A DNA stretch of 44,996 bases. Origin: Tardiphaga sp. (GTDB taxonomy: Bacteria; Pseudomonadota; Alphaproteobacteria; Rhizobiales; Xanthobacteraceae). The translations under genes and the position numbers were made by a program. Under the pieces are notes generated by a model. That model worked only from the letters and a program-made list of their open reading frames with translations. It ran no database searches and was not told the DNA's origin. Positions 1 to 44,996 of this stretch are shown in pieces (position 1 is the first letter of the stretch; each line of letters begins with the position of its first letter). The stretch is taken from NCBI GenBank assembly GCA_028290355.1, contig JAQGKA010000504.1, positions 1 through 44,996 of the forward strand. Direction: 5' to 3'.

Positions 1-2
1 AA

Positions 3-368
3 TCCGGCTGGTGGGCCGACAGGGTGAGCGATCATTTCGCAGGCAGCGCACGCGACGCAATCGAAAGCCTGGCGCCCCGCCTCGGCCTGCGTGACCCGCT
101 TATGGACGCGCCGGTGGCGCAATTGTCGACCGGAGAAAAACAGCGCCTCGCTCTGATGCGGGCGCTCCTGCAGCGACCGAAGCTACTGCTGCTAGACGAG
201 CCGACAGCGGCACTCGACGAGGCGTCGGTCGGCCTCGCTGAAGCGTTGCTGCAGGAATTCAGTGCGGCCGGTGGCTCGCTGATCCTCGTGACCCACGACC
301 CCCGCCAGGCACAGCGCCTCGGCACGCAGCATTTCCGAATGGTGGCGGGCCGTCTGGAGGCGGCATGA
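3..368 (+). CDS. ABC transporter ATP-binding protein, FetA/YbbL-like (5' part lies before the window)
   Basis: Signature LSTGEKQR, Walker B LLLLDEPT and H-loop VTHD. The frame is open to the window edge (SGWWADRV). The stop overlaps the next ATG (ATGA). Confidence 0.85.
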   Translation, partial: SGWWADRVSDHFAGSARDAIESLAPRLGLRDPLMDAPVAQLSTGEKQRLALMRALLQRPKLLLLDEPTAALDEASVGLAEALLQEFSAAGGSLILVTHDPRQAQRLGTQHFRMVAGRLEAA

Positions 369-1159
369 GCCCGATCTCGCTGACACCCTTCGACATCGCC
401 ATCGCCGCGTCATTGATCGTAGTCGACGCGGCGCTCTCGATCTGGCTGCATATCCGCCTGCACTGGCAAATGGCCATCGCCGCTGCGCGCATGGTCATGC
501 AGCTGGTTGCCATCGGCTTTGTCCTCAAGCTCATCTTCTCGCTCAACAGCCCCGCGGCAACGCTGCTTCTTGTGGTCGTGATGGTGCTGGTCGCAGCCCG
601 GGAAGTTGCCGCGCGGCCGGAACGCCGCTTCGAGGGCGGAAAAAACCTTATCATCGGCGCGTCGAGCGTCGGCTTCGCGACGTTGCTGACGGTGGTGCTC
701 GCCCTGACAACGGCGATCCGCCCGCAGCCCTGGTACGATCCCCACTATGCGATTCCGCTGGCCGGCATCATCCTCGGTAGCGTGCTGAACTCCGCAAGCC
801 TCGCGCTGGACAGCTTTCTCGGATCGGTGCGGCGCGAGCGGCCGGGAATCGATGCGCGGCTGGCATTGGGGGAACGCTATCAAACAGCGATCGCGCCCAT
901 TGTACGCGAAGCGGTGCGGCGCGGCCTGCTCCCGATCATCAACCAGATGTCTGCAGCCGGCATCGTCACCCTACCCGGCATCATGACCGGACAAATCCTC
1001 GCCGGGCTCGATCCCATGGAAGCGGTGAAGTACCAGATCCTGCTGATGTTCCTGCTGTCGGGCGGAAGTGGTCTCGCGGCGCTGACTGCTTCATATCTAG
1101 CGGCCTGGTTTCTCACCGACGACCGCCAGCGGCTGCGCCTGGATCGACTGAGCGACTGA
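365..1159 (+). CDS. fetB: ABC transporter permease, FetB/YbbM (UPF0014) family
   Basis: Multi-TM protein with family motifs R..QL...G..L, PWY.P.Y.IPLAG.ILG and GIVTLPGIMTGQILAG.DP..AVKYQI. Confidence 0.85.
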   Translation: MSPISLTPFDIAIAASLIVVDAALSIWLHIRLHWQMAIAAARMVMQLVAIGFVLKLIFSLNSPAATLLLVVVMVLVAAREVAARPERRFEGGKNLIIGASSVGFATLLTVVLALTTAIRPQPWYDPHYAIPLAGIILGSVLNSASLALDSFLGSVRRERPGIDARLALGERYQTAIAPIVREAVRRGLLPIINQMSAAGIVTLPGIMTGQILAGLDPMEAVKYQILLMFLLSGGSGLAALTASYLAAWFLTDDRQRLRLDRLSD

Positions 1160-1462
1160 GCGACTGACCGCGTGATCCAGTTGCGCCCGCATTTGGCAAA
1201 TCGTCTGACTGGCATTCAAGCCTCAGCGCTACGCGGCGGCAATACTCCAATATGGACGGGTCTTTCGCCGATCAGAGACTATGAAGTAAGAATGGCTGCT
1301 ACGTACCAGGCGCAGCCGCTCGACGGGCGCTCCCTTAATTTTCACGGGCAAGATTCTTTTTTCGTAGTGACGCGGTTGGCCTTAATCCGCGTGAGGCTGA
1401 AGGGCGAGGCGATCGAGGCCCTGCATCTTGTAGCTCTCCGGTACGGCGGCGCCTGACGTGAA

Positions 1463-1666
1463 TCACAGAGCGGGCCCCAGCTTTTCGGGCACCGCTTCGA
1501 GATGACATGCCACCCACTGACCGTCTCCGGTGGATCGAAGCTCCGGTTCCTCGATCCGGCAGCGATCGAACACGTATGGACAGCGGGTATGGAAGCGGCA
1601 TCCGCTTGGTGGATTGATCGGGCTCGGCACGTCGCCCTTGAGGATGATCGGGTTGCGGATGGCTCC
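1463..1666 (-). pseudogene. C-terminal fragment of an oligopeptide/dipeptide ABC ATPase (OppF/DppF tail)
   Basis: My translation is [67 protein letters not shown]. This is the classic [17 protein letters not shown]...C...P......VACH tail, with no start codon and no ATPase core. Confidence 0.85.
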
Positions 1667-1746
1667 TAGGAAACGTCCGTCACGGCGTCAAGCTTCTGGG
1701 AAGGATCGATGACGCGGCCGCCGCGCAGGATCAAGTCGAAGGGCAT
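1666..1746 (-). pseudogene. N-terminal 26 codons of a dihydroorotase-like metallo-amidohydrolase
   Basis: RBS CAGGAG, then ATG: [26 protein letters not shown]. The DLILRGGRVIDP start is typical of amidohydrolases. Truncated at a CCTAGG junction. Confidence 0.75.
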
Positions 1747-1907
1747 CGTAGTCTCCTGAAATCACAGTGAAGGAAGTCGTTGACCGCTTTGCGTCAGAAG
1801 GAAAGGTTCCGGATTCAAGCCTGAGACATTCTGCCGATCCTTGAACAACTTCCCGGCGATGACGTTAGACGACAAGCTGGTTCACAAAGCACTCGCACAG
1901 CAGGCAA

Positions 1908-3326
1908 CTAGGCGAAGGCGGATTTTTGATCTGTCACTTCGGTCATCGCAGGCCGTTTGGCGCGCCAGGTCGTTGCCATCTCATAGGCGTGAGCGACGCG
2001 AAGCAACGTGCCCTCCTGGAACGGCTTCGCTGCGATCTGAATTGCTACCGGAAGGCCACCTGCTCCAAAGCCGCTGCAAACCGACATCGCCGGATAGCCG
2101 GTGACGTTAAACGGCATGGTGAAATTTGCTTTGTCCAGCATCACCCATTTCGGCACATCGGCAATCAGCGGCGCTTCGCCCTGTTGAGCGGCCGTGACGA
2201 CGACATCGACGTTGGCCATCGCTGCGGCCATTTCCAGGCACAGTTCACGCCGCCGCCGGATCGCCTGCACGTAGTCTGGAGCGCTTGTAAACGCGGCCAT
2301 TGCAACACGGTCGCGAAACAATTCTCCGTATTCGTAGTAGCGGCTGGTCAGCCACGGCTCGTGCACGGCGTAGGCCTCGGCGAGCAGGATGAAAAATCCG
2401 CAGGCGTGATAGTCCATCAACGGCGAAAGTTCGATATCGACGATCTCGGCTCCCCCGCTGCGCCAGACATCAATTGCCGTATCGATTCCGGCGAGGGTTG
2501 CAGGGCTGGCGCGGTTGTCTGTCTCATGGAAGTGGCGGATGACGCCGATGCGGAGCCCCTTGACGCCCTCGCCGAGCGCGGCCGCATAGTTCGGCACCGG
2601 ATGGGCTGCACTCGCCGGATCGGATGCGTCGTGGCCAGCCATGGCTTGCAGAAGCAACGCGCAATCTTGCACCGTCCACGCCATCGGCCCGGCGTGATCC
2701 AGCGTCGCAGCCAATGGCAGGATGCCGACCCTGCTGATCAGGCCGTAGGTCGGCTTGATCCCGGCAATGCCGCACAAGGCCGCCGGCCCACGTATTGACC
2801 CGCCGGTGTCCGATCCCGTGCCGCCGAGGATCAATCCGGCTGCCACTGCCGCGCCCGTGCCGCTGCTGCTGCCCGCGGTGAAATGCTCGGTATTCCAGGG
2901 ATTGCGCGCAGGCGGCCACGGCAGATCGAAGGACGGACCGCCCAGTGCGAATTCATGCGTCGCCAGCTTGCCCATCATCACCGTGCCCGCTTCGGTCAGC
3001 ATCGCGACGCTGCGGGCGTCTTCGGTGGGCACGTTGTCGATGAGCAGCCGGGAATGCGCCGTCGTGCGAATGCCGGCGGTGTTGTAGATGTCCTTGTGAC
3101 CGATCGGGATGCCGTCCAGCACACCTTTGGAATCGCCGCGCATCTTGCGCGCTTCCGCCGCCCGGGCGTCGGTCAGCGCGCGCTCTTCGGTCACGAGCAG
3201 GAAGCTGTTAAGCGCCGGATCGAGCGCCTTGATGCGATCCAGGCAGCTTTGCGTGAGTTCGACGGGAGATAGTTTCTTCGCCGCCATCAGTTTGGCGGCT
3301 TCAGCGATGGTGAAAGGACCGCTCAT
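1908..3326 (-). CDS. Amidase-signature family amidase (GatA/AtzE/HpxY-like)
   Basis: LDGIPIGHKD (catalytic Lys), GSSSGTG and GSDTGGSIRGPA (Ser-cisSer-Lys triad motifs). Confidence 0.92.
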   Translation of the reverse strand: MSGPFTIAEAAKLMAAKKLSPVELTQSCLDRIKALDPALNSFLLVTEERALTDARAAEARKMRGDSKGVLDGIPIGHKDIYNTAGIRTTAHSRLLIDNVPTEDARSVAMLTEAGTVMMGKLATHEFALGGPSFDLPWPPARNPWNTEHFTAGSSSGTGAAVAAGLILGGTGSDTGGSIRGPAALCGIAGIKPTYGLISRVGILPLAATLDHAGPMAWTVQDCALLLQAMAGHDASDPASAAHPVPNYAAALGEGVKGLRIGVIRHFHETDNRASPATLAGIDTAIDVWRSGGAEIVDIELSPLMDYHACGFFILLAEAYAVHEPWLTSRYYEYGELFRDRVAMAAFTSAPDYVQAIRRRRELCLEMAAAMANVDVVVTAAQQGEAPLIADVPKWVMLDKANFTMPFNVTGYPAMSVCSGFGAGGLPVAIQIAAKPFQEGTLLRVAHAYEMATTWRAKRPAMTEVTDQKSAFA

Positions 3327-3502
3327 TCGGGCACGAAGATCAGGGCGGACTCGGCCTCGCGAGGTTTCGGCCGTTTGACCCGCTCCACCATTGCATCGAG
3401 CTTGCCGAGCACACCGAACAGCTCTTCGCGGGTCGCGGCGTCCAGCGGAAGTCTGCTCCGCCCCACGGTCGCGTCAAACTCAGCCTTCGTCATCGTCGTC
3501 AT
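3323..3502 (-). CDS. Small amidase partner protein, AtzG/HpxX/GatC-like (59 aa, absent from the ORF track)
   Basis: RBS GGAGA, then MTTMTKAEFDATVGRSRLPLDAATREELFGVLGKLDAMVERVKRPKPREAESALIFVPE*. The stop overlaps the amidase ATG (ATGA), and the C-terminal E.A..F.P resembles such partner proteins. Confidence 0.7.
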   Translation of the reverse strand: MTTMTKAEFDATVGRSRLPLDAATREELFGVLGKLDAMVERVKRPKPREAESALIFVPE

Positions 3503-3652
3503 CGGATTCTCCGGATGCCCGGGCGCAGGCTAGACGGCCAGCCACCCACCATCAACAGGTAATTCGATGCCGTCACGAAAGTGCCCCCGGGCGGTTGGGA
3601 CGTACCTGGCGATTGAAGTGGATGGCAGCTCGTGCCCGACACAGAAGCCGTT

Positions 3653-4852
3653 TCAGTTCCTTGCGAGAAACTCTTCGGCGCCTCTCGCGAACACCTGCAT
3701 TCCGAGAACGAGGTCCTCTTCCTTTGTGTCTTCGGTCCAATGGTGGCTGATTCCGTTGATGGAAGGGACGAACAGCATGCCGACCGGCAGCCGTCGACCC
3801 AGCACGTTGGAATCGTGGATGGCACCGCTTGGCATCGCCTGCCAGTGATCGGGGCACAGCTCGCGCGCCGCCGATGAAAACGCATCGAGAACCGCCGGAT
3901 CGCAAAGCGTCGGCTGCAGTTCACTCATCAGCTGCATAGTAGCTGTGCAGCGCTCGCGCCGGTTACTTTCCTGGACCAGGCGCCGCAGGCAGGCCTGCAG
4001 GCGATCCATGACCTCGGGAGACAGGTCCCGGAACGAGAAGTCGATCTCGGCGCGCCCTGGAATAATCGCCGTTGCATTGGGCTCCAGGACAATGCGCCCC
4101 GTCGTCCACACACTGCGGTCACCGCAGATGCGGGGAAACGCGTCGTCGACCTGTGACAGAAACCGAACGGCTGATAGCCCCGCATCGCGTCTTTCCCGCA
4201 TGGTTGTGCCGCCGGTGTGGTCCTGCTGGCCCTCAAACGTCATTCGCCAATGCTGAATGGCCACGATCCCGGTGATCACGCCGACGCGGAGATTTCCGCT
4301 TTCCAGCTGGGTGCCCTGCTCGATGTGCATCTCGATCGCGGCCTTGTATCGGCTCAGATCCGGCGTTAACCGCGGTCTCCCGGCCAGGCCGGCCGACGCC
4401 AGCGCGTCCCTCAGACTCGTGTCATCATTTTTATTGCGCGCCAGGTCGATCTGTTGTTCGGAAAAATCACCGATCAGGCTGCGGCTTCCGATCATATTGC
4501 CGTAGTGCCCTTCCTCGTCTGCATAGGCACAGACATCGACGGGAAGGCCAGCGCGCACCAGCGCCACCGCTGCAACGACGCCTAGCGCGCCATCAAGCCA
4601 ACCGGCATGATTCTGCGTCTCCAGATGACTGCCCGCCAGCAGGCGCGGTCCGGTCGCCGGTCCCCGACCAAAGACATTGCCAATGCCGTCGATAGATGGC
4701 TCCAGGCCCACTTCAGCAAGCAACTCACACAACCAATGACGGCTCGCCATGTCGTCGGCGCCGTACGTCGGCCGGTGAACGCCCGTGTGATATCGGCCGA
4801 TATTCCGAAGCGACTGCAGATCTTGTAAGAAGCGACAAGTGTCAAGCTACAC
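3653..4852 (-). pseudogene. M20 Zn-dependent hydrolase (allantoate amidohydrolase/N-carbamoylase family) with an in-frame TAG at codon 2; open from ATG 4750
   Basis: Motifs GSHLETQ..AGWLDGALGV, DEEG, EMHIEQG, SGAIHDS and GISHHWTE. The conserved-looking N-terminus (LDTCRFLQDLQSLRNIGRYHTGVHRPT) extends in frame to GGAG-N7-GTG(4852)-TAG(4849-4847). Confidence 0.75.
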
Positions 4853-5007
4853 TTTGATCTCCGTGATAGGCGCTCCGGCGGGAGCTTCGAATTGATCGGC
4901 CGCTTCGCGCCATCAGCGGACATACAATTGATCGTAGCGCTCGGCGACGAGAGCGCATCGGTCCGAGGCCAACTATCAGCCAGCTTCAGCACTGTTTCCC
5001 GCCGCTG

Positions 5008-5958
5008 CTACGCGATCGGAGGAAAGTGGGTCCGCCAATGCTGCGCGACATCAATGCCGCGGCAGAACCAGACACCATCATGACTGCGCATGTAGTCGAG
5101 CAATTTGATCAGTCCGCCGATACGGCCGGGCCGGCCGACCAAGCGATCGTGCAATCCGATCGACAGCAATTTTGGCGCGCCGGCCTCGCCTTCCGCATGG
5201 AGCACGTCGAAGGCATCGCGCATATAGGCGAAGAATTGCTCGCCAGTCGAGAAGCCCGCATTCTCGTTGAAACGGTTGTCGTTGGCCTCATAGGAGTAAG
5301 GCACGACGAGGAAAGGACCGTGCTCGGTCTTCACCCAATAGGGCAATTCGTCGGCGAGCGAATCGCGGTCATAGAGAAAGCCGCCCTCTTCGGCGAGCAG
5401 GCGACGCGTGTTGGGGCCGGGACGGCCGGTCATCCAGCCGAGCGGACGGCTGCCGGTGAGATCGGTGAGAATCCTGGTCGCCTTGCGGATATGCGCGCGC
5501 TCGGTCGCCTCATCGACATCGCAATAGTCGATCCAGCGATAGCCGTGACTGACCATCTCGTGGCCGCGCGCGACGCAGGCTTTCGCGAGTTCGGGATTCT
5601 GCTCCATCGCACGCGCGACGCCGAGGATGCTGACCGGCACCTTGAAGCGGTCGAGCACGTCGAGGACGCGCCAGGCACCGCGGCGGCTGCCATATTCGAA
5701 CACGGACTCGACCAGCGGCACCCGGACGCCCTCTTTCGTCGGCACGCCGATATCGTTGAGCATGCCTTCAGAGGCCGCGTCGCCATTGGCCAGCGTCGAC
5801 TCGCCGCCGCCCTCAATATTCAGGCTGACGCTGACCGCAATCTTGGCGCCGTTCGGCCAGCACGGATCAGGCGACGTTGCACCATAGCCGACGAAGTCGC
5901 GCGCCTGCATCGGCTCCGGCCGGACGTCGCCCGGTTTCATCGCTTCAAAATCGGGCAT
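5008..5958 (-). CDS. PuuE-like (polysaccharide deacetylase fold) amidohydrolase/allantoinase paralog
   Basis: RDFVGYG....DP.WPNGAKIAV, ES.FEYGSRRG.WR, HGYRW, GWMTGR, DELPYW and SIGLH.RLVGRPGR. Start assigned to ATG 5958 behind GGAGG. Confidence 0.88.
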   Translation of the reverse strand: MPDFEAMKPGDVRPEPMQARDFVGYGATSPDPCWPNGAKIAVSVSLNIEGGGESTLANGDAASEGMLNDIGVPTKEGVRVPLVESVFEYGSRRGAWRVLDVLDRFKVPVSILGVARAMEQNPELAKACVARGHEMVSHGYRWIDYCDVDEATERAHIRKATRILTDLTGSRPLGWMTGRPGPNTRRLLAEEGGFLYDRDSLADELPYWVKTEHGPFLVVPYSYEANDNRFNENAGFSTGEQFFAYMRDAFDVLHAEGEAGAPKLLSIGLHDRLVGRPGRIGGLIKLLDYMRSHDGVWFCRGIDVAQHWRTHFPPIA

Positions 5959-7097
5959 GTCGCCTCCGGGAGGACTCGGTCGAGCGGGACGATGCAGGGA
6001 TCGTAACCGAAGAACCAGTCGGTCTCGGTCGGCCCGTGCATCCACGAATTGGCGATGGAAATCTCCTGCACATCTGCGACGCGCGGAATGCGGATCGCGG
6101 TATAGCGCGCGAAGGCAGTGGCGGGATCGTCGAATTCGGCAATGCAGCGGGCGAGGATCGCGGCATCCTCGATCGCCATCGAGCCGCCGGCGGCCATGAA
6201 CGGGCGCACCGCGTGGGAGGCATCGCCCATCAGCACGACGCGGCCCTTGTACCAGGTATCGCTACGCGGCCGGTCAAAGATCGGCCACACCGTGACGTCC
6301 TGGGCGGCTTCCGTCACGCGTTTCAGATCGGCATGCGCGCCATCGAATGCCGCGATGAATTCGTCGCGGTCACCCTTCACCGGCGAGCCGTCGCCATCCC
6401 AGCGCGCGGCCGGCAGCGCCGCCATCACATAGACCTCGTTACGGTCGGGCGTCATGTAGTAAGCCAGCGTATGCCGGTCCGGCGCCCACCATTTGGTGCA
6501 GTCGGCAATAGGTTTCCCCTTGATGCGGCTGGCCGGAAACACCGCGCGCGGTGCAGAACGCCCGACGAAGCGCGGCTCTTCCGCGCCAAGGATAAAGTCG
6601 CGCGTGACCGAGCGGATGCCATCGGCCCCGATGGCGATGTCGGCCTCCCCGCGCGTGCCGTTGTCGAAATGCAGTGTCAGGCCATCGACGCGCTCATCGA
6701 TACCGGCAAGCTTGTGGCCGAAGCGTATCGTGCCGGGAGCGAGCGGACGCTGCAGCAATTGATGCAGATCGGCGCGATGGATGTTGACGAAGGGACCGCC
6801 GAAGCGTGCTTCGCATTCGGCATCGAAATCGAGCCTGTAGAGCTGCTCGCCGCTGTCCCAGGCGCGGCTGAGAAACGTGTCGGGCCGAATGCCGGTGGCA
6901 GCGAAGGCTTTCTCCAGATCGAGACGGCGCAGCACCTTGGAGACATTGGCGCCGAGAATGATGCCAGCACCGATCCGCGAAAAGCTCGGCGACTGGTCAT
7001 AGACATCGACCGAAAACCCAGCACGCTGCAACAGCCCCGCCGCCGTCAGCCCTGCCAGACCCGCGCCGAGAACGGCGATCCGTGTTCCGCGATCCAT
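5937..7097 (-). CDS. Group A FAD-dependent monooxygenase (6-hydroxynicotinate 3-monooxygenase NicC/salicylate hydroxylase/HpxO family)
   Basis: GAGLAG Rossmann motif, SRIGAGI, IHRADL, GADGIRS and the GD motif LMGDASHAVRPFMAAGGSMAIED. Confidence 0.88.
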   Translation of the reverse strand: MDRGTRIAVLGAGLAGLTAAGLLQRAGFSVDVYDQSPSFSRIGAGIILGANVSKVLRRLDLEKAFAATGIRPDTFLSRAWDSGEQLYRLDFDAECEARFGGPFVNIHRADLHQLLQRPLAPGTIRFGHKLAGIDERVDGLTLHFDNGTRGEADIAIGADGIRSVTRDFILGAEEPRFVGRSAPRAVFPASRIKGKPIADCTKWWAPDRHTLAYYMTPDRNEVYVMAALPAARWDGDGSPVKGDRDEFIAAFDGAHADLKRVTEAAQDVTVWPIFDRPRSDTWYKGRVVLMGDASHAVRPFMAAGGSMAIEDAAILARCIAEFDDPATAFARYTAIRIPRVADVQEISIANSWMHGPTETDWFFGYDPCIVPLDRVLPEATCPILKR

Positions 7098-7391
7098 CTA
7101 TCACCTCGTTCAGGGGCGCTGACAGATCGCAACGCCGGATCATTCGATATCGAATGATTTCGCTTAAAACGGTCGGTCTGGCCCTGTCAAGCGAGGGGAG
7201 AGCATGCCATTCGATGAGGCCATATGATCATATTTTGCGCCATTTTGCTTGCCGTCTGACAAAAGTTTGGGCGCAACCTTGGTTGATCTCGGTCAAAATG
7301 AAAACTATTTTTGTTCGACTGCGAATGAATTGGCGCGTGAGCTTTCGCGCGTCGTGCCGGCCTCCTCTTTCCCTGTCATCAAGGTCAAACC

Positions 7392-8363
7392 ATGAAACTC
7401 CGCGCTTGCCTTACTGCCGCCCTTCTCGCGACGATGGCCGTCGCCGGCGTTTCCACCGCGCAAGCGGCGGAGATCAATTTCATTACCGATTTCGGCTTCA
7501 ACGGCCGCCACGCCTATTTCTACGTCGCCCGTGAGAAGGGCTACTACAAGGCCGAGGGTTTTGACGTGAACTTCGTGCGCGGCCAGGGCTCGGCCGACGC
7601 CATCAAGAAGGTCGCCGCCGGTGTCGCCAGTTTCGGCTTTGCAGACGCAGGTTCACTGGTGCTGGCGCGGGGCAATGACGGCGTGCCGGTGAAGCTGGTC
7701 TCGGTCGTCTATGCCAAGCCGCCGCAGGCGATTTTTGCGGTGAAGGGAAGCGGCATTACGTCGCCCAAGGATCTCGAAGGCAAGACCGTCGCCGATACGG
7801 CGTCGAGCTCGGTGCGCCTGCTGTTCCCGGCTTTCGCCAAGGCCGCCGGCATCGATGCCGACAAGGTGAAGTGGGTGGTGGCCGAAGGCTCGGCGCTGCC
7901 GTCGCTGCTCGCCAACGGCCGTGCCGACGCGATCTGCCAGTTCTCGGTCGGCGAGCCCTTGATCGCTGCCGCCGTCGCGCCGAAGGAAGTGGTGCGGATC
8001 AACTACGCCGACAGCAAGCTCGATTACTACGGCAACGGCCTGATTGCCTCGGAAGAGATGATCGCCAAGAGCCCCGACCAGGTGAAGGCCTTCGTCCGCG
8101 CGACTGTTAAAGGCATGAAGGACGCCTTTGCCAACCCGGCGGAAGCGGCGACCATCATGGCGAAGTATCAGAAGGAGCTGCAGCCGGCGGTGATCGAAGG
8201 CGAGACGAAACTGGTGAAGGAACTAGCCGAGGTAAAGGGCACCTCGCTCGGCCATATCGAGTCGAAGAGCATTGCCAACACCGTCGAAGTGATGTCGGCC
8301 AACTTCACGCTGAAGAACCCGGTGAAGCCAGAGGACCTGTTCGCACCGGGCTTTGTCGACTGA
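7392..8363 (+). CDS. ABC substrate-binding protein, NMT1/THI5 (SsuA/TauA-like) family
   Basis: Sec signal peptide (..AQA-A), H...YVA.EKGYY..EG.DV, SGI.SPKDLEGK and LDYYGNGLIA. Confidence 0.9.
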   Translation: MKLRACLTAALLATMAVAGVSTAQAAEINFITDFGFNGRHAYFYVAREKGYYKAEGFDVNFVRGQGSADAIKKVAAGVASFGFADAGSLVLARGNDGVPVKLVSVVYAKPPQAIFAVKGSGITSPKDLEGKTVADTASSSVRLLFPAFAKAAGIDADKVKWVVAEGSALPSLLANGRADAICQFSVGEPLIAAAVAPKEVVRINYADSKLDYYGNGLIASEEMIAKSPDQVKAFVRATVKGMKDAFANPAEAATIMAKYQKELQPAVIEGETKLVKELAEVKGTSLGHIESKSIANTVEVMSANFTLKNPVKPEDLFAPGFVD

Positions 8364-9184
8364 TGACGGCAGCTCCCGCGCTCAACACCACACCATCGCG
8401 GCCCGCCGCGGCGGTGGTACCGGCGATCGAGATCAAGAGCGTCACCAAGTCCTATCCTGGCCAAAGTGGCAAAGCCGTGTACGCGCTTGGCCCGGTCGAT
8501 CTGCGCATTGATCCCGGCAGCTTCGTTTCGGTGGTCGGCCCCTCCGGCTGCGGCAAGTCCACGCTGCTGCGCCTCGTCGCGGGGCTCGAGATGCCCGACG
8601 GCGGCACCATGCAGCGCTACGGCACGCCGCTGAACGGTCCGTCCCATGAAGTCGGCATCGTGTTTCAGGAACATGTGCTGTTTCCCTGGGCCACTGTGCT
8701 CGACAATGTGCTGCTCCCGGCCGAAGTGTTGGCACTGCCGAAAGCTGCCGCCCGCGAGCGCGCGCTAAAACTGCTCGACCTCACCGGCCTGAAGGACTTT
8801 GCCCATCAGCGCCCGCAGGCGCTGTCCGGCGGCATGAAGCAGCGCGCCGCGTTCTGCCGTGCCATGATCTCCGATCCCCGCCTGCTGCTGCTCGACGAGC
8901 CGTTCGGTGCGCTGGATGCGCTGACCCGCGAGGAACTGTCGCTGGAATTGTCGCGGCTGTGGCAGGAGCTCGGCCGCGCCGCGCTCCTGATCACCCACGA
9001 CATCGAGGAAGCCATCCTGCTTGGCGACCGCGTGCTGATCATGTCGGAGCGTCCCGGCACCATCCGCGCCGATCTCACCATCGACCTGCCTCGCCCGCGC
9101 AACGCCGATACGGTCAAGCTGCCACGCTTCCAGGAGATCAAGAACCAGATCCGCGACATCATCTTCAACCGGACGGAGGGCTGA
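8363..9184 (+). CDS. ABC transporter ATP-binding protein (TauB/SsuB-like)
   Basis: GPSGCGKST, LSGGMKQR, LLLLDEPFGALDALTRE and ITHDIEEA. Confidence 0.93.
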   Translation: MTAAPALNTTPSRPAAAVVPAIEIKSVTKSYPGQSGKAVYALGPVDLRIDPGSFVSVVGPSGCGKSTLLRLVAGLEMPDGGTMQRYGTPLNGPSHEVGIVFQEHVLFPWATVLDNVLLPAEVLALPKAAARERALKLLDLTGLKDFAHQRPQALSGGMKQRAAFCRAMISDPRLLLLDEPFGALDALTREELSLELSRLWQELGRAALLITHDIEEAILLGDRVLIMSERPGTIRADLTIDLPRPRNADTVKLPRFQEIKNQIRDIIFNRTEG

Positions 9185-9186
9185 TC

Positions 9187-9939
9187 ATGTCGCCCTCGCG
9201 CTTCTTCGACCGCGCCGCCACGCCGCTGATCTATATCGCCCTCCTGATTGCCTGGGAGCTGATCACCGACACCCTGAAGGTGCCGACCTGGATGCTGCCC
9301 TCGCCGTCGGAGATCTATCATTCCGCCGTGAAATGGGCGCCGGAGCTTGCGTCAAATACCGTAGTGACGCTGCGCGAGACCGTGCTCGGCTTCGTGCTGG
9401 CGATCGCGCTGTCACTGCCGCTGGCGATCCTGGTCAGCCTTAATGCGCTGGCGCGCCGGGTGATCTATCCGATCCTGCTTGGCCTGCAATCGGTGCCCAA
9501 GGTCGCCATCGCGCCGCTGATCATCCTGTGGTTCGGCCTGTCCGAATGGCCGAAGATCGTCGTCGTTGTACTGGTCTGCTTCTTCCCGATCCTGGTCAAC
9601 ATGGTGGCCGGCTTCGAGGCGGCGCCAAAGACGATGCTCGACCTGATGCGCTCGCTCGGCGCCTCGCCGCATGTCGTGTTCCGTCGGCTGCGCATTCCAG
9701 TCGCGCTGCCGCACTTCTTCACCGGATGCAAAGTGGCGGTGACCTTCGCCGTGATCGGCGCAGTGATCAGCGAATTCGTCGCCGCACAGGATGGCCTCGG
9801 CTATCTGATCCTGACCTCGACCGCCCAGTCGCAGACCCCGCTCGCCTTTGCCGCCATCGCCGTTCTCACCGTATTGAGCATTGCGCTGTTCCACGGCATC
9901 GAATTTATCGAGAAACGCGTGATCGACTGGACGCCTTGA
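9187..9939 (+). CDS. ABC transporter permease (TauC/SsuC-like)
   Basis: LPSPSEI, SVPKVAIAPL, an EAA-like loop and GLGYLI. The true start is ATG 9187, just after the ATPase stop. Confidence 0.92.
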   Translation: MSPSRFFDRAATPLIYIALLIAWELITDTLKVPTWMLPSPSEIYHSAVKWAPELASNTVVTLRETVLGFVLAIALSLPLAILVSLNALARRVIYPILLGLQSVPKVAIAPLIILWFGLSEWPKIVVVVLVCFFPILVNMVAGFEAAPKTMLDLMRSLGASPHVVFRRLRIPVALPHFFTGCKVAVTFAVIGAVISEFVAAQDGLGYLILTSTAQSQTPLAFAAIAVLTVLSIALFHGIEFIEKRVIDWTP

Positions 9940-9942
9940 GAT

Positions 9943-10566
9943 ATGACGGACCGTAAACCGGGGACAAAAATGCGCCGCGGGGCCAACAGCGCGGCGTTGC
10001 GCGAGCAGGTCGATGCCATCTTTTCGCAATGGCAGACGGAGCGGCCGGACATCGATCCGGGCCCGGTTCATGTGTACGGCCTGATCGGCCGCATCCAGAT
10101 GCAATGCACCGCCTTTATCGATGAGGTGTTGGAGCCGTTCGCACTCACCCGTGGCACCTACGATGTCCTGACCGCCCTACGCCGTGCGGGCGCGCCCTAC
10201 GGTCTGTCGCCGAAACAGATCGCCCAATCACTGCTGCTTAGCGGCGCCGGCCTGACCAGCCGGCTCAACAAGCTCGAAGCGCAAAACTATCTGGCGCGGC
10301 TGCCGGAGCCGAACGACCGCCGCACCTTGCGCGTGCAGCTCACAGCCGCCGGCGAGGCGGTCATCAACGAAGCCATTCCGCTGGTGTTCAACGTGCAACG
10401 ACATCTGCTTCTGCCTCTTGGTGCTGATGGCCAGCAACGCCTCGTGCAGGAACTGACGCGATTTTCAGAAGCGATCGACAGCTGGCCGGTCAAGGAGTCA
10501 AAGCCGATCGGGGCACCGGATGATCTTTCGATCCGCTCACGACGGAACCGGTTTGTCCATTCGTAA
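9943..10566 (+). CDS. MarR-family transcriptional regulator
   Basis: QW..ERPD.D, YDVL.ALRRAGAPY.LSP, LTSRL.KLE and DRR....V.LT..G. Confidence 0.9.
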   Translation: MTDRKPGTKMRRGANSAALREQVDAIFSQWQTERPDIDPGPVHVYGLIGRIQMQCTAFIDEVLEPFALTRGTYDVLTALRRAGAPYGLSPKQIAQSLLLSGAGLTSRLNKLEAQNYLARLPEPNDRRTLRVQLTAAGEAVINEAIPLVFNVQRHLLLPLGADGQQRLVQELTRFSEAIDSWPVKESKPIGAPDDLSIRSRRNRFVHS

Positions 10567-10783
10567 CAAAGGCCGCTTTGCGCCAGAGGCGGTCGGTCGC
10601 GAGTAAGTTCCTGGGAAAAACCTTGCACGTTAAGTCACAATTGATCCCTCAGTCTAAGTAATCGAGCGTGACCTTACGCTTCTATGTGTATGGAACGGGT
10701 TGAACATTCCCCTTCCGAACTCAGAAAATCGCTAGAAGCTTGCCGCTAAATGAGAACCTTCCTTCGAGTATGTTGATGCATAA

Positions 10784-11464
10784 TCACCGTGGCGGCTCAT
10801 CGACCCACACGTCGCTTTGCTTGATACGCTTGATCAGGGCCTGGGGATCGAATTTCCGAAAGTCCAGGGGGATCTCGAACAGACGCGCGGGCTGCGGCTC
10901 TTCCTTAATGTTCTCAGCAGTGATGGTCACCCCGTCTTCCGTCTGGATGCGCAGCGGGAATTTAAGGTCCGCGTCGATCCAGCCGAGGATGTTGCGATTC
11001 GGGGCTGAAACGGCCCGGTAGATGGCAGCGCGGCGTCCGTCGATCATCTCCTCGCCTATGCGCTCGCACAGCCATGAATCGCTCGGGTCCATGGTGCCAG
11101 CGAGCTTCGCCATAGTCTGCCATTGCCGGCAAGGGTCGTTCGGATCGACCGGAACGAACATCCGGGTCAGCCGGCTCGATTGCCGCGCTTCCATGAAAAT
11201 TCTTTCGGCCGGGCGTGCGAAAAAAGCGGCGCGGCTCGTGGCGTTGACCAAAAAGAAGCCGTCCGCAAAATCCGGAGTTTCGATGCGCACCTTGTCGTTG
11301 AAAACACGGAGCTTCCCGGCAGTCGCGGATTCCGGGGCACTGATGTGAGTAGTGACGAGATCGGCCGAAAATTGCTGCGCCTGCGCTGAGACGCAGCCAC
11401 AAATAAGAGCGCTGACGAGGCCGAGAAGGCTCAGCCAGAACGAAACCATCAGGCCTTTGGCCAT
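10784..11464 (-). CDS. Exported LolA/DUF4412-like beta-rich protein
   Basis: Signal peptide ending AQA-QQFSADLV, beta-strand pattern (K.RIE, G.E.IDGR, WID..L.FPLRI, FEIP..F.K) and two Cys in the mature region. Start could be further upstream (11539). Confidence 0.6.
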   Translation of the reverse strand: MAKGLMVSFWLSLLGLVSALICGCVSAQAQQFSADLVTTHISAPESATAGKLRVFNDKVRIETPDFADGFFLVNATSRAAFFARPAERIFMEARQSSRLTRMFVPVDPNDPCRQWQTMAKLAGTMDPSDSWLCERIGEEMIDGRRAAIYRAVSAPNRNILGWIDADLKFPLRIQTEDGVTITAENIKEEPQPARLFEIPLDFRKFDPQALIKRIKQSDVWVDEPPR

Positions 11465-11577
11465 CGCAATAATCCGTTGTATGGGTCCGCACAAAAACAG
11501 CGCCGACCGAGCCATCAGGTTCGATCGGCGCCGCCACAACGAGGTCAGATCATAACCGCGCAGTTATTGTCGTACGA

Positions 11578-13629
11578 TCACTCGGTGTAGGCTTGATTGA
11601 CAGGATGGTCGAAGTCGAAGGTATCGAACAGGTCGGAAAGCGCCGGACTGTTGGTCGGCACGTACGGATTGTTCTTCGCCATTTTCGGGTTGGGAAGATT
11701 GTCACGGCTGCGGCTCGTCAGCGGCTGGAGCTTCCAGTTGCGCTCGATGAACTTCAACAGCGAGACGTGGTCGGCGTAGCCATGGTGGATCTTTCCGCCG
11801 GTCGAATAGGGAGAGAGAATCAGCAACGGAACGCGCGGTCCATCACCGAAGAAGTCGAGCGGCTGGACAAAGCCCGAGTCCCAGTAGCCGCCGGCTTCAT
11901 CCCACGTGATGAACACGACCGTCTCGGCCTTGAGCTTGGGATTATCGTCAAGGGCAGAGAGGACGTTGAGCGCGTAGGCTTCGAACAGATCGACCTTCGA
12001 GCTTTGCGGATGACCATCGAGTAGACCATCGGGCTTGCCGAACGACACCGAAGGCAGGGTGTTGTTCTTGATGGCCGTGATCAGATCCGAGGTATCCTTG
12101 ATATGCACCGTCCGGACTGCGGGGTCGGCCATGATCGACTTCGCGTACTGGAACGGATTGCAGATCTGGCAATAGGCGACGCCGAGGGCATGGGCTGGAT
12201 CCGCGAGCGCCGCTGCGCCCAAGTTAGGACTGGTCGGATTTGCCGCAACCGCCGCATTCGAGAGAGCCACGGCATCATTATACGCACCGCCGTAGTAGGC
12301 CCATGAGACTTGCTTCTCGATCAGGGCGTCACCAATCGTTTTGACGGCTGACGGCGGAAGGTTGTTGCCCCCCGACAAGGCGCCGTTCGGCAGGAAGCCG
12401 GGATTGACGTTGTTGAGCATGTAGTAGTGACGCTGTTTGCAATTGGGCTCCGCGGCGTAGGGCAGATGCTCCAGATAGCTCACGATCGGCTGGACGCCGG
12501 GCTGGAACACGTCCGCGCAGGCGCTGAAGTTGCCATCGACGGTGTACTGATTGATGGTGCCTGCTTTCGGATTAGGATTGGCGATCAGGGTCGTGGGCGG
12601 CGTGGTGGCATTGCCGTTACCGTCGCTCCAGTAACCGGCGTCGCCGGTGCCAAGCATGAAGTGGTTGGCACCGGTACCACCCTGGACCGACTGGTGGAAA
12701 TTGTCGCTCAGGGTGAAGCGGTCGGCCAGCATCTTCAAGACCGGAGCCTGCTCCTGCTCGGCATTGTAGAATCCCATCGAGTTGCCCTGGCTCTTGTTGG
12801 TCGCCGAATAGGAGGCCATTACGAACGGGAAGATATCGCTCTTGCAGCCAGCGGGATTGTCATTCGTCGCGTTGGCGAGGCTGCAATCCTGCTGCTGCCA
12901 TGCCTGGTAGAAGCGGTGCGTCGTGTCACCGGTATAGTCGTCGTCGCTGATGGCAGGACCTTGCAGCGGAAACGGGCCCGCCAGGGTGCCGGCGCCGGGA
13001 ACGCGGGTGTCCAGTGAATTGACCGGCAGGCTGCTGGCGCCGGTCGTCAGAATGTCGAGGTCGGACGGATCCATGTCCTTTTCGACGCTGGCTTCGGCAA
13101 CGGTCTTGAACGGCGGCGCCGTGTCGCTCGATGTCGTCGGAGTGCCAGCAGTGTTGGGCTGCGGCATCGCGTTGGTCGCGCTGTAGGGGAACTTGGCGAC
13201 ATTGGGAGCGCCGATGTAATAGGCCGGTTGAGCTCCGACCGAGAACTGTTGCGCCTGTGCGAAATTCGGACCCGGCGAGCCGTCTTCGTTGACGATTCCC
13301 TTGGACAGAAGGTTGGAAATCGTTTGTCCTTTGCCCTTCGGCCGATACACGCCGAAAGTGTGATCGAGACCGCGATTCTCGCCGATCAAAACGATGACGT
13401 GTTTGATCGGGCTTTCGGTCTTGACTGCGTCTGCGGAATCATTGCCGTGATGCTTGTCGTTATCGTTGTTGTTCTGATCAAGGTTGCTGTGATGGGAATG
13501 CTTGCGCTGGTCCCAGTTGCTTCTGCCTCCTTCAGCGCTGTAGCTTGCGGTAACAATCGCCAGCGTCGAGACGACGCATAACGCGGTCGTGGCACGCCAT
13601 CTTTTTTTCACATCGAATGTCAGTTTCAT
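11578..13629 (-). CDS. Phosphoesterase, phospholipase C/acid phosphatase AcpA family (paralog 1)
   Basis: IKHVIVLIGENRGLDHTFG, LSDNFHQSVQGGTGANH, DGHP, WDEAGGYWD, DGPRVPLLILSPY and DHVSLLKFIERNW. Signal peptide; RBS GAGG before ATG 13629. Confidence 0.92.
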   Translation of the reverse strand: MKLTFDVKKRWRATTALCVVSTLAIVTASYSAEGGRSNWDQRKHSHHSNLDQNNNDNDKHHGNDSADAVKTESPIKHVIVLIGENRGLDHTFGVYRPKGKGQTISNLLSKGIVNEDGSPGPNFAQAQQFSVGAQPAYYIGAPNVAKFPYSATNAMPQPNTAGTPTTSSDTAPPFKTVAEASVEKDMDPSDLDILTTGASSLPVNSLDTRVPGAGTLAGPFPLQGPAISDDDYTGDTTHRFYQAWQQQDCSLANATNDNPAGCKSDIFPFVMASYSATNKSQGNSMGFYNAEQEQAPVLKMLADRFTLSDNFHQSVQGGTGANHFMLGTGDAGYWSDGNGNATTPPTTLIANPNPKAGTINQYTVDGNFSACADVFQPGVQPIVSYLEHLPYAAEPNCKQRHYYMLNNVNPGFLPNGALSGGNNLPPSAVKTIGDALIEKQVSWAYYGGAYNDAVALSNAAVAANPTSPNLGAAALADPAHALGVAYCQICNPFQYAKSIMADPAVRTVHIKDTSDLITAIKNNTLPSVSFGKPDGLLDGHPQSSKVDLFEAYALNVLSALDDNPKLKAETVVFITWDEAGGYWDSGFVQPLDFFGDGPRVPLLILSPYSTGGKIHHGYADHVSLLKFIERNWKLQPLTSRSRDNLPNPKMAKNNPYVPTNSPALSDLFDTFDFDHPVNQAYTE

Positions 13630-13831
13630 TGTCGACCTCAAAGGTTAAAGTTCGCGTTAGTATACTTAGTCGCCGAACATGACGCCCGCGTTTCGGAGCT
13701 GTGAAAGCGAACAAAGAAAATTTTGATTCCAAAAAAATATCAACACGATTGGAACTTCAATGCACCGTCGCGCGCGGCGCAGTTCGTCCGACGAGCTGTC
13801 ATTCGTGGCAGTGAAAATCAGTGCACGACGA

Positions 13832-15211
13832 TCAGCGCGCAGTGTGCCTTGTCTGCAGAACCTGACGCAGAGCCGCATAGTGAGCGTCGTGGACCGTGGG
13901 ATTGAACAGCGACCACGGCTCCGCGCCCGCCAACAATGTGGGCACGGCAGCAACCATCAAATAGCGATAGTTTTTGTATTCGAAGGTCGCGTCGGAGACT
14001 CGACCTTCGGCTGCGGCCATGTCGATGCGGCGCAGCGTGAGGACGAGTTCCTTGAGGGCAAGACGTGCGAGTCCGCGTTCTTGCTGGCCGCCCGACACGC
14101 TGGTGTTCTTCCGATCGGGATAGCGCTCGGTCAGCTCGCGCAATTCGCTGCCGATCGTGTCGACCGCAAGTGCGATAACTTCCCTGTCGTTCGCCGGAAT
14201 TGCGGTTCCGAGAACGGTGGTGAAATCGTTGATTTCCTTGAGCACGGCGCCGGCGCCGTCGTGCTCATAGGGCTGCACGCCATCACCCACTGCGGTGAGA
14301 TAGGCCACCAGATCGCGCCGATCCTGCGTCGACAGACCGAGATCGAACACCCGGTCGAAATGCGCCACCACCTGATCGTAACTGTCGAAACGCCCGTCAT
14401 GAAAATATGGCACGTTGAAATCTGCGTTGCGGAGCGTCGGCGTCTTGAAAAGGCCGCCGGAGCCCACATCGTGCTGTTGATGATCGACGAATGCGGCCGA
14501 CGGCACGTGACAGCCGGCGCAGCTCTGGGCCGGATCGTGCGGAAAAGGTTTCAGGAATAACGCCTCACCGCGCCGCTCGGCATCGCTTATCTGCCCTGTC
14601 AATCGCCCGCCGGGGCCAAGATTGGGATTGGGCAGAAAATCGATGTCGTGGATGTAGGCGACGATGGCGTCGAGAACGCCGGGTGAGGGTTCAGGGCCGG
14701 AAAACTCATTGACGATGACGTTGCGGACGAAATCGCGCAGCGACGCCATCCGGCCGTCGTGGCCGTATGGAGCGAGATAGCGCGCGCCGCGCAAGCTCGG
14801 AATCCTGATCGGATCCAGCACGAAGTTGTCGGCCTTGGGGTTGAACAGCGGACCGGTGGTGTCGAAATTGCCGGGACGCGTCGACATCTTCGGGATGAAG
14901 AACTTGGCGTTGGAGGCACCGTTGACATGGCAGGTGCTACAGCTGACACCGGCCTGTCGCGCTACGCCACCCAGAATCCCGGACGAACTGAAGGCCAGAT
15001 TGCCGAGATTGACCAGATAGGACTTGCCACCGCCAACCGCTTCGGATCGGAACACCTCGCGTGGCTTGTCCAGCGCATCCTCGTTGAGTTCCGTTGTTGC
15101 AGGCAGCGTGGTCTGGTCGCCGTCGACCGGAAAAGCCCCGACGCGTCCATGAAAGCCCATCACCAGGAAGCCGAGCGCGACGGCAACGATCCATGAGCCT
15201 CGAACGGTCAT
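13832..15211 (-). CDS. Di-heme cytochrome c, bacterial cytochrome c peroxidase/MauG superfamily, with a helical C-terminal extension
   Basis: Signal peptide, two CxxCH motifs (CSTCH, CAGCH), RGEALF and FKTPTLRN....PYFHDG. Confidence 0.88.
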   Translation of the reverse strand: MTVRGSWIVAVALGFLVMGFHGRVGAFPVDGDQTTLPATTELNEDALDKPREVFRSEAVGGGKSYLVNLGNLAFSSSGILGGVARQAGVSCSTCHVNGASNAKFFIPKMSTRPGNFDTTGPLFNPKADNFVLDPIRIPSLRGARYLAPYGHDGRMASLRDFVRNVIVNEFSGPEPSPGVLDAIVAYIHDIDFLPNPNLGPGGRLTGQISDAERRGEALFLKPFPHDPAQSCAGCHVPSAAFVDHQQHDVGSGGLFKTPTLRNADFNVPYFHDGRFDSYDQVVAHFDRVFDLGLSTQDRRDLVAYLTAVGDGVQPYEHDGAGAVLKEINDFTTVLGTAIPANDREVIALAVDTIGSELRELTERYPDRKNTSVSGGQQERGLARLALKELVLTLRRIDMAAAEGRVSDATFEYKNYRYLMVAAVPTLLAGAEPWSLFNPTVHDAHYAALRQVLQTRHTAR

Positions 15212-16068
15212 CGCGATGCCGCCTCTAGCGTCGGTCGTTGCAACCGAAGCATGGCCGCTGCGCTTTGCAACGCGACCACGAGTTCCTCGCTCTCGCGACG
15301 CAGTTTCGGAATATCGACGCGCTGCAGATCGCGCCCCGCCAGGAGCGCCTTGAGCTCCTCGATCTTTCCGTCCACCGCATCAGCGAACTTTCGATCGGCC
15401 GATTTGAGCACCGCCGCGAAAATGATGCGATAAGCCAACTGGATGCCGGAGATATTGTTGCGCATGTCGTCCAGCGATGTTCCGCTGATGCGGGATTCGC
15501 CTCCGTCGGCCTTGCTCTCGCCGACCTCGTAGGCAAGCCGCACGGTGCCATCCAGCAATCCCTGCGGTGTGAGCGGCATGTTGCGAAGCTTGCCGTGAAG
15601 ATTGCTCAGATGATCAACGAGAGCATCAGTCTCGTTCTCAACATCGATGCGATTTGCGCCAAACAGCTTCGCCTCGATCGCGTGAAAACCGGTATCGGCG
15701 TTCGGCCAGGCATCGATTTGGGCGTCAAGCTCGGGAACGAAGCCGGCAGTAAAGACTTCCGAACGCTCCCAGCCGGCGCGAGCCGCGATCCAAGCTTTCC
15801 TGGCTCCTGCAAGATCCTTAGCGGCGATCCGCCCGCGCAAGTCGCGCGCGCCTGCTAAAGCCTGACCGATGCCCTCGGTCATATAGGGCCGGTAGCGCTC
15901 CGCGGCTTCGTCAAGCGGCGTAGCGTTTGCACTTCGTGCGCCAGTCACCAACACAACGGATAAAAGACACATGGCGGCCCACTGACGCCGGCGCGCGGGC
16001 GGCCCACAGTCGCGTGCCAGGCTCCGCCTCGGCGACGCAAAGAGTTCACGGCCGAGATAAGGATCCAT
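15208..16068 (-). CDS. EfeO/EfeM-imelysin (peptidase M75-like) metal-binding protein
   Basis: A..AW..AR..WERSE, TGFHAIE (HxxE) and GGESRISGTSLDDMRNN (cf. EfeO GEE..YS.TDL.D...N). Hydrophobic signal segment. The ORF-track start at 16344 is probably over-extended. Confidence 0.82.
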   Translation of the reverse strand: MDPYLGRELFASPRRSLARDCGPPARRRQWAAMCLLSVVLVTGARSANATPLDEAAERYRPYMTEGIGQALAGARDLRGRIAAKDLAGARKAWIAARAGWERSEVFTAGFVPELDAQIDAWPNADTGFHAIEAKLFGANRIDVENETDALVDHLSNLHGKLRNMPLTPQGLLDGTVRLAYEVGESKADGGESRISGTSLDDMRNNISGIQLAYRIIFAAVLKSADRKFADAVDGKIEELKALLAGRDLQRVDIPKLRRESEELVVALQSAAAMLRLQRPTLEAASR

Positions 16069-16476
16069 CACGATTTTGAAACTCTTTGTGTCGCGGCTTG
16101 CATGCTGCGACCGTATGTCGCGCGTAGCGCAATATTGTCTGCTTCGTTTGCCGTTTTGTGACGAGAACGCATTGCGTCGCGATTTTCTCACGCACTCCGA
16201 ATTTTTGTGAGAACGGACGGCTCGAGAGGCCGGGCCTGTTCGCTCTGCGCTTTCTATTCTCTCTCTCTCCATTTTCACGCGAAACATCAATCGGATCTGG
16301 TAGATGCCGCTCGACGACCTTTGTCGGCTGTCAACGCATTCCATGCGATGTCACATTTTTTTCGTCGAGCTGTCACTTAGCTCTGAAACATTTTGCGCGG
16401 CGCTTCGCATTTAATCGTCACGACGTAGCTCTCAGAATTCTTCCAAGTTCAACTCTTCAACAAGGAGGCCATCCCA

Positions 16477-18315
16477 ATGCGTTTGCCAGCAGCCTTAGGA
16501 TTTGTATCTGCTCTCGCACTTGTGATCGCAGCAGCGAGTGCCGTCGCCGCCGACGATCATCGCGGCCGCGGTTCCGACGACTTCAATAGTTCTCGCACCG
16601 CAACGCCGATCAAGCATCTCGTCGTGATCTTTCAGGAAAACGTCTCGTTTGATCACTATTTCGGCACCTATCCGAACGCCCTGAATCTGCAAGACGAAAC
16701 CCGGTTCTCGCCGTCGAAGCACACGCCTAAAGTCAATAATCTCGCGACGCCGCTCGACGTGAACCACAATTTCACACCGCTCGCAGGCGTCGACCTCCTC
16801 AACAACAACCCCAACAGCAATTCCAATGCTCCGGTCGCTCCGAACAGCAGCAAGAGCAATGGCGCTGCCGCGTCCAACCCATTCCGGCTGGCGCCTTCGC
16901 AAGCGCTGACGGCGGATCAGGGTCACAACGAAAGCCCGGAGGAAAGCGCGTACAATAACGGCCGGATGGACGGCTTCCCCGCATTCGTCGGCACTGCAGG
17001 TCCGCCGCCGAGCGGCATCGGCAGCAAGGCGCTCGTCATGGGGTACTACGACGGCAACACCGTCACCGCACTCTGGAATTACGCCCAACATTTCGCATTG
17101 AACGACAACAATTACACGACGCAGTTCGGTCCCTCGACGCCCGGTGCTATCAACCTGATCTCGGGTCAGACCAACGGCATCGCAGCAACGCTGAACGTTC
17201 TCGACGGCTCGGGGAATCTGCTGCACGGCACGCATGAGGCGTTCGGGGGCTCCGACCACATCGCGAGCAACATCACTGAAATCGGCGACGGCGACCCGCT
17301 CCAGGATGTGTGCTCGAATTCGAGCATCGATCAGGTCACCATGGCCGGCAAAAACATTGGCGACCTTCTCAATGCCAAGGGCACCACGTGGGGTTCGTTC
17401 ATGGGCGGGTTCGACCTAACCGCCGTCAACGCCAACGGCACCACCGGCTGCGCACGGGAAACCAATCCGACGGTGCCGGGCACACCTGCTTCCACGTCAG
17501 TCGATTACATTCCCCACCACGCCTGGTTTCAATACTATGAGTCTACTCGGAATCCAACTCACGCGCGTCCTAGTTCGGTTGAGGCCATCGGTCACAGCGT
17601 GATCCCGCATACCAACACGCCGGACCCGGCTAATCACCAATATGACATCAAAGACTTTTTCACGACGTTGAAAGCGGGCAACCTGCCGGCCGTGAGCTTC
17701 CTGAAGGCCGCGGCGTTTGAAGATGGACATGCTGGATATTCGGATCCGATCGATGAGCAGCATTTCCTCGTCCGGGTCATCAATGCGCTACAGAAGAGTC
17801 CGGAATGGTCGGAAACCGCAGTGGTTGTCCTCTATGATGACTCCGATGGCTGGTACGATCATCAGATGCCTCCGATCGTGAACTCGTCGTTCAACCCTGC
17901 GGTAGACACCCTCAACGGCCCCGGAGTCTGCAACACGAGCAACGGCTTTCAGCAGGGAAAAATGGTCCCGGCAGCGCCGCTCAATGGCAACTTCGGCCAG
18001 CCGGCGTGGGGCCGTTGTGGCTATGGAACCCGCATGCCACTGCTGGTGGTTTCGCCTTTCGCGAAACGGAACTACGTCGATCATACCCTGACCGATCAGA
18101 CGTCGGTGCTTCGGTTCGTCGAAGACAACTGGCTTTCCGGTGAGCGCATTCAACCGGGTGGCTCGTTCGACACCATCGCCGGACCTCTCAACAACATGTT
18201 CAACTTCGACGATCGAGATGATGACGGCCCGCGTAAGCTGGTTCTCGATGAGGCGACGGGTGTCGTGATCACCGCTTCCAAGAGCGGCGACGATCGTGAT
18301 CATGATCGTCACTAA
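16477..18315 (+). CDS. Phosphoesterase, phospholipase C/AcpA family (paralog 2)
   Basis: RBS AAGGAGG, Sec signal, IKHLVVIFQENVSFDHYFG, FGPSTPG, DGHAGYSDP, YDDSDGWYDH and GYGTRMPLLVVSP. Confidence 0.93.
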   Translation: MRLPAALGFVSALALVIAAASAVAADDHRGRGSDDFNSSRTATPIKHLVVIFQENVSFDHYFGTYPNALNLQDETRFSPSKHTPKVNNLATPLDVNHNFTPLAGVDLLNNNPNSNSNAPVAPNSSKSNGAAASNPFRLAPSQALTADQGHNESPEESAYNNGRMDGFPAFVGTAGPPPSGIGSKALVMGYYDGNTVTALWNYAQHFALNDNNYTTQFGPSTPGAINLISGQTNGIAATLNVLDGSGNLLHGTHEAFGGSDHIASNITEIGDGDPLQDVCSNSSIDQVTMAGKNIGDLLNAKGTTWGSFMGGFDLTAVNANGTTGCARETNPTVPGTPASTSVDYIPHHAWFQYYESTRNPTHARPSSVEAIGHSVIPHTNTPDPANHQYDIKDFFTTLKAGNLPAVSFLKAAAFEDGHAGYSDPIDEQHFLVRVINALQKSPEWSETAVVVLYDDSDGWYDHQMPPIVNSSFNPAVDTLNGPGVCNTSNGFQQGKMVPAAPLNGNFGQPAWGRCGYGTRMPLLVVSPFAKRNYVDHTLTDQTSVLRFVEDNWLSGERIQPGGSFDTIAGPLNNMFNFDDRDDDGPRKLVLDEATGVVITASKSGDDRDHDRH

Positions 18316-18332
18316 AGCTTGATCCGAGAAAG

Positions 18333-18356
18333 TCCCCCGGGGCTCGACCCGGGGGA
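18333..18356 (+). terminator. GC-rich stem-loop after phosphoesterase 2
   Basis: TCCCCCGGG-gctcga-CCCGGGGGA, a 9-bp stem. There is no U-tract, so it may be an mRNA-stabilising hairpin instead. Confidence 0.45.
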
Positions 18357-18509
18357 TCATGCTCAACTATGAAGATGACACGACGTCGTTCCGTAGCTGA
18401 TAAAGAAACGGCACATTCACAGCATGTCCGCCACGGAGCCGGCGGCAAATCGGCTGAGCTCTTCGGACCCTCGGCGACATCGAAGTTGAAGAGGTTATTG
18501 AGCTCCGGC

Positions 18510-18983
18510 ATGGTCGTTGACATCGGATTGTTTGCGCTGCTCTGTTTGCTGAGCTGGGTGCTTGCGTGGATCGATATTCGCCACGGAATCATTCCGGACT
18601 GGCTGAATGCAACCGTCGCCGTTCTGGGATTGTCGAAAGCCGTCATTGCCGGTGGTTCGCTGGCCGGCCTGGAGGTCGCGTGCGAGGGCGCGGCTATCGG
18701 AGTCACATTCTGGCTATTGCGACGGCTGTATTTCGTTTTACGAAAAATCCAGGGCCTTGGTCTGGGAGACGTCAAATTCCTGGCCGCCGCCGGATTGTGG
18801 ATCGGCATTGCTGGGCTTCCCATGTTGTTGCTGGTTGCCGCGCTGACGGCTCTTGCCGCAGCCGGATTCATGCAGGTGGCGGGGCAGCAAATGACTCGCC
18901 GGACGTCCATTTCGTTCGGGCCATTTCTGGCGATCGGCCTGTTGCTCACGCTCGCGTTTCGGCAATACTTGCCACAAAGCTGA
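18510..18983 (+). CDS. gspO: Prepilin peptidase, A24 family (peptidase domain only)
   Basis: Two catalytic Asp motifs (AWIDIRH..IPD and GLGLGDVKF) and C-terminal FGPFL. No N-terminal Cys-rich methyltransferase domain. Start uncertain (18369-18510). Confidence 0.85.
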   Translation: MVVDIGLFALLCLLSWVLAWIDIRHGIIPDWLNATVAVLGLSKAVIAGGSLAGLEVACEGAAIGVTFWLLRRLYFVLRKIQGLGLGDVKFLAAAGLWIGIAGLPMLLLVAALTALAAAGFMQVAGQQMTRRTSISFGPFLAIGLLLTLAFRQYLPQS

Positions 18984-19008
18984 TCGGGTTCAACATCGTC
19001 AGAGATGG

Positions 19009-19686
19009 TCAGCGGCCGGACTGACCGGACGGTGGTGGCCGTGATGTCGCCGAAAGTAATTTGACAGCGCTCGCCGGCAGAAGCCGGACTTCGCCGCCTG
19101 CCTGTCCTGCGCCGGGCTGCGGTAAGCTCAGGACGGCGGCCTGTTGATCTTTTTCCAAAGTTACTTCCCGGCCCTGGATCGACCGCAGCTTCCATCCCTG
19201 ATAATCCTCGCCGACTTTCAGCCGAAGTGCCGCTTTGGTCGATTGATCCAGAAAAATTCCGAACCCCTCGTCCCCGCTTGTGATCGTGCCAACCAAAGAA
19301 AGTTGTGGGGGCTCCGGCTCCCTTTTTCTCGGCGGTGGCGTTGCTTTGGCGACGACAGGTTCAGCAACGACGGCGGCGGGCAGCGGCCGCCGAGACGATG
19401 AGAAGATCGGCCGATCGCGGGTGCCCGATAATTGAGTCAAGGGAATAGCCCATAACGGATTGGCGCTGAGTGCCCGCTCCGATGCCGGCGCAGGCACGAC
19501 AACTTGCCTCGGACCGGCGGGGATGGGGGATGCCGCAGGGGGGCCCGCCGTCCGCGCGTCGTCAGCAAGATCGGCGTCCAGGGCATCGTTGGAAACCGCG
19601 GACGTCAACGCGGACGCACTGTGCACCGACAGCGCCAGCAGCACGGTACTAATCGTGAACATCCGCCTCATTTTGCGCCCTGCCAT
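19009..19686 (-). CDS. gspN: T2SS XpsN/GspC-like protein
   Basis: N-terminal hydrophobic segment, Pro-rich linker, RPIFSSSRRP and an HR-domain-like L.LVGTI...GIF......LKVGE...GWKL..I. Last gene of the gspE-M operon. Confidence 0.7.
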   Translation of the reverse strand: MAGRKMRRMFTISTVLLALSVHSASALTSAVSNDALDADLADDARTAGPPAASPIPAGPRQVVVPAPASERALSANPLWAIPLTQLSGTRDRPIFSSSRRPLPAAVVAEPVVAKATPPPRKREPEPPQLSLVGTITSGDEGFGIFLDQSTKAALRLKVGEDYQGWKLRSIQGREVTLEKDQQAAVLSLPQPGAGQAGGEVRLLPASAVKLLSATSRPPPSGQSGR

Positions 19687-20231
19687 TGCCCGGACACCGC
19701 CAGTAGAATCCGCAATCTCCCGTTCCCCGCGCTGGATGACGCGATCGACGTCTGAACCACGAGTTGATCGACAAACAAAAACGGCATGCCGGCTTCGACG
19801 TCGTAAAGCAGCTGTTGCAATTCCGGCTGATCGATTTCACAACTCGCGATCATGCTGAGAAACCCCGCTCTGGATTGCGTGCCTTGCAATTCGACCTGAG
19901 ACGACAGGACGTTTCCGCCGAATTTCGTTATCGCGCCGTCCACGCGCTGAAGCAGAGTCGCACCCGCGACGGTGACCGTCGTCCCCTCCAGAAACGCCGA
20001 GCCCGAAGGCATCATCGCGTCGCCGGATGGACCGCGGGCCGCGCCGGGTCTGGGGCCCTCGAGCTGCTCCAGCATGTTCGCCTGCGACGAAACCTCGTCG
20101 CGCTTGCCGAGAACGTCCGCAACGGATATTGCGACCGTGAACAGCAGCAAGACCACGAGGCCGGCGTAAGTGGCGGCCGCCAGGACGGGAGACGCTGCGA
20201 AGGTTTTTCTTAACGTCGCGATCGCGTTCAT
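19668..20231 (-). CDS. gspM: T2SS protein M
   Basis: One TM segment, AGATLLQRV...GGNVLSSQV and LLYDVEAGMPFLFVDQL. Follows gspL. Confidence 0.85.
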   Translation of the reverse strand: MNAIATLRKTFAASPVLAAATYAGLVVLLLFTVAISVADVLGKRDEVSSQANMLEQLEGPRPGAARGPSGDAMMPSGSAFLEGTTVTVAGATLLQRVDGAITKFGGNVLSSQVELQGTQSRAGFLSMIASCEIDQPELQQLLYDVEAGMPFLFVDQLVVQTSIASSSAGNGRLRILLAVSGQWQGAK

Positions 20232-21313
20232 GTGCCCGAACCGAAATAGGCGGTGATGTGCGCCTCGATGTGAAAACGCTCGCCTGGATCGTTCTGCGCG
20301 CGCGTGGTGGGCGCAAAAAAGGTGGCCTGAGTGAATTGTGGCGACTGCTCAATCAAACGGATCAGGGACGGTGCATCCTGCGTCATACCAACCACCTGAA
20401 CCTTGTCACCGTCGATCCGCAACTCCGTCACGTAGGTGCTGTCGGGCAACGCCCGCGAGATGGCTTCAAGCACCATGACGCTCGATGGCGTCGTCCGCTT
20501 GCGCTTAGCCAGCAGGCTCAAGCCCGATCCGCCCGCGGCATTCGGGTCGAGACGCAGCGCGGCACGGCGTTCCGAAATCCGGCGCAACAATTGCTGCTGC
20601 TCGGACTCCAGTGTGCTGCCGACGTAAGCCGCGACAACCGAAGAGGCCACGGCGGCGAGACAAGTGGACAGCAAAATGACCTGCAGAATACGCGGCACGT
20701 TCACCGTCCGCCCGTTCGCGCCCTGCAACGGTTTGTCGAAGAGTTTGATCTTGGCGGGCCCGCTTTCCCCAGTTGGGAACTCGGCGAATGCAGCAACGGA
20801 CGCAGCATCCAGATCGCTTGCGAGTTGAACGAAAGGCTGAATTTCGTGTTTCGATGTTGCAGCGAAGGTCAGCTCAATTCGCTCATTCGCAATGGCCGCG
20901 GGCGGGCTCCATCCGAAAATCGCGTCGTTTGTGGTCCACGGCGTCAGACGGTCGATCTGCGCGCGGATCATGCTGTCGAGAAAATCGCTGGCCCGCTTAG
21001 GAAAGTTGAGCGATCGAAACATGACGTGATCGGACTGCAGCAGAACTTCGACGCGGCTGCCGCGAAAGGCAGTCTCCCAGTCCGCCGGCAACGGAGGATT
21101 GGGCCGGCCATTGATCAGACGAAATAGCACTTCCGGCAAAGCGATGCCTTTTCGCGCCGACATCACTTTAGCCGTGATCGCGTTGCCCTCGCCTTCGCTA
21201 AGCAGGATTTGCCGCCGGGGCACGTACCGACCGGCCCCGGCATCGATGGCCCCGGCAACGGCCGTGATCCATTCGCCGAACAGCTCTTTGAGTTCGGATA
21301 TCATCGCCATCAC
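20228..21313 (-). CDS. gspL: T2SS protein L (PilN-like periplasmic domain)
   Basis: QIDRLTPW cytoplasmic domain, TM segment and LEAISRALPD.TY...L...G......G......LI..IEQSP.F. Confidence 0.85.
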   Translation of the reverse strand: MMAMISELKELFGEWITAVAGAIDAGAGRYVPRRQILLSEGEGNAITAKVMSARKGIALPEVLFRLINGRPNPPLPADWETAFRGSRVEVLLQSDHVMFRSLNFPKRASDFLDSMIRAQIDRLTPWTTNDAIFGWSPPAAIANERIELTFAATSKHEIQPFVQLASDLDAASVAAFAEFPTGESGPAKIKLFDKPLQGANGRTVNVPRILQVILLSTCLAAVASSVVAAYVGSTLESEQQQLLRRISERRAALRLDPNAAGGSGLSLLAKRKRTTPSSVMVLEAISRALPDSTYVTELRIDGDKVQVVGMTQDAPSLIRLIEQSPQFTQATFFAPTTRAQNDPGERFHIEAHITAYFGSGT

Positions 21314-22239
21314 AAGCCGCTCCGTTTCAGCGGGCTGCGGCCCGCCTCTACATCATCCTGCCACGACAGCACGCGGTAAGGACCCTCATTGCCGCCCAAC
21401 GCGATGACGACCTCAGACGAGGTGCGGCGGCCGTCGTTGAATTTGATCGCCGTCAGGATGCGAAAGGACGTGCTCTTCGGAATCGTCGCGCTGGCCTTCG
21501 CGGGGCCGAGCGCATCTGCGATCGCAGACGTATCTGTCGACAACCCAGGGCGCACGCTCAGAAAATCTTTCAAATTGGACGGCGTCATACCGGGCAGAGC
21601 GACGATCACCTCCGGTGGCGCGATCAAGACATCGACGTTGGATGATCCGTTGAAGATCGTGACGAAAGGCAACGCGCGATCGACCAGCGCCGGAGGCATG
21701 CCAAGAACGAGACTGAGTTCGTTCACATGGGTAAAAAGCGACTGTCGCGGAGAATAAGCAAGACCTGCGGCCCCATAAAGCGCCTCCTCGTCGTTGGCCG
21801 TATTGGCCGCGGGACGGGTCCGCCATCCAACGATTCGGTCCGCATACTCTTTGGCGGCCACCTGATCCGCACCGAGACCCACAAAGAAATTGGCCAGCAT
21901 GTCTTTGGAAGAGAAATTGAGATCGATCCGGGCGGTTTCCGACGCGAAGGATACCAGAACGTCTGCATCGTCCAGCCGGAACTGAAACGACCCGTGCGAG
22001 GGGCGCGCCTTGTCGCCCGCCAGCAACAGCTGATAGGTCGTAAGCTCGACACTGGCCGACACCAGCGCCTCCGCCTGCAGCCCGGTATCGTTGACGGCCA
22101 ACGCCTGCGCCGAATTGGACAGATAGACCGAAAGGATCGTCGCCAGAGCCGCCAAGGCCGCAAGAATCCAGAGCACAGCGACAATCACGAAGCCGCGCTC
22201 CGAGGATTTTGCCGTTACACGCAGGTGCTCTCGCGTCAC
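21310..22239 (-). CDS. gspK: T2SS minor pseudopilin K
   Basis: ERG-FVIVAVLW prepilin site, E.ARIDLN, I..WR and F....EL..V.GM. The GTG start at 22239 overlaps the gspJ stop (GTGA), with RBS GGAGG. Confidence 0.88.
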   Translation of the reverse strand: MTREHLRVTAKSSERGFVIVAVLWILAALAALATILSVYLSNSAQALAVNDTGLQAEALVSASVELTTYQLLLAGDKARPSHGSFQFRLDDADVLVSFASETARIDLNFSSKDMLANFFVGLGADQVAAKEYADRIVGWRTRPAANTANDEEALYGAAGLAYSPRQSLFTHVNELSLVLGMPPALVDRALPFVTIFNGSSNVDVLIAPPEVIVALPGMTPSNLKDFLSVRPGLSTDTSAIADALGPAKASATIPKSTSFRILTAIKFNDGRRTSSEVVIALGGNEGPYRVLSWQDDVEAGRSPLKRSGL

Positions 22240-22979
22240 AGCGATCCTCCCTGCCCCGTGGCGGCGATTCCGGCCCGGGACTTCTCTTGAGAAATCTGCG
22301 GGGTGGCCGGTTTGCCGTCGCAGCCACCGTCCGGCCGCGCGCAATCGCTGGGCAATTGGACGTGAACCGGCGTCACAGTTGAAATTGAAAGGATCCGTTC
22401 CGTCGCCGCGTCGCGAACCGTCAGCTTGATCAACGCCGGCAACTTGTCGGATCCGTGCCAATTGCTTTTCCAGTTCCCGTCCTGGCCGGCATAGGTAAAT
22501 GACAGCCGGAACGGGGCACGCAACAGCACCACAGGATCCCCAAAATGAATCTGTTCGGACAACGACGACGCCGGAGGCAGCGGCATGAACGGTGTTCGCG
22601 AACGGACCGTTACGAATTCCCGGCGGTCGGTCGTTTCTCCGATCCGCACAACGTCCAGTCCGGGCCCGGTATTCGGGCCAAACGCCGTGCGCACGAACAT
22701 CACCGACAGCTCCGAACCGTCGAACAGCGGGCGGCGTGAGTCGCGATTGGCTGGAACGTATTCGGCGGCCGCAAGGTCAGCCCCGATCCGCTGTAGCGCG
22801 ATGCCGATCACTTCGCTGCGTTGGATGCGGTCGATGCCGCGATTCCAGTTCGGAAGCCATTGCGCGGTGATGCTGGCGAGCGCCGAGAGCACTAGGCCCA
22901 TCAACGCCAGCGCTACAAGGGTCTCGATCAGCGAAAAGCCGCATTGTCCATTCGGTTGCTTTGCAGGCGAGGCGCTCAT
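22236..22979 (-). CDS. gspJ: T2SS minor pseudopilin J
   Basis: G-FSLIETLVAL type IV prepilin motif and C-terminal W...W....LP..I.L. Confidence 0.88.
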   Translation of the reverse strand: MSASPAKQPNGQCGFSLIETLVALALMGLVLSALASITAQWLPNWNRGIDRIQRSEVIGIALQRIGADLAAAEYVPANRDSRRPLFDGSELSVMFVRTAFGPNTGPGLDVVRIGETTDRREFVTVRSRTPFMPLPPASSLSEQIHFGDPVVLLRAPFRLSFTYAGQDGNWKSNWHGSDKLPALIKLTVRDAATERILSISTVTPVHVQLPSDCARPDGGCDGKPATPQISQEKSRAGIAATGQGGSL

Positions 22980-23389
22980 TCCGATGGCCTGTGCATCAAA
23001 CGCACGGTACGAAGTTCGGAAACCGCCCCGGATGGCGATCGGACACGAACCCTGACGAGTTCAGGAACCCAAGCGATGTCGGCCCCTGGCACGGTCCAGT
23101 CTCCGCCCAGCGGTCTGACGTCGATTGTCCACCGATAATCGTCGATTTGCCCGGACGTCGCGCCAGGGCCAGCCCCGGCGCCCGACGGAATACCCGTGGT
23201 CATGACGGTACGCGTCGTCTGCATCAGTGCGACATGCTGCTCCAACGACCGCACACCGCGCACGTTGGTCGACATCACCGATCCGATTGCAACGATGGAG
23301 ACGGCAACGATCGCAAGCGCAATCAGCACTTCAATGATTGTGAAGCCGGCTTCACGGCGATCAATTAGTGGCGGTGCTGCGGGAGACAA
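22976..23389 (-). CDS. gspI: T2SS minor pseudopilin I
   Basis: AG-FTIIEVLIALAI, 137 aa, operon position. Confidence 0.88.
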   Translation of the reverse strand: MSPAAPPLIDRREAGFTIIEVLIALAIVAVSIVAIGSVMSTNVRGVRSLEQHVALMQTTRTVMTTGIPSGAGAGPGATSGQIDDYRWTIDVRPLGGDWTVPGADIAWVPELVRVRVRSPSGAVSELRTVRLMHRPSE

Positions 23390-23825
23390 TCTCGATCCTT
23401 CCGGTCAACCAGTTGACGCGAATTTCAAAGCCTGCGGCGAACCGCGTCAGCGCGATTGTTCCGCCGCACGACGTTCCGTTGGCGAAAAAACTGATGGTGG
23501 ACAGCGCCGTCCGCCGGTTGCAGGTCTGCGGCAGCAGGGCGTCGAATTGAACATCGTCGGGAATGCGGATCATATCCGTTGTCGCGCCCGACCGGATCGA
23601 GTGCGTTCCGGCATCGACCAGCGTGGCGACGTCCACCCGGCGCCGGATCGCCGCGTTGCGGTCCGCCTTCAGAAGCGTCGCGGTCTGAAGGGCATAGGCC
23701 TGCAGGCGGGAACGGGAAGTCTCATGTGGAATCGACGGCAAAAGCACGGCCGCCATCATGGCGATGAGCGCTAGGACACACACCATCTCGAGCAGGGTGA
23801 AGCCGCGTTCGGCGCCATCACTCAT
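23361..23825 (-). CDS. gspH: T2SS minor pseudopilin H
   Basis: RG-FTLLEMVCVL, ISFFANGTSCGG.I and V.WLTGRI. Start assigned to ATG 23825. Confidence 0.88.
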   Translation of the reverse strand: MSDGAERGFTLLEMVCVLALIAMMAAVLLPSIPHETSRSRLQAYALQTATLLKADRNAAIRRRVDVATLVDAGTHSIRSGATTDMIRIPDDVQFDALLPQTCNRRTALSTISFFANGTSCGGTIALTRFAAGFEIRVNWLTGRIEIVSRSTATN

Positions 23826-24315
23826 TTTTCGCGCTGGCCATGCTTTGGACCGAAATGTCGGACGCGATACCGCTGCCACCCTCCTGGCCGTCGGACCCGT
23901 AAGACGTAATGTCGTACGGGCCGCGTTCTGCAGGTGAGCGATACATATAGGCATTGTTCCAGGGATCGTTGGGGACGTTGCCGCCTTTGAGATATGGCCC
24001 ATTCCAGGCGGCGACGCCTGGTGTCCGTCGGACGAGGGCTGTCAGGCCTTCTGCCGTAGAGGGGAACCGGCCGGCATCGAGATAGAATAGGTCGAGCGCG
24101 CTCCCAAAACTTTGCAACTGAATCTTCGCGGCCTTGACTTTCGATTCGCTAAGATAATTGAGAACGCGTGGGCCGATCAGGCCCATGATGAGACCGATAA
24201 TGGTGATCACCACCAGCATCTCGACCAGCGTGAAACCCTGCTGGCCGATATACCGCCAGCGCTTATCCTCTGGGCGCCTGACGAAAAGCCTGCCGATGCC
24301 TTTGACCCACTTCAT
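23818..24315 (-). CDS. gspG: T2SS major pseudopilin G
   Basis: QG-FTLVEMLVVITIIG, LD.GRFPST.EGL.ALV, WNGPYL, DPWNN.Y.Y.SP and S.G.DGQ.GG.G...DI. Confidence 0.96.
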   Translation of the reverse strand: MKWVKGIGRLFVRRPEDKRWRYIGQQGFTLVEMLVVITIIGLIMGLIGPRVLNYLSESKVKAAKIQLQSFGSALDLFYLDAGRFPSTAEGLTALVRRTPGVAAWNGPYLKGGNVPNDPWNNAYMYRSPAERGPYDITSYGSDGQEGGSGIASDISVQSMASAKNE

Positions 24316-24333
24316 GATGAACCAGCCCTTGAT

Positions 24334-25548
24334 CTAGCCAACAAGTTGAGTGACCGAAAGCAACGCTGTCATGACCGATACGATCAGCCCGCCGACGACC
24401 GCGCTGATGGTGACGATGGCGAGCGGCCCGACGATGCCGACGATGCGGTCGAGGCTGCGCTGCAATTTTGCCTCGTAAAATTCGGCGACGCGACCCGCCA
24501 GCGCGGGCAGTTGCCCGGTTTCCTCGCCCAGTCGCAGCATGCGGACCGCCATTGGCGGCAGGCTGCTCGCGGCGGACAGCGCGTCGGATAGCTTGCCGCC
24601 GTGACGAACGCGATCGGCGGCCGCTGTCCAGGTCGCTACGCTTCCGGTGACCGCCATGATGTCGACCAGGATGCGCAAAGTGGCCGTGAGGTTGACGCCG
24701 CTGCCGAGCAGGACGCCAAGATTGCGGCAAAAGAGACTGGTGCGGTAAAACTGAAAGATGCCGGAGATCCCAGGGATGCGAGAGAGCGCGGTCGTGATCG
24801 CGGCGCCTGTGCCCGGCCGACTGAGCAGCCACCAGATGCCGGCCATGATCGAGGCGGCGGCGAGCATCACGGCGGTCGCGTTCGCCCGAAGGAAGTCCGA
24901 CAGCTTGATGAAAACGCTGAGCGCGGAATCCGATTTTGCGCCGAAGTCCTGCAGCACCGCAGAAAACTGTGGCAACACGAACAGAATGAAAAACAGCATC
25001 ACGCAGGCCGCTGCAATCAAAACGAAGGCCGGGTACTGCATCGCATCCGTAAGCTTGCGGCGCATCAGTTCGGATCGCGCCCGCTCTGTTCCCAGCATTT
25101 CCAGCACCTGATCGAGCGTACCCGACACTTCGCCGACACGAACCAGTGCGCCATACATAACAGGGAACAATGCCGGATGATTTGCGACCGCGTCGGCAAG
25201 GCTCTCTCCGCTCAAGAGCGCGGCCCGCAATTTTCCGACCACCGGACGAAGCCGGCCGACATCCGTATCGGTAGCCAGCAGTTCGAGGGCGTCGTCGAGA
25301 CGCGCGCCTGCCTTCAAAAGCAGCGCCAGATCGCGGGTAAACGTCGTTACCTCCGCGGGGCTTGGCCGGTTGAAAAAACCAAAGCTGCTTCCCGACCCGA
25401 CGGTCGTTCGCTTGTCCTCGACCGTTTCGATCGGCAGTAGCTGGAGATATTCGATACGGTGCGCGACTTCCGCAGCCGTTGGAGCCGACAACGTGCCGTG
25501 CACGATCTCTCCGTTCTGCGTCAAGGCCCGGTAGCGAAAATTCGGCAC
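24334..25548 (-). CDS. gspF: T2SS inner-membrane platform protein F
   Basis: MP.F.Y.A...G, FTRDLA.LL.AG, GE.SG.L, YP and LGEETG.L. Confidence 0.95.
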   Translation of the reverse strand: MPNFRYRALTQNGEIVHGTLSAPTAAEVAHRIEYLQLLPIETVEDKRTTVGSGSSFGFFNRPSPAEVTTFTRDLALLLKAGARLDDALELLATDTDVGRLRPVVGKLRAALLSGESLADAVANHPALFPVMYGALVRVGEVSGTLDQVLEMLGTERARSELMRRKLTDAMQYPAFVLIAAACVMLFFILFVLPQFSAVLQDFGAKSDSALSVFIKLSDFLRANATAVMLAAASIMAGIWWLLSRPGTGAAITTALSRIPGISGIFQFYRTSLFCRNLGVLLGSGVNLTATLRILVDIMAVTGSVATWTAAADRVRHGGKLSDALSAASSLPPMAVRMLRLGEETGQLPALAGRVAEFYEAKLQRSLDRIVGIVGPLAIVTISAVVGGLIVSVMTALLSVTQLVG

Positions 25549-25552
25549 AGTC

Positions 25553-27235
25553 TCACCGTCCGGTTGTGACGCGGAAAATCTCCGCGGGCGAGGTCAGGCC
25601 AGCGCGACACTTCGCAATGCCATCGTCGAGCATCGTCGTCATTCCGGCGCGGATCGCCGTCTCATCGATCTTCAGTCCGTCGGTCTTCTCGCTTATCATC
25701 TGGCGAAGGTCGTTGGTCAGTTCAAGAATTTCGAAGACGCCCAGCCGGCCGCGATAGCCCATGCCGCCGCAGCGCTCGCAGCCGCACGGCTCCGCGATCG
25801 TTTCGCCGGCGCGGAAACCGAAGGCACCGAGCCGGGGATCTTCGGCGAGATCGGCTTCGGTCAGCATCTTCGGCAATTTGCAGCGCTCGCACAGCTGACG
25901 AACGAGCCGTTGCGCGACCACCGCCCGCAGGGTCGATCGCAACAGATAGCCTTCGACGCCGAGATCGAGCAGACGAGGCACTGCCGCGGCCGCGGTTTCG
26001 GTATGCAGCGTCGTCAGCACAAGATGCCCGGTCAGGGCTGCGTGAATGGCCACATGTGCGGTCTCGGAGTCGCGCACCTCACCGACCATGATGACGTCGG
26101 GATCCTGACGCACGAACGAGCGCAGCGCCGCTGCGAACGTTAGCCCTATCGTCGGCTTGATCTGCGATTGATTGACGCCGGGTATTTCGTATTCGACTGG
26201 ATCCTCAATGGTCAGAATTTTTCGAACCGGTTCGTTCAGGATCGACAGGATCGTCGCCAGCGTCGTGGTTTTGCCGCTTCCGGTCGGACCGGTGATGACG
26301 ATCATCCCGTGGGGCAGCGTCAGCAATCGTCTGAGCGTGGCATCATCGGCCGGTGAAAATCCCAACTTTTCGACGACGAGCAGTCCGCGATCCTTTGGCA
26401 GGATGCGGATGACCGCGGATTCCCCATGCTGGGTCGGCATGATCGCAACGCGAATATCGACGTCCGAACGCCCAGCCCGCAGCCGCGCGGCGCCGTCCTG
26501 CGGCAGACGACGCTCCGCGATATTGAGACTCGCGATGATTTTGATGCGAGAAATGACGGCTTGCGGCAAAACGCCGACAGGCGCTGCGACCGGCCGCAGC
26601 AGGCCGTCGATGCGCATGCGGACCACGAGCCCGGTGTGAAAGGGCTCGATATGAATATCGCTCGCGCGCAACTCGACCGCCTTTTCCAAGAGATCGTTGA
26701 CAGCACGTACCACGGGCGCGCCGCTGGCGAGGTCCCGCAAGCTCTCGATATCGTCTTCGCGCGGCTGCCGCGTCGCACCGTCGCCCCCAGCCTCGACGTC
26801 TTCATCGCCCAGACGTAGATTGAGGGCGACCGTGAGGTCTTCAAATGACGCTACCTTGACGGCGACGCCCGCGCCGAGCACGATCTCCGCCGCCCGCCGC
26901 GCCGCCATATCAGTCGGATCCGCGACCGCGAGCACGGGAGTTCCGTCGGCAGATTGATAGGGAAAGACCATCATTTCCCGCAGAAAGCGTTGCGAGAACG
27001 ACGCGACCCGCGGCGGGGCTGACAGCATGTCCTGGAGCGCGACGCATTCCAGACCGTAGAATCGAGCCGCCTCCTCCGCGAACTCGCCGGCCGAAAGATC
27101 GGTGAGCTCCCAGAGCTTGCCTTGACGACGATCGGATCCGCCCTGTTCCGCGGGATCGCCATGGCCGCTTGTCTTCGTCAAATGATTGCTTTGGCGCAGA
27201 TGTTCCGCGAACTGCAAAGACTCTTCGCTGGCCAT
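25553..27235 (-). CDS. gspE: T2SS assembly ATPase E
   Basis: ASDIHIEP, RRLPQDG, GPTGSGKTTTL, TIEDPVE, RQDPDVIMVGEVRD, TGHLVLTTLHT and a tetracysteine motif (CERC...CERC). Confidence 0.97.
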   Translation of the reverse strand: MASEESLQFAEHLRQSNHLTKTSGHGDPAEQGGSDRRQGKLWELTDLSAGEFAEEAARFYGLECVALQDMLSAPPRVASFSQRFLREMMVFPYQSADGTPVLAVADPTDMAARRAAEIVLGAGVAVKVASFEDLTVALNLRLGDEDVEAGGDGATRQPREDDIESLRDLASGAPVVRAVNDLLEKAVELRASDIHIEPFHTGLVVRMRIDGLLRPVAAPVGVLPQAVISRIKIIASLNIAERRLPQDGAARLRAGRSDVDIRVAIMPTQHGESAVIRILPKDRGLLVVEKLGFSPADDATLRRLLTLPHGMIVITGPTGSGKTTTLATILSILNEPVRKILTIEDPVEYEIPGVNQSQIKPTIGLTFAAALRSFVRQDPDVIMVGEVRDSETAHVAIHAALTGHLVLTTLHTETAAAAVPRLLDLGVEGYLLRSTLRAVVAQRLVRQLCERCKLPKMLTEADLAEDPRLGAFGFRAGETIAEPCGCERCGGMGYRGRLGVFEILELTNDLRQMISEKTDGLKIDETAIRAGMTTMLDDGIAKCRAGLTSPAEIFRVTTGR

Positions 27236-27586
27236 TTGTTTTTCCGGTCGTGCCGTTTCTCGAGATCGTCAGCGGATCGCGGGACATCTGCGGACCATCG
27301 CCCGCCAGTTGTCGACTGCGGAATGGTTATCGATCCGAAGTATGACAGCTGTACGAAGTGCGTCGGATGGAAACGTCAAAAAAAATTTGAAAAGTGACGG
27401 ATTCGTCGGTCGCTGCGGTGGTGCATCGCGCAACAGTCCAAATTTGTTCGAAACGGAAGATGGTTTACCGACGATCCGTGTGAACAATTATTCCTGTCAT
27501 ATTCCGCCGCTAAGTATGCCGACCGGCTCGAATGGATTGTCGCGAATGATCCACGAGCCTGAACACGAAGACAGAACGGCGGATAC

Positions 27587-29929
27587 ATGGCACGCGTCGG
27601 CAACCTCGGCCGAAACCTGACGATCGGTCGCAGCATTTACGCTGTCTTCGTGCTGTTGTCCGCCGGCCTGCTGGCGTCCTGCGGCTCCGCAACTATCAGT
27701 TCCAACACCGACAGCTCCGATATCGGTGTGCTCGACAAGGTCCGCTCGCTGGACATCCTGCCCCGTCAGCCACAGCAAGTGAATGCTGTCGCGACCAACG
27801 CTGGCCAGCGAAATCGCCCGACGATGTTCGAAGGCGCGGAGGTGCCTGACGTCTCCGACGAGCGCCCGCAGCCGACCGCCACCGGCAACGGCTTCGATTT
27901 GAATTTTGAAAACACACCTGTCGCCACCGTAGCCAAAGTGGTGTTAGGCGACATCCTGGGCACGGGCTATACGATCGATCCTAGGGTGCAGGGCACCGTC
28001 AGCCTCGTCTCTGTGAGACCGGTTGCCAAATCGGACATCGTCTTTGTGCTCGAAAATGCCCTGCGGCTGAACGGAATCGTGCTTGTTCGAGACACCGCCG
28101 GTTATCGATTGACGCCGCTGGGCGACGCGGTCGGCTCAGGCCGTGTTGACGCGGCAGCCTCCAGCCCGGAGCCCGGTTTCGGTATCTCCGTGGTGCCTCT
28201 GCAATATGTTTCGGCGCAAACGCTGCTGAAATTGATGGACAGCTTCGCTACCAAAGCTGGCATGGTGCGCGCAGACGTGACGCGAAATCTCCTTCTCATT
28301 CAAGGCAGCGGCGCGGAACGTCGCACGGCCGTAGATACGGCGCTCAGCTTCGACGTCGATTGGATGCGCGGTCAATCGGTCGGAATTTTCCCCATCGTCA
28401 GCAGCAGTCCGGAATCCATTATCGCTGAGCTCGAAAAAATCGTTGATTCCGGCGAGAACGGTCTCAGCCAGAACGTCATCAAGTTTCAACCGGTCAGCCG
28501 CCTCAACGCCATCCTAGTGGTCAGCAAGAAGCCCGCGCTGCTGCGCACGGCCGCGACCTGGATCAAGCGCCTCGATCATGCGGACACCGCGAGAACCAGC
28601 GTTCACGTTTACCGGGTAAAATACGGCGAGGCACGCCAGATCGCTCGCGTGCTCACCGATATGTTCATCGGAGGATCATCCTCGAACCTGCTCGACAACG
28701 CCGACAGCCAGATCGCGCCCGGATCGGGCACTTCCGCGACGTCGAGCGCCGATCGCCTCTCATTAAATGGAAGTTCGTCGTCGTCGACTAATGGCTTCGG
28801 CTCCCGCACGGCATCCGGGACCAACGGCACGTCGGGCTTCGGCGCGCAACCCGCTGCCGGGCCAGCAGGCGTAAACGCGAATGCGTCCGGGGGCGGATCG
28901 CTCGAAAGCCGAAGCTCAGGCTCCGGTCAACCGGTGCTGCAGGGCGTCCGGATCACGCCGGATACCGTCAACAACACCCTGCTGATTTATGCGGATCAAG
29001 AAAACTACCGAGTCATCGAAGCGACGTTGCAACAGGTCGATCAACCGCAGTTGCAGGTCGCGATCGATGCGACCATCGCCGAGGTCACGCTCAATAGCGC
29101 GTTGAGCTATGGCGTTCAGTCTTACCTGACGAGTCACAATCTTGGACTGAAACCCAACCAAGGCTCCATCCTCAACACAACGGCGACGACCCCGCCGGCC
29201 ACCACTGTCGATCCAACAACCGGGGCGGCATCAGTCGCTGGATCGGTCGCCAACGCATTTATCAATCGTGCATTTCCCGGATTCAATTTCCTGATCGGAT
29301 CGGAGACGCAGCCGAGCCTGATTCTCGACGCTCTTCACGCAGTGACCAGCGTCAAGGTTCTATCCAACCCGTCCCTGGTCGTGATCAACAATCAAGCAGC
29401 GACCCTCCAGGTCGGCGACGTTGTGCCAGTTTCCACCGGCAGCGCGACGGTGTTGACGACGAGCAATACCGTCGTGAACACAATCGACTATCGCAACACG
29501 GGTATCATTCTGCGTGTTTCTCCTCGCATCAACGTCAATGGAAATGTCAGGCTTGATGTCGAACAGGAAATCAGCAACGTTTCGTCTGCAACCGCCAGCA
29601 GCTTGACGCCGACGGTCTCTGAACGAAAGGTCAAGAGTTCGATTTCGGTGGCGACTGGTCAGACGGTGCTGCTGGCCGGACTAATCAGCGAGCAGCAGAA
29701 CAACAATCGTAGCGGAATTCCCCTGCTCGACCAGATTCCCGGCTTGGGGGACGGCTTTGCTCACCAGGACAAAACAACCGCCCGCACCGAGCTCATCATC
29801 TTCATCCGGCCGCAGATTATCCGCGACAGCGCGGATGCTCATTTCGTGGCCGAAGAACTTCGAACGAAACTACGTGGAAGTATTGGCGCGAGCTTGACAA
29901 ATGAAACTCGGGTTCCTGGAATACACTGA
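27587..29929 (+). CDS. gspD: T2SS secretin D, lipoprotein (liposecretin)
   Basis: Lipobox LLASC, N0 domain (LNFEN......K.VLGDILG..Y.IDPRVQG.V), QV.IDA.IAEV, A.LQVGD.VP and TELIIFIRP.II. Confidence 0.96.
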   Translation: MARVGNLGRNLTIGRSIYAVFVLLSAGLLASCGSATISSNTDSSDIGVLDKVRSLDILPRQPQQVNAVATNAGQRNRPTMFEGAEVPDVSDERPQPTATGNGFDLNFENTPVATVAKVVLGDILGTGYTIDPRVQGTVSLVSVRPVAKSDIVFVLENALRLNGIVLVRDTAGYRLTPLGDAVGSGRVDAAASSPEPGFGISVVPLQYVSAQTLLKLMDSFATKAGMVRADVTRNLLLIQGSGAERRTAVDTALSFDVDWMRGQSVGIFPIVSSSPESIIAELEKIVDSGENGLSQNVIKFQPVSRLNAILVVSKKPALLRTAATWIKRLDHADTARTSVHVYRVKYGEARQIARVLTDMFIGGSSSNLLDNADSQIAPGSGTSATSSADRLSLNGSSSSSTNGFGSRTASGTNGTSGFGAQPAAGPAGVNANASGGGSLESRSSGSGQPVLQGVRITPDTVNNTLLIYADQENYRVIEATLQQVDQPQLQVAIDATIAEVTLNSALSYGVQSYLTSHNLGLKPNQGSILNTTATTPPATTVDPTTGAASVAGSVANAFINRAFPGFNFLIGSETQPSLILDALHAVTSVKVLSNPSLVVINNQAATLQVGDVVPVSTGSATVLTTSNTVVNTIDYRNTGIILRVSPRINVNGNVRLDVEQEISNVSSATASSLTPTVSERKVKSSISVATGQTVLLAGLISEQQNNNRSGIPLLDQIPGLGDGFAHQDKTTARTELIIFIRPQIIRDSADAHFVAEELRTKLRGSIGASLTNETRVPGIH

Positions 29930-30494
29930 TGCAGCAAAGTCGACGCCGAGTCCTGCTTTTGAGGGGCTTTGCGTTGCGATCCGGAATGTAGTTCCGCTGC
30001 GGCAGATATCGCGGGCAATCCTGCTCGTCATTTTGACATTGAACTCCGCGACGATGCAGGCTGCGCATGCCGACGGATTTAGGCGCGGGACTGCAGCCTA
30101 CTCCATGGGCGATTACGTTCGCGCGGTTAAGGAGTTGTCTCCGTTGGCGCAGCGCGGAGACGGAAAGGCGCTGGCACTACTCGGCTTCATGTACGAACAC
30201 GGCTTCGGCGCGCCGCGAGCTTATGATGTCGCTGCCGATCTCTACGCAAGATCTGCCGCTCGAGGTAATCCGTTGGCCCAGAGCCTGCTTGGATTGATGT
30301 ACGACAAGGGCCACGGCGTCCCGCAAAACGTTGTCCTCGCATATATGTGGCTCAACTTGGCCGCGGCGCGTGGTTCCAAACATGAGCGCTTAGTCTATTC
30401 AAGACTTCGCGACGCGGTCTCGTCGAAAATGACATCAGTTCAGATCATCGAGGGTCAGCGGCTGGCTTTGAACTGGGCTCCGGGACGCTGGTGA
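29901..30494 (+). CDS. Sel1-like repeat protein
   Basis: A..GD..A...LG.MY..G.G, A..GN..AQ..LG.MY..G.GVPQN...AY.W..LAA, with a hydrophobic signal segment. Overlaps the gspD stop. Confidence 0.88.
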   Translation: MKLGFLEYTDAAKSTPSPAFEGLCVAIRNVVPLRQISRAILLVILTLNSATMQAAHADGFRRGTAAYSMGDYVRAVKELSPLAQRGDGKALALLGFMYEHGFGAPRAYDVAADLYARSAARGNPLAQSLLGLMYDKGHGVPQNVVLAYMWLNLAAARGSKHERLVYSRLRDAVSSKMTSVQIIEGQRLALNWAPGRW

Positions 30495-30789
30495 CCCTGA
30501 GTTAAAGCGATTGATCCTCTCCACGGTGGCTCATCGCGCGCAGAGTCAAAGGCGTTAAAAAAACACTTGGGCCGAATTCATGGCTTTGAAATTACTCTTC
30601 GACGGCGAGGGTGTTCCGAATTCTTTATTGATGAACTCCACGACCATTTCGGTCAATGAGAAATCGACCAGAATCTAGGGGTAGCTCGATCAAATCCCGG
30701 CAGATCGGGTTGACATGTGGCTCGGCCCAGTGCGACGGGGCGCTCAAGCACAAAACGCCTTGGGGTCCGATGCGCCATCGGACAGCGTG

Positions 30790-31245
30790 GCTGGGCCCTA
30801 CGGTTGACCGCCCCTGGTTATAGGCACCTATGCTTTTACCAGTGCATTTCCGTATATTACGTTGCGCTGGTTGCGCTCCTTTTCTGCATATTGTTGACGA
30901 GCAACCTGGTGGACAGTCGTATGGGGCGCGCCATCCGCGCTCTGCGGGGGATAGGTCTCGCAGGCATTCGGGATAACTAAAGCCCGGGCAACACTTGCGG
31001 TCTTTGTTTACGCGGCGTCGCTCGCTGGCGTGTCGGCTGGCTCTACGCGCACTTTCAGCGGTTGGTTTGTCCGTGCGTTTTCGGGTTGGGTTCTGGTATC
31101 GAATGCGTTCTCATGGCGGTCTTAGGGGCGCGGGGCATGTCTACAGCGCGATCGTGGGTGCTGCGGTCGTCGTCGTCTTGCGCAGCGATTTCAAGATGTT
31201 CTGCCGAGAGTCTTGGGATCGTCAGGCAATTTGCGACACATGAAG
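30790..31245 (+). pseudogene. Degraded branched-chain amino-acid ABC permease (LivM-type)
   Basis: Fragments in different frames: YYVALV..LF..LL..NLVDSRMGRAIRALRG, LAVFVYAASLAGVS, IECVLMAVLG and GHVYSAIVGAAVVVVL. Frameshifted, with stops. Confidence 0.75.
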
Positions 31246-31608
31246 GCGATCTTGAGGGCGCAGGTTAACAGGACGGATCGCAACGATGCGTGTGATATCG
31301 CGCAGATGATGCGGGTCGGATTTTGCCGTAAGGTTCACGTACTCGCAAGAATGGCCTGACTATCGACGATGAACACCCTGGCGGTCTTGAACTCGCGGGC
31401 AATCTCCGAATTGGGCCTTATCGCGTTGTCGAGATGGATGTGTGCTCGCCCATGTGTGGTTGACGTGTGGGGATTATTTCGCTGGGTCGTCGAGATAGGG
31501 CAAACTGTCGCACCAGCGAAACAAATCACTTGTAACACGCGCTCACGCCTACTCGCTGTCTCTCGGTTCGGAGAGATACATTTTCTCGCGTCCTAAAGAA
31601 GGTATCCC

Positions 31609-33381
31609 ATGTTATCGTCGAGGCCTGTTCGTCAAAATATCCGCAGAATTCTTTGCTCATCGGCGGCGTCGTTGGTGCTTTGCTCCTCCGTCGGTCACGC
31701 TGATGATGGTGGTCGGGGCAACCATCGCGAAGATACGCAAACCCCTATCAAGCACGTCGTAGTCATCATTCCCGAGAACAGAACTTTCGACAATTACTTC
31801 GGGACCTATCCGCACGCGGCCAATATTCCCGGCGAGCAGAGCTGGCTTGCAGTGCCTGCGCCGAAATTCGTGGCGCGCCCCGGCACGCCGGCAGCCAATA
31901 TCCTGACGCCGGCATTGCTGCAGAACAATCCGAATCGAAGCTTGTTAGCGGGCCCCGCCAACCCCACGCGGCTTGGCCCCGCCGACGCCTACACCTGCGA
32001 TATGGCCCATAACTACGAGCCCGAGCAACAAGCGTACAATGGCGGGGCTGTAGATCGCTTCCCGCAGACGGCCAGCGGCAGCGGACAGGGCTGCGCGGTG
32101 GACGGCTCAACCATCATGAATTATTACGACGGCAACACCGTCCAGGCGCTGTGGAACTACGCTCAGCACTACGCCATGAGCGACAATTCCTTCTCCACCA
32201 ACTACGGCCCCACCGTGCCCGGCCACGCCAATATCATTGCGGGCAACACGCATGGTATCATCATTCACGACCCCGCCAACCCCACCAGCCCCAACACCGC
32301 CGGCTTCTACGTCAATCCGGCGGATAAATCGATAACCCTGACCGACGCCAACTTACCCGGCTATCTCGACGATTGCGGCAGCGGCCGGACTTTTGAAATG
32401 ACCGGCAAGAATGTCGGCGATCTCCTCAACGAGAAGAAAGTGACCTGGGGCTATTTCCAAGGTGGCTTCCTGCCGACCAAGCCCGCTACGTTCGATGCAA
32501 ACGGAAAGATGCTTACGCCCGCGGCTTGCGGCTCCCAGCATGTCGCCCATCAGATGGAGATCAACGGCGTCACCTATAGCGTGCAGAACCCGAGCGTTAC
32601 CCCGGGTCCGGACGTGCATAAGCTCGAGAACGACTACAGCACCGGCGTTACCCCTTTCATGAAATATGCGAGCACGCGCAACCCGCACCATCTGCGACCG
32701 AGTTCGGTGGAAATGATTGGCAAGACCGACCAGGCCAACCACCAATACGACATCTCGGATTTCGACGCGGCATTGTCCTACGGCTCATTGCCCTCGGTCA
32801 GCTACGTGAAGGCGCCGGTCTATCAATACGGCCACCCCCAAAATTCCGACCCGCTCGCCGAACAAGCCTTTCTCGTCAAGACAATCAACGCGGTCCAGAA
32901 GTCTCGCTATTGGAAAGACACTGCGATCGTCATCGTTTGGGATGATTCCGACGGCTGGTACGACCACGTCATGCCTCCGCTCTTGACGCCGTCGGCGACC
33001 GAGATCGACTTCCTGTTCGGCCCCGGCAATTGCGGCAAACCGCAACCCGGTGCCGACGCGGCGCGCTGCGGCCTCGGCCCACGCCAGCCACTGCTTGTGA
33101 TCTCGCCCTGGGCGAAATCGAACTTCGTCGATCACACGCTGACTCACCAGGCCTCGGTGCTTCGTTTCATCGAGGACAATTGGAAGCTCGGCTTCATCGA
33201 TGGCCCGGTTGCTCCTCCCGAAGGTACGGGATCCGTCGACCGGTATGCAAATTCGCTCGATAACATGTTCGACTTCAAGCGCGAGCCGAATACGCGTCCT
33301 CTCATCCTCGATCAGGTCACCGGAACGGTTGTCTCGGGTGACAACGACAGTCACGGCCACGACGACAAGCGCGACAACTGA
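31609..33381 (+). CDS. Phosphoesterase, phospholipase C/AcpA family (paralog 3)
   Basis: IKHVVVIIPENRTFDNYFG, YGPTVPGH, YGHPQNSDP, WDDSDGWYDH and GLGPRQPLLVISPW. The signal peptide contains RR. Confidence 0.93.
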   Translation: MLSSRPVRQNIRRILCSSAASLVLCSSVGHADDGGRGNHREDTQTPIKHVVVIIPENRTFDNYFGTYPHAANIPGEQSWLAVPAPKFVARPGTPAANILTPALLQNNPNRSLLAGPANPTRLGPADAYTCDMAHNYEPEQQAYNGGAVDRFPQTASGSGQGCAVDGSTIMNYYDGNTVQALWNYAQHYAMSDNSFSTNYGPTVPGHANIIAGNTHGIIIHDPANPTSPNTAGFYVNPADKSITLTDANLPGYLDDCGSGRTFEMTGKNVGDLLNEKKVTWGYFQGGFLPTKPATFDANGKMLTPAACGSQHVAHQMEINGVTYSVQNPSVTPGPDVHKLENDYSTGVTPFMKYASTRNPHHLRPSSVEMIGKTDQANHQYDISDFDAALSYGSLPSVSYVKAPVYQYGHPQNSDPLAEQAFLVKTINAVQKSRYWKDTAIVIVWDDSDGWYDHVMPPLLTPSATEIDFLFGPGNCGKPQPGADAARCGLGPRQPLLVISPWAKSNFVDHTLTHQASVLRFIEDNWKLGFIDGPVAPPEGTGSVDRYANSLDNMFDFKREPNTRPLILDQVTGTVVSGDNDSHGHDDKRDN

Positions 33382-33406
33382 AACGACTGAACCACGACAA
33401 CTAGCC

Positions 33407-33436
33407 CCGCCGCAGGCATTGCCTGCGGCGGAGTTT
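33407..33436 (+). terminator. Rho-independent terminator after phosphoesterase 3
   Basis: CCGCCGCAGGC-att-GCCTGCGGCGG (11-bp perfect stem) followed by AGTTT. Confidence 0.65.
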
Positions 33437-33484
33437 CGTCCTAGCGCACGGGCGATACTGCCCTTCTCTAGTGCTCTGCTTCCG

Positions 33485-33517
33485 AACGAAAACACCAACA
33501 GATTGCTGCGCCAATAC
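33485..33517 (+). mobile_element. Tiny IS30-family transposase remnant
   Basis: Encodes NENTNRLLRQY, matching the IS30 DDE-region motif NENTNGLLRQY. Only 11 codons are recognisable. Confidence 0.5.
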
Positions 33518-33529
33518 TGCCGCAGCTTG

Positions 33530-33670
33530 ATCGATACTGTCCGGCAACGAGACCGTCGTCTTCCAAAACGTCGATGATGAAGTTGCGAATATGCTCTTTA
33601 GTGTCGGCGATGCAGATCCGCGGCTTCACCTTTCGTGTTCCGAACGTGATTTTAGACCTATTTTCATTCC
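33530..33670 (-). pseudogene. Fragment resembling the start of a response-regulator receiver domain
   Basis: My translation TFGTRKVKPRICIADTKEHIRNFIIDVLEDDGLV fits the beta1-alpha1 pattern of a receiver domain. No complete ORF. Confidence 0.4.
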
Positions 33671-33751
33671 AATTGAACTCGTCCGTGAAACCCCACCACG
33701 TGACGATTCATATTGGCTGTCGGGAATGACATGAGCAAGGAGTCCGTTGCG

Positions 33752-34045
33752 CTATCCAGAGGGAAACTCTGATATTGTTAACCTAAACAAACCGCGTAAA
33801 ACTTGTATCGAATGGTCAGCAATGCTCGTGCAATCGGCGTCGCGATGTGCCGGGGCCACCGCCCCCTCGCAGCGTAGCACCCAATCGCCAAAACTTGCCG
33901 TTGTACGCTCCGGCGTCGACGGCACGGCGGGCGGACTGACGGGTGCCTCGAACGTTTCCTTGGATATTTCCTTCGGCGTTTGCGCGCCGGCGACCATCGG
34001 AATCAGGCACGAGGCAAGGACGCACTGGCGGGTAACACGCATCAT
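33752..34045 (-). pseudogene. Truncated invasion-associated locus B (IalB) family protein
   Basis: Signal peptide, Pro-rich linker and TTASFGDWVLRC (IalB motif), then the frame runs into unrelated AT-rich sequence. Confidence 0.65.
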
Positions 34046-34118
34046 GAATTAGTCGCCCGATGCCGCAGCAAAGCCCGCGGGCACTGGATGCCGCCGCGGA
34101 GCGCATCAGCGCATACAA

Positions 34119-34597
34119 TCACTTGACAACGGTGACGGTGAGATATTTTTCCGCCGCGAAGGTTTGCAGCGCTGCGACCTTGGCTTCGTCGACGGACGCG
34201 ATGCCGGCCTTGGCGGCGTTGCCCAGCGTGATCCACTTGTTGCCGGCGGGATCGAAGATCTTGCTGATCGGACCGACCGCCTTGGTTGCGGCATCGTAGC
34301 CGAGCAGCACGCCAGGCCGGTGACGGGATCGTTGGCCACGATGCCTTCTTCGGTCATTGCCACCGCCAGCAGCCAGGCGGTGCTGACCCGCGCCGAGGCG
34401 CCATTGCCGCTGAAGCTGCGGCGGCCAGACTGGAAGTCGTCGTCGGAAATGCCGAGCGTCGAGGCGACGAAGCCGCCGCCGATATTGACCACACCGCTTT
34501 TGGTGATGGCGATGCCGTTCGGGTTGACGAGATAGACCTGACCGTTGGCGGTGAGCGAGCCGGCGATGGTCGAGGGCGTATTGCCGGTGACGCGATT
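34119..34597 (-). pseudogene. Filamentous haemagglutinin-family (TpsA) remnant: TPS-domain piece fused to a probable C-terminal piece
   Basis: [48 protein letters not shown] contains the NPNG TPS motif. It jumps abruptly into [20 protein letters not shown] and, after a frameshift, [20 protein letters not shown]. Confidence 0.75.
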
Positions 34598-34720
34598 TCC
34601 GGTGGCAATCTCGACCGCCCCGCCCTTAAGCAGCTGTTGAAGGATATCGACGCCGGCCGGATCGACGTCATCGTCGTCTACAAGATCGACCGGCTAACCC
34701 GGTCGCTGGCCGACTCATAG
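34595..34720 (+). pseudogene. Serine recombinase (resolvase N-terminal domain) fragment
   Basis: [40 protein letters not shown], matching SG....RP.L..LL.....G.ID.IVVYK.DRL.RS. The catalytic Ser region and C-terminus are missing. Confidence 0.85.
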
Positions 34721-34744
34721 CCGAAATCAGCCGAGCAGGCGCCG

Positions 34745-35323
34745 ATGCTCCGCCCAATGCAACGCAAGGAGTTTCTCGACCCCGCTTACGGGCCGCGCTT
34801 CGCGGACCACAAGGTGAGCGATGAGATGATCGAGGCACGTTGGTCTGATGGCCAGTCCGCAGCGAATGAGATGCGCCAAGCAGAAGAAGAATGGTTGCTT
34901 GGCATCTGCCGCGACTTCGGGGTCAGCGTTCGGATTCGGCCCTTGGAGAAGGCTTATTCATACGAACGCAGTGAACTGGCCAGCGCGCTCGGGGGACTGC
35001 TCAAGGATGGGAAGCTGGAGGCCCATCCTATCGCGGGCGTCAATAATCGCTTCCTGACCAGCCTGCAGAAGGGTGAAATCGAGAATTTCGGCAGCCATTT
35101 CCAGGACAGTCCCTATGGCGACGGCTCGATCGGGGACGAACGTGCGCGCTGGAATGAGTTCAAGGCGTTCCGCGAACAGTTCGCTTGCCCAAAATGCAAA
35201 CGCACCAGATTTCAGAGGCCAATCACGCTCAAGAAGCCGATCTGTGCGCACGCCGGATGTGAGGCACAGTTCGAGTTTGCGGCCGCCGTGCTGCCGACCC
35301 CGGTCGCCGATGGTGCGACATAG
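34745..35323 (+). CDS. Hypothetical protein with a C-terminal Zn-ribbon (CPKC...CAHAGC); probably the 3' remnant of a larger gene
   Basis: 192-aa ORF with a four-Cys tail, directly abutting the recombinase fragment. Confidence 0.45.
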   Translation: MLRPMQRKEFLDPAYGPRFADHKVSDEMIEARWSDGQSAANEMRQAEEEWLLGICRDFGVSVRIRPLEKAYSYERSELASALGGLLKDGKLEAHPIAGVNNRFLTSLQKGEIENFGSHFQDSPYGDGSIGDERARWNEFKAFREQFACPKCKRTRFQRPITLKKPICAHAGCEAQFEFAAAVLPTPVADGAT

Positions 35324-35620
35324 ATGGAGGACGGTCCAAGCCGGTCAAGCTGGCGAGCGCGGCTAGCGACGCCGCTCGCGAAGATCGTCACCGATTGCCG
35401 ATATCTGAAGGAAGAGGACGAGCGCCTGACTTGTTTCAATCGCTTCGTAGAACAGCTAATGCTTCATTCCTCGCCTTCTCATATTCTCAGACACAGCACC
35501 ACCGTTCCTGTAGTTAGTCCGCCTATCACGTACACTCATCACAAACGAGGCGGTTGCGGCTCAAGAGGTGGGGCGGGATATCGGCTAGCAAATGGCAAGT
35601 GCGCTAGTCGCAAGAGATAG
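35324..35620 (+). CDS. Small hypothetical protein with a C-terminal GCGSRGGAGYRLANGKCAS motif
   Basis: 98-aa ORF whose Cys/Gly-rich tail looks like a conserved micro-domain. The start is doubtful. Confidence 0.35.
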   Translation: MEDGPSRSSWRARLATPLAKIVTDCRYLKEEDERLTCFNRFVEQLMLHSSPSHILRHSTTVPVVSPPITYTHHKRGGCGSRGGAGYRLANGKCASRKR

Positions 35621-36129
35621 TATCTTGAAACGAGCCGACTGCGCGATAACCTCAACCCATTCGCTAGACAGTGCCGAACGAGCAAAAGGGGAACGGGGAT
35701 GAAAATGCTTTTGGTGGTAGTTGCGCTGATCGCTGCCGGTCACGAGCGCCGCGACAGCGAAGCGTATCCAAAGCACCATGAAGCTAGGAACGGCGTATCT
35801 CGATGTAGACTTCGCGGTACCGCCACGGGTAAACATGAAGTTCGTAAATCTGACGGCGAACGAAAAAGGCGAAATGCCGCGCGACTCAATGATCTAGAGA
35901 TTGCCTGCAAATGATGAAAAGGGGCTGAGATTATGGACGTTTCACCGCCGTACTCGCGTAATGCGGCCAATTCGGCGAACTAGACGTATGGATGGCGTAA
36001 CTTACCTTGGGTTTTAACTGTTGTGAAAAAGATACTCCACAGAAATTTATCTTGTCTCGCCTACTACCGTCCTACGCAACGCGATATGCAAGAGGTTGTG
36101 CGACTTCTTACTTGAATTGGTGCGTGACT

Positions 36130-36765
36130 ATGCAGTTGTTGGACGAAATCATTCAGAGCGCTGTTGACGACAAGACATCGCTGTCCGTTCTTTTGCGGAA
36201 ATGCTTACTTCTTGCCCATCAGCTAAAGAACGACAAGTTAAAGGCATGGGCGGAATACGAACTGAACGGCTATCCCGATGCGGATTCACTTCCGAAGTAC
36301 CGTGTTTGTAGAATTGTCGCCAAAGGAGCTTTCTATGGACCTGGAGGTGCGGCACTGAATGACCAACCGCTCGCACCGGCATCTCTTGAAAAAGATTTTC
36401 GGCACTGGGCAGAGACCGCACACCTAACTCAGCCGATCGCTTCCTACGACACCGGGAAGGGCGAGCATGGCGCAATTAACGGCGGAAGCATTGAATGGCC
36501 TGCAAATTTAGTCGCGCATGTTTCCGACGACTTCTTTCCGGGCTGGAACATGATACGCGCCCGCCAGGTTCTTCCCGGGTCTCTATTCGCAGCACTGATG
36601 GATACCGTTCGTAACCGGATACTCCAGCTTGCCCTAGAGCTGAAGGACGAGCTTGGCGGTGATATTTCGGACGTCAGTAAAATTCCCCATGGCCGCGTGG
36701 ACCAATCGGTAGTGAAGCGCGCAATTGACCGTGACATTAGTGGTTCCTTTCTGTTTGAGCATTGA
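36130..36765 (+). CDS. AbiTii-domain protein (possibly C-terminally truncated)
   Basis: L..LLRKC..LA..L....L..WA..ELNGY.....LP.YR is the AbiTii N-terminal signature, followed by ...D.VRNR.L..AL.L. Confidence 0.72.
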   Translation: MQLLDEIIQSAVDDKTSLSVLLRKCLLLAHQLKNDKLKAWAEYELNGYPDADSLPKYRVCRIVAKGAFYGPGGAALNDQPLAPASLEKDFRHWAETAHLTQPIASYDTGKGEHGAINGGSIEWPANLVAHVSDDFFPGWNMIRARQVLPGSLFAALMDTVRNRILQLALELKDELGGDISDVSKIPHGRVDQSVVKRAIDRDISGSFLFEH

Positions 36766-37239
36766 TGCAATTTTTCATCCTGTGGACACTGAAAGCCACT
36801 TCACATGAAACGGATATAGGTCAGCGCTCTGCAGATGCGAGAAAAGCCGAGTTCACTAAAGTCCGGGGTTTCAGAATCGCGCACGGCACAGTGATTGCGG
36901 TGAGCGCGGCTTATCTCGCTTACTGTGAGATAGCTTTTGGATTTTCACACTAGATCTGGTTTATCCGGAATCGCGTTAAGGAATTTTTTGGGATATTAGT
37001 CTGGGTGCGCAAAAAAGCGGTGATGCCCGCCACTGGACAGAAGTGCGGACCCGAGGAGCGGTGCATCGATGTGTCGGAAGTCAACCAAGGGAGGTGTGAC
37101 GTTCCTCGCAAAATGGGTTTGAAGGGATAACGACAGAAACGAACTGGGTCGTCTTAGGCGATGGGATTATTGCCCTCGCGCTTTCAGCCCGACTTTAGTG
37201 AGCAAAAGGTTCGAAAATCGATCCGCTTGCGAGCAACAG

Positions 37240-38211
37240 TCATACGCCGCTAACCTGTCTTGGCTTTATGTTGGGAATTAATGGCACTTCATCGGATGGC
37301 ACTTCGTGAGTGACAGAGGTAAGGAGAAATCCTAATCCGGTTTTTTCGAGCAGATGGTGCCATCCAGTCCAAATTTGTGCGGTTGATGGCAGCAAGGACT
37401 GTGCCGGGTCGTTCAGAGCGGCCTTAATGGCCTTACGTTGCTTGGAAGGCAGGGTCGCGAGCACCCGGTTCAGGCCCCTAATCCTGACGCTATCGAAAAA
37501 CTGCTGAGGGATTAGTTTATCAAGCAACGGTAGTATCGATTGGGTATAAACAAGCTGGACAACTTGGAACGGATCGGAAATGGCCGGCCATTCATGTCCT
37601 TTACACCTACGTGTCATTCTCCGTTCGATACGAAGGGATTGTCTAAGGGAAGGTTTGTGGATCTTTGTATATGCGACAGTACGATTAGATCGTGGGGTGC
37701 CCATGTATACGGTTTCAGGGCAACCATTGCGGTCGGTATAAACACCGTTCTTTTGCGACCGTTTGCTGAACACCAGCACCTCATCAACAGAACCGCCCCA
37801 TAGGTCAATGGCAATGTCGTACCTGGTCAGGGTACCGTTGGTGATGAAGTGCTGACCACCCAAGTGAGTGATCAGGTCCAGCAACGCGACAACATCGGAG
37901 ATTCCATTGGGACCAGTTTTGGCTGGCTTGAAGTCAATGCGAAGGTCGGCAATACCGGGTAATCGTGCTCCGGCTTCGATCATCAACGATCCAGTAGGCT
38001 TCGGATCGTTGATGGGAAGCGGAATGGTAAGTCGATGTCGATATCTGCGACCCGACTTAATTGTTGAACCCTTTAACCAACCATTGGTGGATAGTTCAAT
38101 TAGATGGCCACAGATGGTTGCTACCGCATCAAGATCAGGCTCGACAAAGGTCATTGCAAATCCATCAATGGAAATGCTGCAAGTTTGATTTGGATTCTGA
38201 TCAGGATTCAC
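37240..38211 (-). CDS. Rep_trans-like (replication initiator/MOBT relaxase-like) protein
   Basis: SIDGF, LRIDFKP.K, TRYDIAIDL, ETVYMG...S.....Y.K and LRIERR appear in the order expected for Rep_trans-family motifs. GTG start. Confidence 0.55.
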   Translation of the reverse strand: MNPDQNPNQTCSISIDGFAMTFVEPDLDAVATICGHLIELSTNGWLKGSTIKSGRRYRHRLTIPLPINDPKPTGSLMIEAGARLPGIADLRIDFKPAKTGPNGISDVVALLDLITHLGGQHFITNGTLTRYDIAIDLWGGSVDEVLVFSKRSQKNGVYTDRNGCPETVYMGTPRSNRTVAYTKIHKPSLRQSLRIERRMTRRCKGHEWPAISDPFQVVQLVYTQSILPLLDKLIPQQFFDSVRIRGLNRVLATLPSKQRKAIKAALNDPAQSLLPSTAQIWTGWHHLLEKTGLGFLLTSVTHEVPSDEVPLIPNIKPRQVSGV

Positions 38212-38487
38212 TTCGTAGGTCCTATTGGATTAAAGGGTATGCGAGGAGAAGAAAGTCGGTTCCTGACAGGAGGATAGAAGGGGCTGATCGGAAAATAGCG
38301 CTATAAGACAGGGTTGCGTTATTTCCACTCCTAGGATTAACTCGATGTGTAAGCTTTCGGAAGATCGTCGGGTCTGGACATGATCAAATCGACCCTGGCC
38401 AAATCCTGGCGCGTCAGTTCAACCCTGAGCGGGGGATTTTCTTGCTCATATATTTCAGTGATCATCGCAAATAGCGCGACGCGCCTA

Positions 38488-38978
38488 TCAGGTTCTGCCA
38501 GCCTTGGCATCCTTATGAATCAATTCTAGGGCTATCTCTGCCTGGGCAAACCCGATAGTTCCCGGAACCAGTTCGTGCGATTCGCTACGGAAAAATAGAA
38601 GGACGTTTCGGTAGAAATCGTCGCCGGGATCCATTGCTAATTTGTCTTGAAATGCATTCCAACCTTCCGCGGTGTCGAACAATGATCCTGCTCACTGACG
38701 AAATCGGTGCCAAACTCTGCAGTAAGGGCGTCAAAGATGGCCCAGGCATTGGAGTGAAGCTCGTCAAAGCTACTGTCGGCTCCGCCTTGTTCTTTGTAAG
38801 CGCTCAAAATGCCATCTTTACCGGAAAGGTATCGAAGGGATTCTGATGTATCGCTTTTTATGATTTCGCGAATACCATATTTGTCTAATCGCCCGTCAAA
38901 CAAACTATGAAATGGAATAGCGATCAGCGCTCTGTAGTCTGTGGACACCTTGATCTCCTCCATTGATGACACCGCCAC
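38488..38978 (-). pseudogene. Hypothetical protein split by a frameshift near 38680
   Basis: Two overlapping same-strand ORFs (38637-38978 and 38488-38682) read as one protein: ...AEFGTDFVSE / FDTAEGWNAFQDKLA...PGTIG... Confidence 0.5.
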
Positions 38979-39022
38979 GATCTAGGACGCCAAAGAGCTG
39001 ATTGCGAACGATATCGAGTTCG

Positions 39023-39688
39023 CTAATTCCTATGGTTTTTGCGCGCGCGATTTACTTTGAGAAACACTTGATGCGCTCGACGGGCCTTCGACCGGCTGAC
39101 CGGATGTGGCCAGTCTTTATTCTCCTGAGTGAAGTAGTGCAGTGCCGCCTCGAGTTTTCCGAGCTCTCGACGCTTGCGCTCGACTTTCAGGCCGAGCATT
39201 TTCATTCCATGATGTTCCCCAACCAACAGACTCTGCCATCGCGACTGTGCAGAGGGTTTTCCTATCGGCTGCTTAACAACCAAGCGAGGGCCGTCAGCCG
39301 TTGTTGGATCGAGCCGATCTGCTAACCATGCCACGATCCGCGCATCTGGGTTCGGGGTTCGACGGAGATAATCTGCGATCCCCGGCGGATTGTCGTTGTC
39401 CAGGAGAACTTCGATAGGGTCATCCGAGTTGACCGGCGAATGCTTCCGAGGTCGACCGGCTCTCTTTCTCAAAACGTATCTACTTAACTTGGGGTCACTT
39501 GGGTCCAGCTTATCGGCCAACTCACGGATGATACGGCGATCGATGCTCTCGGCAGTGCGCAAGTACTGGGCCGGAAGCCCCGTATCATCATGGTAGATAG
39601 CTTCAAGGCATTCCCCCCAATGAATCGGATCCTCCCACGGAAGAGACCCAATCGATTCGATGGATTGCTTTCTATTTTCTGACGACAT
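39023..39688 (-). CDS. Hypothetical protein with an internal duplication and a basic, HTH-like tail
   Basis: 221-aa ORF with repeats YLR.......I...LADKLDP...GRP and YLR.......I...LADRLDP...GKP. Confidence 0.6.
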   Translation of the reverse strand: MSSENRKQSIESIGSLPWEDPIHWGECLEAIYHDDTGLPAQYLRTAESIDRRIIRELADKLDPSDPKLSRYVLRKRAGRPRKHSPVNSDDPIEVLLDNDNPPGIADYLRRTPNPDARIVAWLADRLDPTTADGPRLVVKQPIGKPSAQSRWQSLLVGEHHGMKMLGLKVERKRRELGKLEAALHYFTQENKDWPHPVSRSKARRAHQVFLKVNRARKNHRN

Positions 39689-39770
39689 CGATACGCCGTG
39701 TCCAGTTAAGAAGATTCTTCACCACCCGCGCCACTGGTCAGCCGACATCGCCATCAAAAAAAAAGGATGT

Positions 39771-39868
39771 CAAATCAGCAGTCAGAAATGGAAAGTAGCC
39801 TCTGTCTACGGTGTTTCTTCTAATACCGTAACGTCCGTAACAAGGTAACAAATCAGCAGCGACGTAAC
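39771..39868. repeat. Iteron-like repeats, candidate replication origin of the element
   Basis: GTAAC at 39828, 39837, 39845 and 39864, and CAAATCAGCAG at 39771 and 39849, directly downstream of the DUF3631 ATPase stop. Confidence 0.5.
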
Positions 39869-39870
39869 TG

Positions 39871-40971
39871 TCAGGTATACCGAGCGAAAGAATCCGCAAA
39901 TTGGGCTAATAGATAGCCCTTTGCCGTGAATCCACCGAACCGATGTGTATCAGGCCGCACCCCATACGGCGAAAGCACCTTTGCTAATTGGACGGGCGTC
40001 ATCGGCTGTTCATTCCTCCATTCAGGCCATTGCCGGTGTTCCATCTCGGCCAGGTCCGAAACCAGATCTGTCGATCGGAGACGATCAACACCGCGGACTG
40101 AGAATATCTGCTTGATGTCGAAAAGAAGAAGATCTCCGATGGCTTCATCGTGCTCGAGGCCGGTCACCGCTATTGCCGCAGTTCGGGCCCGGAGGCTCCA
40201 AGTCTCTCCGGCCAAATCCGCGATAGCCAGTAGCTGACGCCAATTGTCAGCAGCTCGATCATTTAGTTCAACGGGAATGTCGGGGTCAGGATCCTTAATA
40301 AGATGGCTGTTCGTCGCAGCCCACTGAGCGGCGGCTTCGCGCAAATGAAATAATTCACCATCTCCGTCCAGTCGAAGCCGCTCGGTCCTTTCGCTCGGGC
40401 TCTTGCGGGACAGACGGATGACAATCGAACGATCTTCGAGAGTTGGCGGAAGTTTGCCGATCATCGCGAGAACTTTTGGGCACCACACGGAGAAATCCTG
40501 AATGCCGTCGCAGGCGCTACCACTCACCCGCGTTACATACGCGCTTTCACGAACATGACCGGCATTCAGGATTCCGAGCAACATCTGATTCTGTCTCAGG
40601 AACGTGTCGGCTTCATCGATGAGGAGCGTGGGCGATCTTTGTTCGATAACGCGATACAGTGCCGCAGAGCTGATGTTGGCCGTGGTGACTGGGCGGGGCA
40701 CCAAAGAACCGATGAGATTCAATGCCGTCGTCTTTCCGCAACGACGGTCCGGAGAAACCAAAGCCAAAACTGGTGAGATCCGGCCCACATCATGGCAATA
40801 CGCGTTGAGGATCCACAATGCTAACGCGTCTGCCGCTCCTGGCGGAAGCACCAGGTGGCGGGCTAATTTTTCCGCCAACCGCTCGAGAAGGCGATTGAGA
40901 TCAACAGGCGCAGCACTTGCGGTTTCTGGATGATCCCTGGCTGTGGTATTAATATCGACCGCGGTGTTCAT
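39871..40971 (-). CDS. DUF3631-domain P-loop ATPase (helicase module of satellite/integrative-element primase-helicases)
   Basis: ALW...Y, Walker A SPDRRCGKTT, Walker B LLIDEAD, DRSI.I.L.R, DRAADNW..LLAIAD.AG..W and a C-terminal winged-helix-like LA..L..YG..P......KGY....F.D.F.RY. Confidence 0.82.
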   Translation of the reverse strand: MNTAVDINTTARDHPETASAAPVDLNRLLERLAEKLARHLVLPPGAADALALWILNAYCHDVGRISPVLALVSPDRRCGKTTALNLIGSLVPRPVTTANISSAALYRVIEQRSPTLLIDEADTFLRQNQMLLGILNAGHVRESAYVTRVSGSACDGIQDFSVWCPKVLAMIGKLPPTLEDRSIVIRLSRKSPSERTERLRLDGDGELFHLREAAAQWAATNSHLIKDPDPDIPVELNDRAADNWRQLLAIADLAGETWSLRARTAAIAVTGLEHDEAIGDLLLFDIKQIFSVRGVDRLRSTDLVSDLAEMEHRQWPEWRNEQPMTPVQLAKVLSPYGVRPDTHRFGGFTAKGYLLAQFADSFARYT

Positions 40972-42223
40972 GACGCCACTTCTCCTTGGCCACCCCGCCC
41001 GCGCTCCCTGTTTCGCTGCTCCGCTCTCGCATCACGTCCGCATAGGATTTTCCAGTGGTCCTTAACGTCGCCTGTCGACCCGTAAAGTTCTGCCAACGTT
41101 CGATCGCGATTGCGCAGTACTTCGGATCGATATCCATCGCGTAACACCGCCGATGGCTCAACTCGGCGGCGATGATGGTCGTGCCGCTTCCGACGAACGG
41201 GTCATAGACGGCATCGCCCTCCTGCGAACTGTTTTGAATGGGGCGAAGCATACACTCGGCGGGCTTCTGCGTGCTGTGGCCGTGGCCACGGTCGTCGCAG
41301 TTGTCGATTTTCCAGACGTTCGACTGAGATCGACGAACATTCCAATGAGCAACTTTGCCCTCCCTTACTGCATAGAAGCAGGTTTCCGCTTGCCAGCAGT
41401 AATGTCCGCGCGAAATGACGGGACGGTTCTTTTCCCAGACGATAAGGTTTCGAACAATGAGCTGATGATCCTCCAATGAAAGCTGCGCGGAAGCCGCGTG
41501 GCGACCAGAAAACCACACATACGCAACGTCACCAGGAAACAAGGCCCAGGCCTCGGACCAATCGTGCCGGTCATCATTGGAGACCTCGCCCATTTTGCCT
41601 AAGTTGTTATTGCCGATCTTCTTGCGCCAACCCGGCTGGTAGTTATCGCCGTAAGGCGGGTCGGTGACCATCAAGTGCGGAACCGCTCCGCCGAGAAGAC
41701 GGTCGACGTCCACTGCGATGGTAGCGTCGCCGCAATAAAGTCGATGCGAACCCAGATTCCAGAGGTCTCCAGGAAGGACCCGCGATGATGCATGTTGAGG
41801 AACGCTCTCTTCGGCGATTCTCTCCATCCGCTCGGCCGCTCTCAGTAGATCGAATGCGCTATAAGGACTTTTGTCCATATCCATCCGCTTGAGGAATTTC
41901 TCATACTTCGCCGGATCCGCTTGCGCGCGCTCATAGACGTAGATTCTGCGTCGGACTGCTCCCGCTCCCTCCCCATAAATAGCTGCGACCTTTTCGGTAC
42001 AGCTTTCTCGCCGGCTTGCGACCCGTACACCATCCGTCGTGCAAGTTGGCCTCGGTATCAAATCGGTCCGTTCGCCTCGGCGCGTTTGTTGTTCTAAGAT
42101 CTTTTTCGTCGCCAATTGCTTTTTCGCCAGCACGGACTGAAGGTTTGTCTTGGCGGTAATGTCGTCAACGACTTCATAACGAAGATGGGCGGGCAACAGT
42201 TCGAGCATTTCTAGTTGCTTCAT
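40949..42223 (-). CDS. Orphan N6-adenine/N4-cytosine DNA methyltransferase (beta class) with a ParB-like helical N-terminus
   Basis: GDLW.LG.HRL.CGD, DPPY (motif IV) before H.TQKP and DPFVGSGTT (motif I), DPKYC....RWQ..TG. N-terminal RGERTDL...KVAA..G....VRR. Confidence 0.88.
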   Translation of the reverse strand: MKQLEMLELLPAHLRYEVVDDITAKTNLQSVLAKKQLATKKILEQQTRRGERTDLIPRPTCTTDGVRVASRRESCTEKVAAIYGEGAGAVRRRIYVYERAQADPAKYEKFLKRMDMDKSPYSAFDLLRAAERMERIAEESVPQHASSRVLPGDLWNLGSHRLYCGDATIAVDVDRLLGGAVPHLMVTDPPYGDNYQPGWRKKIGNNNLGKMGEVSNDDRHDWSEAWALFPGDVAYVWFSGRHAASAQLSLEDHQLIVRNLIVWEKNRPVISRGHYCWQAETCFYAVREGKVAHWNVRRSQSNVWKIDNCDDRGHGHSTQKPAECMLRPIQNSSQEGDAVYDPFVGSGTTIIAAELSHRRCYAMDIDPKYCAIAIERWQNFTGRQATLRTTGKSYADVMRERSSETGSAGGVAKEKWRHEHRGRY

Positions 42224-42531
42224 GCTGCACCGGACACGACGGCGACTTCAACGGTGCTCCATCCGAGCTTCCTGACGGCTGCGAGCCAACGGGCGCCGGC
42301 AACGAGACGGCCGTCAGCCGTGATCGTGATGGGGTCCCTCAAGCCGTATTGGCGTACGATTTCCGCGAGCAAATCGATATTGGAAGTGATGACATCTTGA
42401 TCGAACCCTTCCCGCACGAGGATTGACGTTACCGGTACTGACCGTCGCACGAAGGGCGATGGGGGTCGCCCTGTCGCGGAACCGCGAACGTCGACGGCCG
42501 TTGCATGGTTGGTCGCGGTCGCGTCAACCAT
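42220..42531 (-). CDS. ParB N-terminal (ParBc/Srx-like) domain protein
   Basis: LA..V...GL..PI.IT.DG.LVAGARWLAA...LGW..V.V. The stop overlaps the MTase ATG. Start uncertain (42531-42603). Confidence 0.7.
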   Translation of the reverse strand: MVDATATNHATAVDVRGSATGRPPSPFVRRSVPVTSILVREGFDQDVITSNIDLLAEIVRQYGLRDPITITADGRLVAGARWLAAVRKLGWSTVEVAVVSGAA

Positions 42532-42733
42532 GACGCGCATCTTGCGGATCGGCGCCATGCGATGACGGCCGCGAGAGGAGCCATGCTTCTGCGTCGTCAA
42601 CAATGATCAGCGTACGTTGGCCAACCTTGATCGCGCGAAGGCGACGGGCCTTGATTTCTTCGTATGCCATGGTGCGGCCTACACCGTAATTTTTGCAGAA
42701 TTCGGCAATCGAGAGAGTTCTTTTATTAGTCAT
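42524..42733 (-). CDS. Excisionase/AlpA-like HTH DNA-binding protein
   Basis: LSIAEFC..YGVGRT.AYEEIK..RL.A.KVG.RTLI...DAEAWL. Confidence 0.85.
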   Translation of the reverse strand: MTNKRTLSIAEFCKNYGVGRTMAYEEIKARRLRAIKVGQRTLIIVDDAEAWLLSRPSSHGADPQDARHG

Positions 42734-42805
42734 GTGATTTTTTGAAGCCTATGTGAAGTTACTTGCTACCTCACACAGCAATAGCGAAGCCAAAGGCTCT
42801 TGAAT

Positions 42806-42907
42806 TTGGACAATCGAGAATTATTTCACAAAGCTTTTTGTCTTGTGGCAGGTAAAAAACCTTTACCATTGGACAATCTACGAACATTTCTGGAAGCTTT
42901 TTGTCCA
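42806..42907. promoter_or_regulatory. Two 37-bp operator-like units spaced 63 bp apart, upstream of the excisionase operon
   Basis: TTGGACAATC-N15-AAGCTTTTTGTC at 42806-42842 and 42869-42905. Each unit has GACAA...TTGTC dyad ends. Confidence 0.5.
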
Positions 42908-43062
42908 GGGCGCTTGAGGTCACCGACGCCATCGATGATCGTTCGGACGGGATACTCGCAATGACGAACCAACTTCGCCGGCGGATGGTGACCAAACCCT
43001 CAATGCACTTCCCAGGTAGCGGTTGGAGATCTTCCCCGGCGAGGACCAAAACACATCGCCTC

Positions 43063-43767
43063 TCAAATACCGGATAGACCGCGAGGCCGACGCCGTGGCC
43101 TACCTTGACGCCTCTTCACGATCATCGCATTAGGGTCAGGGCCGGGATAAATTCCGGCTTCGCGTAGAATGTGACCGATAAATTCTGTGCATTTACTGGT
43201 CGGCGAATTGCCGACTCCTTGTCCAGGAAAGTGCTTCTGAAAAATCGCCGGCAGATCAACGGTGATTAGAGTGTCCAGCGTCGCCGGCTCAAGAAAGCCA
43301 ATCATACGTTTAAGAATCTCATCGTCGGAAAGCCAGCCGAGAAATTGGTCCCTTAAACGAAAAAATTCGCGAATCTCCGCTTCCACGAAATCTTCGTAGT
43401 GGGCGTAGCCAGTCGACCCGACTAATTTATCGTAAGAACTCAGGTCTCGCGCCCCACTGTCCTTTTTGCGGCCGGCATGGTTCCTACCGACGGCATTCAG
43501 TATCCATTCGTTTTTCGGAGTGTTCTCTATTTTGAGGAGAGCATTCCGAAGATGCTTTTGAGTGTTACGAACGGACGGTGATAGTCGTCGGTCCTGAGCA
43601 ATACGCATTAAGGGTTCAAACGCCCGAGCGAGATCTTGACCTAGCAAAGCGAGGTCACAGTTAGGCAATTCCCTAAACGTTTCCTTCAACACCGTTCGGA
43701 TCTGCTGATTGGTGAGGGGCGTCACGCCGTCAGTCTTCATCACCGCGTGCTTGGAAGTCTTAGCCAT
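43063..43767 (-). CDS. Hypothetical protein of the integrative element
   Basis: 234-aa ORF between the integrase remnant and the excisionase, with an Arg-rich tail. No family recognised. Confidence 0.6.
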   Translation of the reverse strand: MAKTSKHAVMKTDGVTPLTNQQIRTVLKETFRELPNCDLALLGQDLARAFEPLMRIAQDRRLSPSVRNTQKHLRNALLKIENTPKNEWILNAVGRNHAGRKKDSGARDLSSYDKLVGSTGYAHYEDFVEAEIREFFRLRDQFLGWLSDDEILKRMIGFLEPATLDTLITVDLPAIFQKHFPGQGVGNSPTSKCTEFIGHILREAGIYPGPDPNAMIVKRRQGRPRRRPRGLSGI

Positions 43768-43849
43768 CCATGCAATCCCGAAAATCTGAAAAATAACCTA
43801 GTGCAGCGCATCAATTGACATTTGGCTTGAAGCGGAACGGCCGCGCGTG

Positions 43850-44075
43850 ATGCGATCGCATCTGGATAGTTGGTCCAGTAGTCACCTCTCAGCGTTTCGG
43901 TATCCTGCGCGATTGTAAATTGCCTGTCCAGCGTGCGGATCGCTGCGCAAGATGCCGTTCGACGACATCGGATCGAAAGCCCATTTCATTAAAGGCCATC
44001 AACACCATCGAGCGGAAGGCGTGAACACTCGCGCGGCGATGATAGCCGACGCTCTGGGGCCTAAAACGCATCTCT
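43850..44075 (-). pseudogene. Degenerate P4-type tyrosine integrase (C-terminal catalytic part)
   Basis: VHAFRS....FNEMGFRSDVVERHLA (HxxR and LAH boxes), then after a frameshift AIYNRAGY (catalytic Tyr, cf. AYNRAEY). The N-terminal part is missing. Confidence 0.8.
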
Positions 44076-44233
44076 TTACCGTTTTTTACTCGCCGGTATT
44101 AGGCAAATCGAGCAAAATCGACGATAGCCGGTCCGCCTGCGCAAAAACAAGAAATGCGGAATGTCGTTGGACAAAAGTTTGAAGAAGGGCAGCGTAGCAC
44201 GGTGGCGATTCGCAGTAAGGTGATGAGAATCTG

Positions 44234-44272
44234 TAGCGCTCCCTTGGGGAATCGAACCCCTGTTTAGCCTTG
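44234..44272 (-). other. Degenerate 3' half of a tRNA-Glu-like gene (att-site remnant)
   Basis: Minus strand CAAGGCTAAACAGGGGTTCGATTCCCCAAGGGAGCGCTA has a T-arm (GGGG-TTCGATT-CCCC) and an acceptor-3' strand like GGGAGCGCCA. No D-arm or 5' half, and CCA is altered. Confidence 0.65.
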
Positions 44273-44300
44273 CGCCCATGTAGCCCTATTTTGATAGGCG

Positions 44301-44399
44301 TGTTGGTATGTTTGTTGGTACCTTTCTGATCAACACAGCGTCAACATATTGAATTTATTTGCAACATAGGCACCGGTATGGTGGCTGCCGGGCCCACCA
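44301..44399 (+). other. att-like site: TGTTGGTA direct repeats, an AT-rich spacer and a 15-nt tRNA 3' end (CTGCCGGGCCCACCA)
   Basis: TGTTGGTA at 44301 and 44313. 44385-44399 resembles the 3' end of an alphaproteobacterial CAU-anticodon tRNA (Ile2/Met) ending in CCA. Confidence 0.55.
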
Positions 44400-44497
44400 C
44401 GCTTCGCCCTTACGGGCTACGCGTGGCGCAGCCACGTGAAGATCGCAAGGCCGAATCGTGTCCGGCATAGCTTGAGCGAAGCGAAAGCGTAGACGGA
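44400..44497. repeat. Palindrome-rich intergenic repeat-like element
   Basis: Nested inverted repeats CGCTTCGC(44400)/GCGAAGCG(44476), GCCC/GGGC and CGTGGC-gca-GCCACG. From memory it resembles repeats seen downstream of rhizobial tRNAs (unverified). Confidence 0.4.
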
Positions 44498-44550
44498 CGG
44501 GAACGCGAAGCGAGCAAGGCTGCCGCGCCGGAGATGTTCCGCCACAGGCG

Positions 44551-44919
44551 CTACAGTGTGTTTTTCGAGGTTAGAGCTGACCTTGCATGGGTCGCCCGCT
44601 CTATGTCTGGCGGCGGATGTTGTAGTCCTGCCATTGCACACCAGACACCGACATAGGCAGCATGCAACGACCTGTCTTCAACACTATCCTTGAAGTTCGG
44701 GTAATCGATATGGTCGATCATTGCGGCTAAAGCCTGTTTTACCACATCGCGTGGCAGAACTGCACGATACAGATAATCACTGTTGGCGTTCCGGGTTACC
44801 TTGGCATCTGGGAACACCTTCTCGATATCCCCGGCACGCCGAGCCCTGACCAGCAATTCAGCCGGGCCACAATCCTTGCTTACGATGGACAGGTAGCTGT
44901 TGTTCGTCATTATCCACAT
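44551..44919 (-). CDS. Conserved-looking hypothetical protein
   Basis: RBS GGAGA; MWI.....YLSIV, L.VRARR..DI..VFP, DY.YRA and IDY.NFKDSV. Function unknown. Confidence 0.7.
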   Translation of the reverse strand: MWIMTNNSYLSIVSKDCGPAELLVRARRAGDIEKVFPDAKVTRNANSDYLYRAVLPRDVVKQALAAMIDHIDYPNFKDSVEDRSLHAAYVGVWCAMAGLQHPPPDIERATHARSALTSKNTL

Positions 44920-44996
44920 TTGATTTCTCCCATTTCGGTAAATACGGAGATGTCAGTCTTTTTGTGGCGGGGGAGATTACCGCCAATCGGCCCCCC

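Follow-up and report, generated by a model that had tools for sequence, protein, structure and literature searches.

A liposecretin-type secretion locus with PF04185 phosphoesterases and a candidate metal-handling EfeO-like/di-heme protein pair

The locus described here comprises three overlapping modules rather than one fixed unit: a type II secretion system (T2SS) with a lipobox-bearing secretin that often adjoins PF04185 phosphoesterase genes, a phosphoesterase (PE1) accompanied by a LolA-fold protein, and an EfeO/EfeM-like protein accompanied by a new di-heme protein of the CCP/MauG fold. Our leading interpretation, which is tentative, is that the last of these is a periplasmic iron redox and binding pair recruited to metallate the exported PE1. 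No published description of a combination of T2SS, PF04185, EfeO-like and di-heme genes was found in the literature searched (main texts, with few subscription papers). The genes of the window, by which is meant the whole 44,996-nt stretch of DNA that was analysed, are as follows.

10784..11464, minus strand: exported protein with the LolA-superfamily fold, partner gene of PE1 (model, fold search)
11578..13629, minus strand: PE1, AcpA/PlcH/NPC-family phosphoesterase with a Sec-type signal and Thr at the nucleophile position (PF04185, 176.6 bits)
13832..15211, minus strand: di-heme c protein that forms a distinct subfamily of the CCP/MauG fold and ends in a four-helix bundle (PF03150; CxxCH at 91 and 231)
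15208..16068, minus strand: EfeO/EfeM-like protein (imelysin, M75-only), its stop overlapping the di-heme start (PF09375, 77.3 bits)
16477..18315, plus strand: PE2, AcpA-like phosphoesterase, accessory (PF04185, 228.4 bits)
18510..18983, plus strand: gspO, prepilin peptidase (A24; PF01478)
19009..27235, minus strand: gspE, F, G, H, I, J, K, L and M, with a GspC/N-like bitopic last gene (Pfam T2SSE, T2SSF, T2SSG, T2SSK, T2SSM_b, PilN, N_methyl)
27587..29929, plus strand: gspD, secretin with a lipobox (liposecretin; TIGR02517; LLAS-C32)
29901..30494, plus strand: Sel1-repeat protein after gspD, start uncertain (PF08238)
31609..33381, plus strand: PE3, which has Thr at the nucleophile position, has lost the His-His pair and occupies a variable slot after gspD and the Sel1 gene (PF04185, 236.4 bits)

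Gene content and distribution

All of the genes named in a preliminary description of this DNA were found at or near the positions claimed for them, with likely starts at 11464 (LolA-like), 13629 (PE1), about 16068 (EfeO-like) and 18510 (gspO). The gene calls also agree with it that PE1 shares the minus strand with the EfeO-like (PF09375), di-heme (PF03150, two CxxCH motifs) and LolA-fold genes, and that gspO follows PE2 on the plus strand. A second run also places everything from the LolA-like gene through gspN/C on a single contig, and the block is thus not an assembly artefact. A 24.3-kb contig of run X7 spans positions 10782-19100 with 321 differences from the window, and carries a PE-like stretch about 13 kb beyond, matching the place of PE3. 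In the window, the block adjoins remnants of low-GC elements.

The T2SS set is complete (secretin, ATPase, platform, pseudopilins, prepilin peptidase), and by its sequence the locus encodes a system of the liposecretin type, lipidation being putative. The secretin gene, which is divergent from the gspE operon, scored 427.8 bits against TIGR02517 (cut-off 351.35), and its lipobox (LLAS-C32), which supports the lipoprotein secretin proposed earlier, recurs in 6/6 relatives with a readable N-terminus (nine relative stretches, of which 3/9 do not begin at the N-terminus). GspG and GspM exceeded their NCBIfam cut-offs, while GspE and GspF were over the Pfam but under the NCBIfam cut-offs. The operon runs from gspE to gspM opposite gspD and gspO, as first described, but the label gspN for its last gene is not established, because that gene gave only a weak GspC match (E 5.5e-6, under the cut-off). 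A Sel1-repeat gene after gspD (29901-30494), overlooked in the earlier account, also lies 3' of gspD in L086, L212, L215 and L222.

The phosphoesterases PE1, PE2 and PE3 all retain the metal and catalytic residues of PF04185 (Glu-Asn, Ser/Thr nucleophile, His and Asp-Asp/Glu). PE2 and PE3 are 41% identical, whereas the identity of PE1 to either reaches only about 27% over a local stretch, so that they represent separate subfamilies and no recent duplication. PE2 matches the structure 2d1g at E 1.6e-100 with every motif retained, while PE1 keeps E84, N85, H238, T319, H540, D577 and E578, has CQICN in place of the AcpA His-His pair, carries clade-conserved Cys and Trp close to its active-site motifs, and lacks a twin-arginine motif. 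None of the three is of the PlcH/PlcN type by TIGR03396 (113-145 bits against a cut-off of 580); all were under the TIGR03397 cut-off and none matched the C-terminal phospholipase C domain PF05506.

The companion of PE1 had no Pfam match of its own, and its homologues gave weak DUF4412 matches in 5/25 and MucB/RseB matches in 4/25 cases. Similarly, the profile of its alignment (25 of 31 intended rows) found no solved relative by sequence. Its model (pLDDT 84.5), however, gave fold Z-scores of 10-11 to VioE, LolA and MucB (10.3 to P. aeruginosa LolA), and nearly all of the top fold matches were LolA/RseB/VioE-like (Z 8-11.4). The LolA/DUF4412-like identity suggested previously is therefore borne out at the level of the modelled fold, that of the LolA superfamily (an open beta half-barrel with a helical lid), with lipid binding putative. 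The gene lies 3' of PE1 in 59/60 loci, and also in G614, in which the di-heme gene was not found.

Co-occurrence of these genes in related genomes, the neighbourhood check proposed in the preliminary description, is strong. Across 60 loci with full flanks, which are kin rather than independent trials, the EfeO-like gene was present in 60, PE1 in 59, the LolA-like gene in 59 and gsp genes in 52, and gene order and spacing were retained in 59. The EfeO-like clade was found in 21 genomes of a 300-genome family sample, in all of which (21/21) the di-heme gene adjoins it. The block itself is patchy (22/300 family genomes, 0/13 other genomes of the window's genus, and occurrence on a plasmid), and a phylum-wide sample (2/401) was too sparse to inform. 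Cultured Bradyrhizobium strains with the cassette include members of the B. elkanii group or B. tropiciagri (among L021, L033 and L040).

Three PF04185 genes are present as first described, but they are neither a single fixed set nor part of one fixed module: a PE2 of at least 55% identity occurs in 3/60 full-flank loci, and the content of the slot 3' of gspD is not constant, with no PF04185 gene in L086 or G569 and a different PF04185 subfamily in G486 and G559. The 79 loci were covered to a 10-kb flank, and PE3 lies outside it. The dedicated link between pair and phosphoesterases that had been envisaged is likewise not obligate, as 10 genomes from a different genus have the EfeO-like/di-heme pair with an OprB porin and no phosphoesterase, and close T2SS and PF04185 genes occur without the pair in G486, G559 and G424. 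Moreover, no di-heme match was found in seven genomes with 45-61% PE1 homologues, nor in G614 (66-68%, split gene). Outside the OprB genus, 10 further di-heme loci had an adjacent PF04185 gene in 9/10 cases, from at least four subfamilies, and in L171, L174, L175 and L180 extra di-heme paralogues have a PF04185 neighbour and no EfeO-like gene. A distant di-heme clade adjoins a PhnD-like ABC transporter in an apparent metal-uptake operon (3 of 43 records of distant plasmid contexts were examined). Metagenome loci were analysed as the 16 best of 80 (L087-L102), the remaining 64 being distant cytochrome c proteins.

The EfeO-like and di-heme proteins

The EfeO-like protein is closest among solved structures to Algp7 and EfeM, has its PF09375 domain over the cut-off, and carries both motifs described as the metal sites of EfeM, a protein that binds Fe and Cu: ExxE-D-E (E69, E72, D87, E149) and HxxE (H97, E100), invariant in 34/34 sequences. 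It thus belongs with EfeO/EfeM (M75), with metal binding predicted, although it scored 105.9 against the NCBIfam EfeO cut-off of 270. Neither an EfeU (FTR1) permease nor an EfeB peroxidase is encoded among the genes of the window; one FTR1-family gene lies on a separate contig of the same genome.

The model of the di-heme protein (pLDDT 92.1) matched best the folds of hydrazine synthase gamma (Z 19.4), MbnH (18.9), BccP (18.8), MauG (18.4) and BthA (17.0). Among 67 aligned homologues, E169 is conserved in 66/67, E174 in 47/67 and H247 in 63/67, and by sequence E169 and E174 are candidates for the distal Glu that acts as acid-base at the five-coordinate heme of MauG, BthA and bCCP. Position 285 is Phe in 49/67 and Tyr in 3/67 homologues, and F285 aligns with the CCP position occupied by Met, which we take to be a heme ligand there. 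No conserved Met or Trp column (at least 60% of the 67) was found, meaning that the CCP Met ligand and the bridging Trp are missing. The aligned residues suggest a subfamily whose ligand set differs from those of CCP, MauG/BthA and hydrazine synthase. A hydrazine synthase-like bis-His arrangement via H247 was dropped, as this residue does not align with the distal His of that enzyme. Fusion evidence was also sought, and the N-terminal helical domain of fused di-heme forms proved unlike the EfeO-like protein (profile probability 0.4%, with alignments of only 9 and 34 rows, both shallow). When a di-heme homologue of 95% identity was used to search the Atlas, only uncharacterised 'cytochrome c peroxidase' clusters came back, and a quick tree of homologues served only for picking sequences.

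For the EfeO-like and di-heme proteins, a complex in the periplasm is predicted. Co-folding, a check also proposed in the preliminary description and run for this pair, gave a score of 0.83 against 0.00 for the best of three controls, relative to a mark reached by 116/157 solved pairs and 2/215 mismatched pairs. Runs shared at least 78% of contacts, with partner pLDDT of at least 88. The predicted contacts join di-heme residues 77-78 and 85-88, beside the CxxCH at 91-95, with EfeO residues 76-97, including D83, D87 and H97.

Promoter motifs and possible roles

The following motifs lie upstream of PE1, the EfeO-like gene and PE2.

13707-13679, minus strand: PE1 promoter, three Pho-box-like heptamers spaced by 11 bp (repeat score)
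13735-13719, minus strand: PE1 promoter, slot of the Irr box (ICE) upstream of the heptamers, decayed here (orthologue ICE)
16125..16165, minus strand: EfeO-like/di-heme promoter motif GTCACAAA ... ACAATAT (conserved upstream)
16348..16376, plus strand: Pho-box-like triple repeat upstream of PE2 (pstS matrix)

The Pho-like three-repeat score at PE1 in the window was matched by 2/200 shuffles, and 60/73 orthologues were over the shuffle 95th percentile with three repeats but only 10/73 with two. The score of the triple repeat at PE2, from a matrix derived from 10 pstS promoters within the family, was matched by 0/200 shuffles (p 0.09 for the two-repeat version). An ICE with at most three mismatches was found at 48/73 PE1 orthologues (21/42 after dereplication at 70%), with a fixed 50-bp offset in 52/56, whereas the best match at PE1 in the window has six mismatches. 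At the EfeO-like promoter, an ICE was found in 2/73 cases only, and GTCACAAA is present in 69/73 orthologous upstream regions. Searches for ICEs found none upstream of gspE (0/32 regions), PE2-like (0/6) or PE3-like genes (0/2), and no MntR-type palindrome occurs in the window between 10.5 and 33.7 kb. Pho boxes picked out by eye and a consensus test at the EfeO-like and gspE promoters were not upheld by the pstS matrix: the former was not significant, and at gspE, where 28/32 upstream regions were within three mismatches of the Pho consensus (against 7% of shuffles), 7/32 (two repeats) and 2/32 (three repeats) were above the shuffle 95th percentile.

Related operons carry boxes of metal regulators. 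In the EfeO-diheme-OprB loci, an ICE-like box ends 23-25 nt upstream of TTGAC in 10/10 cases (at most three mismatches in 7/10; shuffles 0/200), and in the mntR-diheme-PhnD loci an MntR box (TAGC-N4-GCTA) follows TTGAC at a distance of 31 nt in 5/5 (shuffles at most 1%). The offset of the PE1 ICE from the inferred -35 is about equal to that in the uptake-like OprB operons, and this position could point to induction by low iron rather than repression.

According to the metal-loading interpretation, the EfeO-like/di-heme complex would bind iron in the periplasm and set its oxidation state, with the C-terminal helical bundle of the di-heme protein predicted to clamp the EfeO-like protein with the metal cleft of the latter facing the region beside heme 1. 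At heme 1 (conserved E169 and E174), H2O2 would be consumed using electrons from EfeO-bound Fe(II), in the manner proposed for EfeB, or the chemistry might alternatively run in the reverse direction, as ferric reduction. PE1 would fold in the periplasm after Sec export and then acquire iron passed on by the pair in this lineage, and the adjacent T2SS would export it to yield phosphate from organic phosphorus. Expression of PE1 would be gated by Irr (iron status) and PhoB (phosphate), the LolA-fold protein would serve PE1 as a chaperone or lipid carrier, and PE2 and PE3 could be additional cargo.

A metal-handling role is suggested by the intact metal motifs, the predicted complex and the regulator boxes of related operons, a phosphoesterase link by PE1 in nearly all loci and by the PF04185 genes adjacent to the further di-heme loci, and service rather than uptake by the lack of a porin or permease gene between the cassette genes in the window and L086, and by the ICE at PE1 rather than at the EfeO-like promoter. 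Also in line with the interpretation, PE1 lacks a twin-arginine motif, and a Tyr-to-His variant of BthA retains peroxidase activity with an external donor. Counting against iron loading of PE1 are the apparently dispensable bound metal of NPC4 and the loss of only about 25% of AcpA activity with EDTA, together with the PE1 homologues that lack a di-heme partner, the T2SS and PF04185 genes that lack the pair, the OprB-like offset of the PE1 ICE and its decay in this genome.

The main rival, which we consider doubtful, is joint scavenging of iron and phosphorus: organic phosphate in soil is iron-bound, PE1 would free both, and the pair would capture the iron as an EfeOB-like uptake system feeding a permease encoded elsewhere, with none passing to PE1. 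The pair's other context of a porin and upstream ICE, the distant clade with an MntR-boxed ABC transporter, the FTR1-family gene on another contig, PF04185 enzymes that exist without the pair, and an ICE at PE1 placed as for low-iron activation are all consistent with this. However, the EfeO-like promoter of this clade rarely has an ICE, the cassette lacks a porin or permease, and the di-heme paralogues that neighbour PF04185 genes but have no EfeO-like gene better fit a direct link between di-heme protein and phosphoesterase. A broader and unlikely reading is that the di-heme subfamily is the redox core of undescribed periplasmic systems that mine metal-phosphate complexes, namely iron-bound organic phosphate in soil (with the EfeO-like protein and T2SS phosphoesterases) and phosphate-ligand-bound manganese on marine roseobacter plasmids (with an MntR-repressed PhnD-like ABC transporter), the soil form being also a dedicated loader of an iron-dependent AcpA-family enzyme.

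It is quite improbable that the di-heme protein is instead a periplasmic peroxidase that removes H2O2 or protects in some other way, the genes being clustered because they are co-regulated on a mobile nutrient-stress island, and nothing passing between the pair and the phosphoesterases. The CCP-like fold, the distal-type Glu and the ccpA genes that are common Irr targets would agree with such a function, as would the patchiness, plasmid copy and low-GC remnants with an island, but the protein lacks both the Met ligand of CCPs and their bridging Trp, the predicted complex sets a metal-binding protein at heme 1, and order and spacing are retained in almost every locus. Of the two functions first proposed for the pair, metal loading or oxidation, metal handling gains support from motifs, complex and boxes, while post-translational oxidation of PE1 by a MauG/BthA-type enzyme is very unlikely: despite the shared fold family, the repeated adjacency to PF04185 genes and the conserved Cys and Trp of PE1, the Tyr required for bis-Fe(IV) in BthA and MauG is Phe here, no Trp is conserved, the nucleophile position of PE1 holds an ordinary Thr, members of the family are also found without a nearby enzyme substrate (OprB and PhnD contexts), and the analogy with BthA fails further in that BthA neighbours a purple acid phosphatase.

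The metal of AcpA/PlcH-family enzymes is unsettled, and little is understood of how Sec-exported metalloenzymes acquire the right metal in the periplasm; the cassette offers a direct test of periplasmic metal loading in bradyrhizobia, which are harmless soil bacteria. The work also delimits a di-heme subfamily that has its own set of ligands, points to two more operons of apparent metal uptake (EfeO-diheme-OprB under Irr, and MntR-diheme-PhnDCE), and, through the predicted complex, would show how imelysin proteins meet heme partners. If metal loading of PE1 is correct, iron sensing would be linked to organic-phosphorus mobilisation in soil.

Comparison with known systems

The pair differs from EfeUOB/EfeM iron uptake and from the ICMP/IrpA-type operons, which join an imelysin with a DUF1111 di-heme protein, in its heme partner, which is a PF03150 di-heme c protein with a helical bundle rather than a DyP (as an excerpt of the published work describes EfeB) or a DUF1111 protein. 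The operon has no EfeU, its neighbours are a phosphoesterase and a T2SS, and the EfeO-like protein has GGESRI in place of GEEDRY.

Among secretion systems, Hxc of P. aeruginosa exports LapA in low phosphate. Like Hxc, Xanthomonas Xps and the phosphate-starvation T2SS of Caulobacter, the locus has adjoining phosphatase-type cargo candidates; its secretin has a lipobox, as HxcQ and XpsD do according to an excerpt of PMC6617341, and, as in Caulobacter (excerpt of PMC2996285), gspO lies in reverse orientation after the last gsp gene. It differs from all three in that the cargo candidates are PF04185 proteins, not LapA/DING or ElpS, in the attached metal-handling pair, and in that no Pho box at gspE is significant with the pstS matrix, export by the window's T2SS being putative.

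The di-heme protein resembles BthA, MauG and MbnH in fold, two CxxCH motifs and a conserved Glu near heme 1, and BthA also in the lack of a bridging Trp and in an adjoining phosphatase gene. It differs from them in Phe for the Tyr axial ligand of their six-coordinate, Tyr/His heme, in the EfeO-like partner and in an identity of 22-24% in structural alignments, and from BthA in that this neighbour is PF04185, not phosA. Hydrazine synthase gamma is the best fold match (rmsd 3.1, 214 aligned, 32% identity), within 1 Z of MbnH, BccP and YhjA, and E174 aligns with its Asp168 position. In contrast to that subunit, the di-heme protein has no third Cys (Ser171) and no His at what, by its numbering, is presumably the gamma-II distal ligand position (Val288/Phe289), and the window has no alpha or beta subunit genes. 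Compared with canonical bacterial cytochrome c peroxidase, it lacks the Met of the Met/His electron-transfer heme and the bridging Trp. Finally, PE1 and PE3 differ from AcpA in lacking the His-His pair, while Glu-Asn, Ser/Thr, His and Asp-Asp/Glu are common to PE1-PE3.

Gene content and setting of the block

Searches of the window against Pfam and NCBIfam confirmed the genes named in the preliminary description: the full set of T2SS genes, three PF04185 phosphoesterases (PE1 to PE3), an imelysin (EfeO-like) protein and a PF03150 di-heme protein. Its claim of a liposecretin is likewise supported by a secretin lipobox, which is retained in 6/6 relatives with a readable N-terminus.

11578-13629, reverse strand: phosphoesterase PE1
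16477-18315, forward strand: phosphoesterase PE2
31609-33381, forward strand: phosphoesterase PE3
1908-10566: catabolic cluster (amidase, M20 hydrolase, PuuE-like allantoinase, FAD monooxygenase, NMT1-type ABC transporter, MarR)
34745-43767: low-GC element remnant (AbiTii, DUF3631, N6/N4 methylase, ParB-like gene)

The window corresponds to contig C557 in a genome that is 78% complete; the closest homologue of its di-heme protein (95% identity) is Nitrobacteraceae by name, and the DNA records holding the locus are mostly soil metagenomes. Another sequencing run (X7) contains a single contig over 10782-19100, with 321 differences from the window and divergence left of 10782, indicating that the gene order is real and the left edge of the block sharp. 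This edge, together with the low-GC remnant, suggests that the cluster is a mobile island; GC beyond 35 kb is 0.53 versus 0.63 for the genome. The substrate of the catabolic cluster is probably an N-heterocycle.

PE2 and PE3 are 41% identical, and PE1 matches them at only ~27% over a local stretch. Further PF04185 fragments occur in the same genome (C352:4386-4760 and C408:9878-10099), one of them 89.6% identical to the PE3 C-terminus. All three enzymes keep the metal-binding and phosphate-attacking residues described for NPC4/AcpA (PMC9837106). Any metal-loading model is weakened by the report that the metal is dispensable in NPC4 (PMC9837106). By inspection, PE1 and PE2 carry Sec-type signals; an RR in PE3 is not conserved in its homologue L175. 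The small gene of the PE1 cassette has a predicted LolA-superfamily fold and, because it follows PE1 even where the EfeO-like/di-heme pair is missing, its product likely serves PE1.

Co-occurrence and modular structure

The preliminary description had read these genes as one module and proposed a neighbourhood survey. Scanning genomes with this di-heme protein as query recovered 79 loci, for the most part from Bradyrhizobium, of which 60 had at least 8 kb upstream and at least 5 kb downstream (19 short-flank loci were dropped). The genes do co-occur: the EfeO-like gene was present in 60/60 full-flank loci, PE1 (at least 60% identity) and the LolA-like gene in 59 each, and gsp genes in 52, but a close PE2 in only three. 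The PE3 slot, beyond reach of these flanks and seen in a few loci only, was empty in L086 and G569, held another PF04185 subfamily in G486 and G559, and was apparently occupied as in the window in X7.

One 300-genome sample of the family, searched with four queries, gave di-heme matches in 22 genomes, EfeO-like in 21, PE1-like in 16 and gspD-like in 61; the surveyed genomes are kin, and these counts are not independent trials. All 21 EfeO-like genes adjoin a di-heme gene. PE1 at 66% identity or more was found in nine genomes, eight of which also carry the pair; in the exception, G614, PE1 is split and accompanied by the LolA-like gene, and the di-heme query found no match there or in seven genomes with 45-61% PE1 homologues. 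Nine genomes encode a gspD match of at least 71% identity: four carry the pair, three have PF04185 genes beside the T2SS with the pair missing, and two have two-partner-secretion and TonB genes instead. Thirteen other genomes of the window's genus gave no match to any of the four queries. The proposed unit thus stands as an association and separates, on these partial co-occurrences, into three overlapping modules: the T2SS and its candidate phosphoesterase cargo, PE1 and its LolA-fold companion, and the EfeO-like/di-heme pair.

A second di-heme paralogue (59-72% identical), often beside a further PF04185 gene, adjoins the cassette in 29/79 loci (e.g. L012:14541-15827, L029:14702-16069). The same T2SS clade lies beside two-partner-secretion haemagglutinin-like genes, with no phosphoesterases, in L218, L220, L228 and L231, the first two also having ShlB, IalB and ExbB genes. 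A PEP-CTERM protein follows the LolA-like gene at L185:272-856, and a contig titled Bordetella parapertussis MAG (L030), probably mis-binned or mislabelled, contains a cassette whose genes are 68-77% identical to the bradyrhizobial ones.

The EfeO-like/di-heme pair

The di-heme model (pLDDT 92.1) combines a CCP/MauG-type two-domain core with a four-helix bundle. Its nearest folds tie at Z 19.4-18.6 (hydrazine synthase gamma, MbnH, BccP, YhjA; Foldseek agrees), with BthA at 17.0; identity as hydrazine synthase gamma was rejected (PMC12607021, PMC12758564). Both CxxCH motifs, E169 (66/67) and H247 (63/67) are conserved among 67 aligned homologues, which have no conserved Trp or Met column. BthA and MauG use a Tyr ligand, whereas the CCP Met position here is Phe in 49/67 and Tyr in only 3/67. 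As Tyr-His ligation is required for bis-Fe(IV) in BthA and the neighbouring phosA is a purple acid phosphatase (PMC6405878), the BthA-type analogy drawn earlier fails and the protein is not a BthA/MauG member. BthA Tyr-to-His or Met variants retain peroxidase activity with an external donor (PMC6405878). Four family members (P0140, P0153, P0164, P0268) are fused to an N-terminal propeller-like region, with weak Reg_prop matches in two.

The EfeO-like protein consists of M75 only and is nearest to Algp7 and EfeM; the HxxE and ExxE-D-E sites described for EfeM/EfeO (PMC9174327) are invariant in 34/34 homologues. Co-folding, also proposed earlier, predicted a complex of the pair with two hemes (score 0.83, best control 0.00; contact agreement between runs at least 78%, partner pLDDT at least 88), above a mark reached by 116/157 solved and 2/215 mismatched pairs, counts that hold only roughly here given our own alignments and hemes. 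The di-heme helical bundle would grip EfeO residues 216-253, and residues beside the first CxxCH would contact 76-97, the metal cleft. No imelysin/di-heme complex is known to have been solved, so the score probably does not reflect a structure already familiar to the predictor.

Regulation and possible role

Irr is described as building up in low iron and repressing or activating according to site position, and Fur-family genes (family level only) are present in the window's genome. An Irr box (ICE; consensus from PMC1698941) with at most three mismatches lies upstream of 48/73 PE1 orthologues (shuffles 0.3%; 21/42 after dereplication), at an offset fixed at 50 bp in 52/56. It is present in close relatives (L001, L014, L074) and decayed in the window's genome and several distant loci. 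With a matrix from 10 pstS promoters and the shuffle 95th percentile as threshold, a three-repeat Pho-like box passed in 60/73 PE1 upstream regions and a two-repeat version in 10/73. The window's boxes at PE1 and PE2 had scores reached by 2/200 and 0/200 shuffles; this matrix gave nothing significant at gspE, EfeO or PE3. In this clade the PE1 promoter would read iron and probably phosphate too.

As a unit, the pair resembles an EfeOB system in which the heme partner is new. In the window's clade it comes with neither a porin nor a permease gene and with essentially no ICE (2/73 EfeO promoters), and it has gained PE1, with its iron- and probably phosphate-reading promoter, as an associate; we therefore favour, tentatively, a supply of iron by the pair to PE1 ahead of T2SS export, inferring every biochemical step. 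Joint Fe/P scavenging is possible, if somewhat less probable. In 10 genomes of genus g246 (L167, L168, L172, L176-L179, L181-L183; di-heme identity 53-61%) grpE and dnaK flank the pair, PF04185 has no match around it, an OprB porin gene is downstream in 6/6 tested, and one or two ICE-like boxes end 23-25 nt before TTGAC, the inferred -35 element, in 10/10; this is likely an undescribed iron-uptake operon. Against pure uptake, a PF04185 gene (PE1-, PE2-, PE3- or Burkholderia-AcpA-like) adjoins 9/10 further di-heme loci in other genera, four of the nine lacking an EfeO-like gene. Protection, with the genes co-clustered, is doubtful, and the oxidative modification of PE1 put forward earlier is very improbable, its Tyr ligand being lost and no Trp column conserved. 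At L173:10824-13751, the gene immediately after the di-heme one encodes a PF04185 enzyme with fused FG-GAP repeats.

A more distant di-heme clade, with an N-terminal helical extension, is found on plasmids of marine Alphaproteobacteria and their relatives (43 records). The order mntR (divergent), di-heme, PhnD-like, PhnC, PhnE is shared by genome G341 and by the three plasmid records that were read; the PhnD-like gene is next to di-heme in 7/16 close metagenome loci, and TTGAC is followed at 31 nt by an MntR-type palindrome in 5/5. The binding protein scores under the PhnD cut-off, and the locus, annotated as phosphonate transport, is likely a metal-uptake system. Such loci, with a fused di-heme gene and the MntR box over the promoter (L082:8036-12886, L083-L085, L091, L093-L098), occur on roseobacter, Labrenzia/Roseibium and Martelella plasmids amid metal-resistance genes.

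The literature search found no description of the T2SS/PF04185/EfeO-like/di-heme combination, in line with the preliminary description. The parts of the combination are of known kinds, namely the liposecretin T2SS (PMC6617341, PMC2996285) and an imelysin with a heme partner. Pairing of imelysin proteins with heme peroxidase genes has been described (PMC3143127); the principle is therefore established, whereas the PF03150 di-heme partner is new.
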